A stretch of DNA of 64,000 bases, from contig OZ001293.3 in assembly GCA_963921275.4 (NCBI GenBank), positions 736,001 through 800,000 on the forward strand, given 5' to 3'. The DNA is from an uncultured Hormoscilla sp. Its GTDB lineage: Bacteria > Cyanobacteriota > Cyanobacteriia > Cyanobacteriales > Desertifilaceae. Both the position numbers and the translations under genes were made by a program. Under the pieces are notes generated by a model, which did not search any database, was not told where the DNA came from, and saw only the letters and a program-made list of their open reading frames with translations. Positions 1 through 64,000 of this stretch are shown one piece after another (positions within the stretch are counted from its first letter, which is position 1; each line of letters begins with the position of its first letter).

Positions 1-779
1 TTGGGGAATCATTACAAAGCGCGATCGGGCAATTATTGCCAGATTGTTTCAAAAATGCCAGTCGAGTGGTGTTTGTCGCCGACGCCACCCGCAGCATATT
101 TCACGAATTGGATGTTCGCGGAAATTTCCGCACCATTCATGGGGGACTGGATATCGATCGCATCAATGAGTATCGTCAGGCACATGCGAAGTCGGAGTTG
201 CGGGCGAAATACGGGATAGAGGCCGATCGCGCGGTCATCACCTTAGTGGGAACCATCTGCGAACGGAAAGGACAACATGTATTTATAGAGGCGATCGCGC
301 AATTAGCAAAGCAATACGCAGGATTTGCCCATCTAGATTTTATCATGGTGGGACCGCCGAGAGAGGAGGTTTATTTCAACTGCGTGCAAAAGCAGTTAAA
401 GAAGTTAAACATGCCGAATGTGAAGATCTATGAAGAAACGCGGGAGATATATGACTTTTATGCCATGAGTGATATATTTGTATGTGCTAGCTTTGAAGAA
501 TCATTCCCGAGAGTTCTGTTGGAGGCGATGGCTTTTGAGTTAAAGATAGTCAGTACGGCAGTATATGGGATAGTAGAGATGATCGGCGATCTCGAACATG
601 GCTACCTAGTCTCCCCAGGAGATCCGCAAGCCTTAGCAGCAGCTATGCTAAAATCCTTATCAGAGGAAAATGCTCAAAAAATGGCTGCAAAAGCCTATGC
701 CAAAGTCTGTCGGATGTATAACAATCGATCGCAGTTACAAAAACATCTCTTAATGGCAAAAGAAGTCGCTATCCATTAA
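1..779 (+). CDS. GT4-family glycosyltransferase, C-terminal part (5' end probably outside the window)
   Basis: GT-B C-terminal motifs 'VGTICERKGQ' and 'ESFPRVLLEAMA'. Confidence 0.85.
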   Translation, partial: GESLQSAIGQLLPDCFKNASRVVFVADATRSIFHELDVRGNFRTIHGGLDIDRINEYRQAHAKSELRAKYGIEADRAVITLVGTICERKGQHVFIEAIAQLAKQYAGFAHLDFIMVGPPREEVYFNCVQKQLKKLNMPNVKIYEETREIYDFYAMSDIFVCASFEESFPRVLLEAMAFELKIVSTAVYGIVEMIGDLEHGYLVSPGDPQALAAAMLKSLSEENAQKMAAKAYAKVCRMYNNRSQLQKHLLMAKEVAIH

Positions 780-1059
780 GAGGAAGGGGTAATTTTTTGC
801 ACAATTGCTTTACAACTGTTAATATAAAAAACACTTTTTACGGTTAAATACCAGTGGCGATCGATAACAATACAAATGGTCAACTATCTGACGCAAATTG
901 TCGGTTAATGCAGTCAAGCAAGTTGCGATCGCGACAACGCTATACGCATTTGGCAACAGACAGCGTCCTCGTCCACCTCGTCCTGGTAAGGACATTGCTG
1001 TTGAACGCGATGGCGTCAAACCAACACAACCGACTTTTGGCGATATTCAGTATGCGCCT

Positions 1060-1470
1060 TTGACAGGACCCGCCTCATCCATAATCGCCACTTCCGGTCC
1101 AGCGGCGGCTCTCACCGAACCTGGTTTGCGAGTCAAAGGCGGTAGGGGATTGCTGGTCATCTGATGGGAAGCTTCGGTCATGCCATAGGATTCGATCGCC
1201 GGGGCCTTGAATTGAGCTTCTAACTCTACCATGACCTGGGGCGGCAAGGGGGCGGAGGAAGAGCGAATGAACCGAATTGGACATTGGGAAACGATCTGGC
1301 GATTAGAACTGGCCCGTGCCAGAATCCCTTGGTGCATGGTGGGAACTGCTGAATACCAGATGAGGCGAAACTCTGCTAACCAGTCAAAGAATTTGGACCC
1401 GTCAAAACCGGGAGTGCAAATCACGCTGGCCCCGGCAGTTAGGGATGAAAGTAAGCCGCACCCATCACTT
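1060..1470 (-). pseudogene. Internal fragment of an AMP-binding acyl-CoA synthetase
   Basis: 'WYSAVPTMHQ', 'RSSSAPLP' and 'IESYGMTEASHQ...PGSV' are present; both termini are missing. Confidence 0.75.
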
Positions 1471-1632
1471 GATGGGACAAAATGTCGATGTCTAAAGGGC
1501 AGTAAGATGGCGCTGCGCGCCCAGCGCAGCGCATGTAGTGCGCCCGGAGTACATCTGGTGCCGACTCCGGGCTTTCTCCCTAAATGGCGTTGGCTGAAAA
1601 GGTCGCTGCCAGGGCCCACAACAATAGAGATA

Positions 1633-1888
1633 TTTTATCCGAGAATAACTTCCTCACTCCCTGGAGTAAGGAAGTTATTCCCTGGAGAACTCAGTCATTC
1701 CTAGGACTAACTATTTATTCCACCGAGTACGAGAATCATTCCACCGAGTACGAGAGTCATTCGGTGGCGTCACAACCTTTTGCTTTGACTGGAAACACCA
1801 TTACCAAAAGGAAGCTGAGTAACTCCAAGGCCGGAGCGGGAGCCTCCAAGGCCGGAGTAAGCACCTCTTTGACCGGAGTCAAATCGGG
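1633..1888. repeat. Degenerate 20-21-bp tandem array abutting a MITE end
   Basis: Units such as ATTCCACCGAGTACGAGAATC/ATTCCACCGAGTACGAGAGTC and CTCCAAGGCCGGAG recur at ~21-bp spacing; the array ends at GGTGTGGTCTTGCGCCCGTTG (1889-1909). Confidence 0.6.
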
Positions 1889-1913
1889 GGTGTGGTCTTG
1901 CGCCCGTTGGTAA

Positions 1914-1973
1914 GAGGATCTCGGGAATGCGCTGCGCGCACGCGAGGATCTCGGGAATGCGCTGCGCGCACGC
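1914..1973. repeat. 30-bp direct repeat x2
   Basis: GAGGATCTCGGGAATGCGCTGCGCGCACGC occurs twice. Confidence 0.9.
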
Positions 1974-2104
1974 TGCGCGGACGGATCGCTCGCTACCAGT
2001 GAGAGTCGAAAATTGCTCTACTACAAATGAGCCGCACCCTCTGTCAGTTGATATCCTGGGCAAGTTGCCTTACAAAAACAATCCAAAAGGATAAAAAATA
2101 GATC

Positions 2105-4357
2105 GTGATGCCAGACTTTATTATTATCGGGGGGCAAAGATGCGGCACGACATCGCTGTACAGCTATCTGATCGAACATCCCCTGATCGCCTCAGCAGCA
2201 GAGAAAGAGTTACATTTCTTTAACTTGAACTTTGACAAAGGAGTAGAGTGGTACTCCTCACAATTTACCCCAGCATCCCAACCACAGGTGCTGACAGGAG
2301 AAGCGAGTCCTTACTATATCTTTCATCCTCTCGTCCCCCAGCGCCTCCACCAGCTGTATCCCCAAGTAAAGCCGATCGCCTTACTCCGAGACCCCGTAGA
2401 CAGAGCGATTTCCCACTATTATCATGAAGTCAGGCTGGGGTTCGAGTCCCTGAGTCTGGAAGAGGCGATCGCCTCAGAGGCCGCCAGACTGGAAGGAGAA
2501 GCAGCCAAAATCATCGCCGATCCCAACTATCACAGCTTCAACCACCGCCATTACAGTTACCTCTCCAGAGGTATTTACATCCAACAGCTGCGCCACTGGA
2601 TGCAATACTTTCCTAGAGAACAATTCTTGATTCTCAAAAGCGAAGACTTCTACGCTAACCCAGCAGCGATCGTCAGTCAAGTTTTCCAGTTCCTGAACCT
2701 CCCCATCTATCAGCAAGGGCAATACAGCAAGTACAATAGGGGAGATTATCCAGTCTCCTCCCTTGACAAGCACCTGCGCCAGATGCTAGAAAAGTATTTT
2801 CAACCCTACAACCAGCAACTGGCAAGCTATCTGGGCAGAACTTTTTGGGAATATATGACAGAAGCACCGCAAATAGATTACGAAGGCGCGTGGGACACCT
2901 ACGCCCAGTCCTGGCAGAGTACAGGACAAGCATACATCGGCGATGAGTGGAATGGCAAGAACGCCGGGGCCGCCCAGGATCTGGCAGAATATGAAGCCCT
3001 GATCGAACAGCAGGCGATCGCCTCCTACATCAACAAAGCAGATACCGTGTTAGAAATAGGGGTTGGCGGCGGAAAGACAGCAGCATTATTACTAAAGCAC
3101 TGTCAACAGCTAGTATGTGCCGATATCTCCAGCCAAATGTTGCAAGCAACCAGAAAAAGGCTAGGGGACGAAAACATATCATATATCAAGCTAGACGGAT
3201 TAAGCTTAAATAATATTGCCGCAGGAACTATCGATGTCTGCTTTTGCTATGACACGATGGTGCATATGGAACCCCGAGACATCTACAACTACTTAACCCA
3301 GATCCCCAGACTAATGCGGGGAAAGCGCCTGTGTCTATTTCACCACAGCAACATCCTCACTCCCCTGGGGTGGCAGAAATTCCTCAACGACTACCCCCAC
3401 AACCTATTAGGGCGTCGGAACGGCACCGCCTTTTCCGTCATGACAGATGCGATCGTGGAAAAATTTCTCACCCACCTAAATTATGAAATTATCCATAAAG
3501 AAACCGAACTCGTCCCCCGCGATTGTATCTGGATTTGCCGGGCACCTATAGTATCAGCACCACAGCAGGTCTTACTCGAGTTGGTTCAGTCAACTGCGAT
3601 CGATCTCGAACCCATAGCATCAGCACCAAAGCAGGTCTTACCCGAGTTGGCGAGCAATAATTTAATTCGAGAAATTTCCCCGAACGACGCCATGTATGCT
3701 AGCAACGACAGGCATTACTTTAGCGTCGGTCAGTCAGCCTTAAAAGCGATCGAACTAGCGCTCAAGGCAGCAGAGAAAGAAGAAGTAAATGAGATTCTCG
3801 ACTTACCCTGCGGACATGGTCGAGTGCTGCGAACGCTCAAAAGTGCTTTCCCCAAAGCTCAGCTCACTGCCTGCGATCTAGACAAAGACGGCGTAGATTT
3901 CTGTGCCAGAGTATTCGACGCAACAGCAGTTTACTCAAAGCAGCAGCCAGAGCAAATCAAAATTGACAGCAATTTCGATTTGATTTGGAGTGGATCTTTG
4001 CTGACTCATTTGAATGCTCCAAGATGGATAGGCTTTCTGAAATTGTTTAATGCTCTGCTGAACCCAGGCGGCGTCTTAGTTTTTACCACCCAAGGACGCA
4101 GTCCTATCCAATTGATTAGGGAAAATCAATATACTTATGGACTGGAACCCAATCAGTTGCCACGGCTGTTAAATGACTACGATCGCAAAGGTTTCGGTTA
4201 TCTAGATTATTCCGATAGTAATGATTACGGAATTTCCCTAGCATCACCAGCTTGGGTCTGTTCGCAGTTAGAGCATCTGCCTTCTCTGCGACTACTGCTA
4301 TATAATGAAATGGCATGGGACAATCACCAAGATGTTGTCGCTTGCGTTCGAGTTTGA
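2105..4357 (+). CDS. Sulfotransferase fused to two class I SAM methyltransferase domains
   Basis: PAPS motifs 'IIGGQRCGTTSLY' and 'LRDPVDRAISHY'; SAM motifs 'VLEIGVGGG' and 'ILDLPCGHG'. Confidence 0.85.
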   Translation: MMPDFIIIGGQRCGTTSLYSYLIEHPLIASAAEKELHFFNLNFDKGVEWYSSQFTPASQPQVLTGEASPYYIFHPLVPQRLHQLYPQVKPIALLRDPVDRAISHYYHEVRLGFESLSLEEAIASEAARLEGEAAKIIADPNYHSFNHRHYSYLSRGIYIQQLRHWMQYFPREQFLILKSEDFYANPAAIVSQVFQFLNLPIYQQGQYSKYNRGDYPVSSLDKHLRQMLEKYFQPYNQQLASYLGRTFWEYMTEAPQIDYEGAWDTYAQSWQSTGQAYIGDEWNGKNAGAAQDLAEYEALIEQQAIASYINKADTVLEIGVGGGKTAALLLKHCQQLVCADISSQMLQATRKRLGDENISYIKLDGLSLNNIAAGTIDVCFCYDTMVHMEPRDIYNYLTQIPRLMRGKRLCLFHHSNILTPLGWQKFLNDYPHNLLGRRNGTAFSVMTDAIVEKFLTHLNYEIIHKETELVPRDCIWICRAPIVSAPQQVLLELVQSTAIDLEPIASAPKQVLPELASNNLIREISPNDAMYASNDRHYFSVGQSALKAIELALKAAEKEEVNEILDLPCGHGRVLRTLKSAFPKAQLTACDLDKDGVDFCARVFDATAVYSKQQPEQIKIDSNFDLIWSGSLLTHLNAPRWIGFLKLFNALLNPGGVLVFTTQGRSPIQLIRENQYTYGLEPNQLPRLLNDYDRKGFGYLDYSDSNDYGISLASPAWVCSQLEHLPSLRLLLYNEMAWDNHQDVVACVRV

Positions 4358-4375
4358 CTCAGTCAAAAAATAATG

Positions 4376-4600
4376 CTAACCCACTCCCAGCTGTTTTTTC
4401 GATTCCTCCAACCTTTGCCATAGGGATTCAATGTCAGAGGATGCCTGCTCTAATGTAATCTTACCGCTGGTAGCCAAACCACTGATGTAACTCACCCGCT
4501 GAGCAAATTCCTGTAAATTTGCATTAAACACCAAATTCTCTGGTTTTACTTCACCATAGTAGCGGCTTTTGGGATACAAGATGCTAGAAATATTTGACAT
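4376..4600 (-). CDS. Small conserved cyanobacterial hypothetical protein
   Basis: Recognisable 'YYGEVKPENLVFNANLQEFAQRV' signature; AAGGA upstream. Confidence 0.75.
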   Translation of the reverse strand: MSNISSILYPKSRYYGEVKPENLVFNANLQEFAQRVSYISGLATSGKITLEQASSDIESLWQRLEESKKQLGVG

Positions 4601-5090
4601 TTTTATAATTCCTTATTATCTCTATCCTTTACCTCTATTGATATTGTTAACCACGATCCCCAGTATCTTCGTGATAGTAGTCGCCCAAGTCATGTGATAT
4701 TTTGCTGCCGATTGCGTGATGGCAATAGGGTATACCATATAATCTCCAACACTGAGTGATAGCAGTCATAAATGCCTGTGCGGTGTCTGACCCATGCCGC
4801 ATCCTTCAGGACAAGAGCATGGGTCAGACGCCGAAAGCATCACACTCCATTAGTTGTTAGTTGTTCATTGAGAATTGTTCATTGAGAATACATATTAGCC
4901 ATTAGCATCATTTTTACCATGTCATGTATTACAAAGTCCATTATTCATCAGTAACCTAGAAACTTGGTTTCTCTTATACGCAGTGCGCGACGCAGTCGCG
5001 CTATAAACCTGGTTTCTTAATTCAAAAGTGAGTGCTTCCGTTGTAACTGACTTGACAGGATAACCACTTCAAGTTATTATCTAATGCTCA

Positions 5091-5759
5091 ATGCCGTACA
5101 GGAGTAAAGAAATGAAGCCAAATGCTATGATTCTATTGATGACAGGGCTGAGTCTAGCAGTAATGCTGGCCATACCGTCGCAACTAAAGAATACCAAGGC
5201 AGTTGCCGCTAACCCAGTAGAAAATAATATTTGGCAAAAGGGATCCTTTCCAGTAGAAAATTTTCAGAACTATAGTTCCGGTTTTGGCTACCGCGAATAT
5301 CCATATCAGGGCTTTCATTATGGCTTAGACCTGGCAGCGCCGCAAGGTAGCTACATTCGCAGTTGGTGGAGTGGCAAAATAGTCGAAGTTTGGTCAGATA
5401 GCAAATGTGGCACCGGAATTATGATTCAATCAGGCAATTGGAAACATATCTATTGTCACCTCAAAGGTGATGTATTATCGGCAGATGGTCGCCCCTATTT
5501 GATCGATCGAGATGGCGGTATCCAACTTTGGCAGGGTCAACAAGTGTTAACTGGCCAGAGAATTGCTCGTGTAGGCATGAGCGGTCGCACTAATGGCCCC
5601 CACTTGCATTGGGGACTGAAGCATGCTAACCAATGGGTAGATCCAGCCCTAGTACTGAAAGCTATGTACAACTCTGGGCGGCAAAACCCCCATTGGCAGC
5701 GTGCCGCGCAGCGTGGCGCAGCCATAGCCGTGCGCGCAGCGTGGCGCAGCCATAGATAA
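5091..5759 (+). CDS. M23 family metallopeptidase
   Basis: HYGLD and HLH motifs, N-terminal signal-like segment; C-terminus encoded by a small repeat. Confidence 0.9.
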   Translation: MPYRSKEMKPNAMILLMTGLSLAVMLAIPSQLKNTKAVAANPVENNIWQKGSFPVENFQNYSSGFGYREYPYQGFHYGLDLAAPQGSYIRSWWSGKIVEVWSDSKCGTGIMIQSGNWKHIYCHLKGDVLSADGRPYLIDRDGGIQLWQGQQVLTGQRIARVGMSGRTNGPHLHWGLKHANQWVDPALVLKAMYNSGRQNPHWQRAAQRGAAIAVRAAWRSHR

Positions 5760-5765
5760 TTGCTA

Positions 5766-7640
5766 TTAAAGACTTTTTACCAGTTTTTGTCCAGGCACTT
5801 GAGTATATTCAGCAACTATCTTGCGAAACTCGTCGCCCTCGATCGTTTCTCGTTCCAGCAGCAGATCCACGAGGCGATCCATGAGTGGTCGATGTTCGCG
5901 GAGGATGCAGCGAGCTTTTTCATAGCAGGCCATGGCAATATCCCGGATCTGGCGATCGATCTGAGTTGCCACAGCCTCAGAATACTCAGATCGAAGCATC
6001 AAATCGCGACCCAAAAACACCTCGTTACCGGGATTTTCCAAAGCCAATTGTCCCAGATCGGACATGCCATAGAGAGTTACCATCCTCCTGGCCAAGTTAG
6101 TGACCTTTTTGAGATCGTTACTAGCGCCATCAGTTATCTCATCGGAGCCAAACACCTCTACCTCTGCTGCCCTTCCCCCCAGACTGACGGTAATCTGGTC
6201 CAGGATCCAAGCCCGACTGTAGAGACCTTCGAGATCTTCATCGGGCACCCAACTAGAAAAACCGCCAAGCTCCCCCGATCGGGGCAGAATTGTAGTTTTA
6301 TCTAAGGGGTCAGCATTTTTCAGCTGGGTTCTCACCAAGCTGTGACCCACCTCCTGGTAGGCAATTAACCGCTTCTTCTTGCTATCTAGCAGGGGATTTA
6401 AGGTCAAGCCAATCGTCACCCGATCGATCGCATCGCTAACTTCTAAAGGTGTAATCGCCTCTTTGCGGCGACGGGCTGTCAAGATTGCAGCTTCATTGAG
6501 AACATTAGCTAAATCCGCCCCAGAAAAACCAGGAGTACGTCGGGCGATCGCCTCCAGATCCACGGACCGATCCAACTTCTTATTGCGGGCATGGACCTGC
6601 AAAATGCCCAAACGCCCCTTATAAGTCGGCAGATCGACGCTCACCTGACGGTCAAACCGACCCGGTCGCAGCAGGGCCGTATCCAAAACATCAGGGCGAT
6701 TAGTTGCGGCAATAATAATGATCCCATTGTTAGTTTCAAATCCATCCATTTCCGTGAGCAACTGATTGAGAGTTTGCTCCCGTTCGTCATTCCCGCCGCC
6801 AAGGCCCGTGCCCCGTTGGCGTCCCACCGCATCGATTTCATCAATAAACACCAAACAGGGAGCATTTTCCTTCGCCTTTCTGAACAAATCCCGCACCCGG
6901 GACGCCCCGACCCCAACGAACATCTCCACAAATTCCGAACCCGAGATGCTGAAAAATGGCACCCCCGCTTCCCCCGCGATCGCCTTGGCCATCAGAGTTT
7001 TGCCCGTGCCCGGGGCTCCGATTAACAGCACCCCTCTGGGAATCTTTGCCCCCAGGGCTGTGAACTGTTCGGGTGTTTTCAGGAAAGTAACCACTTCTTG
7101 CAGTTCTTCCTTAGCTTCTTCTATCCCCGCCACATCATCGAAATTTACTCCTGTTTTCGCTTCCATTTGAAAGCGCGCTCGCGACTTGCCAAAATTCATT
7201 GCTTGACCCGTCGCCTGAGAGGAACGACGCAAAATCATCATCAATCCCGTAATCAACAGCAGAATCAACAGCAAATTTGTTAATATCCCTAGAATCGCAC
7301 TGCTTCTAGCAGTCCGCTGCTCTCCAAATTCTACCTGATTGGCTTTCAGAGCCTCCAGCAGCTGGGGATTGCGATCGAATATTCTTACCTCGATTGTTTC
7401 CTTTTCGGAATCTAACTTAACTCGGGCAAGATTTTGCTCCGAGTCAATCTCAACGGCGCTCACTTCCCCGGCCTCAATTTTCTCTAACAGTTGGCTGTAA
7501 CTCAGTCGGGGGCGATTTTTCTGTGCCAGAGCTGGCGTTTTCCCCAGTCCAGATGATAACATCATCATCCCACTGAGGGTCAAGGCACTGCCTACTGCAG
7601 CAACATACCTCATCCATGCTTTCATCGAGTCCCTTTTCAT
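5766..7640 (-). CDS. ftsH: FtsH AAA+ protease homolog (HExxH altered to QEVGH)
   Basis: Two TM segments, Walker A GAPGTGKT, Walker B FIDEID, SRH '[10 protein letters not shown]', M41 domain. Confidence 0.95.
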
Positions 7641-7830
7641 CTTTTCTCCTACTCAAGCCTGTTTCAGATCGCCTCCCATGGTCTTGGTTATGCATCAGCT
7701 GTTGCCGTACTTCTAGTATAGTGACTATAATAGGCGACAGCTCCCAAGCAGTCCCGTAAGGCAGGGGAACGCCAAAATGGAGTCAAGTACAGCCAGTAGT
7801 TGTTTGGGTGAAGCGTAGCGGTGGGATGGC

Positions 7831-9297
7831 ATGATTTTCTGGTTAATATTTTTGGGACTGATTACTTACTTCATTGTTAAGCGTAGCGTTGCCGGCAGCA
7901 CCCGGACGCCAGTATGGCTCTTGTGGCTAGTGCTCATGACACCGGCGCTGATTTGGACGGGGTGGACTTCGATCTATGGCCAGAATACGCCGCCGCCACG
8001 GGAGCTGATTTGGGGACCGTTTCTGATTTCTCCATTGCTGTACTGGTTGCTATTTCGGCTGGGACGCTGTCCGATGTCACGGCATCAGGCCGGACAGCAG
8101 CAAGATAAAAGTCGTACATCTGTCAAGCAGCAACCCACCCTGAAATTAGATCCCAAGGTCCAAAGCAAACTCAAGGACTGTTTTCCCTGGTCAGTCTACT
8201 ACCTGACAGAGATTGAGTATAGACCTCAAGTGGTAGTCTGTCGGGGGCGACTGCGCACTACACCTCCGGTAGCCTATCAGACGATTCGGTCCAATATTGA
8301 GGATCAATTTGGCGATCGCTTCTTGGTGCTGTTTCAAGAAGGCTGGAATAGTCAATCCCAACCCTTCTTTACCCTGTTTCCTAATCCCGATGTTAATGCC
8401 ACGGCTAAAAAGCAGACTCTCGAGCTGACGCGACCAGGTCTGGCCTTGGGACTGCTAGCTGTTACGGGTCTTACCACCACTTTCATCGGGACGATCGGGA
8501 TTGTATCGACAGAAGAACTTTTTGCCGACCCCAAACTGTTACTTTTGGGCATGCCCTATGCCTTGGCGCTGATGTTGATTCTGGGCATCCATGAATTAGG
8601 TCATTATCTGACAGCGCGGCATTATGACATCCGTACCACCCTTCCCTATTTTATCCCAGTGCCTTTTTTCCTGGGAACCTTTGGAGCCTTCATTCAAATT
8701 CGTTCGGCAATCCCTAACCGCAAAGCAGTATTTGATGTGGGCATTGCGGGACCAGTGGCAGGTCTAGTTGCTACATTACCTTTATTGCTGTGGGGATTAG
8801 CCCATTCCCAGGTAGTACCGGAAAACCCCAATGCTAACTTATTGAGCTTCACGGCCCTCGACCCCAAGAGGTCTACCTTACTCGTCCTTCTGAGTAAATT
8901 GGTCTTAGGCAGTGCTTTAAAGCCAGACAGCGCGATTCAACTCCATCCTGTGGCTGTAGCTGGTTATTTGGGGTTGGTGGTTACGGCGCTGAATTTGATG
9001 CCAGTGGGACAACTAGACGGAGGTCATGTTGTCCATGCTATATTTGGGCAACGCATCGCTGTACTCATTGGTCACGTGACTCGATTCTTAGTTCTGATTC
9101 TAGCAATGATTAAGCGGGAATTTTTCTTGTGGGCGATCGTCCTCTTGTTTATGCCAGTCTATGACGAACCAGCCTTGAATGATGTGAGTACTCTGGATAA
9201 CTGGCGCGACTTGGCTGGCTTGTTAGTAATAAGTTTATTATTGATGATTATTTTGCCGGCACCTAGGGCAATTACCCAGTTGTTATTAGGAGGTTGA
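7831..9297 (+). CDS. Site-2 protease (M50) family membrane metalloprotease
   Basis: HELGH and NLMPVGQLDGG motifs; multiple TM segments. Confidence 0.92.
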   Translation: MIFWLIFLGLITYFIVKRSVAGSTRTPVWLLWLVLMTPALIWTGWTSIYGQNTPPPRELIWGPFLISPLLYWLLFRLGRCPMSRHQAGQQQDKSRTSVKQQPTLKLDPKVQSKLKDCFPWSVYYLTEIEYRPQVVVCRGRLRTTPPVAYQTIRSNIEDQFGDRFLVLFQEGWNSQSQPFFTLFPNPDVNATAKKQTLELTRPGLALGLLAVTGLTTTFIGTIGIVSTEELFADPKLLLLGMPYALALMLILGIHELGHYLTARHYDIRTTLPYFIPVPFFLGTFGAFIQIRSAIPNRKAVFDVGIAGPVAGLVATLPLLLWGLAHSQVVPENPNANLLSFTALDPKRSTLLVLLSKLVLGSALKPDSAIQLHPVAVAGYLGLVVTALNLMPVGQLDGGHVVHAIFGQRIAVLIGHVTRFLVLILAMIKREFFLWAIVLLFMPVYDEPALNDVSTLDNWRDLAGLLVISLLLMIILPAPRAITQLLLGG

Positions 9298-9436
9298 TAG
9301 TTGCTAGTTGACGATCGCTTTATAAGCGAATTAAGAAACCAGGTTTCTTGAAGAAACTTGGTTTCTGGGTTACTGATTAATATAGAGTTATCGGCAAAAT
9401 TGAGATGCGACGAGCGCTGTATAATCAACAAGGAAA

Positions 9437-9919
9437 ATGAATAATGAACAAATAAAAATACTCCAACAGCAATTAATCCAAGCAGAACAGGAACGAGATC
9501 GGGCCTATGCCAGTGAGGCCAACTGGCATAAACTCTACGAAACGGAAGCACAGCAGCGTCGGACAGAGGCAGAGTTAGCGCAGCAAACTATTGCGGAACT
9601 CAAGGCGAAAATTCAGGAACTGCAAGCAGATCCTCCAGATTATTCCGGAACAGTAGGAGAATCTATTTCTGATGAAGCGATCGCTTCACTGGTGGAAGAG
9701 TTACAAATACCAGCAGAGTTGAAGCAGAAATTGCTCTTAGCCCTTAGGGAGCGCGATCGCCTGGCCCTGGCACTGCAAGCAGAAAAAGAGCAACATGCCC
9801 ATACTAAACAAAGTTTAACATCGACTCTGGTAGACGCGATCGAGCAGCTGAATAAAAACCGAGTTCAAAAGGAAGCATCTTCTGATCGCGCAGCGTGGCG
9901 CAGCCATGCGAACAGTTGA
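9437..9919 (+). CDS. Coiled-coil hypothetical protein
   Basis: E/Q-rich heptad pattern; AAGGA RBS. Confidence 0.7.
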   Translation: MNNEQIKILQQQLIQAEQERDRAYASEANWHKLYETEAQQRRTEAELAQQTIAELKAKIQELQADPPDYSGTVGESISDEAIASLVEELQIPAELKQKLLLALRERDRLALALQAEKEQHAHTKQSLTSTLVDAIEQLNKNRVQKEASSDRAAWRSHANS

Positions 9920-10119
9920 CAGTTGATAGTTGTCAGTTGTCAGCGCACAATTACGGGTTCGGTTCAGTTGTTAATAATTGATTGTTAACGATTATTGTAT
10001 TTATAAATAATCACGATTCAATTTTCGGCTACCAACGTAACGCGGGACAAATTCGCCCTAGGGAGCGGCCTCTATCTCTGTGGGCTGGAAGCCTTGCACC
10101 GTGGGCTGTCCCGGCTTAA

Positions 10120-10431
10120 GTTGGTAGCCTTAATACGGGAGAGCGGAACACGGTGATTACCAAAGGCGGTATGGCCCAGGTTACGGGCCATCGGTTGAAG
10201 TTCGATTTTTCGCGCAGCGTTCCCACGGATGCACTGCAAGGCATTTATCTGATCGACGAACAAAATAACCCCATTGCCATAATCATAATTGGGGAAAACA
10301 AACCTTCTCGCCTGATGTTCATGATGCCACCAGATCTCACTAGTGGAGAGTATACCCTGGAGGTGCGAACCAAAATAAACTCAGATCGACTGCGTAGCGG
10401 TCGCTTGGAGAAACAGTTGACAGTGGCTTGA
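10120..10431 (+). pseudogene. C-terminal Ig-like (DUF4469-type) fragment
   Basis: 'ITKGGMAQVTGHRLKF...NKPSRLMF.MP..L.SGEYTLEVRT' pattern; the N-terminal domain is absent. Confidence 0.5.
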
Positions 10432-10526
10432 TGGAAGCATATCCCGATCGGGGCCAAGCTGGTGTTGCTCAACGGGCCAATAAGGCAAAGGGTTTCCCGA
10501 AATGCAGCCGGAGGTTTTACGACTTG

Positions 10527-10679
10527 CAGCACTAGGGTTTGCGGAATAACAGCACTAGGGTTTGCGGAATAACAGCACTATGTTTTTTGGAATGACAGCA
10601 CTATGTTATGAGGAATAACAGCACTATGTTATTTTGAATGACAGCACTATGTTATGAGGAATAACAGCACTATGTTATG
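10527..10679. repeat. 23-bp tandem array (~6.6 units)
   Basis: CAGCACTA(G/T)G-variable core-GAAT(A/G)A units start at 10527, 10550, 10573, 10596, 10619, 10642, 10665. Confidence 0.95.
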
Positions 10680-10821
10680 GGTGTGGTCTTGCGCCCGTTG
10701 TTACTCGGCCTCGCCGCCCGAACCCGTGCATGGTCCGGCTACTCGAACTAAGCCCGCCTGCGCGGGCTATATTACATGCATCATTGATGCACCTGGCTAT
10801 CAACTACAAGTGATCGCACCC
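10679..10821. mobile_element. GGGTG-ended MITE; empty homolog of the intron-4 insertion site
   Basis: Ends GGGTGTGGTCTTGCGCCCGTTG and CAACTACAAGTGATCGCACCC; 10723-10816 is the reverse complement homolog of 59802-60005. Confidence 0.7.
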
Positions 10822-10901
10822 CGTTCCCACGGTTTGGCATCAGGCATACAACGAACGATCGCTAACCACTGACAGGCAAAGGAGCGGTCCTACGGCACTG
10901 A

Positions 10902-12014
10902 CTAAAACCCCATTGCTTGAGCTACTGAGCCGATATCTGGTTCAATTCCCCGCTGCAAGGGATTGTTGCTATGTTTAATGGCGATATCCGGGTCTTTCAA
11001 ACCGTTACCAGTCAGGACGCAAACTACTGTCGCCCCCGCTGGCACTTGCTCTTTGATCTTCAGCAAACCCGCCACAGATGCAGCAGATGCAGGTTCGCAG
11101 AAAATCCCTTCGCCACTGGCTAGCAACCGGTAGGCATCCAGAATTTCTTCGTCTGTGACAGCTGCAAATTGTCCTTGACTCGCTTCTTGGGCCGCGATCG
11201 CCTTTGACCAACTAGCGGGATTGCCGATGCGAATGGCGGTTGCTAATGTTTCTGGATCTGTTATTGGCTTTCCGGCGATAATCGGGGCGGCACCGGCGGC
11301 TTCAAATCCCATCATTCGGGGCAGGCGATCGCATTTTCCATCCTGATGATACTGACAAAATCCCATCCAGTAAGCAGTGATGTTGCCAGCATTGCCCACG
11401 GGGATGCACAACCAGTCGGGGGCATCTCCCAAATCATCTACTACCTCAAATGCACCGGTCTTCTGACCTTCTAAACGATAGGGATTGATTGAGTTTACCA
11501 GGGTGACGGGATAATCCGCCGCCATCTGCCGGACAATTTCCAGGGCTCGGTCAAAATTTCCCTTGATTGCCAGCACCTCCGCGCCGTAAACTAAAGCTTG
11601 AGCCAATTTTCCCAGGGCGATATAGCCATCTGGAACGATCACAAATGCTTTAAGTCCACCCCGCCGGGCATAGGCTGCTGCTGAGGCTGATGTATTGCCG
11701 GTGCTAGCACAAATTACTGCCTGGGCACCTTCTTCCTTGGCCTTGGAAACCGCCATCGTCATCCCCCGATCCTTGAAGCTGCCCGTGGGGTTCAGACCGT
11801 CAAATTTGACATATACTTGTACCTGTCTGCCGATCTGCCCCGTGATCGCCGGAGCCGGAATTAGGGGAGTGTTCCCCTCCAGTAAAGTGACAACTGGGGT
11901 AGTTTCAGTTACCGGCAGATAATTGCGGTAGGTTTCAATGAGACCGCGCCAGATGGGGCGTGTTGGGGTAGCCTTAAGGGAGTGGGAGTTTTCGGCTGAC
12001 AGAGTAAGAGTCAC
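10902..12014 (-). CDS. thrC: Threonine synthase
   Basis: '[12 protein letters not shown]', 'ASTGNTSAS', 'PVGNAGNI', 'LTGNGLKD'; GTG at 12014 is the likely start. Confidence 0.95.
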
Positions 12015-12428
12015 TTTCGCTTGGTGGTTTGATTTCAATCTATTTGGTGCTTCTGTCCAGTTTAACCCGATTTTTCGCGCAGCGTTAGCCTGACCATAAT
12101 TCCGGGAAATCACCGATCTTTTTGGGGATCGCTAGATTACCGACTGTTGCCGACCGGCGTAGCATGGGAGCAATGCGGTGCAGGTACAACGGCAACTAGC
12201 TGCTTGTACCCAAACCCAGACAAAAAAGCAGTTTTTTGGGGAAAACCGGTCTAAGCAGTCTATACTCGGAATTGCTGAATTTTTGCCCGATCGCCCTCAA
12301 AACCCATACTCAGAGCAGATTATAACCTATGTGAAAAGATAATTTGTGCAATTGACACTAGAGCAGTATAATGATCGGGAACGATGGGGCGAGTTACCGG
12401 GCAAGTTACCAGACAAAAAACGAACAAA

Positions 12429-12932
12429 ATGAGTTTGACAGACCAAGTGATCCCAAATCCCAATACAATAGAACAATCATGGGTGTCTGTTCAGTTTCCT
12501 TTGACTACGGTAGGGGCACCGGTTGTTAATGGCGCTGGACGAGTTCTGATTGTTAAAACTACCAAGTGGCGGGGCACCTGGGGCGTACCGGGTGGTAAAG
12601 TAGAATGGGGCGAAACCCTAGAAGCGGCACTAGCCAGAGAATTTAGAGAAGAAGTCGGTCTAGAATTGACCCAGGTGCGCTTCGCATTATTACAAGAGGC
12701 TGTGCGAGACCCGCAATTTGTCCGGGATGCCCATTTCATCATGATCAACTACTATGCCTTCTCCGCGAGTGAAACCATTAGGCCCAACGAATAAATTGTC
12801 GAATGGGCCTGGGTGACTCCCCAACAGGCAATGTCTTATCCTCTCAATAGTTATACCCGCGTGTTGATTGCCGACTATATGGAAAAGATGATTGATAATT
12901 ATGAGGGCCAGGAGGAGAGAAGATCATGTTGA
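12429..12932 (+). pseudogene. Nudix hydrolase (possibly dihydroneopterin triphosphate pyrophosphatase) with a premature stop
   Basis: Nudix box 'GGKVEWGETLEAALAREFREEVG'; TAA at 12792-12794, after which the frame continues 'IVEWAWVTP...'. Confidence 0.75.
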
Positions 12933-13645
12933 AAAAGGCCCTGGTAACAGGATCGGCGGTGGGAATAGGACGGGCGATCGCACTGGATCTTGCAAGTAAA
13001 GGATTTGATGTCGCCTTTCACTATAATAAAAGTGCCGAAGCAGTCAAAAAAGCGAGTCAAGAAGCTGCTACCCACGGAGTAAAATATATTGCCCTGCAAG
13101 CAGATATCACCAAACTTGATCGAGCTAAGTTTCTAGTAGAAACGGCAGCGGAAAAACTCGGAGGCTTATCAGTGGTAGTAAATAACGTGGGTGACTATTT
13201 GGGAAAAAAAATTAGCCAAGTATCCGTAGAGGAATGGCATCAAATGCTTGATTCCAACCTCAATAGCGCTTTCTATGTTAATCAAACCGCAATCCCTTAT
13301 CTAAAGGCAGCAGGTTGGGGACGGATCGTCAACTTTGCTTTCGCTAGTGCCCAAAATATGATAGCAGATGACATGCATCCAGTCTATAGAATTGCCAAAA
13401 CGGGTATTATTGTCTATACTAAGTCCCTGGCATTAGAGTTGATTGAAGACAACATTACCGTAAATGTAGTTTCCCCAGGAGTTGCAGAAAATTCCATTGG
13501 TTTAGAGGGAACGATCCCGTTATTACCAACTAAAAGACCCGCAACCTTAAAAGAAATCAGCAATGCGGTGGGTTTCTTTATCAGCCCTGAAGCAGATTAC
13601 ATCACGGGACAAATTTTGGAAGTTGCGGGGGGGTGGAGGTTATAG
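12926..13645 (+). CDS. SDR oxidoreductase (pteridine reductase/FolM-like by context)
   Basis: TGSAVGIG, NNVG and YRIAK motifs; lies between the Nudix and DHPS-like genes. Confidence 0.8.
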   Translation: MLKKALVTGSAVGIGRAIALDLASKGFDVAFHYNKSAEAVKKASQEAATHGVKYIALQADITKLDRAKFLVETAAEKLGGLSVVVNNVGDYLGKKISQVSVEEWHQMLDSNLNSAFYVNQTAIPYLKAAGWGRIVNFAFASAQNMIADDMHPVYRIAKTGIIVYTKSLALELIEDNITVNVVSPGVAENSIGLEGTIPLLPTKRPATLKEISNAVGFFISPEADYITGQILEVAGGWRL

Positions 13646-13732
13646 TGTGGCCTGGAGTTCCTAAATTATGAGTCAAGTGGCTGGGGAATTGTTGTAAGAC
13701 TGAAAAATTACTATCCTTGATGACAGGAGGTT

Positions 13733-15507
13733 ATGCTGACTCTAGAAAATATCTACGAAATTTATGAAAGACATAAAGATGCCTTCAATGCTAGAGTTGA
13801 AGAGTTTAAACTGGGAGACAAAAGGTTTAACTTTAACGATAGAAAATCAATTTTAGGAATTGTTAATCTTTCCACAGATTCTTGGTATAAAAACAGCGTC
13901 TGTTATAATCCAGAGCAAGCTGTACGTCGTGCAATGGTACAGAAAATTCAAGGTGCAGATATCATAGACATTGGTATAGAATCTACAGTGCAAACAACAG
14001 AGAGAGTCGATGCTTTTAAACAAAACAGTAAAGTTTTGCCAGTTCTGGAAAGATTAAGTCAAGAATGTGTTTTAACTTCAGTGGAAACTTATTATCCTGA
14101 AGTTGTCAGAGAATGTTTAAAGGCTGGGGCAAATGTTATTAATTTGACAGGAGCAGAGAAAAGGGAGAAAATTTACCAAATTGTGTCTGAGTTCGATGCG
14201 GGAATTATTATGTGTTACGTGCAAGGGAAAAACGTGAGGGAGTTGGGAGACCTTAAGGTTGGAGACGATCCAATAGATTTAGTGTACGATTATTTCGCCC
14301 GAGAAGTGGAAACAGCAACTAAATTGGGTGTCCGAAAGATTTTTATCGATCCTGGAATTTGCTTTAGCTACAGCAATCTTTACACAAAAGAGGAATTCTA
14401 TTCGTTGCGTATTTGATATCAGATAACAACTCTTTTAAATAGTTTTGGATGGGGTCGAGCCGGGAATCGCTTCCCGACCCTCCCTTGAGGAACCGGACTT
14501 GCGATTTTCACCGCATCCGGCTACTGGGTACTAGGCCCTTTTCATAGGTAGACTTAATAGGAATTACTTCCGTTAGCCCTTGCCGCCTGTCTTTTCTTCC
14601 CTTTCCTGGTTTAGCGAGTGGTTGTTCTGATAACCGTTAGTATCACCATTTTCAAGTCAGTTTTACCAGTTATCCATACCTTATCCTCCACTTGCGTTTC
14701 GGATTAGTTCCGTGGCTTTTTAGGATTACTCATTCCAGCAGCTTCCTAGTATCACCGACCCACGTCAGCGCTGGCTACCCAGCATCATCTACATTACTGT
14801 AGATGTTATCCCAGGAATTACCCCGGGCATTCGCTTCTTGGGCCATCCCTCCCCCCGTGGCTTGCGCTTAACATCTAACTTGTCCTGATGGACAGCACAC
14901 GAGAGGTTACTTCGTTCCCTAACAACATTTCGCGATACCTTTAGGTCCACACTATACCCCGGGAGCTATTTGAGTACTATATTAGCCAGAGTCTAAAACT
15001 AATACTAGCTACCATTTCCTTTTTAGGCCAGCGCATATAGCCTTATTTCGCTGGTTCCTTATAACGAGGCTTGCACATGTTTGCCTGCTCTAACCTTGGA
15101 TATCTTTCCTAGCGGCGTCACCGGCTTAGGCTGCCAGTTATCCTACATTTGAGTCCTCGCTTAGCACCACGATGATGTCGCTTCGTAGCACCGAGGACCG
15201 GTGTCACCCCCGTACCTGGGGGGAGGGGAATTTAACCCCCATGCGGTCAGAGTTCCCGGCTAATGAAACCGGGCTAGCGTTCCGTGTTTGACCACGTTAG
15301 GCTAGAACGAATCGCACAGACTCAGGAGGTTAGGGTTTCCAATTTGCAACCAAGTCCCCACTGCATCGGAATGTTTTGCAGAAGAGTTCAGAAGTTCTCA
15401 AACTTTTACTGCAGTGCTGGCGATATTGGGAAAAACAGATCTTATGAGAACTCATGAAGTGCCTAAAGTTAAGGCTGTTTTGGATACTCTGAGTTTATTT
15501 GAGTAGC
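13733..15507 (+). pseudogene. folP: Dihydropteroate synthase-like gene with a nonsense codon and an antisense intron insertion
   Basis: 'GIVNLSTDS', 'IDIGIEST', 'FIDPG'; TGA at 14414-14416; removing 14447-15317 rejoins 'LLNSF|RLRRLGFPI...RTHEV...FE*'. Confidence 0.8.
14447..15317 (-). mobile_element. ORF-less group II intron, copy 1 (871 nt)
   Basis: 5' GTGCGATTCG; DV AGCCGGATGCGGTGAAAATCGCAAGTCCGGTTC; DVI ends GACCCCATCC; EBS1 AGACTC (14989-14994) is complementary to IBS1 GAGTCT; excision restores the host frame. Confidence 0.95.
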
Positions 15508-15623
15508 GACATTAGGAGAGTGCGAGGTGACAGCGCGATCGCAGCGCGAAGTGTGGAAGAGGATTTGCGATCGGTCTCCCCCGAGCTCGCTACTTGCACA
15601 AAAGGGGGGACACCGTCGGATGA

Positions 15624-16169
15624 TTAGTTCCGCTGGATAGATAAAGTCACTCCAGAACAATCTACTTTTTCGACCAGTTGACCGATCGTCTCTCGGGAGA
15701 CTGGTTCTATCCAGTCGGGAGCTATTTCCGCCAATGGCACCAAAACAAAAGCTCTCTGGGTCATTCTCGGATGTGGAATTTGCAATTCGGGGGTTTCCAG
15801 GATTAAATCCTCAAATAATAGTAAATCCAAGTCTAGGGTTCGCGGTCCCCAACGCTCTTGACGGACTCGACAAAACTGGTCTTCAATCCCTAGTATAGTC
15901 TTGAGTAATTCTTGGGGATTTAGTTCTACTTCTAGGAGCGCACAACCATTGATATAATCCGGCTGTGATGGACCAATGGGGACAGTTTTGTACCAGCTAG
16001 AGTAGGTTTTGACGGTAATGCCGGGCGTTCGATCGAGGGTTTTCAGGGCCGCTTCTAGGGTGGCCAGGGAGTCCCCCAGGTTACTGCCCAGAGCGATCGC
16101 GCTTTGGGTGAGCTTTGTGGTTGCTGCCTTGTCAGGGTTTAAGACCATCACTTGCGGGAAGTTTGTCAT
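15624..16169 (-). CDS. folK: 6-hydroxymethyl-7,8-dihydropterin pyrophosphokinase, copy 1
   Basis: 'ALGSNLGD', 'WGPRTLDLDLL', 'IPHPRM..RAFVLVPL'. Confidence 0.92.
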   Translation of the reverse strand: MTNFPQVMVLNPDKAATTKLTQSAIALGSNLGDSLATLEAALKTLDRTPGITVKTYSSWYKTVPIGPSQPDYINGCALLEVELNPQELLKTILGIEDQFCRVRQERWGPRTLDLDLLLFEDLILETPELQIPHPRMTQRAFVLVPLAEIAPDWIEPVSRETIGQLVEKVDCSGVTLSIQRN

Positions 16170-16386
16170 ATAACACGTTCACGAGCCGTACCATTGTAAC
16201 CCGTTCGGTAGTTCTTCAGCGGCAAATTCGATGTGAAGAACCCGCCGATGGCTGGGTTGGCCTGCTGGTAGGGAGGAATGGACTAGCAATGGCTTCATCA
16301 CCAGCACTCCGCCAGACTTAACAGTAGTAGTTATAGCATGTTTTTTGAGATTTGCAATTGTTTCCCGTGGGATAATTCCCCGATTA
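16170..16386 (-). pseudogene. Duplicated 3' fragment of the PhyH-like dioxygenase
   Basis: Near-identical to ~21434-21650. Confidence 0.8.
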
Positions 16387-16500
16387 TTTGATGTTGTCTT
16401 TCACTATAATAAAAGTGCAGAAGCAGCCAAACAAGCGAGTCAAGAAGCTGCTAACCACGGAGTCAAATCTATTACCATGCAAGCATATATTACCAAACTT
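16386..16500 (+). pseudogene. Internal fragment of an SDR paralog
   Basis: Aligns with 13003-13117 (FDVAFHYNKSAEA...ADITKL). Confidence 0.8.
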
Positions 16501-16525
16501 ACCTGTCGTTTTGGCCTCCAAATGA

Positions 16526-17626
16526 TTAAGATTCAATAGCTCTCTGGGCCAGTACATCGTAGAACCAATTTTCCATACGATTTCCATAAACTTGCATGGT
16601 ATATTCTGCTTCCGCCTGCTGTCGGCAAGCTAAGCGGTCGAGTTTGTCAAGATTGCGAATTGCTTTTACCAATTCTGCCACGTTGTCGGGCGGAACTAGC
16701 CAACCCGTTTTGCCGTGACGCACGATTTCAGCGGGACCTCCCTTATTGTAGGTAATGACAGGCACGCCGCAAGCCAATGATTGAATAGCAGTCATGCCGA
16801 ATGCTTCAGTCCATCGATGGGTCATCAGATATCCTCGACTGCGCCGCAGCACTGACTGCATTTCGCTGATTGGCAGAAAGCCTAAATATTCTACCGGCGC
16901 TAAGGGATAATTTTGCTGGATACTCTCCCAGTAAGACTTATCCTGAAGCAAACCCATTATTTTCAAGAAAATACCAGTATTTTTTGCAGCCTCAACAGCA
17001 TCTTCCAATCCTTTTTCAGGAGAAATTCGCGCCACCCACACCAGGTAATCCTCTGGTTTGTCACAGTATTGGTACTCTTTTATGTTAATACCATTTCCCA
17101 CAATTCGACATCTGCTAGCAAATGGGAAAGTTTCTGCCTGAGCTTTTGTGTAAACGCCAATAGTACCGGGAAAACGAATGCTGGTTTGTTCGATAATATC
17201 ATTCATCGCTTTTGACAGAGATCCCATACTTACCAGATGAGCAATGGGAACATTCATAAACGCCGATAGATAAAAAGGAAGCCAGTCGTAAGCAAAGTTA
17301 ACTAGCAAATGGTAATTCGTTTGCTCTTCTCCAATCAACTCCCACATTCTGGTGAGTACGGAGTTAGTGGTTATTTGAATCGGGGCATCGCGATTTAATT
17401 CCTGCATGCTAGTTTGTAGCTCTCCGGCAATTTCAATTATGCGACAATCCACTTCTGTTATCGAACTCTGTGGCGCGACTATATCTACCTTATGTCCTCT
17501 GATAATCATCTCTCGGGCAATATTCTGTAATATGAATTCGACCCCACCACCAATGCCTGAACCAATAGCTCCCACAGGTGTAGAAGCAAATAATAAGCGT
17601 AACGGATTAGCTTGAGTAGCTGCCAT
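16526..17626 (-). CDS. GT4 glycosyltransferase resembling cyanobacterial pteridine (tetrahydrobiopterin) glucosyltransferases
   Basis: N-terminus 'LLFASTPVGAIGSGIGGGVE'; 'NFAYDWLPFY', 'RISPEKGLEDA'; pterin gene context. Confidence 0.75.
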   Translation of the reverse strand: MAATQANPLRLLFASTPVGAIGSGIGGGVEFILQNIAREMIIRGHKVDIVAPQSSITEVDCRIIEIAGELQTSMQELNRDAPIQITTNSVLTRMWELIGEEQTNYHLLVNFAYDWLPFYLSAFMNVPIAHLVSMGSLSKAMNDIIEQTSIRFPGTIGVYTKAQAETFPFASRCRIVGNGINIKEYQYCDKPEDYLVWVARISPEKGLEDAVEAAKNTGIFLKIMGLLQDKSYWESIQQNYPLAPVEYLGFLPISEMQSVLRRSRGYLMTHRWTEAFGMTAIQSLACGVPVITYNKGGPAEIVRHGKTGWLVPPDNVAELVKAIRNLDKLDRLACRQQAEAEYTMQVYGNRMENWFYDVLAQRAIES

Positions 17627-17655
17627 TTTTTTGTCCTATACTTGCCATGCATACT

Positions 17656-17788
17656 TATAGCAATAGTCCGGACAGTTTTTAGGTAAACGGCTGAAACCCT
17701 GATTATCCGGGCGATGGTTGGTTAGTGGGGCTATTTCCGAGCCCGAAACCCGCATTCTACCGTTGCCACTGTCCGAAGTATTGTTATA
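17656..17788. mobile_element. MITE with ~21-bp TIRs, TA-flanked
   Basis: TATAGCAATAGTCCGGACAGT ... ACTGTCCGAAGTATTGTTATA. Confidence 0.7.
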
Positions 17789-17806
17789 GATGTTTCGTTC
17801 GATACT

Positions 17807-18570
17807 TCAAAGTTTTCGATAACACCGGGTTGTAATTAAATGCGGGTGAAACACTTCTAAAAAATGCGATTGCAGCGTTTTAAAAAAATATTCCACAATA
17901 GCAGAATCGTCTAATAGAAACGGAAATTGGTTGTCAAAGCCCTTATGAAAATACCAATTAATTAAAAATTTCCCATCGTCACTCAGCAGTTTATAAAACT
18001 CAATTAACTGTGATATTGGATCTCTTAAATGTTCCATGACGTCAAAACACATAATCGTGTCAAATGATTCGTCAATTCCCAATTTTGATGTGACGTGAAT
18101 TTTGTGAGATAACCCTAATTTTTGCGATCGCTCGATGACGAAATCGCAGTTAATGAGATTTACATCTAAATACTGAACTTGCGTAACATCGGGACACAAA
18201 GCTGCTGCGAGCAAGTGTGTTCGGATCCCCCCGCCAAAATCCAAAACGCGACCTTTGGTAAAATCCGCGATCAACTGTAGCATATTGCTGATATAATCGC
18301 AGCTTTCTAAATGCCACGCTGCTAATGACAAAATATAAGCCGTTCCCACTCGATCGCGTAGCGTGCGCGCAGCGCAATCTCGATAAAATTCATTCGCTGC
18401 TTCCCAATCAAAGTTTTCTCTTAATTCGGCGAGAGCTTGATAACCTTCCTGAAGTCGAATCTGAAGGTCTGTCGATCCATATTCAAAAACGCCTGGATGT
18501 GATTTTCCAGATCTAAATGATTGTCCCAGTAAGCCTTTAGAAACTCTGGTTTAGCTGCGGTTAACATAGA
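17807..18570 (-). pseudogene. Class I SAM methyltransferase with a disrupted 5' part
   Basis: 'VLDFGGGI', 'CFDVMEHL'; a GC-rich small repeat (18352-18376) and frame breaks upstream of the called ORF. Confidence 0.7.
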
Positions 18571-18659
18571 AAAAAACTCCTGACTCCTCTAAATTTATCT
18601 TGATGTTGCCCCTGTCAAGGACTCATTGATTACTCATTAGGTTGAGTAGTACCATCTTT

Positions 18660-19367
18660 TTACCTTTCTTTTTGTCCCATATTTGCATGGAGTATTGCAC
18701 CATTGAGCACTGAGTTCGTGGCTGCAAAATAAATGGTTTGTGCAATCTCGGCAGGTTCGATTAAACGATTTTGAGCATTCATACTTTTTATCTGATCGAT
18801 GATCGTTGAATCGTGATTAAGATGATTGCGCAACATTGGGGTATCGGTAAAACCAGGACAAACACAGGTTGTATGAATACCTCGATCCATTAAATCCTGG
18901 CAAGTGGCTCGCATTAGTCCCACGGCTGCGTGTTTGGAGGTGACATAACTAAAGGCACCAGGCACCGCCTTTTCGGAAAGGGTAGAACCCACATAAATGA
19001 TGGCAGAACCATTTGACATTTTTGGCAAAACTATCTGATTCAATATAGTTGGAGCCACTAGATTAATTTCCAGGATATCTCGGAAATTATTGGCTTCAAT
19101 ATTTTCCACATTATCCTTGTCTAACCGGGCAGCATTGTGGACTAAAATCACTGTTTCGGCATTTTCCAGTTGCGGGAGTAACTCTGTTTTCAGGCGGGAC
19201 TCAAAAAAGTTTTGAGTCAAATCTACCTGAATATTGACCACCTCACTCAATGGACATAAATTTCTGGAAAGATTGATCGCTTGAAAACCCTTATCAAGAA
19301 ATAGTTTAGCTGTCGCCAATCCTATGCCGCGACTTCCACCAGTTATCACCAAATATTTTTTGCTCAT
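18660..19367 (-). CDS. SDR oxidoreductase
   Basis: TGGSRGIG, HNAA, YVTSK; overlaps the PTPS stop codon (coupled). Confidence 0.88.
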   Translation of the reverse strand: MSKKYLVITGGSRGIGLATAKLFLDKGFQAINLSRNLCPLSEVVNIQVDLTQNFFESRLKTELLPQLENAETVILVHNAARLDKDNVENIEANNFRDILEINLVAPTILNQIVLPKMSNGSAIIYVGSTLSEKAVPGAFSYVTSKHAAVGLMRATCQDLMDRGIHTTCVCPGFTDTPMLRNHLNHDSTIIDQIKSMNAQNRLIEPAEIAQTIYFAATNSVLNGAILHANMGQKER

Positions 19368-19864
19368 TTTTTACTCCAAAAACTGCTACCTGACTGACCC
19401 GGACCTGAGAAAATTTTAACCTCTATTGCGTGAATTAGATGCTCTGGGTGAGCTTCTACATGGACAATTAATTGTTGTAGAAACCAATGAGAAAGCTCCT
19501 CTACAGTAATATTTAGCACGGGTAGCAATTTTACATCTCTTTTAAGGAATGGGATTTTTTCTTTGTCATGATTGAAGAAAGCATAGATATATTCATCGGC
19601 TTCTTCTATTCTGAGATAATGATTTTTCAATGGTAGTAGTACCACTTCATCAAGAAATTGACAGTTCTCAAAGATAATTTTTTTGTAAATACCATAATCA
19701 AAGGTCATGCCATTTTCCATCACTTCAGCCTCGAACATAGCATAGACGGAAAAACTGTGACCATGGAGGTTTTCTCGTTCCCTCTCGGAAAAAATAGTGA
19801 AATGACCTGCTGCAAATCTCATTCTTTCTTTAAAAATTTCTATTTTAGTTAGTCGTTTTTCCAT
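19364..19864 (-). CDS. 6-pyruvoyl-tetrahydropterin synthase family protein with an ExxHGH (PTPS-III-type) motif
   Basis: 'FAAGHF...RENLHGHSF', 'GMTFDY', 'NITVEELS'. Confidence 0.8.
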   Translation of the reverse strand: MEKRLTKIEIFKERMRFAAGHFTIFSERERENLHGHSFSVYAMFEAEVMENGMTFDYGIYKKIIFENCQFLDEVVLLPLKNHYLRIEEADEYIYAFFNHDKEKIPFLKRDVKLLPVLNITVEELSHWFLQQLIVHVEAHPEHLIHAIEVKIFSGPGQSGSSFWSKK

Positions 19865-19917
19865 AAAATATTAGCAGTTTATTTACTTTCACTTTTATGA
19901 TTTAGCTTGACTCATTA

Positions 19918-20062
19918 GGGTGCATCTCAGCTTTGCAAATGGAGCAATTTAAGATTGTTTCATTGAGCAAGCTAAAATTGCAAAATTTCTCCATTTTCCC
20001 TTCTCAATTCGCAATTAGCCATTTTGCATTTGCAAATACAAATGCAAAAGTGAGATGCTCCC
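19918..20062. mobile_element. MITE with an 8-bp target duplication
   Basis: TIRs GGGTGCATCTCA / TGAGATGCTCCC; ACTCATTA at 19910-19917 and 20063-20070. Confidence 0.85.
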
Positions 20063-20110
20063 ACTCATTAGTCTCACTCTCCCGATTTATTTTTGGCTTT
20101 TCACAACTTC

Positions 20111-20248
20111 GGGCACTGGTTCAGTTTGATTAATAAAACTGCTGAAACCCTTACAGGGCAGGTGTTTAGGCAATTGAGGATCGAAGATATATATCCCTTA
20201 CTGAATGAGGGTTTCAGGCGAGCATTTAATTAGACTGAACCAGTGCCC
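20111..20248. mobile_element. MITE with ~23-bp TIRs truncating the GT2 gene
   Basis: GGGCACTGGTTCAGTTTGATTAA ... TTAATTAGACTGAACCAGTGCCC. Confidence 0.75.
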
Positions 20249-20817
20249 TACACCCAGCTTAATGATTCCAGATTGAACAGCACGTCAGCGGCGAAAGGTA
20301 ATTTCGTTCAACCCGTACCGAGAAATTACTGGCCTCATCCTGGGAAGAAGGGGACGCGGGGTTTGAGGATGTCGGGAGCAGTGGCCAAGGTGACCGCAGT
20401 GCGATCGGGGAAAGGGCGCTTGTACAGAACTAGGTCCGTGTTATATACGCCGGTGTTGTCGATCTCCGCACCATACTCCATTGCCAGGGGAACCAGTTCA
20501 GCTAGCCGGTTGGGTTCGTAAGCATCGTCAGCATCAAAGTTGGCGATCGCCTGCCCTGTAGAAATCTCAATGGCAGCGTTACGGGCGACAGCCTCTCCAT
20601 TCCCAGAGCTACCGGTGAAGGTTTGTTTCAAGCGGCGATCGCTAATACCTTGGTCTGAGAGCAAAGATAAGTAATCTACAGTATCATCCGAGGCGATCGC
20701 CGCCTCCCAGTTGCTATAGGTTTGGGCCAGGAGGCTTTGCACCGCTAGCGCAATCGTGCTTTCGGCTCGGTATGCTGGAATAATAATGCTGACTAGGGGC
20801 TGGCTATTCTTAGACAT
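20249..20817 (-). pseudogene. GT2-family glycosyltransferase, 3' disrupted
   Basis: 'VSIIIPAY', 'ARNAAI', 'FDADD'; stops after ~160 codons and a MITE at the 3' end. Confidence 0.75.
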
Positions 20818-20821
20818 ATTA

Positions 20822-21433
20822 CTATACATACAATTCCCACAAAGCTTGGTTCTCTACCTTAAGAATATCTTTATAATTCAATTTCTGCTTCTTGTCCTCA
20901 ACATCCAACCTCCTCACTCCCGAACAGTCTGCCTTTTCGACCAGTTGGGCGATCGCCTCTCCGGAGACTGGTTCTCTCCAGTCAAAAGCAATTTCCGCCA
21001 ATGGCACTAAAACAAAAGCTCTCTCATTCATCCGGGGGTGAGGGATTTCCAGTTTCGGCGTAGAGAGAATCAAATCGGCAAATAACAGTATATCTAAATC
21101 GATAGTTCGCGGTCCCCAACGTTCTCGACAGACTCTGCCAAACTTGCGTTCAATGTCTAGCAATGTCTCTAACAATTCGGACGGACTTAGCTGTACCTCT
21201 AAGATAGCACAGCCATTGAGATAATCTGGTTGTGGCGGTCCTATGGGTGCCGTATTGTACCAGCTAGAGTAGGCTTTTACGGTAATGCCGGGCGTTCGAT
21301 CGAGGGTTTTAAGGGCCGCTTCTAGGGTGGCCCAAGAGTCCCCTAGGTTGCTGCCCAGAGCGATCGCGCTTTGGGTGAGCTTTGTGGTTGCTGCCTTGTC
21401 AGTTAATACCATCACTTGCGGTAAGTTTTTCAT
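20822..21433 (-). CDS. folK: FolK copy 2
   Basis: Same HPPK motifs as copy 1. Confidence 0.92.
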   Translation of the reverse strand: MKNLPQVMVLTDKAATTKLTQSAIALGSNLGDSWATLEAALKTLDRTPGITVKAYSSWYNTAPIGPPQPDYLNGCAILEVQLSPSELLETLLDIERKFGRVCRERWGPRTIDLDILLFADLILSTPKLEIPHPRMNERAFVLVPLAEIAFDWREPVSGEAIAQLVEKADCSGVRRLDVEDKKQKLNYKDILKVENQALWELYV

Positions 21434-22125
21434 CTAATCTGTTCGCGAGCCATACCATTGTAACCCGTTCGGTAGTTCTTCAGCAGCAAATTCGATGTGA
21501 AGAACCCGCCGATGGCTGGGTTGGCCTGCTGGTAGGGAGGAATGGACTAGCAATGGCTTCATCACCAGCACTCCGCCAGACTTAACAGTAGTAGTTATAG
21601 CATGTTTTTTGAGATTTGCAATTGTTTCCCGTGGGAGAATTCCCCGATTATGGGAACCTGGTATTAGACGTAGGGCACCGTTGTCAGCATCTGCATTATC
21701 TAGATGAATGCGTAGGGTTAGCATTTTCTCTAATATACTCACGGGAGGCTGGACGCGATCTACCCTCTCTTTAATCGACCAGGGACCGAAACCTTCCGTG
21801 TCGATGCGTTGGCCCACGGCAATGGTAAGAGCCTGATGCCAGGATACTCCCCAGTTTGCTTCTGGGTTTTTGTCAAAGAAAATGCCCCGCACGGGAAAAG
21901 CCCGATCGGTTATACGAGGGCGCGGATGGCTGTTTCCTCACATAGCTGACGCACTGCCCGAATGATTTCCAGGAGGCGACGCATGCCATAGTGCTTAGCG
22001 GCTCTGTGTTCTCGGGCCGATCGCACTTCAGATATTAGATCGGCTACCTGATGCTTGTCAAGCACTCCCGGAACCAGGCTAAACCCATGCTGCTCTACAG
22101 TCTGACAGTAGGAAGTGCTCTCCAT
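21434..22125 (-). pseudogene. Phytanoyl-CoA dioxygenase (PhyH) family 2OG/Fe oxygenase, split
   Basis: 'VEQHGFSLVPGVL' (5' piece), then 'WHQ', 'RIHLD', 'NGALRLIPGSH', 'HSS', 'RRVLHIEF'; break near 21910. Confidence 0.75.
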
Positions 22126-22203
22126 CTTATCACTTATCAATTTGATATGGTATATCTTAGCCTGGAGACATCTTGCTGGGCGATGGCCGATCGGGAGAGC
22201 CCC

Positions 22204-22697
22204 GGGTGTGGTCAAAACCCGTTGATACGCTACAAGGCATGGATATCCCCCCAGGATATCGCGAAGGAGGGCCGTGAGACTCTTCACATCTCATGATGAA
22301 CGGTTGCCAACGGGCGCAAGACCACACCAGTTTTAAACCCCAACCGAGAGGTTTTAAACCCCAACCGAGAGGTTTTAAACCCCAACCGAGAGGTTTTAAA
22401 CCACAACCAAGAGGTTTTAAACCACAACCGAGAGGTTTTAAACCTCAACCGAGAGGTTTAAAACCTCAACCGAGAGGTTTTAAACCCAAACAGTGGGGCA
22501 CCGGAAACGCGGGTGTGGTCATGCATTAGTTGCATAGGGATCCCCCCCCAAACCCCCCCGCGCCAATTGGGCTATGGAAGCTTCCCGAATTGCGCGGTTT
22601 CCCCCGAAGATGCGGGGGGTTTGGGGGGATCCGGGGGTTTGGGGGGATCCTCCGACTGAGAGGGCCCATGTTAGATCGACGGGTTTTGACCACACCC
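22204..22697. mobile_element. Composite GGGTG-ended MITE enclosing a tandem array, with a 9-bp TSD
   Basis: Outer TIRs GGGTGTGGTCAAAACCCGTTGAT / ATCGACGGGTTTTGACCACACCC; GAGAGCCCC at 22195-22203 and 22698-22706; inner ends at 22308-22328 and ~22511. Confidence 0.85.
22330..22490. repeat. 21-bp tandem array (~7.5 units)
   Basis: GTTTTAAACC(C/A/T)CAACCGAGAG repeated. Confidence 0.95.
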
Positions 22698-22789
22698 GAG
22701 AGCCCCGTCCGAGAGAAATATCTTGAGAAAATTTGATACAATTTAAGTTAATCAGCTAAGATAAGGTAAATATTACACAGAAGAGCTAC

Positions 22790-23146
22790 TTGATGGAACT
22801 AGAAAAACTGGGCCAATATAAGGAATATGAAGAATCGGTTTTCCAGGGACTAGAGGGGGTGAAGCAGCCTTTGCCAGACTGGGTGCCACTGGATCGCCGT
22901 CAGAGTCTGGAAAGCCTCAGACAAGCAGCCACCAAAACAGTAGAACTAGCATCGTCGCCGGTGAAGAACGGGGTGATGGGAGAATTCAGTAGCGGCAAAA
23001 CCTTGCTGTTGGGAAGCTTGATCGGCTACGCGGATGCTTTACCGGTCAGTGAAACCTCCACTACAGGCAACGTAACTGCTGTCCACCTGATGCAGGAAGA
23101 CTCACTCCAGACCACTAAGGTGGACCAGTTGCAGCAACATCAGTAA
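22790..23146 (+). pseudogene. N-terminal fragment of a dynamin-like GTPase
   Basis: 'GVMGEFSSGKTLLLGSLIG..ALPVSETSTTG' (G1/G2); ends abruptly. Confidence 0.7.
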
Positions 23147-23194
23147 AATGATGCGTTCAGAGATGTAAGAGCAGAGCGATAAAAGAAGATCAAC

Positions 23195-24106
23195 ATGAAA
23201 GAGAATGCACACTATGAAAATGCCGTTGATATTTTGAGCACGATGTCTATTTTAAAGGAATCCTTTTCTGTTACTGAAATAGAACTTTTCGTAAAGATGA
23301 TGAACTTTCAAAGATACAAAGAAAAGGTTAACATTATGAGTAAAGGTGAGCCAGCTACCTCTCTCATGTGTCTTGTCGCTGGTGAGGCTCGTGTTATTTC
23401 CAGGGGTCATCAATTGGCAATATTACGAGTAGGGGAAATATTTGGAGAATCGATGTTTTCTGACGAAGGCATTCGCACGGCTGATGTAATCGCGAGTGAA
23501 GATGTCTCTGTTATAATCTTTACAGTAGAGGATCATGAAAGGCTAACAAGGATTTCTCCAAGCATCGCTCTAAAGTACAAGATTTTTTTTGAGTCGATTT
23601 ACCAACATAACAAAAATAAAGATAATAAGTTTTTCCATGTCGATTCCACAAAGTATCTTGCCCTCATCGCTCATAACGAAATGAAAAGTAGCTTGGTTGA
23701 GTTTGTGAAACAACACATAAAATTGATTACTAAATTCCCACTTGTGGCCACAGGTACTACGGGACTCCTTCTTTACCAAACAGCAGGTGTGGTACTTTCT
23801 CGAAAAGTAAAGTCTGGACCTTTAGGAGGGGATCAAGCCATTAGAAGTATGATTTCCACAGGTAATATCTGTGGTGTATTTTTCTTTCGTGATCCTCTTT
23901 CTTCACACCCTCATCATGCGGATATTGAAGCGCTATCAAGATTATGTGATGTCTATCAAATTCCGTTGGCCACCAACCATTCTACTGCTGAAGCTGTTTT
24001 ATTATATTTAAACAATACTCCTTCAGAAGGTAAACATACTTTCAATCCAGCATTGACAAAATATAAACAACAGCAGAGTCGTGTAGTTCAAAAACCTGAG
24101 TTCTGA
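23195..24106 (+). CDS. mgsA: cNMP-binding domain fused to methylglyoxal synthase
   Basis: cNMP 'GEIFGESMF...RTADV'; MgsA 'ALIAH', 'ATGTTG', 'SGPLGGDQ', 'FFRDPL..HPH..D', 'IPLATN'. Confidence 0.85.
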   Translation: MKENAHYENAVDILSTMSILKESFSVTEIELFVKMMNFQRYKEKVNIMSKGEPATSLMCLVAGEARVISRGHQLAILRVGEIFGESMFSDEGIRTADVIASEDVSVIIFTVEDHERLTRISPSIALKYKIFFESIYQHNKNKDNKFFHVDSTKYLALIAHNEMKSSLVEFVKQHIKLITKFPLVATGTTGLLLYQTAGVVLSRKVKSGPLGGDQAIRSMISTGNICGVFFFRDPLSSHPHHADIEALSRLCDVYQIPLATNHSTAEAVLLYLNNTPSEGKHTFNPALTKYKQQQSRVVQKPEF

Positions 24107-24139
24107 ATCAGGAATAGCGTAGCTGGTAAAAAAAAGATG

Positions 24140-24260
24140 TTGACATCCTCCCCGGCCTAAAGGCACAGGGATTCCTACCGAGCCAAAGCTCCTCGGCGGG
24201 TTGACGTTTCATTGGCTGCTGCGCCCACCCCTTCCAACATTTTCGGGATTCGCCGCCAGG
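24140..24260 (-). mobile_element. Orphan IS200/IS605-type right end (omegaRNA-like) without tnpB
   Basis: Minus strand TGAAACGTCAACC...GGAATCCCTGTGCCTTTAGGCCGGGGAGGATGTCAA. Confidence 0.65.
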
Positions 24261-24534
24261 AGCCCCCCCCGTTAGCGTAGCGGCGCGACGCAGGAGCGCT
24301 AGCAATCTCACCGCGCTGTATCCTGGGTAGCGCGAGTAGCGCTCCCAGGATACAGCGAACGACGCCGGAGTGATCTTTATCTCATACGAGGCGGGGGGAT
24401 TGCTAGCCCTCCTGGCGTCGGGCCGCTGCGCTAACGAGGGGGGGTTAACTCGGTTCCGCATAAGTTAATCGCTACGTACCCCCCCCTCGCAATGACAAAT
24501 AAGATGCAAAACCTACAAAGTATTGACCGATGTG

Positions 24535-24734
24535 CTAGCTCATCGTCGTACCACTGCGATCGTAGCTCGCTCGGAAACTGGAATGAGGCTTTCCTTGAAT
24601 GTGGTTCCAATAGTAGCTGCTTCCACCGGTAATCCCACTTCTGCTGCCGATCGACCCAGCATCGATTGCTCCCGATTCTTGACTAGATGATGATGACGCA
24701 TCATTAAGGCCCGAGCAAGTTCAAGAGCAGACAT
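24535..24734 (-). pseudogene. gifA: Frameshifted duplicate of gifA
   Basis: High identity to 24797-24997; 1-nt deletion after 'VEAA'. Confidence 0.85.
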
Positions 24735-24796
24735 TTTCACATCCTCCGAGCGTATAATTGATCTGTGATTAACTGTTGACTATCAAACCGGTTGTT

Positions 24797-24997
24797 CTAG
24801 CTCATCGTCGCACCACTGCGATCGTAGTTTTTCCGGAAAGTAGGATGGGGTTTTCCTTGAATGTGGTTCCAATGGTTAGCTGCTTCCGCTGGTAATCCCG
24901 CTTCCGCTGCCGATCGACCTAGCATCGATTGCTGGCGATTCTTGACTAGATGATGATGACGCATCATTAGGGCCCGCGCTTGTTCTTGAGTAGACAT
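24797..24997 (-). CDS. gifA: Glutamine synthetase inactivating factor IF7
   Basis: 'MSTQEQARALMMRHH..KNRQQSML.R.A.E...QGKP...FR..YDRS...S' is the IF7 signature. Confidence 0.92.
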   Translation of the reverse strand: MSTQEQARALMMRHHHLVKNRQQSMLGRSAAEAGLPAEAANHWNHIQGKPHPTFRKNYDRSGATMS

Positions 24998-25055
24998 CTG
25001 AGGATCCTCCTTTGCTTTTCAGACCAATGGTTAACTTTCTTTCTCTTACATTTAT

Positions 25056-25088
25056 AACTATAACCAACAAACTGTAGCGAAATTAACA
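25056..25088 (-). promoter_or_regulatory. Putative gifA -10 box with an NtcA-like site just upstream
   Basis: TGTA-N8-AACA at 25073-25088 (one mismatch to GTA-N8-TAC); TATAGT on the minus strand just downstream; gifA is known to be NtcA-repressed. Confidence 0.55.
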
Positions 25089-25465
25089 AAATAGCCCTAC
25101 TTTACAAAAATTTACACAATTTTTCCTTGTGTAACCGGCGAATAACAGCAATAGCACAACCCACCAGTAGTAGGGTGGGCACCGCTCACCAGTAGCTAGA
25201 GCGCCGGTCAATAAACAGGGCTTGGAGTGCAGCATTGAGATCTCGAAGATACCTGCATCTATAACCCGGTTTATCGCTTATAGAACGCCGGTCAAGCGGT
25301 TCGACTTCGCGGTCTCAGAGGATAGAAAAACTGGCGATCGCCCCAACCCGGGCAGGCGAGACGCCCGCCCTACGAACCTGGAAACAAACCTGACGAAGAA
25401 CGGGACTCAGGACTGCCATCCTGTGGTAAGCTCTTGGGAATCAGTAATGGTACAGGAAAAAATAA

Positions 25466-26314
25466 GTGTCAGTTGAGGAGCATTTTCTTAGGGTCGGAGC
25501 CCTGGAATGGTTTTATCGGGAGTCTTTACCAGTTTCTAACAGTGAAAAACCACCGGTGCTGCTGCTACACGGCTTGGTCTCCCAGGGTTACAGCTATCGG
25601 GACATTCTGCCAGTCTTGGCAGAACAGGGGTTTCGGGCGATCGCCCCGGACTGGATCGGTTTCGGTTTCTCTGCTAAACCTGGCAAGCGGGACTTTGCCT
25701 ACACCCCCGATGCTTTCGTAACCGCCTTGGCAGCATTTATAGATGCCTTAGAATGCGATCGCATTTCCCTGGTCGTGCAAGGATTTGTCGGATCTGCCGG
25801 TTTACAATATGCTCTGCGTCACCCTGAGAAGATCGCACGCTTGGCAGTCCTGAATACCCCCCTTTCCACCGAGGCCCAGTTGCCCTGGAAGATCAAACAG
25901 TTAGGGTTGCCCTTGCTGGGAGAGGTATTTACCCAAGACCCCCTGTTGGTCGATCGCACTTTGGAAGGCGGCGGCCCCTACCAGGTAGCAGATAAAGATT
26001 TAGATGTCTATCGCCGTCCCTTTCTCCAAAGTTCGGCAGCCGGACGTGCCCTGTTCATCACTATCCGTAACCTCCGGCTGCAACAGGTGACCGCAGAAAT
26101 AGAGAAGGGCTTTAGCCAATGGCCGCAACCAACCCTGATCGTTTGGGGCACCTCAGACCCCTGGTTACCCTTAACCCAGGCCCAAAGCTTTGCCAGTTCC
26201 CTGGCCAATGGCGAAGTAGTCCCCCTAGAACAGGTAGGACATTATGCTCAAGAGGACTGGCATGAAAAGGTTAGCGAGGTTCTCCTGCCTTTCCTGCGCC
26301 GTCAAGAAACTTAG
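25466..26314 (+). CDS. Alpha/beta-fold hydrolase
   Basis: 'VLLLHG', 'APDWIGFGFS', 'WGTSDP', 'GHYAQED'. Confidence 0.88.
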   Translation: MSVEEHFLRVGALEWFYRESLPVSNSEKPPVLLLHGLVSQGYSYRDILPVLAEQGFRAIAPDWIGFGFSAKPGKRDFAYTPDAFVTALAAFIDALECDRISLVVQGFVGSAGLQYALRHPEKIARLAVLNTPLSTEAQLPWKIKQLGLPLLGEVFTQDPLLVDRTLEGGGPYQVADKDLDVYRRPFLQSSAAGRALFITIRNLRLQQVTAEIEKGFSQWPQPTLIVWGTSDPWLPLTQAQSFASSLANGEVVPLEQVGHYAQEDWHEKVSEVLLPFLRRQET

Positions 26315-26353
26315 CTAGTTAAATCTGATGCCGAATTATGATATATTTCTTTA

Positions 26354-27365
26354 ACTCAAGTTGCGACCTATAAAAATTGGATACAAAAAGCTATGATAAA
26401 GAGAATTATTTTCAACTCTAATCCCTTAGATGTAACAGCATGAATTGACTTGGGAAACAAATTGATGATTCGACTAAAACAGGTTTCAACTTGTTTTCTT
26501 GTTACTTTTTGTATATATTCAAAACAAGAATATTCTTTTCTTTTTGAGTTCTTTTTTCGCAAAGGTTTTAACATTATACTTGACGACTCTTTTAGTAAAT
26601 CCTCTAATTGATAATCATTATAAGCTTTATCTCCATAAACTATTGAATTTGATGGTAAGTCAAAGCCAAAAGATTGCAAAACTTTAACATCATTATAACT
26701 ACCAGTATCTAGATAAAATTCTATTGGCTTTCCATTTTTGTTTACCAACATATGAACTCTTAATCCATAAAAATAACGTTTTTTACTGGCAATATACCCT
26801 CGATATTCTTCCTTGTTATAAATTTGGCATCTATCAATCCTAATATTATCACATACTGGCACCGGGAAACTATCAAGAATATATTCTTGACCCGGATTGA
26901 GCTCTTTAAATGTTTGAGCTATAACTTGGAAGAAAAACATCCAAATTGGTTCGTCAATATTGTGTAATCGACGATTGAACCTACTTTTACTTAACAGATT
27001 TTTTATATACTTGTGTTGGACCATAAATTGACAAGAGCGATCGTGGTGTCCTCCGAAAAAATATGCAGCAACTAATCCGACTGTCATCACTTCGGCATTG
27101 TTCATTTTTACTTGTGGATCTTCTTTTATATTTAACGCTTTTAGTAGCTCGTCACAAAGAACAAAAATTGTTGTAATCATATCTTCCATCATCTACATCC
27201 CCCAGCAATTAACTATTATTTTAGTACATTATAACCTATAAACAGCCAACCCGCCGTCTAGCACAAAAAAAATATAATTTTGTATCAAAAGCTACGAAAT
27301 ATCCCAAATATCTGTAAAGTCTAAGTGGGTAATTCATATTTTTTTTAATAGGTCGCAACTTAGGT
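26354..27365 (-). mobile_element. IS982-family element with an intact transposase (26368-27192)
   Basis: TIRs ACTCAAGTTGCGACCTAT / ATAGGTCGCAACTTAGGT; 10-bp TSD TATTTCTTTA (26344-26353, 27366-27375); 'LDSFP', 'YGLRVH', 'GDKAY', 'RKQVET'. Confidence 0.92.
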
Positions 27366-27435
27366 TATTTCTTTAACATAATTCCCCCCATGATGGGGCA
27401 GTTTAATTTGTTGAATAGCAAGATTGGATGAAGTT

Positions 27436-27879
27436 ATGTTACGATATCGCTCTTTTCTAGCTTTAGTATTGACACTGGTGACAGTGTTTGTAGTCAGCTG
27501 TGCCACGCCCACTGCCCAGCAGCCCCTATATGACCAGTCCAAGCTAGCCCAAGTTGAAATCTTCCTTCCCAGAATACTTTCCACCCGCGATCGGATGCCA
27601 GAACTAGAGGATCTGATCGAAGAACGGGACTGGGTATTTGTCAGCAACTTTATCCACGGACCCCTGGGAGACTTGCGGCGTCAGATGAAAAGTTTGGCTT
27701 ATAACCTGCTTCCCGCAGATGAAAAAGCAGCTTTAGACGTCGCCGATCGGCTGTTCGATGACTTAGTAGCCATTGACGCAGCCGCCGAAGCAAACAGCTA
27801 TGCCCAAGCAGCGGTTAGTTACAAAGCTGCCATTAAGGATTTTGACAGTTTCTTAGATCTGATTCCCACAAAGGGTTAG
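27436..27879 (+). CDS. psbQ: Photosystem II lipoprotein PsbQ (CyanoQ)
   Basis: Lipobox 'VVSC'; 'DWVFVSNFIHGPLGDLRRQM'. Confidence 0.9.
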   Translation: MLRYRSFLALVLTLVTVFVVSCATPTAQQPLYDQSKLAQVEIFLPRILSTRDRMPELEDLIEERDWVFVSNFIHGPLGDLRRQMKSLAYNLLPADEKAALDVADRLFDDLVAIDAAAEANSYAQAAVSYKAAIKDFDSFLDLIPTKG

Positions 27880-27956
27880 TCTCTCTCACCTGACTTTGGT
27901 GACTTCTCTGTTTTTACTCTCGGGTGGGCGATCGCCCACCCGACTATTATAGAATT

Positions 27957-29108
27957 ATGACTCTTGTAATCATCATCGGCTGTGGCGCGATCGGGGCCAT
28001 GACAGCCTATGAACTCAGCCAAGTTCAGGGACTACAAATCACTGTCATTGACAAGCAACCCCCCGCCCAAGCAGCAACAGGTGCGGCCCTCGGGGTGATG
28101 ATGGGCATTATCTCTGGGAAAGTCAAGGGCCGGGCCTGGGAACTGCGCCAAACTAGTATCCGACGCTATGAAACTTTGATTACAGAACTAGAAGAGATTA
28201 CACAGGGCCAGATCCCTTTTAATCGTCAAGGCATTCTCAAGCTTTGCACTGAGTCTGAAGAGTTAGAAAAAGGGCAACAGTTAGCAGAAATTCGTCGGTC
28301 TCAGGGCTGGCAGCTGGAAATTTGGGATGCCGATCGCTTATTATCTCACTGTCGGCATTTGAGCGATCGCTTCTACGGTGCGATCTATTCTCCCCAAGAT
28401 AGACAAGTAGATCCTACTGCTCTCACCCATGCCTTGGTTACCGCAGCCCAAGGCAATGGCGTTACATTTAAGTTTGGTGTTAATGTAGAGGGGTTAGCAA
28501 CATCCGACGGAGGCCGCTGTCTTATTCAGACTAATGCGGGAAATATGAAGTGCGATCGCTTAGTAATTGCAGCTGGGTTGGGGTCCACAGAGTTAACAAA
28601 ATCTTTACAAAAAACTATTGACATTCGCCCAGTATTAGGGCAAGCTGTACAGTTAGGGGGAGTGAGCTTGGGAAATCAGGAGTTTCAGCCCGCTATTACA
28701 GCAGATGATATCCATATCGTCCCCGTGGGCGATTGCGCTGCGCGCACACGGCTACGCCTAAGCGATCGGAATTACTGGGTGGGGGCCACGGTAGAATTTC
28801 CCACAGCTACAGGTGAAATAGCAGCAGACCCGAAGAATTTGCAGATGGTTAAGGAAAAGGCGATCGCCATTTGTCCCGCCCTTGCAGATGGGGCGATCGT
28901 CAAGCAATGGTCGGGTTTACGTCCCCGTCCTTCCGGACGGCCAGCCCCCATTATCGGTCATCTGCCAGGTGATGATAACATATTGCTAGCCACAGGTCAC
29001 TATCGCAATGGCATCTTACTCGCACCCGCCACCGCCCAAGCAATCAGAAAGGCGATCGCGCAGGACGGGCATCTTGCCTGTCACGGGCATCCTGTACAGG
29101 ACTGTTAA
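27957..29108 (+). CDS. FAD-dependent oxidoreductase (DadA/ThiO-like)
   Basis: GCGAIG Rossmann motif; 'WSGLRPRP', 'ATGHYRNGILLAPATA'. Confidence 0.88.
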   Translation: MTLVIIIGCGAIGAMTAYELSQVQGLQITVIDKQPPAQAATGAALGVMMGIISGKVKGRAWELRQTSIRRYETLITELEEITQGQIPFNRQGILKLCTESEELEKGQQLAEIRRSQGWQLEIWDADRLLSHCRHLSDRFYGAIYSPQDRQVDPTALTHALVTAAQGNGVTFKFGVNVEGLATSDGGRCLIQTNAGNMKCDRLVIAAGLGSTELTKSLQKTIDIRPVLGQAVQLGGVSLGNQEFQPAITADDIHIVPVGDCAARTRLRLSDRNYWVGATVEFPTATGEIAADPKNLQMVKEKAIAICPALADGAIVKQWSGLRPRPSGRPAPIIGHLPGDDNILLATGHYRNGILLAPATAQAIRKAIAQDGHLACHGHPVQDC

Positions 29109-29373
29109 CGAACTTTATCGCTGAGTAGAGATGCAAGAACCGCTAGTGGTTTGGTGGATGTTTGTCCCAGGTTTAATTTAATTGTAGGATTCAGACAATT
29201 TCACTTCTTAAGTCAATTATGGGCGAGGAAGCAGAATATAATTGTTAAAGAGCCAGTGGCCCAGAGTATTCTGTTTCTTTCAGCTAACCCTTAGTATGGA
29301 AGTGGGGATATTGAGATGCATCATAAGTTGGAAGTTTGAATTGCTTAGTAGTTGTAGTGAGTAGAGAGAGAGT

Positions 29374-30084
29374 ATGACGGGAAAATCACAAGAATATCTA
29401 CGTCCGGTCCGAGAGATTATCTCGATTGTAGTAGCATTGACGATTTTGGCGGGCATATTTTTTATCGCCCCGAAATTCGGAACAACAATTCAATTTAAGC
29501 AGGAGATCAATGACGAAATTGCGGGGATAATCGTCGTGCTATCCTTTGTTTCCCTGGCGGTACGCAGCTCCGTCAAAAGCTTTGTTGGTGCTGTCCGCGA
29601 TGTGGGCCAAGAAAGGCTAGAAAAACTGAATAAAAAGAAAGAAATTGACCGCAATTTCATTAAGAATGTCAAGGAAAAGATTGAGGAGAAGATTAAAAAT
29701 AATCAGTTAAGTTCAAATGAAGAATTGGAGTCTCTATTCGATCAGGAATTCGCTCCATTGTTATCAAAAGGAAAGGAATTATATCAGGAGCAAACTGAAA
29801 TAATGGCGGCGCTCAATGAATACGAAGCAAACACGGAACTGATCAGCAATCTGGCAACGATCGTAGCAGGTTTGCTAGTCAGCATGGTAGGGGTGCGAAC
29901 CCTGGGCACTTTTTGCGAGTACGACTCGCTATCGGGCTTGCAACTGCGGTTTTTTGAGGCTGTTGATATTGTGTTGACTGCGGGATTGGTTTTGGGCGGT
30001 AGAGAAGCGATCAATGGGTTGACTGCTATAATTCAAAATGCTACCCCAAACACCACGAGTCAGTCCGCCTCCACGAGCAAGTAG
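29374..30084 (+). CDS. Hypothetical membrane protein (TM pair, coiled coil, TM pair)
   Basis: Hydrophobic segments flank a charged helical region. Confidence 0.65.
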   Translation: MTGKSQEYLRPVREIISIVVALTILAGIFFIAPKFGTTIQFKQEINDEIAGIIVVLSFVSLAVRSSVKSFVGAVRDVGQERLEKLNKKKEIDRNFIKNVKEKIEEKIKNNQLSSNEELESLFDQEFAPLLSKGKELYQEQTEIMAALNEYEANTELISNLATIVAGLLVSMVGVRTLGTFCEYDSLSGLQLRFFEAVDIVLTAGLVLGGREAINGLTAIIQNATPNTTSQSASTSK

Positions 30085-30237
30085 CGATCGCTGCTAATTG
30101 TTAATTGCCATGAATGGCAGTGAAATCAAAGATGCCCACCAAACCCGATTTCGCCGAAGAAACCGGGTACGAGACTTTCACAACTGATTGATAATTGCTA
30201 TATTATAAGATCAGATCGCATAACTTGATATTAGCCA

Positions 30238-31242
30238 ATGAAAGTAATTTTCTGCGGAACCCCTGAATTTGCCGTGCCCAGCCTCGATCGCCTGCTGTCC
30301 AATCCCTTCTTTGAAGTTGTGGGCGTAGTTACCCAGCCAGATAAACGGCGGGGACGCGGGAATAAACTAACACCTTCACCAGTAAAAACTGTAGCACTGA
30401 CTCATAACTTACCAGTTTGGCAGCCCCAACGGATCAAAAAAGATGCCGCCACCCTTAGCCAATTGCAACAGGCCCAGGCTGATGTATTCGTAGTGGTAGC
30501 CTACGGGCAAATTCTTTCTAAAAAGATTCTGGACATGCCTCAACTAGGATGCATTAACGTTCACGGTTCTATTTTACCCCAGTATCGGGGGGCTGCACCA
30601 ATTCAGTGGAGTCTATATCATGGTGAGACGGAAACTTGCATTACTACTATACTGATGGATGCAGGCATGGATACAGGTGATATGCTGCTGAAATCCTTTA
30701 CTCCTATTGGGTTACTCGATAATGCCCAGGAATTGGCTCAGACCCTTGCCAGTACGGGGGCTGATTTGTTAGTAGAAACCCTGCTGAAGTGGGAACGTTC
30801 TGAAATTACACCCATTCGGCAAGATGCCTCGGAAGCAACCTATGCGCCACTGATTACCAAAGCAGATTACTTGCTCTCATGGTCCAGAAGCGCGATCGCC
30901 CTGCACAATCAAATTAGAGGATTTTGCCCCAACTCTGTAGCCTCATTTCGCGGTAAATCCTTGAAAATCACTGCCACAGCCCCTCTCGGCGACCAATACT
31001 GGCATCAGCTACCGCCAGAATTGGCCATTTTAGAACAGAATTGGGCCTCACTCTCTGCCAATACTGGGCGTCCTGGAGAAGTAGTGAGCATTGCCAAGCG
31101 GATAGGACCAATTATTCAAACTGGCAAAGGATTATTACTATTGCGGCAAGTCCAGCTGGCGGGTAAACGCGCTCAGTCTGGGTGGGATTTTGCCAATGGT
31201 GTCCGCTTGGCAGTAGGAGAGATATTAGAAAATGGACAGTAA
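30238..31242 (+). CDS. fmt: Methionyl-tRNA formyltransferase
   Basis: 'GTPEFA', 'VVTQPD', '[19 protein letters not shown]'. Confidence 0.95.
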
Positions 31243-31255
31243 AGTGAACAATAGC

Positions 31256-31645
31256 TCAAACACAAGTAAGGTGGGTCGCGCCCACCGAAGGCAAAGATTT
31301 TTCATAAAAACGACAAGAATCGCATGGTCCCACTGGGTTAACTGCACAGCGCACCAGTTCAGAATGAGCATTGAAGCGACAACTGGCGTCTCCCAGCACC
31401 CAGCGTCCATCGATCAGACTTTTCTCAGCTGGACGTGGTGCGGACTGGACAATAAGGGCAATTTTGTGCAAGCGATAGCGTCCTGACTTCAGCTTGTAGC
31501 GGTGGCGACGTTCTAGGACAGCGTAGGTTTTACCTTTGAGGTCGAGATAGTGACCGGGTTGGGGGTTCCAATCTAGTGTCAGGTTTCCAAGGGTCTGACG
31601 CGGATGCGTCAGAATCACCTCTATGGGTAGAGAATCTGGCTCCAT
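31256..31645 (-). CDS. Conserved cyanobacterial protein (DUF6464-like)
   Basis: 'YAVLERRHRY', 'GDASCRFNAHSELVRCAVNP.GPC..C'. Confidence 0.75.
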   Translation of the reverse strand: MEPDSLPIEVILTHPRQTLGNLTLDWNPQPGHYLDLKGKTYAVLERRHRYKLKSGRYRLHKIALIVQSAPRPAEKSLIDGRWVLGDASCRFNAHSELVRCAVNPVGPCDSCRFYEKSLPSVGATHLTCV

Positions 31646-32450
31646 AATTAATGTGTTCGGTAATACATAATTATCCAAGATATCGCATCAACGCCGAAAG
31701 CCTGCCACTGTTTAGATTCTCAATAGAATTGTTTTGCACCGACTGCCTCCCGTTTGTAGTAAGCACTTTAGTGCTTCCCCGTTTGTAGTAAGCACTAAAG
31801 TGCTTCCCAGGCGCGATCGCCCCATGCAGTCTGGAGAATCATAGCACAAATTCCTGGCGATACTGCTGCGCAGTCGCTGCGCGAACGGGTGAGTGTGGCC
31901 AATATGACGACCATTACATCGACCAGCTGGAGAGTCGGTCGCTGTAGAACGGATTTTGGAGCGAGGCATATATCTATTATTGTCTAGAAAAATATAGCAT
32001 TATCACGATGCCAAAGGCTGAATAACGCTCTTCTGGGCAGCTCATAATTATCACATGCTGAATAGCGCAAGCATGAGAGCACATAATTATCGCAGTCTGC
32101 TGAATGAAGATTTCTTCGCAGTACTGTTCGATTGCTTTCTGGAATGAAGCGATTGTGGGAAAAAATGGACATCTCTAGCAGACGATTGTCGCCGGGTAAC
32201 CAATCTTAGCCGTGTGACGACATCTCTGTCTTGCTATTGAATGTCTCGATTGCTAATTAATAATTGATAATTGATAATTAATAATTGGAAATTGTCCAAG
32301 TTCACCCTGTTATCTTAGTCCCAGTCGTCCTTATCTATTTGCTTCTATGAGATGCACCCGATATAATCTGACCACTGACTCCCAGGCGATCCGCCCGTCC
32401 TACGCCCCCGGACAGGCGATCCGCCCGTCCTACGCAACTAACCACCGATC

Positions 32451-33740
32451 ATGAGAATTTTATTTCTACATCCCAATTTTCCGGCCCAGTTTCGTCATCT
32501 AGCTACCTCCTTTGGTAGCGACCCTAAAAATCAGGTAGTATTTGCCACCAAAAACGAACGCCCAGAATGGGTGATACCGGAAGTACAAAAGGTTGTCTAT
32601 ACCCCCAGTCGGGAAGCGCGTCCAGAAACCCATCATTATGTCCGGACCCTAGAAAATGCCGTATTGCAAGGACAAGCAGTATTTCGCATCGCCGAAAAAC
32701 TCAAATCAATGGGATTTTTCCCGGATATAGTTTACGGACATTCCGGTTGGGGGCCGACCCTGTTTATGAAAGACGCCTTTCCTAAGACAAAACTAATGTG
32801 TTTCTTTGAATGGTTCTATCATTCCCGGGGTTCTGACGCCGACTTTGACCCAGCGGACCCCCTGACAGTAGACGATCTATGTCGCATCCGGTTAAAGAAT
32901 GCCCCCATTTTGCAAGATTTGTACGCCTGCGACTGGGGACTGTCTCCCACCGAGTGGCAAAAATCGCAGTTTCCGCCAGAATTCCACGATCGGATTTCCG
33001 TAATTCATGATGGGGTAGATACAGATTACTTTCAGCCCGTACCCGATGCCAAACTGGTGTTACCAGAGTTAGATTTATCCGGAGTTGACGAGATTGTCAC
33101 CTACGTGTCCCGGGGGATGGAACCCTATAGAGGCTTTCCCCAGTTTATCGAATCCTTGGCTTATCTCCTGGAACGTAGAGCCAATTGTCATGTCGTAGCT
33201 GTCGGTTCTGAACGAGTATGTTATGGCAAATCCCTGCCCGATGGCAAGAGCTATAAAGCATACATGCAAGAAAAAGTCAAGCTAGATTGGTCGCGAGTGC
33301 ATTTTGTCGGTTCCTTACCCTATGGCCTTTACTTAAAAGTAATTCAAGCATCTTCTGCCCATATTTATTTAACTCGACCCTTTGTCTTATCCTGGTCCAT
33401 GATTGAGTCCATGTCAGTGGGATGTGCGATCGTGGCCTCGGACACACCACCGGTGCGGGAGGTAATCCGGGATGGGGAAAATGGCTTACTGGTAGACTTC
33501 TTTTCTCCCAAGCAGATAGCTGATAGAGTAGGTGAGGTGCTGGATCATCCCACCCGCATGGCCGACTTACGCGCTCGGGCCCGGGAGACAGTATTAGAGC
33601 GATATGCTCTGGCGAAGTTGTTACCGCGACATCTACAACTGGTACGGGATGTGGCCAATGGTCAGGTATCGCCATCGGTGAAGTACAAGCCACCAGCAAA
33701 AGGGAAGAAGAAGCAGAACAAGGGTTTTGCCCTGAAATAA
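32451..33740 (+). CDS. GT4-family glycosyltransferase
   Basis: 'FLHPNFPAQFRHLA', 'GHSGWG', 'RGMEPYRGFPQF', 'PFVLSWSMIE'. Confidence 0.9.
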   Translation: MRILFLHPNFPAQFRHLATSFGSDPKNQVVFATKNERPEWVIPEVQKVVYTPSREARPETHHYVRTLENAVLQGQAVFRIAEKLKSMGFFPDIVYGHSGWGPTLFMKDAFPKTKLMCFFEWFYHSRGSDADFDPADPLTVDDLCRIRLKNAPILQDLYACDWGLSPTEWQKSQFPPEFHDRISVIHDGVDTDYFQPVPDAKLVLPELDLSGVDEIVTYVSRGMEPYRGFPQFIESLAYLLERRANCHVVAVGSERVCYGKSLPDGKSYKAYMQEKVKLDWSRVHFVGSLPYGLYLKVIQASSAHIYLTRPFVLSWSMIESMSVGCAIVASDTPPVREVIRDGENGLLVDFFSPKQIADRVGEVLDHPTRMADLRARARETVLERYALAKLLPRHLQLVRDVANGQVSPSVKYKPPAKGKKKQNKGFALK

Positions 33741-34293
33741 CCACCATGCTAAGTGGTTGTGCAAAATTATTTTTATATTTGTGGCATGGCTTGATCTAAC
33801 CCGGAAATTAGAGCTGAAAGCCTTACCCCATAAGAATTTCATGGATTTAACTTGTCGGAAATTTACGGATTCAAAAAAATATCAATCCGGATGCAAGCCT
33901 ATGTACTTACCAGACGGATGGCCTTTTTTGGTAGCCCGATTCCGAAATCCCTGCACTCAAAGTTGTATACAGCACCTGATTTGGCTTTTTAATTCCGATC
34001 GGGAAATAGTAATTTTCGCTGTGATGATGATATGATAATCTATGTAAAAATCACGTCGGTCAGACCGATCGCAGCCGTTGGGTAGGTATCCCAACCGACC
34101 ACCTGTGTTACTTGACTCTTATGAGATAATATCCTCTGATAGATGTCAAGTGAGACAACAGCGCCAAAACTAGCTGTGTCCCCAGGGGACACAGCCCGGT
34201 CACGCTCCGGTGGCAGAGGTATATAACCTCGGTAGACAGAAAGATGTAATGCGTCGAGCGCAAGAAATTGTAGTAAAGGAGATGGAGTGAACA

Positions 34294-35952
34294 ATGGCAG
34301 AAGTGACTATACTCACATTGGGGGCAGATACTGCTACTTTGATTTCCAGAAGAGATGCCATGGGATTTGATTCCCTCAGAGGGAATGACGGCGACGATAC
34401 CCTAGGTTTTGAAGTTGGCGTCTCGGGATATATCTTTGGCGATGGAGGCAATGACTTTATCACTGGCGCTGTCCTCCCAGGAAACGCGGCCAACATATTT
34501 GGCGGTCAGGGTAACGATACCGTCATGAGTCTTGGTAGCCCCAGCAGGATCCAAGGTGATCGTGGCAATGACAGTCTTGTTGGTAGTGAATCGAACGACA
34601 GCATCCTGGGTGGTCAGGATAGTGACACTATAGAAGGTAATTTGGGCAATGACACCATCTACGGAGGAAACGGCAATGATTTCATAGTTGGGGACGACCC
34701 CTCCTTTGGCATTGGGTTTGGCGATCGGGACATCATCTTGGGAAATCAAGGTGAAGATACTATCTTTGGTAGTGATGGCAGTGACACAATCTATGGCGGT
34801 AAGGAGGACGATCAGATCGATATCTTCACTGAAGACCTGGATCACACCGGAGGCAGCGATGTCATCTTTGGTGACTTGGGGAACGACACGATCGGCCGAG
34901 AAGATAGCGACAATCCTAACAATCCCGAGACAGGAGTTCCTGGCAACGATACTCTGCTAGGGGGCGAAGGAGACGACAGCGTTGTCGGCGGTTACGGCGA
35001 AGACGACCTGTTTGGTGATGAAGGGAATGACACAGTTCGGGGCGGTTTGAGCGGTCGCGACTTCCTCAATGGTGGAGATGGTGACGACTCTCTATTAGGT
35101 GGCGATGAATCATTCCCAACAGACCCGAACTTCATCTTTGGCGATACGATCGAGGGTGGCGAAGGTAATGACACCATGTTGGGCGAAGGTGGAGATGACC
35201 TGCTTGATGGAGGCATTGGCGAAGACATTATTGTAGGCGGTGAGGGCAATGACAGTATTGAAGGTGGCGATGACAACGACTCTCTGTCTGGTGATGATGG
35301 CCGCGACACGGTCATGGGCGGGGATGGGAACGATTTCATTATAGAAGGCAATGGTGATGATCTAGTAGACGGAGGTAATGGCGCTGATGTTGTATTAGGC
35401 GGCAATGGCGATGACAGTATTGGAGGTGGCGATGACGGCGACTTCCTGTCGGGTAACGATGGTGGCGATAGCCTGATCGGTGGTTTGGGCGCGGATACCT
35501 TAAATGGGGGTGTTGGTAGTGACACTTTGAACGGTGGCGAGGTTGGAGCAGTTGCTGCTGATGCTGGGGATCTGTTTGTTTACAGTCTCGTGGACGTGAC
35601 AGAAGTAGATGTCGTGTCGGGGGGTCCTCAAGCTGTTACTCAACAGCAAGCTGACTTTGTCCAATTTTTTGATGTAAACAACGATATCCTTCGCGTCGAA
35701 GATCGCAGCTTTACGATCGCCGAACAAACGGTAATCTATGGTGATGTCTTCAGTGCGGCGAACGCTGATGGTATAGGTACCGCTGATTTAGGACAAATTG
35801 GCGCTGCTCAGGTTGGTAATAATACAGTTATTTACCTGGAGAACGGCGTTTTGGGCAGCGGCTATAACGATGGTGCTGACGTTGCTCTGGCGACATTACT
35901 GGGGGTACAGGCCAATACTGTCGCTCTTAATAACTTCGATCTAAGCAGTTAG
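34294..35952 (+). CDS. RTX (GGxGxD) Ca2+-binding protein, probable T1SS substrate
   Basis: Many GGxGxDxL nonapeptides; acidic; no signal peptide. Confidence 0.9.
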   Translation: MAEVTILTLGADTATLISRRDAMGFDSLRGNDGDDTLGFEVGVSGYIFGDGGNDFITGAVLPGNAANIFGGQGNDTVMSLGSPSRIQGDRGNDSLVGSESNDSILGGQDSDTIEGNLGNDTIYGGNGNDFIVGDDPSFGIGFGDRDIILGNQGEDTIFGSDGSDTIYGGKEDDQIDIFTEDLDHTGGSDVIFGDLGNDTIGREDSDNPNNPETGVPGNDTLLGGEGDDSVVGGYGEDDLFGDEGNDTVRGGLSGRDFLNGGDGDDSLLGGDESFPTDPNFIFGDTIEGGEGNDTMLGEGGDDLLDGGIGEDIIVGGEGNDSIEGGDDNDSLSGDDGRDTVMGGDGNDFIIEGNGDDLVDGGNGADVVLGGNGDDSIGGGDDGDFLSGNDGGDSLIGGLGADTLNGGVGSDTLNGGEVGAVAADAGDLFVYSLVDVTEVDVVSGGPQAVTQQQADFVQFFDVNNDILRVEDRSFTIAEQTVIYGDVFSAANADGIGTADLGQIGAAQVGNNTVIYLENGVLGSGYNDGADVALATLLGVQANTVALNNFDLSS

Positions 35953-35965
35953 TAGATGGTAGGAT

Positions 35966-35989
35966 GCTGCGGGGAAATATTCCCGCAGC
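35966..35989. terminator. Hairpin between convergent genes
   Basis: GCTGCGGG-GAAATATT-CCCGCAGC. Confidence 0.5.
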
Positions 35990-36055
35990 CCAGAAACCCG
36001 GTGGATGGGAAAAACCGGGTTTCTTAATTTACTTAGGTAGCCTCTATCATGAGGA

Positions 36056-36922
36056 CTAACTAGCTGGGAATCGGATTTGTCCGCCAATCAGACTCAAAAA
36101 CCTGTTCCCATAATGCTGAATTTCCAGGAACCCAGCATTAGATGGAGCGGGTTTATAAATTCTAAAGGTCTTCATTATGCCCAGGGTGGCAGCACTTTCC
36201 AGGGGTCCGACAAAACTGGTATCCCGGTCGAGAAAATAGGGTTGCTCTGCCCAATGTGCCATCTGGGCTGCATTCAAGAAATAGCAGCCTGAATGGGGGT
36301 TGAGGGCCCGGCGGAAAATAACTGGACTTCCCATCACCTGACCTTTGAGTTCTGGTTCTTCTTGGACATTCTGAAACGGTGCCGTGACTCTTGGTGCCAA
36401 GTCGCCATCAATGTAGGCTTTGCGGACGAGACCCTGGGGAGAAACTTCGTAGCGGTTGGGTTGCAGGAGATGGCGCGTGCCCGTCATTTTGGTAAACCAA
36501 GCTAGTTTAATAAAGAACCAGGGATCGGATATAATCAAGTCATCTTCTAGAAAGCAGTAATAATCATATTGTCCCAGAGAGTCTCGCAATACCTCCTGAC
36601 AGGAAAATCCCAATAGCATTGGTTCCGCATGAGTGGAGTGATGTTTGTAGAAATGCGCGGGCAAAGGTAACCGCTCTAATAAATGATAACTCCCCGTCGT
36701 ACAGATAACAATATCAATATCATGGGATTGCAGCTGATTTGCTGGCACCGCCACCCGCTGACCAATATCGATCGTACATTGAGATTTGCTAAATACCTGA
36801 TGCAGACTGGCGATCGCCACTGCCAATGCCTGGATGCGGGGTCGGGGATCTTGACGCTGGGAAGCATGCTTTCCCTGTCCCATGGGATTGAAAAAATGGG
36901 CGATCGTGAACAGAATTCGCAT
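36056..36922 (-). CDS. Conserved hypothetical protein of the RTX/T1SS locus (glycosyltransferase-like)
   Basis: Clean 288-aa ORF with an 'FLEDD' acidic motif. Confidence 0.6.
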   Translation of the reverse strand: MRILFTIAHFFNPMGQGKHASQRQDPRPRIQALAVAIASLHQVFSKSQCTIDIGQRVAVPANQLQSHDIDIVICTTGSYHLLERLPLPAHFYKHHSTHAEPMLLGFSCQEVLRDSLGQYDYYCFLEDDLIISDPWFFIKLAWFTKMTGTRHLLQPNRYEVSPQGLVRKAYIDGDLAPRVTAPFQNVQEEPELKGQVMGSPVIFRRALNPHSGCYFLNAAQMAHWAEQPYFLDRDTSFVGPLESAATLGIMKTFRIYKPAPSNAGFLEIQHYGNRFLSLIGGQIRFPAS

Positions 36923-37623
36923 AGATTGTTAATTGTTAATTGCTAATTGTTGATTTGATGGTCAAGATCTGTCACGCATGTGCCGGCACCATATATTCCT
37001 GGCCCTGGCTTTCGGAATTGTCGGACTTGCTACAGCAGCAGAATTTTTGATATACTGACTGTCGGGACCATCTTTACCGGCAGGTGGTGGCTGACTACCG
37101 TGGTTAATGATTCCGGCTAATGCTGTGGTATATTTTACCAGAGATATGGCCAACGATAGCCTCTGTGTCCCCGATTGTGAACCCAGAGAGGCCAAGTTGC
37201 TCAACCTAACCCAAAAAATCGGAGGTTGGCTTTGTCGGAATTCGGGCTGCGGTACCTGGAGCTAGCTCCAGGTACCGCCCAGATGTTGTAGAATATCAGA
37301 GACCGGACTATGAGTTCGTCTGTCAAGGAGACAGAGGACTGCCAGAGAGCGCTGTAAGGCTGGGTAACCTGAAGAAATTTTATAGATGACCGCTGACCAG
37401 GACCGTAAGCGCGAGAGATCGCCAATCCCCACACCAGTGACAGCTTTTGCTCAATGTTACAGTGGAAATTAATTTGAGGCCATAGGCTGAGGCCCCATGA
37501 AGTCACAGCTAGTGACTGGTGATACCATTGGGAAAAAGTAGGCGAGTCGCTCGGGGAAATAAGGCGAGTTCGACAAGATAAAATAGAAAATCCAAAATGA
37601 TTTGGCTGCAAGCGCTGGAAAAA

Positions 37624-38418
37624 ATGGTGGAAATTCTGGAAATTGGCAATAAGGTAGTAAAAAGTGATGAAATCATATCCCTATTAACTCGTTATCAGTT
37701 AATGCCGCAAGTGGTGCGGGGTCTGCTGATCGACCAGGCGATCGCGGAGGTGACCTGTACTGAACAAGAAAGGTCTCAGGCGATCGCCGCAGTGGAAGCT
37801 CATCTGAAAATAACTGACCCCCAGGCAAAAGCGGCTTGGCTAGAAAGTCAAGGTCTGACATCTTCAGAACTGGAGGCGATCGCGGTGCGGTCTCTGCTGC
37901 TAGACAAATTTAAGCAAGCGAACTGGGGCAAAAAAGTGGAATCATATTTCCTGACCCGCAAAACGAACCTGGATCAGGTAGTATATTCTCTGATCAGGAC
38001 GAAGGATGTGGGTCTGGCCCAAGAAATATTCTTCCGGATCCAAGAAGAAGAACAGTCCTTTGCGGAATTGGCACGAGAACATTCTCAGGGACCGGAAGCC
38101 CATACGAGGGGTCTATTAGGTCCGGTGCCCATATCTCAGCCCCATCCGACATTGGGAAAAATCTTGTCGGTCTCTCAACCAGGTCAACTATGGCCGCCTC
38201 GGAACTTGGGGGAATGGTTTGTGATTGTCAGGTTAGAAAAAACGATCCCAGCTCAACTAGATGACGGCATGCGTCGTCAATTGATGGATGAATTGTTTGA
38301 AAACTGGCTCCGGGAAGAGATCCAAAAGAAAGGCAAGATCGAGAGAAAGGACCAAAAGCCCCAGGCTCAAAGCGATGCTCACGCCCCAATTTACTTGACT
38401 CCTGGTATCGTCGGCTAG
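37624..38418 (+). CDS. PpiC/parvulin-type peptidylprolyl isomerase
   Basis: 'SFAELAREHSQGPEA..RGLLGP'; directly upstream of the T1SS ABC gene. Confidence 0.85.
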   Translation: MVEILEIGNKVVKSDEIISLLTRYQLMPQVVRGLLIDQAIAEVTCTEQERSQAIAAVEAHLKITDPQAKAAWLESQGLTSSELEAIAVRSLLLDKFKQANWGKKVESYFLTRKTNLDQVVYSLIRTKDVGLAQEIFFRIQEEEQSFAELAREHSQGPEAHTRGLLGPVPISQPHPTLGKILSVSQPGQLWPPRNLGEWFVIVRLEKTIPAQLDDGMRRQLMDELFENWLREEIQKKGKIERKDQKPQAQSDAHAPIYLTPGIVG

Positions 38419-38637
38419 TCGAGGAGCAGTTGTATTAGAGGTAGCTAGTGGATAAGCTGAAAAAAAAGTAATAAAAAGGAAATAGAGGGAGAGGGAAATT
38501 GTCGGGTAAAAGAAGATAGATAAAAAAGTGGAAATAATGGCGGGCAGATGCCGGAAAAAGTAGAAGGTAAAAATCTCAAAGCCATTAGTGAGGAGACAGA
38601 AAAACCAGCAGAAAAAACCAGAAGATAGTCAGGAAAA

Positions 38638-41600
38638 ATGACCCAAGCCGTATCCCAGTCACAAATAGAAGGGTTTATCAGAGAAGTTTCTCCCTTCTCA
38701 AAAATCAGCCTCAGTGCCTTGCAACAGGTGATGGGGAAGTTTAAATTGTTGCGCTACAGGATTGGACAACCAATTTTGGTGCGGGAAAAACTACCAGCTT
38801 TTGTGTCGATCGTCTATCAGGGACAGGTGCGCCAGCTGGGATACGACCAGCGGATGCAAATGCCTGCGAGCTTGAAATTGGCAGGACCGGGTGAAATCAT
38901 GGGTTGGGCAGGATTGGTGCGGGACATCGGGTGCGAAACGGCGATCGCATCGACGGAGGTAGTTTGCATTACAATCTCATCAGAGGACTTTTTAGACATG
39001 ATGAGACGCTCACCAGCTTTTGCCGAAGCATTGCAGCAAAGCTGCTCTCTGAGTGAGCTGTTTGAATTGTTGAGCCTGGAGTTGCAGCGCCGGGCCGATG
39101 GCACAGTAAATCTAAAAGAGTTATCGTCTCAGGTGTGGGAGAACAATCCCACAGTGGTGAATTTAGGGCCACCGAAGGTGCAAACAAAAGACCTGCTCTC
39201 GACCCTAGACCCAGAAAGAATTTGGCTCGTCAGTAGTGGCAGCATAGGGAATTTTACCACGGGCAGCAGATTGCCCCTGGAAACCCTGTCTCCAGAAAAC
39301 ATTGAGACCCTGGCGATCGCAGGTTATAGTCGGAGCAAAGGATCGAGATTGTTGGGGTTGCGTCTGCCAGCAGAACTGCCCCGGACGGGCAGTCCTCCGG
39401 TGGCGGCGGAAACTCCGACCCAGACAAATGGCACTCTGGTCTTGGCTCAAAAAGCAAGCGCTATTAGCACTACCCAGGAGGCAGGAACAGCAGAAATTAG
39501 CTCCTTGGAGGAGATTCCCTATGGGCCCGATCGCCCTCCAGAACTGGAACAAGACCCCCTAGCGCCAGCACCGAAATTTCCCTTCGTGAGGGGAAGCGGA
39601 CCGATAAATGCCCCCCTAGCTTGCTTCCACATGTTGAGTAAGCACACCGGAGCCAAGTTTCGCCGGGACATCCTGGAGAAAATTTTAAAGGACCAGCTCA
39701 ACAGAACTGGACAAATATCCATGCAAGCCTGCGGGGCGATCGCGGAAATGATGGGTATGCGAGCGCAACTAGTAGAAGTGCCTGCCAGTTCAGTTAACCG
39801 CTTGAAAGCACCAGCACTGATTCAGTGGCAAGACAGCTTTGCCATTCTTTACCAGATTACGGAAAAAAATATGGTAATAGCGGTGCCGCAAAGGGGGCTG
39901 ATTAAAAAGCGTGCTGGTGATTTTGCCGAAATATGGGGGGATAAAGGTCAGGTACTGCTGATCCAACCTCCTCCTGGCGAACAAAGAGAAAAGTTCGGTT
40001 TCCGCTGGTTTATCCCCGCTGTCCAAAAATATCGCGGCATCCTCACCCAAGTCTTCATCGCCTCTTTCTTCGTGCAGCTGTTTAGCCTTGCTAATCCCCT
40101 GATTACCCAGGTGATTATTGATAAGGTTTTAGTACAGCGGTCTCCCGATACCCTGGACGTGCTGGGGGCATTGTTACTAGGGGTGGCCATATTTGAAGGG
40201 CTGCTGACCTGGTTGCGAACTTACCTGTTTGTAGACACGACTAACCGCATTGACCTGGGTCTGGGTGCGGAAGTTATCTCTCACTTGCTACGCTTGCCTC
40301 TAAATTACTTCGATCGCCGTCGGGTTGGGGAACTGGCGGGTCGGATTAACGAATTGGAAAATATCCGCAAGTTTCTCACAGGTACGGCACTGACGGTGGT
40401 CCTGGATGCGGTCTTTTCTGTAGTTTACATCGCGGTGATGTTTTACTATAGCTGGCTGCTGAGTATCTGGGCTCTGGCAGTAGTACCCATGTTAGGCTTG
40501 TTAACCCTGTTAGTATCACCCATAGTACGGCGCCAGTTACGCCATAAGGCAGAGCGATATGCTGACGTGCAGAGCTACCTGGTGGAAGTGCTAGGGGGGA
40601 TCCAGACGGTTAAAGCCCAGAATATAGAACTGAAATCCCGCTGGCAATGGCAAGAGCGCTACGCTAAATATATCAGTGCGGGTTTTAAGTCGGTGCTGAC
40701 TTTCAGCACGGCAGGTGCCTTGAGCGGTTTCTTGAACAAGGTGTCGGGACTGGCAATCCTCTGGGTGGGTGCGGGTCTGGTGCTATCGACAGCCTCATCG
40801 GATAATCCCTTTACCCTAGGTAAGCTGATTGCCTTCCGGATTATTGCTGGCTATGTTACTAGCCCCCTGCTGCGCTTGATTCAACTCTGGCAGAACTTCC
40901 AGGAAACGGCTCTGTCGATAGAACGACTTAGCGATATCTTAGATGCAGCCCCAGAAGCAGATGAGATTAATCGCCAGAATATCCCCATGCCAGATGTTCA
41001 AGGTGGGGTGACCTATGAAGAGGTCTCTTTCCGGTTTAACACTAGCGGTCCTCTGCAACTGACTAATGTGAATTTGGATTTTCCCGTTGGCAGCTTTGTG
41101 GGCATAGTCGGTCAGAGTGGGTCTGGTAAGAGTACGCTGATGAAGCTGTTGCAGCGCCTCTACGAACCTACTTCGGGTCGGATTAAAATCGATGGCTATG
41201 ATATTAGCAAGGTGGAACTTTACTCTCTGCGCCGTCAGATAGGGGTGGTACTGCAAGATACTTTGCTATTTAATGGCACGGTGCAGGATAATATTTCCCT
41301 GACTAAACCCGAAGCTACTACTGATGAAATAATTGAGACGGCAAAAATAGCAGTGGCTCACGATTTCATTATGGAACTTCCCCAGGGTTACAATACGGTG
41401 GTGGGAGAACGGGGCTCATCTCTGTCAGGGGGACAGCGACAACGGATCGCGATCGCGCGCACGGTCTTGCAGAAACCGAAGCTGCTGATTTTGGATGAAG
41501 CAACTGGCGCTCTGGATTACGATTCCGAGCGACAAGTATGCAATAACTTGGCATCAGCATTTACAGGGGAAACGGTGTTTTTTATCACTCACCGCCTGTC

Positions 41601-41733
41601 TACAGTAAAAAATGCCGATATAATCATCATGATGGATAAGGGTTCTCTCGCAGAAATGGGTACTCATGATGAACTGATGGCGTCTAAAGGGCGTTACTAT
41701 TGCCTCTTTCAACAACAAGAGTCGCAACTGTAA
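38638..41733 (+). CDS. hlyB: Type I secretion ABC transporter (cNMP-like + C39-like + TMD + NBD)
   Basis: GQSGSGKS, LSGGQRQR, ILDEAT; six-TM region. Confidence 0.92.
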   Translation: MTQAVSQSQIEGFIREVSPFSKISLSALQQVMGKFKLLRYRIGQPILVREKLPAFVSIVYQGQVRQLGYDQRMQMPASLKLAGPGEIMGWAGLVRDIGCETAIASTEVVCITISSEDFLDMMRRSPAFAEALQQSCSLSELFELLSLELQRRADGTVNLKELSSQVWENNPTVVNLGPPKVQTKDLLSTLDPERIWLVSSGSIGNFTTGSRLPLETLSPENIETLAIAGYSRSKGSRLLGLRLPAELPRTGSPPVAAETPTQTNGTLVLAQKASAISTTQEAGTAEISSLEEIPYGPDRPPELEQDPLAPAPKFPFVRGSGPINAPLACFHMLSKHTGAKFRRDILEKILKDQLNRTGQISMQACGAIAEMMGMRAQLVEVPASSVNRLKAPALIQWQDSFAILYQITEKNMVIAVPQRGLIKKRAGDFAEIWGDKGQVLLIQPPPGEQREKFGFRWFIPAVQKYRGILTQVFIASFFVQLFSLANPLITQVIIDKVLVQRSPDTLDVLGALLLGVAIFEGLLTWLRTYLFVDTTNRIDLGLGAEVISHLLRLPLNYFDRRRVGELAGRINELENIRKFLTGTALTVVLDAVFSVVYIAVMFYYSWLLSIWALAVVPMLGLLTLLVSPIVRRQLRHKAERYADVQSYLVEVLGGIQTVKAQNIELKSRWQWQERYAKYISAGFKSVLTFSTAGALSGFLNKVSGLAILWVGAGLVLSTASSDNPFTLGKLIAFRIIAGYVTSPLLRLIQLWQNFQETALSIERLSDILDAAPEADEINRQNIPMPDVQGGVTYEEVSFRFNTSGPLQLTNVNLDFPVGSFVGIVGQSGSGKSTLMKLLQRLYEPTSGRIKIDGYDISKVELYSLRRQIGVVLQDTLLFNGTVQDNISLTKPEATTDEIIETAKIAVAHDFIMELPQGYNTVVGERGSSLSGGQRQRIAIARTVLQKPKLLILDEATGALDYDSERQVCNNLASAFTGETVFFITHRLSTVKNADIIIMMDKGSLAEMGTHDELMASKGRYYCLFQQQESQL

Positions 41734-41822
41734 AGTGGAAATATCAAAGAGAAAATGGAGCAATTGTTAATGGTTATTGACCGTTAGCAATTCACCATTT
41801 CCCACGAACAACTGAGGGACAA

Positions 41823-43343
41823 ATGAAAGCAGAGAACATAGAAGTAAAAAAAAGAGATAAGGAAATCTTTGTCGAACAACCGGTAATCCTAGAACGGCAA
41901 ATTATCTGGTCGCAAGTTTTGGTATGGCTGCTGCTGGGGGTGACGAGCTTTGCTATAGTCTGGGCAGCAGTAGCAAAAATTGATGAAGCTGTGCCAGCTA
42001 TAGGGAAATTGGAACCGGAAGGTTCTGTAAATGAAGTGAAGGCCCCAACGACAGGTGTAGTGGAGGCAGTTTATGTAGAAGATGGAGAATATGTCAAAGA
42101 AGGGGACCTATTAGTTACCTTTGAAGAAGACGCCCCAGAAGCAGATATAGAGTCCCTAACCAAGTTGCGGGAGACTTTGCTAGAGGAAAGCAAGTTTTAC
42201 AAGGATCAGGTGCATGGGGGGACTCAGGGCGGTCCTTCAGAATTGGTAGCGCTGGTGCGGCTGAAAAATGCGTTGCAAGATGAAAATGTATTTCTGACAG
42301 CGGAGATTGGCGGGTACGACCCGGAAGCGGAAATCAGCGGGGAGTTCAATGCCAACCAAAGACGGTTACTGAGAGCTAGTCGGGATGAATATCGCAGTAG
42401 AGTGGAAGCTGCGAGATTGCAGGTTAGAGAGCTAGAAAAACAACTTTCCCAGACAGAAGACCGCTTAGCAGCAACCAAGGAAAGGTTGAAAAAATCTCAA
42501 CAGACTCTCGCCCTCAATCAAGCAACTCTGAAAAGACTAGAACCGCTGGTGGAGGAAGGCGCGGTGGCGCAGTTGCAATACGACCAACAAAAACAAGCGG
42601 TGTTGGTTCGGGAAGATGAGGTGTTGTCCCGTGAAGGGGAGATTCAGCAGCTAATTATGGAAATTCAGCGCCTGAAAGTGGCAATTTCTCAGGCGAAAGA
42701 ACAGATGCAAAATACGAGGGATATCTCGGCGAAAGATGTTCTAACTCGTATTGCCGAAAACCAGAAACGAATTGCCGAAATTGATACCCAATTGAGTCGG
42801 GCAAAGCTGGAAAATCAGAAGCGATTGACGGAAATAGAAGGGGAGCTAGTTAAGGCCAGACAAGCTCTGCGATACAGAGAAGTGCGATCGCCTAAAGATG
42901 GCGTGGTATTCGATCTGCAAGTTGGTCCTCAATCTGTAGCCCAGGCGACAGATATAATCGTGAAGATCGTGCCGAATGACGAATTGTTGGCAAAGGTATA
43001 TCTCCAGAATAAAGATGTCGGGTTTGTGAAGGAAGGGATGGAGGTAGAAGTAGACGTGTCGTCCTTTCCGCCCTCGGAATTTGGCACTATTCCTGGGAAA
43101 TTGATCTGGGTGGGTTCGGATGCGTTAGAACCAACGCAAATTCGCCCCTACTATGCGTTTCCGGCGAAGATAGAGCTGTCAAGACAGCACTTTAATGTGG
43201 GAGAACCTCCTCATCAAAAGCAGCTGCGACTGCAATCGGGAATGGAGGTGAATACGAGGATTAAGGTGCGCAAACGCACGGTGATGAATCTCTTGTTCGA
43301 TAAGTTTGACACTAAGGTCCGCAGTCTGGAAACGGTTCGTTAG
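41823..43343 (+). CDS. hlyD: HlyD-family membrane fusion protein
   Basis: N-terminal TM, lipoyl-like halves, long coiled coil. Confidence 0.92.
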   Translation: MKAENIEVKKRDKEIFVEQPVILERQIIWSQVLVWLLLGVTSFAIVWAAVAKIDEAVPAIGKLEPEGSVNEVKAPTTGVVEAVYVEDGEYVKEGDLLVTFEEDAPEADIESLTKLRETLLEESKFYKDQVHGGTQGGPSELVALVRLKNALQDENVFLTAEIGGYDPEAEISGEFNANQRRLLRASRDEYRSRVEAARLQVRELEKQLSQTEDRLAATKERLKKSQQTLALNQATLKRLEPLVEEGAVAQLQYDQQKQAVLVREDEVLSREGEIQQLIMEIQRLKVAISQAKEQMQNTRDISAKDVLTRIAENQKRIAEIDTQLSRAKLENQKRLTEIEGELVKARQALRYREVRSPKDGVVFDLQVGPQSVAQATDIIVKIVPNDELLAKVYLQNKDVGFVKEGMEVEVDVSSFPPSEFGTIPGKLIWVGSDALEPTQIRPYYAFPAKIELSRQHFNVGEPPHQKQLRLQSGMEVNTRIKVRKRTVMNLLFDKFDTKVRSLETVR

Positions 43344-43425
43344 GGAATGGAGAATTGAGAATTGAAAATTGGGAATTGGAAATGATTAGACTCGGCGCGG
43401 GCTACGATCTTGTCAGCCGAAATGG

Positions 43426-43612
43426 TCATTGCGAGGGGGAGTTATGGTCGCAATTGTTATGATACCAGCCAGTAGGACCCCCGAAGCAGTCTCCTACTCT
43501 TCTACCGACGGCGTAGAGATTGCTAGCCCGACGGCGTAGGGCCGCTGCGCTAACGGGGTGAAGTTACTCTGAAAGCACAAGAATATCTCAACTATCCCCC
43601 CCCTCCCAATGA
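43426..43612. repeat. REP-like palindromic element (GTCATTGCGAG...CAATGAC family)
   Basis: Inverted ends; related pieces at ~24290-24497 and ~58400-58560. Confidence 0.55.
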
Positions 43613-43714
43613 CATATTGGCTATCCCAAAAAGAGCAGTTTATGACCGTTCAGAGTATAGCAATGAGGAGAGGTGAAATGTTTCACCCCTACCTCAGCAC
43701 TTCGGATAAGCAAG

Positions 43715-44263
43715 ATGAAAATTGAGGCGACTGATATTAAGGATGTGTCGATCCTGAAACCGAAAGTCTTTGGAGACGATCGCGGATTCTTTTATGAAAG
43801 TTATAACCAGCGGGTTTTTGCGGAAAAGACTGGTTTGTCGGTGGGGTTTGTCCAGGATAATCATTCTCGTTCTGCGGAGGGGGTCTTGCGGGGGCTGCAT
43901 TATCAAATTCAACAGCCTCAAGGAAAGTTGGTGCGGGTAGTTAGGGGTGAGGTGTTCGATGTAGCGGTGGACATCAGAAAAAGCAGCCCATATTTCGGCA
44001 AGTGGGTGGGTTGCTTGTTGAGTGCTGATAATCACCGACAACTGTGGATCCCGGCGGGGTTTGCCCACGGCTTTTTGGTTGTTTCGGAAGTGGCGGAAAT
44101 GCTGTACAAGACTACTGACTATTACGCTCCTAACCACGAACGCTGTATAATCTGGAATGACCCAGATTTGGCAATTGATTGGCCCCTAGGGGGGAAAACG
44201 CCCGTACTATCGGGAAAAGATTTTGCTGGGTTACCTTTTAAGTCGGCAGAGGTTTTCCCATGA
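43715..44263 (+). CDS. rfbC: dTDP-4-dehydrorhamnose 3,5-epimerase
   Basis: 'DDRGFFYES', 'QDNHSRS..GVLRGLHYQ', 'GFAHGF'. Confidence 0.95.
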   Translation: MKIEATDIKDVSILKPKVFGDDRGFFYESYNQRVFAEKTGLSVGFVQDNHSRSAEGVLRGLHYQIQQPQGKLVRVVRGEVFDVAVDIRKSSPYFGKWVGCLLSADNHRQLWIPAGFAHGFLVVSEVAEMLYKTTDYYAPNHERCIIWNDPDLAIDWPLGGKTPVLSGKDFAGLPFKSAEVFP

Positions 44264-45144
44264 AACGGATTTTACTACTTGGGGTTAACGGTCAGTTGGG
44301 TCAAGAATTGTCTCGCACTCTCACCTCTATGGGTGATGTGACGGGAGTGGGTCGCGAAACGGTGGACTTGGAACGACCAGATGATATTCGTCGGGTGATG
44401 CAGGAGATGAAGCCGGACTTGGTGGTGAATGCTGCTGCTTATACTGCTGTAGATAAGGCGGAACAGGAACCGGAACGGGCGATCGCGATCAATGGGACGG
44501 CCTCTGGGATCCTGGCAGAGGGGGCTGTTTCTTTGGAGTCTACTCTGGTTCACATTTCGACTGACTACGTGTTTGATGGCAATTATAACTGCCCTTACCG
44601 GGAAACTGACTCTCCTAATCCTATGAATGTCTATGGTGAGTCTAAACTGAAGGGGGAGTTGGCGATTCAAGCCTCTGGTGTTAACTATATTATTCTCAGA
44701 ACTGCCTGGGTTTATGGTGCTGGTCCCACTGGCAACTTTGTCAAAACTATGCTCAGATTGGGGGCCCAACGGGATGAACTCCGCGTGGTTTACGACCAAG
44801 TTAGTAGCCCCACTTGGACTCGCCATCTCGCAGGGGCGATCGCCTCTTTAATTGCCAAAGAAGCAGCAGGGGGCATTTACCATTATACTAACAGTGGTGT
44901 TGCCAGTTGGTATGACTTTGCTGTGGCGATTTTTGCGGAGGCGAAAGAGTTAGGTTTTCCTCTGAAGGTGCAGCAGGTGATTCCCATTACTACTGCTGAA
45001 TATCCGACTCCCGCACGCCGCCCTCCTTATTCTGTCCTAAACATTGGCAAAATCTCCTCTGTTTTGGGTGGGCCTCCTCTTCATTGGCGAAATGCCCTGC
45101 GGGAAATGCTCCCCGAACTGATTTCAGTTATCAGCGATCAATGA
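44260..45144 (+). CDS. rfbD: dTDP-4-dehydrorhamnose reductase
   Basis: 'GVNGQLG', 'NAAAYTAVDKAE', 'STDYVFDG', 'YGESK'. Confidence 0.95.
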   Translation: MKRILLLGVNGQLGQELSRTLTSMGDVTGVGRETVDLERPDDIRRVMQEMKPDLVVNAAAYTAVDKAEQEPERAIAINGTASGILAEGAVSLESTLVHISTDYVFDGNYNCPYRETDSPNPMNVYGESKLKGELAIQASGVNYIILRTAWVYGAGPTGNFVKTMLRLGAQRDELRVVYDQVSSPTWTRHLAGAIASLIAKEAAGGIYHYTNSGVASWYDFAVAIFAEAKELGFPLKVQQVIPITTAEYPTPARRPPYSVLNIGKISSVLGGPPLHWRNALREMLPELISVISDQ

Positions 45145-45224
45145 ATTAAGAAACCTTGTATCCCCTACTTACTAGGTTATATTGCGATTGCGACTTGGAG
45201 TCCTGATTGTCTCGGTCTAAATTT

Positions 45225-46241
45225 ACGTGAGTTCGACGGACTGGACAAAAAAAAAAGGCGGAGACTGGGTTTGAACCATTCCACCCCAGTCTGAACCCAC
45301 CATGAGTCAAATTGTATCGCGCCTGGATGTCACCCGCATCTTCTGTGAACTAGACGACTTCTGCCAAATGTTCGATTTTTCCGGAACGGTGCGCCACTGG
45401 GAAGAACAACCGCAACTGCCCTCCATGCCTGGGGAACGATGCTGTCGTTCGCGCATGAGCCTCTCAGAAATTATGACGATTGCCATCGCTTTTCATGGCT
45501 CGGGCTTCCGTACGTTCAAAGAGTTTTACACCCTGTGTGTTCTCCCCCATTGGCGCGGAGCCTTTCCCAACTTGGTCAGCTATAATCGCTTTGTGGAATT
45601 GATGCCGTGGTGTCTAATGCTATGAAGTTGTTTTCTTCATACTCGAAAAGGAGAAGTTACAGGCATTTCCTTTGTTGATTCTACACCCATAGAAGTTTGT
45701 CACCCTCGTCGTGCTCATAACCATAAGGTGTTCAAAGGGCTAGTCCACTGGGGGAAAAGCTCAACTGGCTGGCATTTCGGATTTAAATTGCATTTGATTA
45801 TCAACGAGCGCGGAGAGTTACTAGCCTTCAAGCTCACGCCAGCCAACACTGACGACCGTAAACCTGTACCAGAGATGGCTCAAGACTTGTTTGGAAAACT
45901 GTTTGGAGACCGGGGATATGTCTTGAGAGACCTATTCGAGAAATTATACGAACAAGGTCTCAAATTGCTAAATCGAAGCGAAATATGAAAAATCGCTTGA
46001 TGAAAACGAGCGATAAAATCCGGCTCCGGAAGCGGGCCGTCATTGAATCGGTCAACGACCAACTCAAGAACATCTGTCAAATCGAGCATTCTCGCCACCG
46101 AAGTGTCTTCAACTTCTTGGTCAACCTGCTGGCTGGCTTGGTGGCCTACACCGACGCCGATAAAAAACCTCGCCTCGTTCTGGAGGTCAAAGGCTTACCA
46201 GCACTACCTCCTGCCATTTTCTAGTTTCGTCGAACTCACGT
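45225..46241 (+). mobile_element. IS982-family element with a disrupted transposase
   Basis: TIRs ACGTGAGTTCGACG / CGTCGAACTCACGT; ORF pieces 45302-46224 with a stop and a frameshift; no matching TSD. Confidence 0.88.
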
Positions 46242-46764
46242 TACATTTTTGCCTACATGAGAGATAACGACTCCCACCGTCCCAGGGGGGATTTCCGTTA
46301 ACGGCACTTCTTCAACTTGAACGAACCAAGGGTTAAGACTCCAAGAACCTTCTTGCAGAAATTCTTCCTGCAAACCTCGGTAGCCCCCTGCATCAATGAA
46401 CTTTTGCCCATTTTGGAATGTGTAGTGTCCTTGGATGAACGGACCAGCTATCTCATTTTCTGGAAGAGGCATGCCGTAGAGAGTAGTTACGATCCCGATC
46501 ATATTTCTCCCTACCGTATATACCTTCATATCTTCAGGCTTTATCCCATATTCGGTAGCACGGGCCGCTGTTACAATCGTAAACAATGCCGTATTAATTT
46601 GGTATTCACCAGCCCTCAAAATAGCCAATTGTTCCCCACGCTGTCCTCCATTGGTAATGAATGCTCGTGCGTCTTGGAAGTTATTGCATTCAACAACCTT
46701 ACCAAGAATTCGTTCATCTGGTAGCGGGGCACCATCGTGGGCGATTACTAGAGCAATTTCTCTT

Positions 46765-47282
46765 GGCGGAACCTTGACCGTGGGTACTCTGCGAACCTTG
46801 AACAATGCAGTATTTATTTGGTAAGTTCCAGCTTTAAGGATAGCTAGTTGCTGACCTCTCTGCCCCCCATTCTTAATAAATGCTTCTGCATCCTGGAAGT
46901 CATTGCACTCAACAACTTTACCAAAGTTTTGACCCGGAGGTAGGGCAGCACCATTTTTCGCCTCGACTATGCCAACTTCACTTGCTTCAATCTGGATGAC
47001 GTTATTTTCTGTTATACTCTCAGGCGGAACCTTGACCGTGGGTACTCTGCGAACCTCGAACAATGCAGTATTTATTTGGTAAGTTCCAGCTTTAAGGATA
47101 GCTAGTTGCTGACCTCTCTGCCCCCCATTCTTAATAAATGCTTCTGCATCCTGGAAGTCATTGCACTCAACAACTTTACCAAAGTTTTGACCCGGAGGTA
47201 GGGCAGCACCATCTTTCGCCTCGACTATGCCAACTTCACTTGCTTCAATCCGGATGACGTTATTTTCTGTTATACTCTCAGG
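46765..47282. repeat. 258-bp (86-codon) tandem duplication x2
   Basis: 46767-47024 vs 47025-47282 differ at about three positions. Confidence 0.92.
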
Positions 47283-47603
47283 AGGTTTGAGGAAATTGGT
47301 TCAGTTGATTGAGTGTTTTGGTTCGGATCTTTTGAACCTGTCTGCTTAATCTGAAGCTTTGCCAGGATCTCAAAGGCGAAGGCACTGGCATGAGCGGAAG
47401 ATTTTTCCTGTCGATCCCGTTCCGATTCTAAAAAATCGTCATTTTTGCCCTCAATTAAGTCGGAAATACCTCTAATCACGATAGCCTTAATATTGGGGTA
47501 GGCAAAGGCGGCGCTCAGGAAACCAAAACCTTCCATCTCAACCGCGATCGCGTCGTTATAACTTTCTCTCAGAAATTTGAAAATCTTTGACTGTTTGGAG
47601 GCA

Positions 47604-48530
47604 GTGCGATTCGTTCCGGCATAAGCCAGTAGGTGAAAGTCGGGTCTGGCTCTATCAGCCAGATAACTCTGGTTATCATGGGGGTTAAATTCCCTTTCCC
47701 CAGGTACGGGGGTCGAGGGTACTACCGGTCGGAGGTGCTACGGAGCCACATCGCCGTGGTGCCTCCCGAGGACTTAAATGTAGGATAACTGGCAGCCTAA
47801 GCCGGTGACGCCGCTAGGAAAGATGCTAATGGTTAGAACAAGCGAACCTATGTAAACCTCGTTAACCAGAACCAGCGGAAGAAGGCTTATGCGCTTGCCC
47901 AAAAAGGGAAATGGTAGTTAGTATTAGCTCTTGCCTCTGGCTAATAACGTACTCAAAGAACTCTCGGGGTATAGTAGGAACCTAAAAGCATCGCGAAATG
48001 ATACCAGGGAACGGAGTAACCTCTCGTGAGCTGTCCCCATTTGGACAAGTTAGATGTAAAGCGCAAGCCACGAAGAGGAAGGATGTCCTAAGAAGCCAAC
48101 GCCCGGGGTAATGCTTGTGGATATGCAGACGTAGGACGGATATGGTAAGACACCCTTGGGAAAAGTAACCTTAATGTCACAGAACTAGGAAGAAATTCCA
48201 AAAGTACGAATCTTGGATTCAAATCTTAGCCAGGTAAAGTTCAGAGCCCCTACGAAAAGCGGAAAGCAGAATGGGGAAGATGTTAGTAAAGAGCGGCGAG
48301 TATGGTTTGCTGAACTATCCTCCGCGAACCTTCCGCAGCTCAGTACTTAAACGGTCCAATAGGATTGACCATAAGGGGTAAAATTTCAAAGGGTAAGGGA
48401 CAACGGGGGTAACCCCCAGTAATCCTACTGATGACAACAGCTTACCAACCAGTAGCCGTGTGCGGTTCCAGTCGCTCTTCAGGTTTCGCTCTTGGAGGGT
48501 TGGGGAGTGATTCCCAGCTCGACCCCGACC
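47604..48530 (+). mobile_element. ORF-less group II intron 3 (927 nt) with a damaged DV
   Basis: 5' GTGCGATTCG; 3' GACCCCGACC; EBS1 TGCCTC (47932-47937) is complementary to IBS1 GAGGCA; excision restores 'GEKVI-ASKQSK...AVEMEG'. Confidence 0.92.
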
Positions 48531-49784
48531 ATGACTTTTTCCCCGGCGGCAATGAGAGCCACAAATACATGGGGTTGCTGGCTCGAACTGCTGAGCCGTT
48601 GCAGCCATTCCTCTTTCCGTGCTTCTGCTTTCGCTCTTTGTACCAGTGCATAGCTTGACTGTCCCAAGTCAGGTCGGGTAAAGAACTGGTCTTCGTCTCC
48701 TACTTTTCCTGCCTCATAGCCGTAAACCTTCGTCCCTACGACCACATCACCGATTGTAACGTCTTTGATTCCTCCAGCAATACCCACAAACAAGAGGATG
48801 TGAGGCTGGAAGTAGGCGATCGCCCGTTCCGCTGCCGCTGCGGCCCTCGCATTACCAGCCTCAATCTCGGCAATCCCGACCTCCCATTCCTTGCCGTTGG
48901 CGATGAATTTTCCCCGTTCGTAAACGGTTCCCCCGGGATGAACATCCTCCCGTAGCTCTTTCAAATGGGTCCGGACTGCTAAATATTCGACGGGCAGGGC
49001 AGTCACTATTATGGCACGACGTTTCAATTTTTCTGCCGTTAGAGGTACTTCATCGGGAATTGATAAACTTAGTCCGTTAATATCTAACAGGCGATCGCGT
49101 CTTGGCAACTTGCTGAATTGTTCTGTCGCACCTTCGACATCTCCAATTGTAAAATTTGCCAGACCACGAGCATAAGTAATCAATAGTGGAGCGAATTCGC
49201 ATTCTTTCAAAGGTTCGGCAAAAGTTTCTACTAATGAGGATAGGCGAAATAACTCTTTCCAATTTTTCTCTTGCAACCTCAACCGGATCTTTTCCAATAA
49301 CTTGCGACTAAGTTCCGTTGGTTGAGTATAAGCAAGAGCTGTCCAATATTGTGCTTCTGCTAAATTTTTTGTGTGACTATTTTCCCCAGCAAATTTTGCG
49401 TTACATAGTTAGTCAAAAAATCCGCTAGTTTCTCCAATTGCTTTTGACCAAAACGCTCGTCCTCTTTGAGTTCTGTTAACAGCAAGTTGCGGACAGCAAT
49501 ATCCATCTCGTAAAGCTCATACCCGACCTCACGACACAAACGAGAGAGAAGTACGCGAGCAACTGCCGTCCAAGGAGCTTGGGGTACGAAGCGAAGCCAA
49601 ATTTTGTAAAGCAGGTCAGGAGTGAGTACCAGCGGAAACGCCGCATGATAAGCTAAGTCCAGGTGTGTCCGGTCGAATTCTCCGGCAAATCCGACCACAC
49701 GCTCGATAGCAATTTCACAATCCGTTGTACTCGCTTCACTCATCATGCTTACACCGTCCACCGATCGGGACGCTCCCAATAAAC

Positions 49785-50128
49785 TTAGCGTCCTCGCAAA
49801 GTATTAATAACTGCATTCAATCCCTCGCGACTCATTTCAAACATTAGCACATTACGAGCAATATCGCCAGCAGTGGTATCCTGCCAACTATCCTCGGGCA
49901 TGGGATTGAGCCAAGCGTAATAACGGACTGACTCAGCGAGCTGATTGAGGAACTTTTGGGTGTACTCAACACGCTCTGGATTGTAGTTACCTCGTGCTGC
50001 ACCTGCATCGCTGACGATTAGGACCCCTGCTTTGTCAGCAATTGATGTCAAAACCTCTGTAACTGGCTGGGCTTTGAGGCGCGTCGGGTCACTATACAGA
50101 TATTTTTCAGGATAATTGTAGAAGTAAT
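49785..50128 (-). pseudogene. C-terminal part of a vWA-domain protein
   Basis: 'YYFYNYP', 'VLIVSDAGAARG', 'WLNPMP..SW..TTA'; 5' part lost at the IS. Confidence 0.8.
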
Positions 50129-51179
50129 AGACATCTCCAAAAATAAAACCCTTGTCAGCTCTGGGTTTTAAGCTCTACCTCCCATGCTCACATATGTTAC
50201 TCAAACGGCAGAATCAGGGTTTGATAGATTTCCTGTTAATAAAGAACTCCAAAGGTGGTACTGGTTAATCTCAAGTTTTTCAGAGCTATCAACAGATTCT
50301 AATACTTCTAAAATTCGCGCAACCAACCCAACTTTTGTCGAAATTACCGATTCATATTTATCAATATTTAACCGAAATCGCTCGCTGGCAACCCGGAAAA
50401 TTTTTACCAATGACCTGTTCAACGAAAACGGGAAGAAAAATCTCTATTTTCTTCTTTTTGTTTAGCTGTTAATTCCTGTTTTTTCGGTTTGAAAAGTTTT
50501 GAGGTTCTCCAATATAGGCTTTATCCCCTGCAAAAATTTGATCTGGATCGAAAACGACGCTCGCAAGATTTATATCGCTTGCTGGGCCTCTTTCTCCAGA
50601 TACAACATCGACAAGATCTGCACGCTTCGCTACCAGGTAAAACATTGATTTTTCAAAGTATTTCTTCTTACCTGAGTAAAACTTTTTCTGCTCTTCATAG
50701 TCTTTAGGTCTTGGTATGGCTTGCGCTATCGACTATCAACTCATATTCTGTGTTTGGATAAATATTCTTCATCTTCTCCATTTTTTTTGTTCAAGTAAAC
50801 GGCAAAGCGGAAAAGATATTGCCAATAATTAAAAATATCATTAGCTGTAGATTCACTGACGCCAAAAACTATACCTAATACTTGGAATGTTAATCCTTGA
50901 CGCAGATACATCAAAGTTAAAATTATTTGCTCTTCTACTAATAATTTAGCTTTCGCCCCCACGACGTATCAATCTAGTTTTGTGTTCTTCCACATTTTCT
51001 TTATGATTTTTATCCAACTTTTTAGCAATTGCAATAAGTTGTATTAAGTTTTTATAGCTGATACCGATGAGCCGTTTTGCTTCTTTAGGCTTGGCTTGCA
51101 AATATGTCCAGGTAATACTCGTCACAAAATTAAATTTTCAAATCTTATTATAGCATAAATTTCTATTTTGGAGATGTCT
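50129..51179 (-). mobile_element. IS5-family (ISL2-like) element, degraded
   Basis: TIRs AGACATCTCCAAAA / TTTTGGAGATGTCT; HTH 'EQIILTLMYLRQGLTFQVLG..FGVSESTA'; 'IFRVASERFRL'. Confidence 0.8.
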
Positions 51180-51524
51180 GTTTAACTTTGGAACGTTGTT
51201 CCTCATCAAAACGTGCCAGTTGAGCATCGTGGAGACGACCGACTGCATCGTCAGTGTAGAGTCCATCTCTTGCCTTAGTTGTAGACTGGATGTACCAAGG
51301 TTCATAGGGTAAAACTCGTCAGCCACCGCTTGTGCCAAGCGAGTTTTACCGCATCCAGGATCCCCCTTCAACAACAATGGACGTTTCTGTAAAAAAATAG
51401 TGAGATTCACTGCCTCAATTAATGATTCCGAAGGCAAGTAAGGCTGAAGTCCATAACGTTTGTAATCCTCTGGGGAAGGTTGCTTTGTTCCCGTATAGAC
51501 GCGAGATATTACTGAATCAACCAT
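51180..51524 (-). pseudogene. N-terminal part of a MoxR AAA+ ATPase
   Basis: 'PYLPSESLIEAVN', 'RPLLLKGDPGCGKTRLA.AVA'; shifted frame 'WYIQSTTKARDGLY.DDAVGRLHDAQL'. Confidence 0.85.
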
Positions 51525-53488
51525 TTTGCTAATTTTCCTTCCCAACTAGTGCGTGTCATCAATTAAGCCATATTACAGCTGCCGCGAGGTAGATGGCACC
51601 CAAGAAATTGCGAGCCGTTTTATCGTAGCGTGTCGCCAGAGCCCTGTATTGCTTGAGTTTTTGGAATAGATTTTCAATTAGATGCCGCCACTTGTACATT
51701 TCTTCATCGTATTCTCTGTGTTCTGTGCGGTTACTTTTTGGAGGAATGACAGCCATCCAATCCGCCTCTTTCAGGCGCTCGAGCACACGTTGTTCCGCAT
51801 CATAGGCTTTATCTGCAAGCAGCGCGCCAATCTCACCGATTTTATCCAATAGCACGTCAGCGCCTTTCCCGTCGTGGGCTTGGCCAGGGGTAAGATGAAA
51901 TCCTGTGGGATTGCCTTGGGCAATCGCAAGTGGCATGAATCTTTGTCGATAGTCCCCCTTTACTACGGCCTATGGCTTGGGTTTCGCACGTATCTGAGGG
52001 TGTTTTTTTTTGCACCCGCACGCTCGTTGATGGGCACGCAGGATGGTGGCATCAATCGCGGCGTATTCGTTATCGGCGTCTGAGGCCAAGACATCGAATA
52101 CCTGCTTCCAAACTCCCTTTTCAGACCAACGGGTATGGCGGGTATGAACAACCCGAAAATCCCCAAAACACTCCGGTAAATCCCGCCAGGGAATGCCAGC
52201 ACGATATCGATATAACACGGCAGAACACGAATAATCTATTGTTCTTGGCTGTAGCGCCTGGGTCACCCTCTTTACCAGGTAAAAGGTGTTCGATCCGTTC
52301 CCACTGGTCGTCTCGCAAGCCATAGCGTCTCATATCATGCCCTCTTGATTGTTATTGCTGGATAAGGACTCCATACCGTATCCATCTACTTCTGTCAAGC
52401 AATTTGATTGATGACACACCCTAGAACCACAGTAGTAACAAATTCTTTGATAAACAAGTTCTGGAACGCCATTTTGATACTCTCCTAGCAAAGTATCGAC
52501 CAACAAACTTTCAGGTACGACTTCTGCTGCAACTGCCATTCTCAACCATTGAGAAATATGCTTTCGTGAAAATCTGGTTGTGGGAGACAAGTGCAGAGGA
52601 ACTCTGGGGTATTCCGACTGTTCGACTTGCGAAGCCAAAGGCATTCCAGATTTACATACTTTACCCTTATTATCAACTAAAAACATCACTAAGTAAGTAT
52701 CGCTTAAGTTTACGCTCTCTACAATAGGTTGCCAAAAATGTTCGATTACCTCGGGAATAAATCCTATACAAGTACGGTGAACTTCAGTAAAGATAAAAAT
52801 CAAATGCTGATTTGTCAAGCATTCAATAACTCTAGGGATAACTTGGTCTGGGGAAAAATCATTGTGGGAACCAGTCAAGTCCCTAGCAACCGCATTCCAT
52901 AGTTCAGAAATGTCAACCGGCCATTTTAATCTTGATTTGCCGACCATTCCGCAACTCTGGTAATCGAGAGAATCGAGTAACTAAAATTTCTTGTCCAAAC
53001 TTTTCTTCGCCATGAATTAAAAATGCGGCTGTTCTCTGGAGCTATTTTTGTAATCTTAGAGCGTTTGTCACCTCCTCTTGCTGTTCGTCAAAATCGATTT
53101 CAAGAATTGAATTAAAAAGTCGCCTTTCATCATATGAATATATTGGTGATTGACATTTTTGAGGCTGGTGCTGAAGCGCTTTAATTTTAGCATGCAGATC
53201 ATCCAAGCTCTTTCGACGATCGTCACCTTCAGGACAAGCTGTTGCCAAAGCCTTCACAAAAATAGGAAATATCCAGCCATATTTTTCGTGTTTATTTTCT
53301 ATAAAACTTGGTAAGTTTAATTCAAATAAACTTTCACAATCTGATCCTTGTTTGAGTTTGAAATTTACAAAATAGAGAGCTTCATGTCCTCGACAAAATG
53401 AACGGAGCCTCTGATAACTTTCAAATTGATCGCATTTCAAAATTACCTGTCTGCATAATGCATTCAGTTCATGTGGTAGTCCTTCCAC
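51509..53488 (-). pseudogene. EAD-like domain + inactive STAND (iSTAND) protein
   Basis: In-frame TAG at 53042-53044, then 'RTAAFLIHGEEKFGQEILVTR' (degenerate P-loop); frameshift ~52920; 'EHFWQPIV', 'LVMFLVD'; tail 'CGS|SWEGKLAKWLIQ*' split by IS5. Confidence 0.78.
51547..52423 (-). mobile_element. IS5-family (IS427/IS1031-type, two-ORF) element, degraded
   Basis: TIRs GCGTGTCATCAAT / ATTGATGACACAC with CTAG on both sides; 'LRDDQWERI', 'GIPWRDLPE', 'ADKAYD', 'RHLIENLFQKLKQYRALATRYDK'. Confidence 0.88.
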
Positions 53489-53490
53489 AG

Positions 53491-55440
53491 TTAAGATCCT
53501 GAAAGATTATACTGCTCCAGCAATTGCTGGGAAACCTCCAAAGCATCCTGGTAATCTCTAACTAAATTTCGAAGTTCTTGCTCGGTCCCCACGCTGAGAC
53601 AATCCTGCAAATCAGGGGGGAATTCTTCCATCTCAAAAGCTTCGTTCGTCCTTTGCGGTCCCAACTTGGCATCTACTTCAACTTGAGTCTTACCAATAAT
53701 TTCTTTTATTTCTGGTAATAAGAACCCCCGTTGCTTGCGAGCTAATACCCGAACCTGAGTCAAAGTATAACGCCAGTCAATTGCCAGCTTGCGACGCTCT
53801 TGCTCGTTAGCAAGTTCGGCATCCAGGATTTGTTCTTTAACAGCTTCCAAGAGTTCCCACCAGGGCTCATCGCGAGCAATTTCCGGTCCCCGTCGCTTTA
53901 ATGCTAATACTTGAATGATAGCATAAGAAAAATCCGCAAGCGAACTCCCACTAATATCAGTTAGCTGTCCGTTTGCGTCTATTTTCAGTGAAGTCGGCAA
54001 AATTTCATCCCTGTGGGAGCCAACTACAACCCGGTAGCCCGCTTTCAAATCTTGGAGGTTGAGATCCATCGTGGAGGAGAAAATCTCATCTTGAGAGCCT
54101 TCACGCAGTAGAAAACTCACCAATTGCCCGACAATTTTACTCACTCTCAGAGCCACAGCCCAATCAGGTCGAAGTAGCGATACTTGAGCGACTAAACCAG
54201 TTTGTTCGAGTTGAGTCATTGGATGGGGTCGAGCCGGGAATCGCTTCCCGACCCTCCCTTGAGGAACCGGACTTGCGATTTTCACCGCATCCGGCTACTG
54301 GGTACTAGGCCCTTTTCATAGGTAGACTTAATAGGAATTACTTCCGTTAGCCCTTGCCGCCTGTCTTTTCTTCCCTTTCCTGGTTTAGCGAGTGGTTGTT
54401 CTGATAACCGTTAGTATCACCATTTTCAAGTCAGTTTTACCAGTTATCCATACCTTATCCTCCACTTGCGTTTCGGATTAGTTCCGTGGCTTTTTAGGAT
54501 TACTCATTCCAGCAGCTTCCTAGTATCACCGACCCACGTCAGCGCTGGCTACCCAGCATCATCTACATTACTGTAGATGTTATCCCAGGAATTACCCCGG
54601 GCATTCGCTTCTTGGGTCATCCCTCCCCCCGTGGCTTGCGCTTAACATCTAACTTGTCCTGATGGACAGCACACGAGAGGTTACTTCGTTCCCTAACAAC
54701 ATTTCGCGATACCTTTAGGTCCACACTATACCCCGGGAGCTATTTGAGTACTATATTAGCCAGAGTCTAAAACTAATACTAGCTACCATTTCCTTTTTAG
54801 GCCAGCGCATATAGCCTTATTTCGCTGGTTCCTTATAACGAGGCTTGCACATGTTTGCCTGCTCTAACCTTGGATATCTTTCCTAGCGGCGTCACCGGCT
54901 TAGGCTGCCAGTTATCCTACATTTGAGTCCTCGCTTAGCACCACGATGATGTCGCTTCGTAGCACCGAGGACCGGTGTCACCCCCGTACCTGGGGGGAGG
55001 GGAATTTAACCCCATGCGGTCAGAGTTCCCGGCTAATGAAACCGGGCTAGCGTTCCGTGTTTGACCACGTTAGGCTAGAACGAATCGCACAAATTCTGTA
55101 AAGGTTTATCTTGCCATACTATATATTTCAAGTTGACACGCAACCAGTCAGTAGAGCGGGCAGGCAACTAGTCAGTTAAATTGATACTGAGACCCAAGCG
55201 ACAAGCCTTATTTTTTTGCACGGAGGAGATCTTGTGGAGGCTTTGGGTCGAGTAATTTGGCTGAAAAGAGCTTTCGACTGAAGAACTAAAAGTGATAAAT
55301 CCAGGTTCAGTCAGCAAACCAGCTCTGTAGAATGCTTGGGCATCGTGCAGCCTAACTAGAAAGTAGCTGTTGTTTAAATATAGGTTGCACGGGGGGTTAG
55401 GTTGCTCTGGATAGTAAATAGAACTGACACTACTTAGCAT
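53491..55440 (-). pseudogene. Hypothetical protein of the conflict operon with a sense-strand intron and a nonsense codon
   Basis: Removing 54221-55090 joins '...DKPLQNL|MTQLEQTG...'; TAG at 55168-55170. Confidence 0.75.
54221..55090 (-). mobile_element. ORF-less group II intron, copy 2 (870 nt), near-identical to copy 1
   Basis: Same termini; I saw one substitution and one C indel versus 14447-15317. Confidence 0.95.
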
Positions 55441-55450
55441 AGTTTACTCC

Positions 55451-56615
55451 TTATGAATTTTGTGTTTCCATAATTTCACGATATAGCTCTTTCTGATTTT
55501 GTCTCAAGTCAGACAATATGGCACTGATTAGGGTAGCTTCCCGCAACTGTTCATCATCATTTTCACCATTATGCAACCCTACCACCTGCAATTATTCACT
55601 TTTAACACGGGAGCGCCGGAAGTTCCTTTGTCACTAGGAGCATTATAGAGAATGCGGTTTCGATCCGAGGCCAACTTGACAAAATATCCTTCAGAGCGCT
55701 GCTGTGGCTGCCCTTTTGGATGTTGAATCACTAGGAGCTTGGTTTGAACCGTGACAGGTTCGTCCTCCTCTAACTTCAAAAAGCCCCACTGCTTAAGCGG
55801 ACGATTCTTCCGATCCTGCAAGCGCAGTAGAGCATAGTTAGATCGGGATTATAATATTCAAGTGCATCTATTTTATATTCAACACCTTGACCGGGCAGTG
55901 CATTTTGAAAAATTAACAAGCCATTCGCAATTTGCTCTTGAAGATCGAGTTCGCTAATCGGATATTCCCGCCATTCTCTTGCTTCAATGACGTGCCAGCA
56001 AGTCAAAGCTAATTCAGGAGTTACCAACCATCCCGTGCCTCTAGGAACTTGCTTCCTGTCTCCATCGATAATTCTTGGCACGCTCACGCGAGCAACCGAA
56101 CGAGCGCAGGTTAGCAACTTTTCGTCTACCGCCAGGAAAAACATCGACTCGCCTTGGGGATTAGCTTCTCGCCCAGAAATTACAGCGGGTAACCCTTCGG
56201 GAAGAGTGTTGTCTGTTTTATTTGGTACTATGGAAAGTCTCGGTTTGCTATTAGGATTAACTGCTTGTCCCAAAGGTGCAGCAGATGAATCACTTGACAG
56301 AGCAGTGTCAAGTTCCTGGGCTAGATCCGCCAGGGTTCGATGACGACCATCTGCCGGATCTATTTGCTTGGCTAATAAGTCAACTAAAATAACTAGGGCA
56401 TTTTTCTTAGTGTCGTCACGAAATTTATCATTTAAGAAGCCGATCGCGTCTTCCACAAGTTCACTCGGACTGCCGGCTTGCCATCGATGTCGCCAAGGCC
56501 CAAGTAGAGCATGTCCCCTAAAGAAATTTCTTAATGTTTTAGCGTTTTCAAATTGGTCACAATCTAATAGGGCGTCATACAATCGAGTATAGAGTTCAGA
56601 CGTAATTCCAGCCAT
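55451..56615 (-). pseudogene. EAD-like domain + trypsin-like serine protease (two frameshifts)
   Basis: 'GTGWLV', 'LTCWHV', 'QHPKG', 'GTSGAPV', 'VVGLH'; frameshifts ~55840 and ~55595. Confidence 0.82.
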
Positions 56616-56689
56616 ATCCTTTTACGAAGTCATTCTGATAATATAGCTTTTTCAACCAAACTGGATCGTACTTTTGCAGTTCCCCTCGA

Positions 56690-57614
56690 TCGGTTTTTTA
56701 AGCTGTCGCAGTATGACAGGTCAGACGGCTCCGGGATCCTCAGACAGCAGCGCCTCTATATCTGCCAGCAGAGCTTCTAGTCTTGTACGCTTATCTAGGT
56801 CGTCCCAGACTTTGATCTGCTTAACTCTTTTGGAGATACTCTCCATCCGAGATTGCAGTTATTCTCGGTCTGCCGGGAGCTGTTGGGCTTTGATTTGCTC
56901 TCGAATTTCGCGCAGGGACAGAGATTTTCGATCGCCTCCTCCAGGAGTGCCTGTCGTGCTGACTCTACCTTGAGTTTAGCAATAGCTTTAGCCTTAGTAT
57001 ACTCGATGCGACCCTGGCGGAGAGCTTCTAGGATTTCCGGGGGAAGTTTCAGCAGGGGAAGCCTGGTGCGGATAAAGGTTTGCCAGTTCATCTTGCCCAG
57101 ACTGGCAAAGACTGCTTCCACCTTCTCACGATCGGGATTAGGGGAAACGTTTCCCCTAGCATCTGGGGCTGAAGCCGTAGAGTTGTCCGCTGGAGTATCG
57201 GTGCCTTGAGACCTGGATTCCTTTTCCAGGGAGTTCTTCATCCGATACAGCAGCAACTTGACCCGATCGACAGAGCAGTTGAGCTCGATCGCCAGCAGTT
57301 GCAGAATCCCCTCAGTCTCCTCTACTGAGTTCAAATCTTGCCGCTGCAAGTTCTCCACCGTACTGCATCGCTTCCGCATCAGTCATCTCCCTCAACATCA
57401 CTGGCACTTCGGTCAGTCCCACTGCCCGAGCAGCTTTATACCGGCGCTCCCCCGCCACAACCTCATACTTATCCCCCACAGGTCGCACCAGCAAGGGCTG
57501 CAAAATGCCGTTTGACTTGATACTGGCGATCAATTGCTCCATGGCTTCTTCATCAAAATAGCGCCGGGGTTGGCGAGCAGGAGGCAAAAGCTGGTCGAGC
57601 TCGATTGACTGCAC
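56690..57614 (-). pseudogene. parB: ParB-family partition protein, frameshifted
   Basis: 'QPRRYFD', 'GILQPLLVRP', 'AGERRYKA', 'ENLQRQDLN.VEE'. Confidence 0.85.
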
Positions 57615-57959
57615 GGCGTTGGATGGCTTGGAGCCATTTGACTTCTTCGCTCAGACCTTGGGGTTTGGGGGATGGACGCTGAGACTGCTGCTTTGAATCC
57701 ATTCGTAAATTTGTCAAACCTCCTACTATTCTAATGCTGTCCTTTTCTAGCAGGGGCGTATGTTTAACAAAAAATTACACGGTTGAGACTGATAAATACT
57801 CACCTCCCTCCACAACAATGCACGCCGGTCATAGTTAATGCCAAACTTAAGGGAAAGCTTTTCCGAATTTAGACAGAATTAATCACTTTAATGTTATGGA
57901 TTTATTTTACCCTAGTGTAAACCCGACCCAGAGCCTCTAGTATAATATCATTACCAGGC

Positions 57960-58258
57960 GGGTGTGCTCAAAACCCGTTGATCGTTCATGGGCCCTCCAG
58001 TCGTCGGATCCCCCCTGCGATGTCTCGCGAAGGCCGCGCCACATGCGCTGCGCGCACCGGGCTACTAGTCAGGAGCGATCGCACTACCCAAGAGACATCG
58101 CACCCCCCTTAAAAGATACTGTGGGCGAATTACCAGATCATGCGCTCAGAGCTCCCTGCTCCGCCTCGAAATGTTAAGAAATATGTGAGTAAGGCATAGA
58201 ATTGGCGTGGGGGGGTTTGGGGGGGATCCCTATGCAACAACTGCGCCTTCCACACCCC
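57960..58258. mobile_element. GGGTG-ended MITE related to 22511-22697
   Basis: GGGTGTGCTCAAAACCCGTTGAT...GGGATCCCTATGCAAC...CCACACCC; reverse-complement similarity to 22511-22697. Confidence 0.7.
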
Positions 58259-58973
58259 TTTTAACCCCAAGAGCGTCTAAACCCAGCCGCAGTAGGGCTA
58301 AAGGAGGGCGAGAGTCCCAATTGATCGCCAGCATAGTCTTACATTTTGGATGTGAGAGTAACCTCGGAGGTCAATACTTCGTAGGTTTTGGATATAGGTT
58401 GTCCGGAGCGAGGGGGGGGACAACCGCTCACAACTTATGCTCAATTGAGTTAACCCCCCCGTTCGCGCAGGCGTAGCCGTGGCGAAGCAGCAGCTAGCAA
58501 TCTCCCGGCTCGGGTGCTCCCGGCTCCCTGCTATCCCTTGAGGTATTGCCTCGGAGGTTACTTTTTTTTCAGTGCCAGCAAGCAGCACTAATAGGGCCAT
58601 TACGGACAAAGAAAAAAGAGCGTCCCAAAGTAGCCATCAACCTTGAAACCTATCGCCGGTCATAAAGCGAGCGGATTCTCAGAACAGACTGGCACCGAAG
58701 CTCAGGTCATCAATCACCGGCTGTACCCAAAAAAGATTGCCTCATCCAAAAATCAACCCCAAAAAAATCCCCAAGCCGCGTAACTCCCCCCAACTCCACC
58801 ACCCCATTTCAAGTCCCCACTAAGACCCCAGTAAGTTACCAGTAAGTTACCAGTAAGTCCTAAAATCCCGGATCCTGTACTAGATGCAACCGGAAAATAA
58901 ATCACATACTGAGATAGATAATTTTTCGACAAGCACCGGTCATCTCAACCCTGAAAAAACACATCCCCGGGTG

Positions 58974-59801
58974 ATTAGGGGTCTCCCTGGGAATAGCTTC
59001 GGAACCCTCCCGTTCGGAACCGGACTTGTGATTTTCACCACATCCGGCTACTGGGTAGTAGGGCCTTGTCATTGGTAGAATTACTAGGGATTACTCCCGT
59101 TGTTCCTTGTCTCATGCTATTTCACTCATCTACTGGTTTCTAGCCAGCCATCCATTCCTCATCATTATTGCTAATGAAGGGCTCATAACGTTTTTAGAGC
59201 TACTTTTACCCGAGACATCCTGCTATCACCGACCGACGTCTGCATATCCTAAGCATTCCCCGGCGTCTTCCGCATGCTCTTGTCCTGAAGGACTCGGCAT
59301 GCGGAAGACACCGCCTAGGCATTAGCTTCTTAGGCCATCTTTCCCACCTGCGGCATACGCTTCACATCTGACTGGTCCTTTCGGACAGCTCGCAAGGGGT
59401 TACTTCGTTCCCTGGTCTCCGGAGCGCGATACCTTTAGGTTCCTACTCTACCCCGGTAGCTTTTCGAGTACGATGTTAGTTACGAGCGACAACTAACACT
59501 AGCTACGTTGACTTTTGTCTCCGGTGTATACAGCCTTATTTCACCGGTTCTACATAACGAGGCTTACATAAGTTCGTTTATTCTAACCTTGGGTATCTAA
59601 CAAGCGCGGTGTCACCAGCTATGGCTGCCAGCTATCCTACATTTAAGTCCTCGCTGAGCACCAATGGTGATGTTACTCCACAGCACCTCACGCGGTTACC
59701 CCCGTACTTGGGGAGAGGGAATTTAACCCCATGAATACCAGAGTTCCTAGTTTCCTAGGCTAGCGTTCCGTATTACTACGTTAGGCTAGAACGAATCGCA
59801 A
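58974..59801 (-). mobile_element. ORF-less group II intron 4 (828 nt), UUGCG start, inserted in a MITE end
   Basis: 5' TTGCGATTCG; DV AGCCGGATGTGGTGAAAATCACAAGTCCGGTTC; 3' GACCCCTAAT; EBS1 CGCTCG (59483-59488) pairs with IBS1 TGAGCG; joined exons match the empty site at 10799-10821. Confidence 0.92.
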
Positions 59802-60172
59802 CGCTCACTTGTAGTTGATAGCCGGGTGCATCTTAGATGCATGTAAAATAGCCCGCCGGTAGGCTCACGCTCACCCGACCACGCAGGCGGTCGGGTGAGC
59901 GTGGTCGGGTGAGCGTATACGAAGTGCGCGTAGCGCTAGCCGAAGGGAGCCGAAGGGAGCCTACCGGCGGGCAATGTTGCGGAGTAGCCGGACCATGCAC
60001 GGGTGAGGGCTGTGTTTCCCCTTTTGTGCGTAAGGCGCGAGGTTTCTCCTATGCATGTGCGATTACGATGTCCCCCCAGAGGGGGGTGCGGTTAGCGCGA
60101 GGTATCTCCACCGGTTGTGCGATTAGCGCTCCCAGGAGATACCTCCCCCCAGAGGGGGGACATCGAGCTCCC

Positions 60173-61911
60173 CGGGTAGTCTTTAAGTTGCAAAAGCGAA
60201 TTTACAGAGCGGCAATGGAAGGCGTAATAAGCGAACGGTTCGCAGACTCCAAAGATTACTGGTAAAATCCCGGGCAGCCAAAAGTCTAGCGGTACGACAG
60301 GTTACACAAGACAACCAGGGAAGGAAAACTGCCGGTGTGGATGGTGTTAAAGCACTGACCCCAAAGCAGCGCTTAGAACTGGTAGGACAGATTGAAATCT
60401 CAAACAAGGCCAAGCCTACACGTCGTGTATGGATACCCAAGCCAGGGAGAGAGGAAAAACGTCCTTTAGGAATACCAACGATGTACGACCGTGCGACACA
60501 AGGACTCCTCAAGACTGCGCTAGAACCCGAATGGGAAGCGTACATGGAAGGGAACTCCTACGGGTTCAGACCGGGAAGGGGATGCCACGATGCAATCGAG
60601 GCAATATACAGTAGCATCAAACAAAAACCCAAGTGGGTACTGGATGCAGACATTGCAAAATGCTTCGATAAGATAAACCACAAGGCGCTACTAGAAAAAC
60701 TGAATACAATATCACCAATCCGTAAGCAAATACGGGCATGGTTAAAAGCCGGGGTGATGGACAAAGGGGAATGGCATGCAACTGAAGCGGGAACGCCCCA
60801 AGGGGGTGTCATATCACCGCTACTAGCCAACATAGCCTTACATGGGTTAGAGGAGGCAGTAATGAAGCTCGCCAAGCCAACAAAGAACGAAAGAAAAAAG
60901 CTGACAGTAGTCAGATATGCAGATGACTTTGTAGTCATGCACGAGAACAGAGTGATAGTGGAAAAAGCGCAGATAGTGGTCGCAGAGTGGCTAAAAGGAA
61001 TCGGGTTAGAACTGAAAGCCGAAAAAACAAAAATAGCTCATACGCTAAAGGGGGAAAACCCGGGGTTTGACTTTCTGGGTTTCAACATCAGGCAATATGA
61101 GGTGAGTAAATACAGGACCGGCAAGTCAACACACGGAACACCCCTAGGATTCAAAACCCTAATAAAACCCAGTAATAAGTCCATAGGGAAGCATAAAGAA
61201 CGGTTATCAGAAATGGTGGCCAGCCATAAAGCAGCACCACAAACAGCCTTGATAAGTGGGGTAAACCCGATAATACGGGGATGGTCAAACTACTACAGGG
61301 CGGTGGTGAGTAAGGAAACTTACAGCTACATGGACCACTACCTATGGACCATTCTCTGGCAGTGGGCAAAAAGGAGACATCCCAATAAATCCAGTCATTG
61401 GATAGCTCGTAAGTACTGGTCCCTAAGTGAGGACGGTAAATGGCGATTCCGATGCAAGATAGGAAAAGATGAGATAACGCTGCGCAAACACTCCGAAACT
61501 GAGATAATCAGGCACGTAAAAGTGAAAGGTACAGCCAGCCCATATGACGGGAACCTTACATATTGGAGCGCAAGACTAGGTAAAAGCCCCGAGTTGAGTA
61601 AGAGGGTAGCAACGCTACTCAAGAGACAAAAGGGGAAATGCCAACACTGTGGACTAACGTTTATGAACTGTGACAAATGGGAAGTTGACCATATCAAGCC
61701 CCTCTCATTAGTCTCATTAGGGGGTAAGGACCGGTACGACAACCTACAGTTACTACACAAGCATTGCCACGATATAAAGACTGCCAACGATGGTAGCAAA
61801 CGTAGCCGTACCTATGACAAGGGTGGCGTTGCTGAGGAGCCGGATGATGCGAAAGTATCAAGTCCGGTTCTGAAGACTAGCAGGAGTGGTGACACTCTTG
61901 CTTAGTTTAAT
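60173..61911 (+). mobile_element. ltrA: 5'-truncated group II intron with an RT/maturase/HNH ORF (60337-61905)
   Basis: 'RPLGIP', 'GTPQGGVISPLLAN', YADD, 'IIRGWSNYY', HNH; DV/DVI end AGTTTAAT at 61911; frameshift ~60224; DI-III absent. Confidence 0.9.
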
Positions 61912-64000
61912 TCCGACCCACCTAATGAAAGTGGTTTAATATGGTCAACTTCCCACTTGTCACTATTTGTGAACGTTAGTCCTAATTCTCGGCAGTTACC
62001 TTTCTGCATCTTCATGCGCTTCGCAACTCGTGTTCCCACATCTGGGCTCTTACCGAGTCTTGTACTCCAGTAAACGAGCTCACCGTTATATGGGCTTACA
62101 TCACCTTTTACTTTGACATGTCTTACTATCTCTACACTACTGTGCTTCAACAGCTCAACTTCCTTACTTTCATCTTTCGATCTGAACAGCCATTGACCAT
62201 CCTTGTCTATTGACCAGTCATTCTTGGCCATCCATTCTCCAGACTTATTCGGGTGTCGTCTTTTCGCCCATCTCCACAAAACCTTCCACAAGTAATCGTC
62301 CAGATCACTATACGTTTCCTTGCTCACTCCTGTTCTGAAGTAATTAGCCCATCCACGTATCAGAGGATTCAGCTTCATTATCAGCTCCTCCTGAGACTTT
62401 CTGTCATCTATCTCTTTCTGATGACTTTCCTTGTGCTAAAGAACGGATTTCTCACTCAGCTTGATTAGTGTTTTGAATCCTAGGATCTTCCCTTTACACC
62501 TTCCAGACTTGTTCTTGACTACCTGATATTGTCTCACATTGAATCCCAGGAAATCAAATCCCGCGTCTTCTGCGTGTAACCTATGAGCAATCCTAGTCTT
62601 CTCAGGCTTAAGTTCAAGTCCTATTCCTCTCAGCCATTCAGCTATAACCTTCTGCGCCTTCTCCACCACTTCCCGACTTTTATGTATGACTACAAAGTCA
62701 TGTATCTGACCACAGTCAACTCTGTCTTTTTTCGTTCAGGCACCAGAGTCATAACTTTTTCCTCTAGTCCATGCAGAGCAACGTTTGCCAGCAATGGTGA
62801 AATCACTCCTCCTTGTGGTGTACCTTCATTCGTTGCACACCAATTCCTCCCATCTATCACACCAGCAGTCAGCCAAGCGCGTATTTGTCTACGAAAGATA
62901 GATGAAGTATTCACTTTTGTCAACAGCGCTTCATGGCCTATCTTATCGAAGCATTTAGCTATGTCAGCATCAAGAACCCATTTAGCTTTCTTGTTGATCG
63001 CTGAGCATATTGCTTCGATTGCATCATGACATCCTCGACCTGACCTAAATCCATAGGAATTACCTTCTTTCCTTAGCTTCCCATTCTGGTTCTAATGCCT
63101 GTTTCAGTAATCCCTGTAGTGCGCGGTCGTACATCACCGGTATTCCCAATGGACGTAACTCTTTCCTACCTGGTTTAGGTATCCAAACCCTTCGAGTCGG
63201 CTTAACCTTCTTCCAAGTCTTAAGTTGTCCTACCAGTTCGAGACGCTCGTTAGGTTTCAGCTCTTTTATACCGTCTACCCCAGCCGTCTTCTTTCCCTGG
63301 TTATCTTGTGTTACTCGTCGTACCGCTAGACAGTTGGCAGACCAAGACTTCACTAATAGCCTCTGGAGTTTGCGAACTTTCCGCTTATTACCTTCCTGAG
63401 TCGCTCTGTAAATCCGCTTTTGCAAAAGACTAACCGCTCCAATTTTGGCCACGGTAGATCTTTCCATTCATACATCGGCTTTCCCGTGTTCATAACGTTT
63501 TCACTGCTACAAGTAGCTTCACATTTGACATCATTGTGAGGGCGTCAGCGTATCCATACCTATTACAGGTAGGCTTTTGCTTCTCCACGAAATCCTTCCC
63601 GGCTATGACCTGGCATATGTAACCAGATGTTGCGTCTTTGGTGACTACCAGATGTGATCGACCTCTAGATCTGGAGTACATAACCGGTTTACTTCGTTCC
63701 TACAGATGATTGATCATGACCTTAGATGGATTCTATGTACCGGGTTTATTGTCGGTGCTTGTTAGTCGGCCTACGATCCACTAACGACCTCTATCCTTTC
63801 CCTTTTGGGCCAGTGTTTCAGCCTTATTACACTGGTTGTGTGTGACGACACTGCAAATCTTCGCTTCATGCTCACCATAGTCACTTGCTCGAATGTATCC
63901 ATGAGTCCTATAACTTGCTGCGAACCTTGCCCCTAGATGACTTCGATGTGGTGTTTATCTTTCACTGCTTCCATCAGTTTCCCTCGGAAGTCCGACGGAT
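61912..64000 (-). mobile_element. Degraded RT-encoding group II intron (5' end beyond the window, 3' end cut by the + strand intron)
   Basis: RT pieces 61912-63467 with frameshifts; YADD broken ('VVRYMTL'); GGAACGAAGTAAAC near 63690. Confidence 0.85.

Follow-up and report, generated by a model that had tools for sequence, protein, structure and literature searches.

How did an ORF-less group II intron come to lie in one copy of a dispersed repeat, when a second copy in the same window (the whole 64,000-nt stretch of Hormoscilla DNA analyzed here) stands uninterrupted, and does the single base by which the two target sites differ account for the empty one? A sequence-only reading had proposed that the intron parasitizes a multicopy MITE, disabling its terminal inverted repeat, and that the variant copy may be the poorer target. 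That interpretation is partly supported by the analysis described below.

Intron 4 and its uninterrupted paralog

Intron 4, 828 nt long and ORF-less, is a group II intron that interrupts a copy of a dispersed repeat (Table 1) and is one of six group II intron copies or fragments in the 64-kb window. Read on the minus strand, the 5' exon ends in ...ATCAACTACAAGTGAGCG (59819-59802), the intron starts at 59801 (TTGCGATTCG...) and ends at 58974 (...CCCCTAAT), its first bases being TTGCG and its last AAT, and the 3' exon then opens with CACCC (58973-58969). Both boundaries are exact because the uninterrupted paralog at 10723-10821 fixes them, and they cannot be shifted, since the final base of the 5' exon is G and that of the intron is T. 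On the plus strand, positions 10799-10821 read ATCAACTACAAGTGATCG followed by CACCC, which is the sequence of the joined exons as first described, and, with up to three mismatches allowed, the 18-mer at the site matches the window exactly twice, where 100 shuffles predict 0.02 matches. The left 22-mer of the repeat is likewise identical in the two copies (10723-10744 and 59982-60003; two matches against 0.00 expected). These matches bear out the claim that the intron lies inside a repeated, non-coding element with an empty paralog in the same window, where a profile search found only these two copies. The wider homology that had been drawn between 10723-10816 and 59802-60005 holds for the left 22-mer and for a right block of 55 nt (10762-10816 versus 59802-59856, 89% complementary) but not for the middle, in which the empty copy has a 17-nt stretch and the occupied one nested palindromes over approximately 125 nt.

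The four ORF-less introns of the window, intron 4 included, align end to end, with domains 5 and 6 detected in three of them, and further 5' ends of the family were found in loci L011 and L013 of the survey of repeat copies reported below. In intron 4, domain 5, which in group II introns is a helix of 34 nt with an AGC triad and a bulge, is followed by domain 6. The Rfam model RF00029 scores 39.3 bits, just below its gathering score of 40 (E = 3.3e-4 in a whole-window search and 5.2e-6 in a 1-kb search), and its alignment contains the AGC triad, the GAAA loop, and the 2-nt bulge; the sister introns intA and intB score 44.4 bits, above the gathering score. The predicted fold of the intron RNA has a z-score of -4.4 (for a stretch offset by one base). 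At its 3' end the intron closes with UAAU at the boundary set by the empty paralog, in agreement with the group II ending AY. The candidate for the bulged branch-point A of domain 6, expected 7-8 nt from the 3' splice site, is the A of GAGACCCC, 8 nt before the last intron base, placed by homology with intA, whose Rfam alignment ends at AU; for intron 4 itself, Rfam picked another local alignment of domain 6. The 5' end departs from the pattern, opening with UUGCG where all five other 5' ends of the family have GUGCG, and is thus one substitution away from the group II consensus GUGYG given in PMC4238363. Because U stands in place of the family G at position 1, intron 4 is probably decaying in, or splicing poorly from, the repeat in which it resides, rather than being an active specialist on it; it may be inactive, and the U could also be tolerated. 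A search of the plasmids in PLSDB (blastn, distant mode) returned no match to intron 4.

Close to the occupied copy lies an RT-bearing group II intron fragment, whose homology with a second RT copy begins only at 60173. Its ORF (60337-61905) carries RVT_1, GIIM, and HNH domains, and a domain 5 lies at 61835-61911. The nearest solved protein is PDB chain 6ME0_C, to residues 87-555 of which the ORF aligns with E = 4.7e-90. That chain is named 'Maturase reverse transcriptase', and we take 6ME0 to be the TeI4h protein of T. elongatus. This RT ORF, the one closest to intron 4, is truncated at its N terminus, and the other RT copy has frame breaks. Between the ORF-less introns and the local RT-bearing introns, only domain 5 is alike, at approximately 80%.

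Table 1. Positions of the intron, its target sites, the two repeat copies, and adjoining features in the window
Feature	Position	Strand	Remarks
Junction module (GGTGTGGTCTTGCGCCCGTT...)	10680..10722	+	Joins 23-nt tandem array (10492-10675) to empty copy
Empty repeat copy, short form	10723..10821	+	Insertion point between 10816 and 10817; variant T at 10814; nhmmer E = 1.4e-22
3' exon bases 1-5, CACCC	58969..58973	-	Common to empty copy
Intron 4	58974..59801	-	Full-length alignment with three other ORF-less window copies; boundaries from empty paralog
Domain 5 and part of domain 6, intron 4	58987..59052	-	Rfam RF00029, 39.3 bits
EBS1, CGCTCG	59483..59488	-	Hairpin loop ~314 nt into intron 4
Candidate EBS2, CGCTTGT	59600..59606	-	Complementarity only
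IBS1, TGAGCG	59802..59807	-	Occupied site
Candidate IBS2, ACAAGT	59807..59812	-	Occupied site
Occupied repeat copy, long form	59802..60003	-	Left block 59982-60003; nested palindromes 59845-59978; right block 59802-59856
5'-truncated RT-bearing group II intron fragment	60173..61911	+	Context, outside repeat

A mosaic of hairpin modules

Further copies of the repeat were sought with the exact 19-mer next to the intron site, a query that misses copies diverged there and biases both the copy number and the apparent 'core'. The scan returned 18 loci, four of them in unrelated bacteria and without flanking similarity and 14 in three Hormoscilla MAGs, the latter representing about 9-10 distinct sites. 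None of the 14 is orthologous by synteny to either window copy, so that they provide no orthologous empty allele for the occupied site. With some 4-5 exact 19-mer copies per Hormoscilla MAG and two in the window, the element is multicopy, as had been supposed, in a weak sense only; in three of the 16 known copies, only the last ~30 nt are common.

Short hairpin modules, arranged as a mosaic between tandem arrays of 21-23-nt units, make up the repeat. The junction module that leads into the empty copy recurs at 22309-22330 and in loci L005, L006, and L016. The stretch around the short copy (10676-10830) contains no inverted pairs of at least 8 nt (seed 6), and the single-strand folding of this copy is not better than that of shuffles (z = -1.55 and -0.86). 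The stretch around the long copy (59795-60040) contains eight such pairs, most of them internal and none joining the two termini of the repeat; one arm of the pair I5/I6 (59801-59808) extends one base into intron 4. The nested palindromes of the long copy have arms of 18 nt (100%, hence perfect) and 22 nt (91%). All copies are intergenic and lie between ordinary genes, and scans for promoters and terminators round both window copies gave counts no different from those of shuffles. The central hairpin reaches 34.3 bits against the 24-nt Rfam model 'CRISPR-DR28' (gathering score 35); a CRISPR reading was rejected, there being no array. Also set aside was a 10-nt likeness (AGTAGCCGGA) between the left module on its reverse strand and the start of domain 5, which was judged to be due to chance (~0.3 expected by our own estimate); Rfam detects no domain 5 at the left module.

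The MITE label is unfounded, because the repeat has no terminal inverted repeat. The pentamer (A/C)ACCC occurs at both borders and is the same in most copies, and therefore is not a copy-specific target duplication. At the left border it reads AACCC in six and CACCC in two of the nine two-ended copies (L016 is ambiguous) and belongs to a conserved upstream module rather than to a variable flank; at the right border the same nine copies have CACCC (five), CACAC (two), and CGAGA (two). Over all 16 copies, the bases after the site are CACCC in 6, CACAC in 3, CACCG in 2, CGAGA in 3, and CGGTT in 2, a distribution that does not sustain the view of CACCC as the terminus of a MITE. Pfam scans of 41 of the 47 window ORFs that reach 150 aa revealed no consistent partner transposase, the six omitted ORFs overlapping longer ones. 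At the 14 loci, Pfam scans of 37 ORFs, the longer and non-nested ones chosen from 117 stop-to-stop ORFs of at least 90 aa, found no adjoining transposase other than, next to L016, a protein of a PD-(D/E)XK 'transposase' family. The sole IS in the window, an IS4-like element at 26352-27367 (DDE_Tnp_1), has a 25-nt inverted repeat unrelated to the ends of the repeat. The resemblance to MITEs thus extends to small size (about 100-200 nt), lack of coding capacity, intergenic location, hairpin formation, and presence in several copies, but the repeat differs from them in its mosaic structure and in being without terminal inverted repeats, variable target duplications, or a related autonomous IS. 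REP/REPIN-type extragenic palindromes, whose associated Y1 transposase is RAYT, are the other class used for comparison. The repeat shares with them extragenic palindromic hairpins and, in its long form, a nested inverted doublet, but its copy number appears low and the window ORFs scanned include no Y1 (RAYT) transposase.

Target pairing and occupancy

EBS1 of intron 4 would pair with the occupied site through five Watson-Crick pairs and one G-U, and with the empty site through four Watson-Crick pairs, one G-U, and one mismatch. The single G>T change of the empty copy, at 10814, does fall in IBS1, as had been stated, where it occupies position -3 and costs one C:G pair with EBS1. In the same alignment column, intron 4, intA, and intC hold different 6-mers, each of which pairs with the 6 nt that end the 5' exon of the same intron; own-site pairings are 6/6 in these three distinct introns, and cross pairings fail with 2-4 mismatches. 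Such covariation argues for the EBS1-IBS1 interaction of a group II intron in intron 4. The candidate EBS2 could pair with exon positions -11 to -5 (ACAAGTG) through seven pairs, one of them G-U. It falls where intron 4 departs from its relatives between conserved flanks, the homologous segment (read off the alignment) forming only 4-5 pairs in intA and none in intC. A second 6-7-mer complementary to IBS1 in domain 1 of intron 4, intA, and intC was discarded, as the columns differ and chance matches are expected. Assignment to class C, with targeting of terminators or attC sites, was also rejected. Introns of that class insert directly after a terminator-like stem-loop and have a short IBS1 and no IBS2; here the site is ~25 nt past the nearest hairpin, a candidate EBS2 is present, and the associated RT type has an HNH domain and resembles 6ME0_C. 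A terminator-like motif does lie ~45 nt upstream of the intron site, with motif counts equal to those of shuffles.

Occupancy had been expected to track GAGCG versus GATCG at IBS1. None of the 14 Hormoscilla loci is occupied or carries intron remnants, although the base at -3 is G, giving GAGCG, in 13 of them (A in the other). Over the 16 known copies, one of 14 with G and neither of two without it is occupied (Fisher p = 1.0), the within-genome figure for the window's own organism resting on two copies, and the expectation is not borne out. The 13 empty matching sites are no proof of a poor target, since introns with this EBS1 may be missing from the three genomes compared. A single mismatch in IBS1 does not rule out occupancy either, because intB, which is identical to intA, sits in a site with one mismatch and one G-U in IBS1.

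Origin of the insertion and relation to known systems

We think it probable that an ORF-less intron reverse-spliced into a low-copy repeat with the aid of an RT acting in trans, leaving the paralog at 10.8 kb uninvaded. On this explanation, and with the same confidence, intron 4 is a member of an ORF-less group II intron family abundant in this Hormoscilla-like cyanobacterium, the 10.8-kb copy was never invaded and is a natural empty-site control, and the T at IBS1 -3 is a derived base, peculiar to this copy, that would leave the pairing one base pair weaker. The intron RNA would have been reverse-spliced into one copy of the hairpin-rich intergenic repeat, at a site where ~11-12 contiguous bases (IBS2 plus IBS1) would pair with EBS2 plus EBS1 ahead of a C at +1, and the cDNA would presumably have been made by a reverse transcriptase supplied in trans from an RT-bearing intron. 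The T is not needed to explain the emptiness of the paralog, since copies of the repeat are normally empty. With a single insertion known, either site-specific retrohoming or a lucky ectopic event followed by adaptation of the EBS may have brought the intron in.

The principal alternatives differ in what they take the repeat to be. It is possible, if unlikely, that it is a REP/REPIN-like or host-maintained hairpin module, for instance a hairpin cassette that goes with the tandem arrays, and that does not transpose and received the intron as a one-off in an RNA-accessible transcribed region. The nested palindromes, the near-threshold 'CRISPR-DR28' score without an array, the intergenic position of every copy between ordinary genes, and the way in which modules recombine in varied order and abut tandem arrays via conserved junctions all suit such a module; the short copy, however, folds no better than shuffles, the 41 ORFs scanned in the window include no RAYT-type gene, and the window copies are without orthologous counterparts in the three MAGs, which fits turnover or mobility. 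A multicopy MITE whose terminal repeat is entered and disabled by a specialist intron lineage, with GATCG copies escaping through their IBS1 mismatch, is unlikely. Neither a terminal inverted repeat, a copy-specific target duplication, nor a partner transposase was found, the 13 perfect-match copies are empty, a sister intron copes with one mismatch in IBS1, and intron 4 begins with U rather than G. A specialist would be recognized by several copies of its host element being occupied at the same position, and one of the 16 known copies is occupied. These points outweigh the match of EBS1 and candidate EBS2 to the site over 11-12 bases, the disruption of a central IBS1 pair by the T variant, the location of the target in the best-conserved part of the repeat (a part selected by the search pattern itself), and the precedent of introns in multicopy IS, such as RmInt1 (PMC4238363) and E.c.I4 and others in IS3-like elements (PMC3522654).

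It is highly improbable that the ~30-nt core is a portable homing-site footprint, left where empty copies lost the intron precisely or spread as flank by retrohoming co-conversion. Loci L001, L003, and L004 have in common with the other copies only about -27 to +1, roughly the size of a group II target site, but this span is centered on our own 19-mer query, which makes it an ascertainment effect; the 14 empty sites contain no intron remnants, and nothing points to past occupancy. We also consider it decidedly unlikely that the full genome would reveal the intron 4 lineage (EBS1 CGCTCG, EBS2 GCTTGT) using the right module of the repeat as a natural multicopy homing site, with GATCG-type variants as escape alleles; if it did, the system would be a cyanobacterial, non-coding counterpart of IS-resident introns and a visible arms race of two selfish elements.

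The locus reveals no new mechanism. Its value lies in a filled and an empty site within one window, which give exact intron boundaries and, together with the sister introns, a clean natural case of EBS1/IBS1 covariation in a little-studied lineage of sponge-symbiont cyanobacteria with an unusual wealth of group II introns. It also aids annotation, by flagging ORF-less introns and a modular intergenic repeat, which gene callers and repeat finders would overlook, and offers a possible starting point for a genome-wide census of intron/target dynamics in Hormoscilla. Our literature search found no paper pairing Hormoscilla with a group II intron and, among the matches listed (titles and abstracts) for group II introns and MITEs, none about an intron in a MITE.

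Introns that sit in repeated or mobile DNA and leave most of their targets free are established (PMC3522654, PMC4238363, and PMC2882425), as are, in the last of these, ORF-less intron families of Thermosynechococcus with diverged EBS that are mobilized in trans. Like TeI3 of Thermosynechococcus elongatus (Mohr et al. 2010, PMC2882425), intron 4 belongs to a small ORF-less cyanobacterial family found beside RT-bearing relatives; unlike it, intron 4 lies in a dispersed repeat, resembles the local RT introns only in domain 5 (~80%), and is no more than a candidate for mobility and for mobilization in trans. With RmInt1 in ISRm2011-2 and E.c.I1, I3, I4, and I9 in IS elements, as PMC4238363 and PMC3522654 describe them, it shares a defined position in a repeated element and potential homing sites that are mostly empty, occupation falling in one reported case to a single copy with 42 free sites (PMC3522654). 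The elements that host those introns are proven IS, have a transposase gene, and are occupied in several copies, whereas the host of intron 4 is a non-coding repeat of putative mobility, with one of 16 known copies filled. An intron in a repeat is an ordinary pattern for bacterial introns and not a new kind of element.

Intron 4 and its relatives

The insert that interrupts one copy of the host repeat is an ORF-less group II intron, intron 4. Over its full 828 nt it aligns with intA, intB, and intC, the three other ORF-less copies of the window (see the table), and in a 1-kb search Rfam matches domain 5/6 at 58987-59052 (-) with 39.3 bits (gathering threshold 40; E = 5.2e-6). The 5' exon, on the minus strand, reads ...GGCTATCAACTACAAGTGAGCG down to 59802 and is followed by the insert, from 59801 (TTGCGATTCGTTCTAGCC...) to 58974 (...GACCCCTAAT), and then by CACCCGGGG... 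On the plus strand at 10799-10821, the same 18 bases occur with one change (GATCG versus GAGCG) and are directly followed by CACCC. Because the final exon base, G, differs from the final intron base, T, comparison with this empty paralog fixes both intron boundaries without ambiguity.

Group II intron copies and fragments in the 64-kb window number six, four ORF-less and two RT-bearing. The identity of intA and intB suggests recent mobility. Two further 5' ends of the family occur in L011 and L013, two of the 14 3-kb loci from Hormoscilla described below, and the family therefore looks very abundant in the Hormoscilla lineage. Domain 5 of intC was not detected by Rfam, even at E up to 1, and the copy looks degenerate in sequence; many alignment differences from the other copies lie in its D5 region. 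A second HPPK (folK-like) gene is part of a segmental duplication (15647-16387 versus 20914-21651 and 13003-13117 versus 16386-16500; 76-96% identity), one copy of which has intA just downstream of it. A 258-nt unit, present twice in tandem at 46765-47280 with 99% identity, falls within or beside an ORF (46236-47063) with no Pfam match.

Group II introns and associated elements of the window
Feature	Position	Strand	Remarks
intA	14449-15317	-	ORF-less copy
intB	54223-55090	-	ORF-less copy; 100% identity to intA in the compared stretches
intC	47604-~48480	+	ORF-less copy
Intron 4	58974-59801	-	ORF-less copy
RT-bearing intron fragment	60173-61911	+	without domains 1-3 and ~85 N-terminal RT residues
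RT-bearing intron fragment	61922-63436+, continuing to ~64000	-	frame breaks; 3' end including D5 missing
IS4-like element	26352-27367		DDE transposase 26368-27192 (-); 25-nt terminal inverted repeats
Tandem arrays, 21-23-nt units	10492-10675, 22309-22512		also at loci L002, L010-L013, and L017

Intron 4 begins with T, and the other 5' ends of the family read GTGCG in all five cases; the consensus is given as GUGYG, with the first nucleotide interacting with the penultimate one (PMC4238363). From the D6 helix to its 3' end, intron 4 is also two bases longer than intA. The nearest RT ORF (60337-61905; RVT_1, GIIM, and HNH domains) belongs to the truncated plus-strand fragment and aligns only with residues 87-555 of PDB chain 6ME0_C. 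Frame breaks interrupt the second RT copy, which runs from 63436 to 61922 (-). Thus, no intact helper protein is visible in the window. The two RT-bearing introns are arranged tail to tail and share ~68% DNA identity. Intron 4 is probably a resident in which decay has set in.

Nature of the host repeat

Intron 4 does lie in a dispersed repeat, and this feature is real and was correctly observed from the sequence alone. Searching the window for the 18-mer with up to three mismatches returns two matches, the occupied and the empty copy, against 0.02 expected. The presence of an empty homolog in the same window is thus confirmed, but the homology comprises two blocks rather than the whole span: an upstream 22-mer identical between the copies (10723-10744 and 59982-60003) and a 55-nt block adjoining the insertion site that is 89% alike. 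The middle of the repeat consists of a short GC hairpin in the empty copy versus ~125 nt of nested palindromes in the occupied one.

The 19-mer adjoining the insertion site was scanned in one genome per species, yielding 18 loci, a set whose copy number and apparent conserved core are biased toward the target stretch on which the scan was seeded. Three Hormoscilla MAGs account for 14 of these (five in GM7CHS1pb, five in GUM202, and four in SP12CHS1), corresponding by flank similarity to ~9-10 distinct sites; the remaining four, from unrelated bacteria, show no similarity in their flanks, with ~4 chance matches estimated. Within the window, a profile constructed from 12 of the 16 copies detects the two known copies and no others. 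The 16-copy alignment reveals a mosaic: the left module (...CCCGTGCATGGTCCGGCTACTC...) is followed by a GC hairpin, its loop ranging from 3 to more than 100 nt, then by another small hairpin, and finally by the right module with the target. Four copies (L002, L012, L011, and L018) are without the left module, and three (L001, L003, and L004) have only the last ~30 nt in common with the others. Copies often adjoin 21-23-nt tandem arrays via conserved junction sequences, which also occur in the window at 10680-10699 and around 22309-22520.

The arrays themselves are bracketed by GGTGTGGTCTTGCGCCCGTT on one side and CCGGTGCCCCACTGTT on the other, and the repeat is frequently wedged between them. 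Near 58830-58870, a tandem repeat inspected by eye is built of shorter units of ~11 nt. In the empty copy, the GC hairpin at the center, 10746-10769 (+), scores 34.3 bits against a gathering threshold of 35 for the 24-nt Rfam family CRISPR-DR28; there is no CRISPR array at this hairpin, and the family itself may include palindromic dispersed repeats.

The sequence-only reading took the repeat for a multicopy MITE ending in CACCC, its terminal inverted repeat disabled by the intron. This label is not supported. The short copy has no terminal inverted repeat of at least 8 nt (seed 6), and the long copy has internal palindromes only. Furthermore, no copy-specific target duplication was found, the left-border (A/C)ACCC belonging to the conserved upstream module, and no partner transposase was found consistently beside the repeat copies among the ORFs scanned. 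The ends of the sole IS of the window, the IS4-like element, are unrelated to the repeat; a 73-nt piece of this element matches locus L007 at 93%. Following the insertion point, the 16 copies read CACCC (six), CACAC (three), CGAGA (three), CACCG (two), or CGGTT (two). With five different pentamers in this position, the terminus is not uniform, although CACCC is common.

Target pairing and occupancy

In the EBS1 column, a hairpin loop ~314-329 nt into the intron, intron 4 reads CGCTCG, intA and intB AGACTC, and intC TGCCTC. These hexamers are complementary to the six terminal bases of the introns' own 5' exons, with five Watson-Crick pairs and one G-U for intron 4 and six Watson-Crick pairs each for intA (with ...GAGTCT, 15318-15323) and intC; cross-combinations with foreign exons give two to four mismatches. 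This covariation identifies EBS1 of intron 4 as 59483-59488. A candidate EBS2, CGCTTGT (59600-59606), is complementary to exon positions -11 to -5 and lies where intron 4 diverges from its relatives between conserved flanks; it is a candidate only, because the homologous segment pairs weakly or not at all in intA and intC. A second 6-7-mer complementary to the intron's own IBS1 occurs in domain 1 of each of the three distinct introns (59652-59657 in intron 4; columns 270/280 in intA and intC), probably by chance, as the alignment columns differ.

The G>T change of the empty copy (10814) falls at IBS1 position -3, facing a C of EBS1, and, as had been proposed, one central pair is lost. The variant copy had also been suggested as a possibly poorer target; a link between occupancy and the base at -3 is not supported by the available data. 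All 14 Hormoscilla copies, which come from genomes other than that of the window, are empty, 13 of them with GAGCG and one (L013) with GAACG; together with the two copies of the window, one of 14 G-copies and neither of two non-G copies is occupied (Fisher p = 1.0). The two window copies have no ortholog among the 14 loci, and an intron with EBS1 CGCTCG may be absent from the three MAGs. G at -3 is clearly ancestral, and T is thus a private change of one copy. Moreover, the identical introns intA and intB occupy different sites, and intB, whose 5' exon ...GAATTT (exon side of 55085-55090) pairs with one mismatch and one G-U, looks for that reason like an ectopic insertion; a single IBS1 mismatch is therefore compatible with occupancy in this family.

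Intron 4 is homologous to a group II intron family, its insertion boundaries are exact, and its EBS1 is complementary to IBS1 and covaries with it. By established group II intron biology, its RNA would have reverse-spliced into the DNA strand carrying IBS2-IBS1, and an RT provided in trans would then have synthesized the cDNA. Recognition of DNA targets relies largely on base pairing (PMC3898094), and ORF-less introns are mobilized in trans (PMC2882425). Arrival of intron 4 could have been either site-specific homing or an ectopic event with later EBS adaptation.

Relation to known systems

Full-text literature searches returned no paper on group II introns of Hormoscilla. Two kinds of system come closest to intron 4. 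One is found in Thermosynechococcus, where the ORF-less TeI3 families have diverged in their EBS sequences and occupy sites that lie mostly outside genes (PMC2882425). The other comprises introns that reside in multicopy insertion sequences at a fixed position: RmInt1 in ISRm2011-2 (PMC4238363) and E.c.I1, I3, I4, and I9 in IS elements (PMC3522654). Many potential homing sites of such introns are left free, for example 42 against one copy in Shigella flexneri Sf301 (PMC3522654), and the idea that an intron can parasitize repeated mobile DNA and leave sites unoccupied is thus established. Intron 4 differs from these IS-resident introns in that its host repeat is non-coding and without terminal inverted repeats, and in that a single copy is occupied.

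Follow-up and report, generated by a model that had tools for sequence, protein, structure and literature searches.

The closest described counterpart of the introns reported here comes from Thermosynechococcus elongatus, where ORF-less TeI3 introns are accompanied by the 'driver' IEPs of TeI4 introns (Mohr, Ghanem and Lambowitz 2010, PMC2882425). According to that paper, the TeI3 introns arose as ORF-deletion derivatives of ORF-containing introns, their mobilisation in trans was demonstrated experimentally, and the T. elongatus introns were placed nearest to a CL/IIB1 intron. EcI5 and other chloroplast-like (CL)/IIB1 introns of bacteria resemble the locus described below in finding their targets through EBS1, EBS2 and EBS3 and in the RT-X-D-En architecture of the IEP; EcI5, however, is autonomous, whereas our introns have no ORF and carry the bulged A 9 nt from the 3' end. 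Archaeal ORF-less introns coexisting with RT-encoding ones were reportedly described by Dai and Zimmerly in 2003. ORF-less introns beside RT-encoding group II introns and the insertion of introns into introns are reportedly also features of Trichodesmium, which has a twintron (PMC4649490). Our literature search for group II introns in Hormoscilla found no paper.

Here we describe four related ORF-less group IIB introns, named I1-I4, in a 64-kb stretch of Hormoscilla DNA (the window). Our preferred reading, to which we assign a probability of about 85%, is that they are non-autonomous group IIB intron retroelements served in trans, with their sites set by EBS1-3 pairing. The family closely parallels TeI3/TeI4, and its strategy of proliferation would be one already documented in another cyanobacterium. 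As PMC2882425 presents the T. elongatus introns, the two cases share a cyanobacterial host, ORF-less IIB ribozymes and families with different EBS1/2/3. In both, most copies occupy sites that match well and a few occupy sites that match poorly, the catalytic parts of some copies have decayed, some copies are truncated, and introns occur beside or inside other introns. By the same source, TeI3 keeps N- and C-terminal ORF remnants and is close to ORF-containing introns, whereas here remnants are not detectable and the RNA is only distantly similar. Mobility was shown there, whereas the elements here are known from sequence, and two of the four copies lie antisense in genes.

Four elements with exact boundaries

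The initial annotation had described four introns of 828-927 nt without an RT ORF, and lengths of 871, 870, 927 and 828 nt bear this out (Table 1). Exact matches to GCGATTCGTTC number four, one at each element, and in an nhmmer profile search four copies of the window are recovered at full length. The scaffold is indeed common to all four, but the claim of a common start holds only in part, as I4 begins with TTGCG and not with GTGCG. The profile also gives one further weak domain I match, at 63658-63891(-). An ORF of at least 90 aa is found in none of I1-I4, and when six ORF-less introns were searched by tblastn with four RT queries, no significant match to intron RTs emerged, the best one (E 0.066) being an RT frame that overlaps domain V. 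Domain IV of I1-I4 has no RT/maturase coding capacity.

The boundaries first proposed are exact to the nucleotide, and for I1, I3 and I4 the 3' boundary is fixed independently of the EBS3 argument. Excision of I1 restores TLLNSF-RLRRLGFP, colinear with intact DHPS (full-length DHPS, aligned by eye), excision of I3 restores GEKV-I-ASKQS, colinear with intact nucleosidases, and for I4 the window holds an empty paralogous site with the junction at 10816|10817. The intron end seen in the Rfam alignment, ...CCCCAU, was ruled out, since only the end two bases further restores the host frames; by reading, a 2-nt shift of both I1 boundaries would replace the conserved R in the NSFRLR stretch of DHPS with G.

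Table 1. Positions of the introns, their parts, targets and surroundings in the window
Feature	Position	Strand	Details
I1, ORF-less group IIB intron	14447..15317	(-)	871 nt; GUGCG...ACCCCAUCC
I1 parts		(-)	EBS2 15057-15061; EBS1 14989-14994; EBS3 14954
I1 3' part		(-)	domain V ~14491-14522; domain VI + tail 14447-14486
I1 5' exon target	15318..15330	(-)	IBS1 15318-15323, 6/6 Watson-Crick; IBS2 15326-15330, 2/5; IBS3 14446
I2, near-identical copy of I1	54221..55090	(-)	870 nt
I2 parts		(-)	EBS2 54831-54835; EBS1 54763-54768; EBS3 54728
I2 5' exon target	55091..55103	(-)	IBS1 55091-55096; IBS2 55099-55103; IBS3 54220
I3, ORF-less intron	47604..48530	(+)	927 nt
I3 parts		(+)	EBS2 47865-47869; EBS1 47932-47937; EBS3 47972; domain V region ~48454-48485
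I3 5' exon target	47591..47603	(+)	IBS1 47598-47603, 6/6; IBS2 47591-47595, 4/5; IBS3 48531
I4, ORF-less intron	58974..59801	(-)	828 nt; starts UUGCG
I4 parts		(-)	EBS2 59550-59554; EBS1 59483-59488; EBS3 59448; domain V ~59018-59049
I4 5' exon target	59802..59814	(-)	IBS1 59802-59807; IBS2 59810-59814; IBS3 58973
Unoccupied paralogue of I4 target	10762..10821	(+)	90% identical over 60 nt to the joined exons of I4; crosses the junction
Dihydropteroate synthase (folP-like) pseudogene	13733..15503	(+)	split by I1; N part 13733-14446, C part 15318-15503
PNP_UDP_1 nucleosidase gene	47273..49297	(-)	split by I3; N part 48531-49297 (profile positions 2-139), C part 47273-47603 (profile positions 168-230)
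5'-truncated RT-encoding group II intron	60174..61913	(+)	RT-X-HNH ORF 60337-61905; domains V/VI 61834-61911
Second RT-encoding intron	61914..64000	(-)	ORF in four pieces, ends in HNH region at junction; domain I leaves window

I1 and I3 are antisense insertions that disrupt the folP-like and nucleosidase genes, not spliceable introns of these genes. By reading, the folP-like pseudogene is damaged further just upstream of the I1 insertion, by a frameshift and by a TGA in frame, and its 62-aa C-terminal piece alone retrieved nothing relevant in Pfam or PDB searches. I2 lies in sense, with its last base one nucleotide ahead of the start codon (ATG) of ORF 53491-54219(-), and the target of I4 sits in a dispersed repeat.

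I1 and I2 are identical at 869 of 870 positions, with one 1-nt gap, and their flanks are unrelated, which here points to recent copying. Because they are RT-less and yet so similar at two unrelated sites, they would have to borrow an RT, and mobilisation in trans seems close to forced for this pair. Copies might in principle also have spread as DNA, through segmental duplication or recombination and without an RNA intermediate. Repeats and pieces of introns make up a patchwork at 58.9-64 kb, which would suit such a process, though nothing specific speaks for it. However, the similarity between elements stops exactly at the intron ends, the host sequence is restored to the nucleotide at three sites, and each site pairs with the EBS of its own resident element, so that we regard spread as DNA as highly improbable.

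Domain I fold and pairing with the insertion sites

Domain I of the family folds into a structure that is well supported by covariation. Among six sequences, 93.5% of the cells are paired and 40 of 88 pairs have changed on both sides; none of 500 shuffles reaches the observed value on any measure, and in slid controls 37-47% are paired. In alignment columns, EBS1 forms the loop that caps helix 336-344/354-362, EBS2 is a single-stranded stretch flanked by helices 269-274/383-388 and 285-290/306-311, and EBS3 occupies the central position of a 3-nt bulge (389-391) facing columns 265-268 in a covariation-supported helix. We take this bulge to be the coordination loop of IIB domain Id. Alignment and folding, the check that had been advised, place the proposed EBS1-3 in the loops and single-stranded stretches expected for IIB introns, and this placement and the pairing assign the introns to structural subgroup IIB. 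Whereas its flanks are invariant, the hexamer that follows CTCGTT is hypervariable; its variable block is really 5 nt long and pairs with -13..-9.

The pairings with the exons agree with those claimed initially. EBS1 and IBS1 form six Watson-Crick pairs in I1 and in I3, five plus one G-U in I4, and four plus one G-U with one mismatch in I2. Counted on the sequences, the originally proposed EBS2 hexamer matches -13..-8 at 5/6 positions for I2, I3 and I4 and at 2/6 for I1; with the 5-nt block, IBS2 is paired at 5/5 positions in I4 and by four Watson-Crick pairs plus one G-U (of 5) in I2. In GGTA(T/G)AGT, I1-I3 have T as the EBS3 base and A at exon +1, and I4 has G and C, respectively.

That the targeting elements match each intron's own site is borne out by a table of seven sites, made up of those of I1-I4 and three in Hormoscilla MAGs. 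Cognate EBS/IBS scores are 9, 11, 11, 12, 12, 10 and 11 of 12 at the seven sites, as against 2-8 in 38 non-cognate comparisons, so the complementarity is site-specific. EBS3 (T,T,T,G,C,G,G) and exon +1 (A,A,A,C,G,C,C) are Watson-Crick partners at 7/7 sites, with three types of pair. Three further loci stand outside this table: L002a is a 5' fragment (profile positions 1-275), L005a has the same flanks as L003a, and L005b is RT-encoding and cut by a contig end (by eye, its EBS1 is paired at 6/6 and its EBS2 at 4/5 positions). In a chance control over 127,972 window positions, 12/12 is reached at the site of I4 alone, 11 is reached by 7 positions for I3 and by 18 for I2, and the score of 9 of I1 by 1031.

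Catalytic domains and the state of each copy

Domains V and VI had been ascribed to all four introns. With the Rfam covariance model for domains V-VI (RF00029, gathering score 40 bits) this stands for I1 and I2, both at 44.4 bits, but not for I4, which at 39.3 bits stays below the gathering score, or for I3, which gives no match at E<=1. I3 and I4 are counted as group II introns because the rest of their RNA is homologous to the family. The 5' end is GUGCG in I1, I2 and I3 and UUGCG in I4, where group II introns have GUGYG. Judged by the AGC triad, the 2-nt bulge and the GNRA loop, I1, I2 and I4 have a canonical domain V, whereas that of I3 is destroyed and the region has lost the fold; domain VI of I3 is intact. 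I4 does not form the domain VI helix of the family. I1, I2 and I3 do form this helix with its bulged A, which is 9 nt away from the proven 3' end as compared with the usual 7-8 nt and with 7 in the Rfam consensus alignment. In the Hormoscilla copy L001a, too, the 5' strand of domain V is mutated.

Only I1 and I2 thus look catalytically whole, and I3 and I4 are probably fossils, the one by loss of domain V and the other by its initial U and the breakdown of domain VI. Even I1 and I2 may splice poorly at their present sites, because IBS2 of I1 is paired at only 2/5 positions and IBS1 of I2 has a mismatch. With L001a added to these decayed copies, the family as a whole might be extinct, leaving four fossils of past retrohoming and EBS/IBS matches that are its footprints. 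The window's two RT genes are pseudogenes, and the further lesions in the host gene of I1, by reading, suggest an old insertion. However, I1 and I2 differ by one substitution and one indel in 870 nt and have canonical domains V and VI, and three full-length RT relatives presumably lie on the same contig. We consider extinction of the entire family unlikely.

RT-encoding introns and candidate helpers

The two RT-encoding introns in the window are absent from the initial annotation, and the RT genes of both are broken. In the 5'-truncated one, the N-terminus of the RT ORF is frameshifted; its domains I-III were searched for and none was found, the similarity to L005b beginning at position 669 of L005b. 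This element may represent the type of the helper, but it is itself broken. Among solved structures, the best match of the window RT ORF is the T. elongatus T.el4h maturase (6ME0_C, E 2.9e-90). Among the 120 RT relatives listed, 12 besides the query's own lie on a contig of 6,879,066 bp, equal in length to the window's contig and presumably the same one, and three of these 12 are 588-596 aa long with RVT_N, RVT_1, GIIM and HNH. Beyond the window, a scan of genome contigs with a 21-nt domain I pattern found at least five loci, all of the listed ones in Hormoscilla MAGs; I1 had no match in a plasmid collection (blastn, distant mode).

The initial annotation had also proposed looking for an intact IEP-encoding intron with the same scaffold. 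Such an intron was not found among the RT-type introns compared, namely the second one in the window and L005b. The ORF-less family is 70-83% identical to these over only 50-126 nt, in short parts of domains I and V. By contrast, the RT-type introns share 76% identity with each other over 520 nt. A search for similarity in domain IV between ORF-less and RT-type introns gave none, and therefore no shared IEP-binding site can be claimed.

These comparisons bear on the idea that I1-I4 are simple ORF-deletion derivatives of the adjacent RT-encoding introns, served only by that cognate RT. Its attraction is that the GTGCGATTCGTT 5' end is found in the RT-encoding L005b too, that domain V resembles that of the 5'-truncated RT element (74-80% over 40-62 nt), and that the two types lie near each other, with I4 within about 370 nt of this element and L005a 355 nt from L005b. 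Yet no ORF remnants were found, and the similarity to RT-type introns is short only, in contrast to the long match between the RT types themselves. Such an origin is distinctly unlikely in our view, and in terms of ORF remnants and a close resident ORF-containing intron the family does not appear to consist of derivatives of the TeI3 type. A possible, if doubtful, reading is that I1-I4 did not arise by recent ORF deletion but belong to an old, self-standing SINE-like lineage that is shared with Hormoscilla MAGs. With no vestige of an ORF and an exceptionally long 3' tail beyond the branch site, this lineage would use the RT of another one, and its I4 sublineage would land in a dispersed repeat.

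Mechanism and implications

If I1-I4 are retroelements served in trans, as we favour, they would be ribozymes of 830-930 nt with all six domains and a noncoding domain IV. The RT/maturase from one resident RT-encoding intron would bind the ORF-less transcript, which would then be spliced, forming a lariat RNP that inserts into DNA. The choice of site would depend on three pairings, those of EBS1 with exon positions -6..-1, of EBS2 with -13..-9 and of EBS3 with +1, and mutation of the short EBS loops would have given rise to sublineages with different addresses. In this scheme we infer the trans-acting RT, present-day splicing and mobility, and the change of EBS before insertion.

For annotation, the folP-like and nucleosidase genes should be treated as genes interrupted by antisense insertions and not as short ORFs. 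The exact sites, the empty paralogue and the contrast between intact and decayed copies make I1 and I2 a handy test substrate. The family would be a second natural case, outside Thermosynechococcus, of small RT-less ribozymes that are re-addressed through a few loop nucleotides. RT-less introns that spread in this way serve as models for the multiplication of introns before the spliceosome, and as a source of natural rules for the targeting of gene-targeting introns.

The ORF-less intron family

The family of ORF-less introns is real: as the initial annotation had stated, I1-I4 (table) share a common scaffold, its observation is confirmed, and its interpretation as a retargeted family served by an RT encoded elsewhere is supported. 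The 5' motif named there has exactly four exact occurrences in the window, each being the 5' end of one element. A profile built from the four copies recovered no other full-length copy in the window; its sole extra match, a weak one to domain I at 63658-63891(-), is part of an RT-encoding intron. I1 and I2 are identical at 869/870 positions with one 1-nt gap, and all other pairs share 64-72% identity. None of I1-I4 contains an ORF of at least 90 aa, and tblastn with four RT queries detected no significant intron RT similarity in six ORF-less introns, the best match (E 0.066) falling where one RT frame enters domain V. The scan of genome contigs for the family yielded at least five loci. The gene content of the window is cyanobacterial, e.g. 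PsbQ and DUF6464.

Features of the window and of related Hormoscilla MAG loci (cognate site score out of 12)
Feature	Position	Strand	Length (nt)	Score	Description
I1	14447-15317	-	871	9	ORF-less intron
I2	54221-55090	-	870	11	ORF-less intron
I3	47604-48530	+	927	11	ORF-less intron
I4	58974-59801	-	828	12	ORF-less intron
L001a				12	ORF-less relative, MAG locus
L003a				10	ORF-less relative, MAG locus
L004a				11	relative, MAG locus
First RT-encoding intron	60174-61913	+			domains V/VI at 55 bits; RT-X-HNH ORF
Second RT-encoding intron	61914-64000	-			ORF in four pieces
AAA fragment	51138-51545				conflict-system-like gene, I2/I3 stretch
IS element	51559-52323				two ORFs, I2/I3 stretch
iSTAND	52330-52947				conflict-system-like gene, I2/I3 stretch
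bDLD1	53042-53488				conflict-system-like gene, I2/I3 stretch
MAG locus L003	2803-3699 and 4898-5544				ORF-less copy near RT-encoding intron sequence
MAG locus L005	3323-4219 and 4575-6399				ORF-less copy near RT-encoding intron sequence

Intron boundaries and domain I structure

The Rfam alignment suggested an intron end at ...CCCCAU, 2 bases short of the end proposed originally, and this candidate is disfavoured by three independent junction tests, all of which favour the original ends. Deletion of I3 joins two antisense ORFs into a single frame of 343 residues, the split halves of which match Pfam PNP_UDP_1 positions 2-139 and 168-230; the resulting junction GEKV-I-ASKQS is colinear with intact homologues reading GEKVISSKQS or GEKVVASKE. 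After deletion of I1 the opposite strand reads ...YQITTLLNSF-RLRRLGFPICN, colinear with full-length dihydropteroate synthases reading YQIKTLLNSFRLRKLGFPICN, and by our own reading a 2-base shift of both ends would turn the conserved R into G. The joined exons of I4 align with the unoccupied paralogue at 10762-10821 across the junction (90% over 60 nt). The introns therefore end in ...ACCCCAUCC, ...ACCCCGACC or ...ACCCCUAAU, so that the bulged A of domain VI lies 9 nt from the 3' end in the ORF-less copies; the Rfam consensus alignment gives 7 nt. The final two bases of the ORF-less copies are CC, or AU in I4; group II introns usually end in AY.

Six sequences were used to fold domain I: I1, I3 and I4 from the window, plus three relatives from Hormoscilla MAGs, two of them ORF-less and one RT-encoding. 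RNAalifold predicted 88 pairs, with 93.5% of cells paired and with changes on both sides in 40 of the pairs; no shuffle out of 500 matched the observed value for any measure, and pairing fell to 37-47% when the partners were slid by 1-3 columns. This covariation-supported fold contains both the GGAACG segment closing domain I, paired with 5' UUCGUUC, and the EBS1 hairpin expected from the initial annotation. The targeting elements lie at the positions expected for a IIB intron: EBS1 occupies the loop at the tip of a 9-bp hairpin, the EBS2 block stays single-stranded between two flanking helices, and in GGUA(N)AG the variable base takes the central position of a 3-nt bulge facing a 4-nt strand, an arrangement that we take to be the coordination loop of IIB introns.

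Target recognition

Each site was scored out of 12, counting Watson-Crick and GU pairs, for EBS1 (6 nt against -6..-1), EBS2 (the 5-nt variable block against -13..-9) and EBS3 (against +1). As had been claimed, the elements match their own sites: cognate scores are 9-12, versus 2-8 for sites belonging to other EBS sets (38 comparisons). Among 127,972 positions scanned in the window, I4 scores 12 at its own site only, and the scores of I3, I2 and I1 are reached by 7, 18 and 1031 positions, respectively. The proposal that the variable base in GGTA(T/G)AGT tracks the first 3' exon base holds at 7/7 sites, where EBS3 bases T, T, T, G, C, G and G face A, A, A, C, G, C and C, all Watson-Crick and of three pair types. 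The described imperfections recur as well: I1 combines perfect EBS1 pairing with poor EBS2 pairing (2/5), and I2 has a fully paired EBS2 (4 Watson-Crick, one GU) and an EBS1 with one mismatch and one G-U. From these pairings, neither I1 nor I2 looks to be at an ideal home site.

Insertion sites

I1 lies antisense inside a folP-like gene, and I3 antisense in a nucleosidase gene that is otherwise open; neither can be spliced from the host gene mRNA, and both are therefore knock-out insertions. By our reading, two further lesions lie in the folP-like gene (13733-14446) just upstream of the insertion: a frameshift near residue 212 and an in-frame TGA. Because two HPPK genes (15624-16169 and 20822-21433) are nearby, together with pterin-related genes (PTPS, SDRs, glycosyltransferases), this region may represent a paralogous pterin cluster in decay. 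I2 is in sense orientation, its last base one nucleotide upstream of the ATG of an ORF at 53491-54219. The stretch holding I2 and I3 (47273-54219) carries conflict-system-like genes, including the PNP_UDP_1 nucleosidase.

I4 is located in a dispersed repeat (59802-60170 and 10700-10821) that contains inverted repeats and short tandem motifs; its unoccupied copy, at 10762-10821, differs by one base from the IBS1 of I4. Target-like motifs for I4 also occur at 2021-2033 and 25183-25195; with up to 2 mismatches allowed there were 5 matches, where 0.98 were expected. Elsewhere, 34294-43343 resembles a type I secretion cluster, with an RTX-repeat protein, three ORFs, an ABC transporter (C39 peptidase and cNMP-binding domains) and then an HlyD-family protein.

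Condition of the copies and possible helpers

In the predicted fold I1 and I2 have canonical domains V and VI, and both pass the Rfam gathering threshold. In I3 the helix and loop of domain V are gone, and Rfam gives no match at E<=1. In I4 domain V is intact, the first base is U, the domain VI helix of the family is not formed, and the Rfam score is 39.3 bits (threshold 40). Two of the four window members are probably dead; domain V is mutated in the relative L001a as well.

The window also holds two RT-encoding introns absent from the initial annotation. The first lacks domains I-III and has a frameshifted N-terminal RT region; the ORF of the second is cut off within the HNH region, at the end of the first element. 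Both are broken and therefore unfit as helpers. They lie tail to tail on opposite strands: the 5'-truncated first intron ends within HNH-coding sequence of the second, and the remainder of the second (HNH end, domains V and VI) was not found beyond the first. The junction is consistent with a truncated retro-insertion that removed target DNA. Just upstream of the first intron, at 60030-60170, two GTGCGATTA motifs resembling an intron 5' end sit within palindromic CCCCCCAGAGGGGGG repeats.

The best solved relative of the first RT ORF is the T. elongatus T.el4h maturase (E 2.9e-90). Among the 120 RT relatives listed, 12, besides the query's own, are putatively from the genome of the window, an origin that we infer, and 3 of these (588-596 aa) carry RVT_N, RVT_1, GIIM and HNH domains. 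The RT-type introns compared match each other at 76% over 520 nt; their similarity to the ORF-less family is confined to stretches of 50-126 nt (70-83%), and no cognate ORF-containing parent was among them. At Hormoscilla MAG loci, too, ORF-less copies have RT-encoding intron sequence no more than 0.4-1.2 kb away; two such copies, L003a and L005a, have identical flanks, pointing to a duplicated region or redundant assembly.

Relation to known systems

Our literature search found no paper on group II introns in Hormoscilla. Large expansions of CL-type and ORF-less introns in cyanobacteria are reported by Miura et al. (2022; PMC8919778). According to Mohr et al. (2010; PMC2882425), T. elongatus has 17 ORF-less TeI3 introns in six families by EBS1-3, most of them at sites that match well and some at sites that match poorly, with impaired ribozyme motifs in some copies and with twintrons; TeI3 was mobilised experimentally by 'driver' IEPs of other introns. 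The window family follows the same logic. Unlike TeI3, its copies are without ORF remnants, are only distantly similar to the RT-type introns seen, have a long 3' tail and include two antisense intragenic insertions (I1 and I3). The family is a further case of a phenomenon already known.

Follow-up and report, generated by a model that had tools for sequence, protein, structure and literature searches.

Probable bDLD1 pair in the remains of a MoxR-vWA-iSTAND conflict system of an uncultured Hormoscilla sp.

Results

Gene content and state of the locus

The window analysed here, a stretch of 64,000 nucleotides from an uncultured Hormoscilla sp. (GCA_963921275.4 OZ001293.3:736001-800000), contains on its minus strand, in this order, genes for bDLD1-trypsin, gene X, bDLD1-iSTAND, MoxR, vWA and vWA-L-PNPase. 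The components of a ternary system (iSTAND, AAA_5, VWA_CoxE and PNP_UDP_1) follow the expected order as remnants. None is intact; the damage includes frameshifts and two TAG codons, insertions of IS elements and introns, and a deletion. The labels trypsin and iSTAND of the initial annotation agree with Pfam matches above the cut-off (Trypsin_2 and PF19995). The broken state of both genes had escaped it.

The trypsin-like serine peptidase pseudogene (55451..56615, minus strand) runs through three frames (56615-55839, 55839-55591 and 55591-55454) and then reaches a stop; a tblastn search with the 391-aa homolog P0003 places residues 1-258, 259-342 and 344-386 in these separate frames. The first frameshift falls in the codon of the catalytic Asp (DLDYALLRL in the homolog); both the LTCWHV motif of the His and the GTSGAP motif of the Ser are retained, and the His-Asp-Ser triad is spread over more than one reading frame. 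The Trypsin_2 match (PF13365, 30.5 bits vs a cut-off of 27.6) comes from the middle piece, ORF 55579-55821. The N-terminal domain, an effector-type (E-type) bDLD1 (56301..56615, minus strand) recognised by BLASTP, HMM and hhalign, is unbroken, and ORF 55776-56615 (minus strand), which includes it, begins with the previously reported peptide MAGITSELYTRLYDALLDCDQFENAKTLRNFFRGH.

Gene X, encoding a conserved protein of about 359 aa, lies between the trypsin and iSTAND genes. Its exon 1 (55091..55440, minus strand; residues 1-117; tblastn identity 79% to P0039 and 78% to P0044) has an in-frame TAG at 55168-55170, opposite a Trp of the homologs in the tblastn alignment, and exon 2 (53491..54220, minus strand; residues 118-359) shows 86% identity to P0039 over 242 residues (tblastn). 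A group II intron without an ORF (54221..55090, minus strand) separates codons 117 and 118; its 5' end is GTGCG at 55090, and its domain V/VI matches Rfam RF00029 at 54223-54299 (44.4 bits, cut-off 40). The 3' end was placed at 54221, which would give an in-frame, homolog-like exon junction (QNL/MTQ). A second copy of this intron, 99.8% identical, is located at 14445-15318.

The main part of the bDLD1-iSTAND pseudogene (52425..53488, minus strand) was delimited by tblastn searches with P0020, P0022 and the iSTAND protein of locus L003, and occupies two frames. It starts with the iSTAND-type (S-type) bDLD1 (53174..53488, minus strand; PF20689); translation of ORF 53042-53488 (minus strand) from the GTG codon at 53488 gives (M)EGLPHELNALCRQVILKCDQFESYQRLRSFCRGH, the second peptide reported earlier. 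An in-frame TAG at 53042-53044 closes this ORF ahead of the iSTAND part, a frameshift is situated somewhere in 52916-52938 (tblastn), and the iSTAND domain itself (PF19995, 35 bits vs a cut-off of 24) is found in ORF 52330-52947. The pseudogene is 63-64% identical to intact iSTAND proteins. Its 3' end is severed by an IS5-family element (51550..52420, minus strand), in which Pfam recognises a DUF4096 ORF (51970-52323) and a DDE_Tnp_1 ORF (51559-51936); the inverted repeats occupy 51546-51566 and 52404-52424 and a CTAG duplication flanks the element. The insertion lies within the final 13 iSTAND codons, where MoxR begins, and these 13 residues were recovered by tblastn beyond the IS at 51512-51550. 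Recoding of TAG was considered for the two stop codons and set aside in favour of nonsense mutations: one TAG replaces a conserved Trp, the other a variable position, and a tRNA search of the window found none.

The MoxR AAA+ ATPase remnant (51172..51545, minus strand) comprises residues 1-126 of about 313 and has a frameshift near 51313; tblastn shows 83% and 79% identity to the MoxR of locus L003, and AAA_5 is matched at 22.9 bits (cut-off 22). The next ORF, 50741-50962, encodes a transposase (HTH_Tnp_4). Of the CoxE-like vWA protein, only residues 294-420 of about 421 are left (49752..50132, minus strand; 79% identity to the vWA of L003; VWA_CoxE 17.4 bits, under the cut-off), and a deletion across the two genes has taken about 190 MoxR and 293 vWA residues. 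The last remnant (47348..49779, minus strand), a vWA-L linker fused to a nucleoside phosphorylase effector (PNP_UDP_1, 58.9 bits), was traced by tblastn with L003:13199-14896, L001:13220-15586 and L002:9598-10836; it has a frameshift near 49430, and an insertion containing a diverged group II intron-like repeat in the opposite orientation (47681-48123, 81.6%) interrupts the PNPase between 48509 and 47620. A third bDLD1 copy on this remnant, as in L002, was sought and was absent from a six-frame scan. Every gene of the system is a pseudogene here, and the domain pair is a fossil.

Similarity of the two N-terminal domains

The proposal of the initial annotation that both genes share an N-terminal domain of about 100 aa is clearly borne out. 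The two N-termini have the motif CDQFE-x4-LR-x-F-x-RGH in common, and BLASTP of the trypsin-side against the iSTAND-side ORF gave 33/100 identities (E 1e-9). Cross-searches agreed: an HMM built from trypsin-type copies of other genomes found the iSTAND N-terminus of the window (E 3e-11, profile positions 2-103), and an HMM of iSTAND-type copies from other genomes found the trypsin N-terminus (E 1.8e-9, positions 1-102). Elsewhere in the 64-kb window, translated in six frames, neither HMM scored better than E 0.97. Comparison of 13 iSTAND-type with 15 effector-type domain slices by hhalign gave a probability of 99.4% (E 5.8e-22, 104 columns).

Assignment to bDLD1/EAD3

The iSTAND-borne copy confidently matches the Pfam model PF20689, with 29.8 bits for the 148-aa ORF and 30.9 bits for the 105-aa slice (curated cut-off 25 bits); the trypsin-borne copy remains under that cut-off, with 14 bits for the ORF and 16.6 bits (E 0.0097) for the slice. 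All slices from relatives match PF20689 at E ≤ 0.01, both effector-type (15/15, best 5.1e-20) and iSTAND-type (13/13), and the precomputed annotation assigns the model to 18/18 iSTAND homologs and 10/18 non-self full-length trypsin homologs. Other EADs, EAD8 (PF19961) in particular, follow the same architectural logic as bDLD1, and profile comparison of bDLD1 with EAD8 has given p-values of 3.8e-6 to 8.7e-6 (PMC8195603, supplementary file 7); three of the 15 E-type slices match EAD8 weakly (best E 0.0037), but bDLD1 outscores it for 28/28 slices.

The description of the domain as an unnamed, new candidate EAD must therefore be withdrawn: it is PF20689, matched above the cut-off by the iSTAND copy and at E ≤ 0.01 by 28/28 slices from relatives, and such a match removes the novelty by the initial annotation's own reasoning. 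According to the parts of the publications considered here, bDLD1/EAD3 was named and placed at the iSTAND N-terminus by Kaur, Burroughs, Iyer and Aravind in 2020 (PMC7159879), and the adjoining bDLD1-iSTAND and bDLD1-trypsin genes, with a homotypic Death-like adaptor model, were presented by Kaur et al. in 2020 (PMC7159879) and 2021 (PMC8195603). The domain, its name, the Pfam model and the two-gene arrangement are thus already in print.

Related loci and the two bDLD1 lineages

A scan of genome contigs, covering genomes other than that of the window, provided 12 related loci. Ten of them, from cyanobacteria and Chloroflexota, contain a bDLD1-iSTAND gene, and in each of the ten one or more additional bDLD1 genes are present; in nine, an E-type copy is placed directly upstream or is parted from the iSTAND gene by gene X alone. 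Some loci have up to three or four bDLD1 genes. The EAD architecture, with a core copy and an effector copy on adjacent genes, is found in the window and in its relatives. The six loci scanned with Pfam have MoxR and vWA downstream and trypsin, Metallophos, TIR or PNP as partner effectors, and a caspase is a further bDLD1 partner (P0014).

A tree of 60 domains places a single branch between the 29 effector-borne and the 31 iSTAND-borne copies (support 84/71), and this branch recurs in 87% of 200 bootstrap trees; support is 100/100 for the cyanobacterial S clade and 100/99 for the core E clade, and the copies do not cluster by genome. Judging from these sequences, effector-borne and iSTAND-borne bDLD1 are two old, separate lineages with about 30% identity. 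The two copies of the present locus are 33% identical, against 53-63% to their orthologs; since locus-mates are not closest relatives, the term "homotypic" is valid only at the family level. In locus L005, a 916-aa protein in the effector position carries an S-type copy.

Gene X

Gene X is present in 3/3 trypsin loci and 0/9 others among the 12 related loci, and in only 3/10 of those having bDLD1-iSTAND. No Pfam domain is annotated on its relatives (0/54 non-self homologs), and an ESM Atlas search returned unnamed clusters only. Pfam includes models of Trypco1 and Trypco2; 50 gene X homologs compared with Pfam at E ≤ 1 gave no convincing match, these models included, which distinguishes gene X from both. 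Trypco1 and Trypco2 are trypsin-co-occurring proteins of ternary systems, as described in the considered part of Kaur et al. 2020 (PMC7159879), and gene X resembles them in adjoining a trypsin-like peptidase gene and in being confined to trypsin-version loci. Modelling suggests a C2-like β-sandwich with a helical tail. A gasdermin-like substrate was considered and rejected: Foldseek led to C2 domains (E about 3e-4, TM by target 0.37-0.48), with no gasdermin among the 50 matches listed. Kinship with the conserved N-module of longer effector proteins was likewise discarded (hhalign probability 0.2%); that module itself gave 0/9 convincing matches in Pfam. In PADLOC, gene X, iSTAND, the N-module and vWA-L found no matching model, and the search returned generic protease/phosphoesterase matches only.

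Predicted fold and binding of bDLD1

AlphaFold2 modelling of the iSTAND-borne copy predicted a small all-α domain of about six helices (6-16, 25-33, 36-42, 51-64, 73-84 and 90-107) with a mean pLDDT of 84.9 and block means of 92-97 across residues 11-100. Foldseek comparison of the model with the PDB gave a best E of 0.42, the 50 matches listed including no chain of the Death, CARD, DED or Pyrin type, and profile searches of PDB sequences found no Death-superfamily chain. The published link between bDLD1 and CARD is itself weak (p 6.5e-4 against PDB_CARD by profile-profile comparison, in the part of PMC8195603, supplementary file 7, considered here).

Prediction of the E:S complex gave a score of 0.48 (runs 0.67, 0.48 and 0.29), while the best of three controls scored 0.00; agreement between the runs extends to at least 93% of contacts, with a partner pLDDT of at least 88. 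Among solved complexes, 116 of 157 attain the mark applied to such scores, and among mismatched pairs 2 of 215; passing scores of 0.60 or below come from just 18 of these 157 and from both passing mismatches. All these counts hold roughly, own alignments having been used. The proposed heterodimer thus passes weakly, and the models lend some slight support to E:S binding. A literature search found no experiment on bDLD1 binding.

Discussion

The two N-termini are very probably paralogous copies of bDLD1, of about 105 residues, the adaptor of a "ternary" conflict system (MoxR-vWA-iSTAND) that belongs to multicellular cyanobacteria and is dead in this genome. In an intact system, iSTAND would sense the invader and oligomerise. 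Its bDLD1 would then bind the bDLD1 of the peptidase and concentrate the latter, much as the Apaf-1 CARD does with the caspase-9 CARD. With MoxR-vWA acting as a threshold switch, the activated trypsin might cleave components of the system, e.g., the vWA-L-linked effector. This scheme is drawn from the architecture of intact relatives and from the parts of Kaur et al. considered here. The adaptor reading of the initial annotation accordingly holds as far as an EAD is present on the iSTAND core and on the neighbouring trypsin, in line with the published model; recruitment in this genome does not hold, since the two genes that carry the domain are pseudogenes, like all others of the system, and nothing is left to be recruited.

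Perhaps the bDLD1 copies do not bind one another and each docks on a common third partner, co-occurrence reflecting a shared hub; this seems unlikely to us. Candidates would be the gene X product, the conserved N-module of relatives or a signal in the form of a nucleic acid or nucleotide. The long separation of the E and S lineages, at about 30% identity, is unlike a self-associating surface kept identical and would suit such a hub, but animal CARD-CARD and DD-DD pairs are also built from diverged paralogs. The three or four bDLD1 genes of some loci and the weak pass of the complex score also favour a hub, against which stand the 0.00 scores of all three controls and the distribution of gene X, which with 3/10 loci is not a general hub. 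A joint reading, put forward tentatively and with more doubt than confidence, takes the bDLD1 contact as heterotypic, a fixed pairing of E with S that is swapped only rarely (L005), and gene X as a third trypsin-co-occurring component, perhaps a substrate or latch of the peptidase. Neither the E/S subtype split nor gene X is named in the considered parts of PMC7159879 and PMC8195603, and the neighbourhood tables of PMC7159879 may already list gene X.

It is very improbable that the genes are intact and functional and that faulty sequencing or assembly produced the frameshifts and stops. Such errors commonly take the form of single-base frameshifts, and the domain-coding stretches themselves are clean; however, two lesions are base substitutions producing in-frame TAG codons, copies of a group II intron have been inserted, as has an IS with its inverted repeats and with CTAG duplicated on either side, and about 190 MoxR and 293 vWA residues are missing. 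Positions 1-45 kb of the window hold many long intact ORFs (400-1031 aa), so the breaks are local and not an artefact of sequence quality. A recent duplication or gene conversion of neighbours, with no adaptor function conserved across genomes, would suit two copies 3 kb apart on the same strand but is refuted by the 60-domain tree, with its E/S split and lack of grouping by genome, and by the pairing in 10/10 bDLD1-iSTAND loci of cyanobacteria and Chloroflexota, and we give it practically no credence.

As a discovery, the locus is of limited importance, the system being published and the window copy wrecked. It is a clean example of the decay of a conflict system in a filamentous cyanobacterium, where IS elements, ORF-less group II introns, nonsense codons and frameshifts have acted within about 10 kb. 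The E/S lineage split indicates to those testing the adaptor model which pairs to co-express, and gene X, unnamed, well conserved and linked to the trypsin version, would be worth testing in cleavage assays.

Comparison with known systems

In animals, the CARDs of Apaf-1 and caspase-9 serve as an adaptor that brings a peptidase to an oligomerised STAND-type scaffold. The bDLD1 pair resembles the Death-superfamily adaptors in that a six-helix domain of about 100 residues is present on both a STAND-type scaffold and a peptidase, and, by analogy, recruitment of the peptidase to an oligomerised scaffold may be supposed here. It differs in that neither Foldseek (50 matches listed) nor the profile searches led to a solved Death, CARD, DED or PYD chain, in the inactive NTPase of the iSTAND scaffold and in the peptidase, which is trypsin-like and not a caspase.

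The closest counterparts are the bDLD1/EAD3 MoxR-vWA-iSTAND systems, as far as the considered parts of the publications describe them (PMC7159879, PMC8195603). The window shares with them the domain family, its placement at the iSTAND N-terminus, the second copy on an adjacent trypsin and the downstream MoxR and vWA followed by vWA-L with an effector. Unlike those systems, all genes of the window are pseudogenes, the trypsin copy taken alone is under the Pfam cut-off, and the bDLD1-bearing gene pair is parted by the conserved gene X.

Identity of the shared N-terminal domain

The first ORFs of the trypsin gene (279 aa, 55776–56615, minus strand) and of the iSTAND gene (148 aa, GTG start, 53042–53488, minus strand) start with the first and the second peptide quoted in the initial annotation, respectively, and both contain the motif CDQFE-x4-LR-x-F-x-RGH. 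A BLASTP comparison indicated 33% identity over residues 1–98 of both ORFs (E 1e-9). Domain HMMs made solely from relatives in other genomes cross-matched the two N-termini over the whole of about 105 positions, the trypsin-type HMM finding the iSTAND copy (E 3e-11) and the iSTAND-type HMM the trypsin copy (E 1.8e-9); searches of the six-frame translation with both HMMs revealed no further match in the window better than E 0.97. A profile–profile comparison of 13 iSTAND-type and 15 effector-type slices yielded a probability of 99.4% (E 5.8e-22, 104 columns). These comparisons confirm the claimed N-terminal domain common to the trypsin and iSTAND genes, with a sequence similarity judged to be far above chance.

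The iSTAND-borne copy belongs to PF20689, "Bacterial Death-like domain 1" (bDLD1; 29.8 bits, Pfam cut-off 25), and its 105-aa slice scored 30.9 bits. The trypsin-borne copy by itself scored 14 to 16.6 bits, under the cut-off of 25, but its membership is supported despite the low score, since its relatives match PF20689: bDLD1 was found at E ≤ 0.01 in 15/15 effector-type and 13/13 iSTAND-type slices of related loci, and precomputed PF20689 assignments are present on 10 of the 18 non-self trypsin homologs, as well as, together with PF19995, on 18/18 full-length iSTAND homologs. According to passages of Kaur et al. 2020 (PMC7159879), in which bDLD1/EAD3 is introduced, some iSTAND proteins carry this domain N-terminally. 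The supposedly unnamed effector-associated domain is therefore a named and published one, given the PF20689 matches and the same role proposed in the Kaur et al. passages; the adaptor interpretation was right in kind, but its novelty is gone. The domain pair is bDLD1/EAD3 of an already known system, decayed in this genome.

Gene content and decay of the locus

The genes around the domain pair form a MoxR-vWA-iSTAND ternary system. On the minus strand, the iSTAND domain downstream of the bDLD1 ORF (PF19995, 35 bits) is followed by remnants of MoxR AAA+ (51545–51172) and CoxE-type vWA (50132–49752), and by the vWA-L linker joined to a PNP_UDP_1 nucleoside phosphorylase (49779–47348). Every gene of the system is broken here. 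The trypsin gene lies in three frames, to which residues 1–258, 259–342 and 344–386 of a 391-aa homolog map separately; the first frameshift falls at the catalytic Asp codon, and the His and Ser motifs are kept. The iSTAND gene contains an in-frame TAG (53042–53044), shifts frame somewhere from 52916 to 52938, and has its last 13 codons severed by an IS5-family element, whose inverted repeats are 21 nt long and which has CTAG at either side. MoxR (about 313 residues when complete) has been reduced to 126 residues and vWA (about 421) to 127, with a second transposase ORF between the remnants; the PNPase gene has a frameshift and is interrupted by an insertion with a diverged intron-like repeat in opposite orientation. 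The damage represents local decay and not poor sequence, because many intact ORFs of 400–1031 aa lie in the window's first 45 kb.

Two different IS elements are located within 2 kb: the IS5-family element at 51550–52420 (DUF4096 and DDE_Tnp_1 ORFs, CTAG flanks) and another at about 50200–51170. The latter contains an HTH_Tnp_4 ORF and lies where most of MoxR and vWA is missing. A ParB-like gene (56795–57614, minus strand) immediately precedes the trypsin gene and is also frameshifted, judging by its split into two overlapping ORFs (ParB_N, HTH_ParB). Just past the decayed locus, intact rmlC and rmlD (dTDP-4-dehydrorhamnose 3,5-epimerase and reductase; 43673–45144, plus strand) mark the return to normal gene density.

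Gene X and group II introns

A whole gene that the initial annotation did not mention, here called gene X, lies between the trypsin and iSTAND genes, inside the interval 53170–56615. Its non-self homologs number 54, are about 359 aa long and reach 86% identity; none (0/54) has a Pfam domain, and scanning 50 of them gave no convincing Pfam match at E ≤ 1 (0/50). Several of these homologs come from contigs equal in length to those of trypsin and iSTAND homologs. In the window a conserved Trp of gene X is replaced by an in-frame TAG, and codons 117 and 118 are parted by an 870-nt ORF-less group II intron (Rfam domain V/VI, 44.4 bits); if the intron ended 3' at 54221, the exons would be joined in frame again (QNL|MTQ). 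The AlphaFold2 model of the product (mean pLDDT 78.8) contains a beta-sandwich interrupted by helices and a helical tail; in a Foldseek search it came closest to C2 domains (TM by target 0.37–0.48, E about 3e-4), a predicted likeness to be taken as a lead.

The ORF-less introns form a family with copies at 54221–55090 (minus), 14445–15318 (minus), 47681–48123 (plus sense) and 58978–59800 (minus). Two copies, one of them in gene X, are 99.8% identical over 874 bases; diverged relics (82% and 75–82%) are found in the PNPase remnant, where the relic is antisense, and near 59 kb. Another group II intron (domain V/VI, 55 bits) contains an intact 522-aa RT-maturase-HNH ORF, a possible source of trans-acting maturase for the ORF-less copies, and abuts fragments of a further intron RT (GIIM, RVT_N) on the opposite strand; together they occupy 60337–61911 (plus strand) and 61902–63467 (minus strand).

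Related loci and the bDLD1 tree

A scan using one genome per species revealed 12 related loci, L001–L012 (10 cyanobacteria and 2 Chloroflexota), of which 10 contain a bDLD1-iSTAND gene; the exceptions are L006, truncated or broken, and L012, where the domain is missing. At least one additional bDLD1 gene is present in 10/10 bDLD1-iSTAND loci. Effector domains are named for the six loci scanned with Pfam (L001, L002, L003, L004, L008, L010); L005, L007, L009 and L011 were covered by our own HMMs only. Among the six, the partner is trypsin in L001, L008 and L003 (split there), calcineurin-like phosphoesterase in L002 and L004, and TIR in L010, with an additional bDLD1-PNPase in L002; MoxR, vWA and then large vWA-L effector proteins follow downstream. 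Gene X is present in L001, L003 and L008, the three trypsin-domain loci of the 12. The window is not alone in showing decay of the trypsin gene: in Microseira wollei NIES-4236 (L003) the N-module-bDLD1-trypsin gene has come apart into ORFs 6473–8203 and 8249–8902.

The N-module, a highly conserved N-terminal part (390–480 aa, mean column identity 64%), is found on bDLD1-effector proteins in 9/12 related loci (L001:5693–7132, L002:311–1486, L003:6473–7750, L004:7194–8369, L005:7116–8444, L007:7208–8380, L008:6521–7780, L009:8007–9218 and L011:7101–8276). It showed no Pfam family and no likeness to gene X, and is missing from the window and from the 354–391-aa trypsin homologs. A further unusual bDLD1 carrier, P0014, is a caspase (PF00656) with a C-terminal effector-type bDLD1 75% identical to the window copy.

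A tree of 60 bDLD1 domains was built after dropping the window-identical copy and rows with fewer than 70 matched profile positions. On this tree a single change accounts for the effector-type copies (29) and a single change for the iSTAND-type copies (31), with support of 84/71 and agreement of 87% of 200 bootstrap trees; support is 100/100 for the cyanobacterial iSTAND clade and 100/99 for the core effector clade. The two copies within a locus are thus placed by sequence as not each other's nearest kin, a point that also qualifies the published reading. Two off-type carriers have iSTAND-type copies: the 916-aa effector-position protein of L005 (7116–9866, plus strand), in place of an effector-type copy, and a 203-aa protein of L001 (9371–9982, plus strand), which also contains a piece resembling the C-terminal part of gene X.

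Predicted interaction and comparison with known systems

The iSTAND-borne copy was confidently modelled with six helices (mean pLDDT 84.9). The 50 matches listed by a Foldseek search of the bDLD1 model against the PDB (best E 0.42) included no chain of the Death, CARD, DED or Pyrin type, and profile searches of PDB sequences found no Death-superfamily chain. The Death-like fold was not recovered, which qualifies the published reading, where supplementary file 7 of Kaur et al. 2021 (PMC8195603) gives p 6.5e-4 for bDLD1 versus CARD.

The present study establishes to which family the domain belongs, its paired occurrence and the order of the genes, and provides the six-helix model. The architecture and passages of both Kaur et al. 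papers suggest that, in intact relatives, iSTAND would sense an invader and assemble, its bDLD1 would capture that of the peptidase, and the trypsin, activated by proximity, might process system components under the MoxR-vWA switch. Complex prediction for the two window domains gave a score of 0.48 (runs 0.67, 0.48 and 0.29), the best of three controls being 0.00; at least 93% of contacts are common to the runs, and the partner's pLDDT is 88 or higher. The score mark was reached by 116/157 solved complexes and 2/215 mismatched pairs and, at 0.60 or under, by 18/157 solved complexes and both passing mismatches, counts that apply roughly because our own alignments were used. The heterodimer prediction, proposed earlier as a check, thus exceeded its controls, but points weakly to a complex of the trypsin-borne and iSTAND-borne bDLD1. 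The literature searched, including passages of PMC12839542, yielded no experimental test of bDLD1.

Gene X gave no convincing match to a Trypco1 or Trypco2 profile (50 homologs, E ≤ 1), but resembles these families, as described in passages of Kaur et al. 2020 (PMC7159879), in its position and in co-occurring with trypsin. The bDLD1 contact, if real, would be one between diverged paralogs, the same as in animal CARD pairs.
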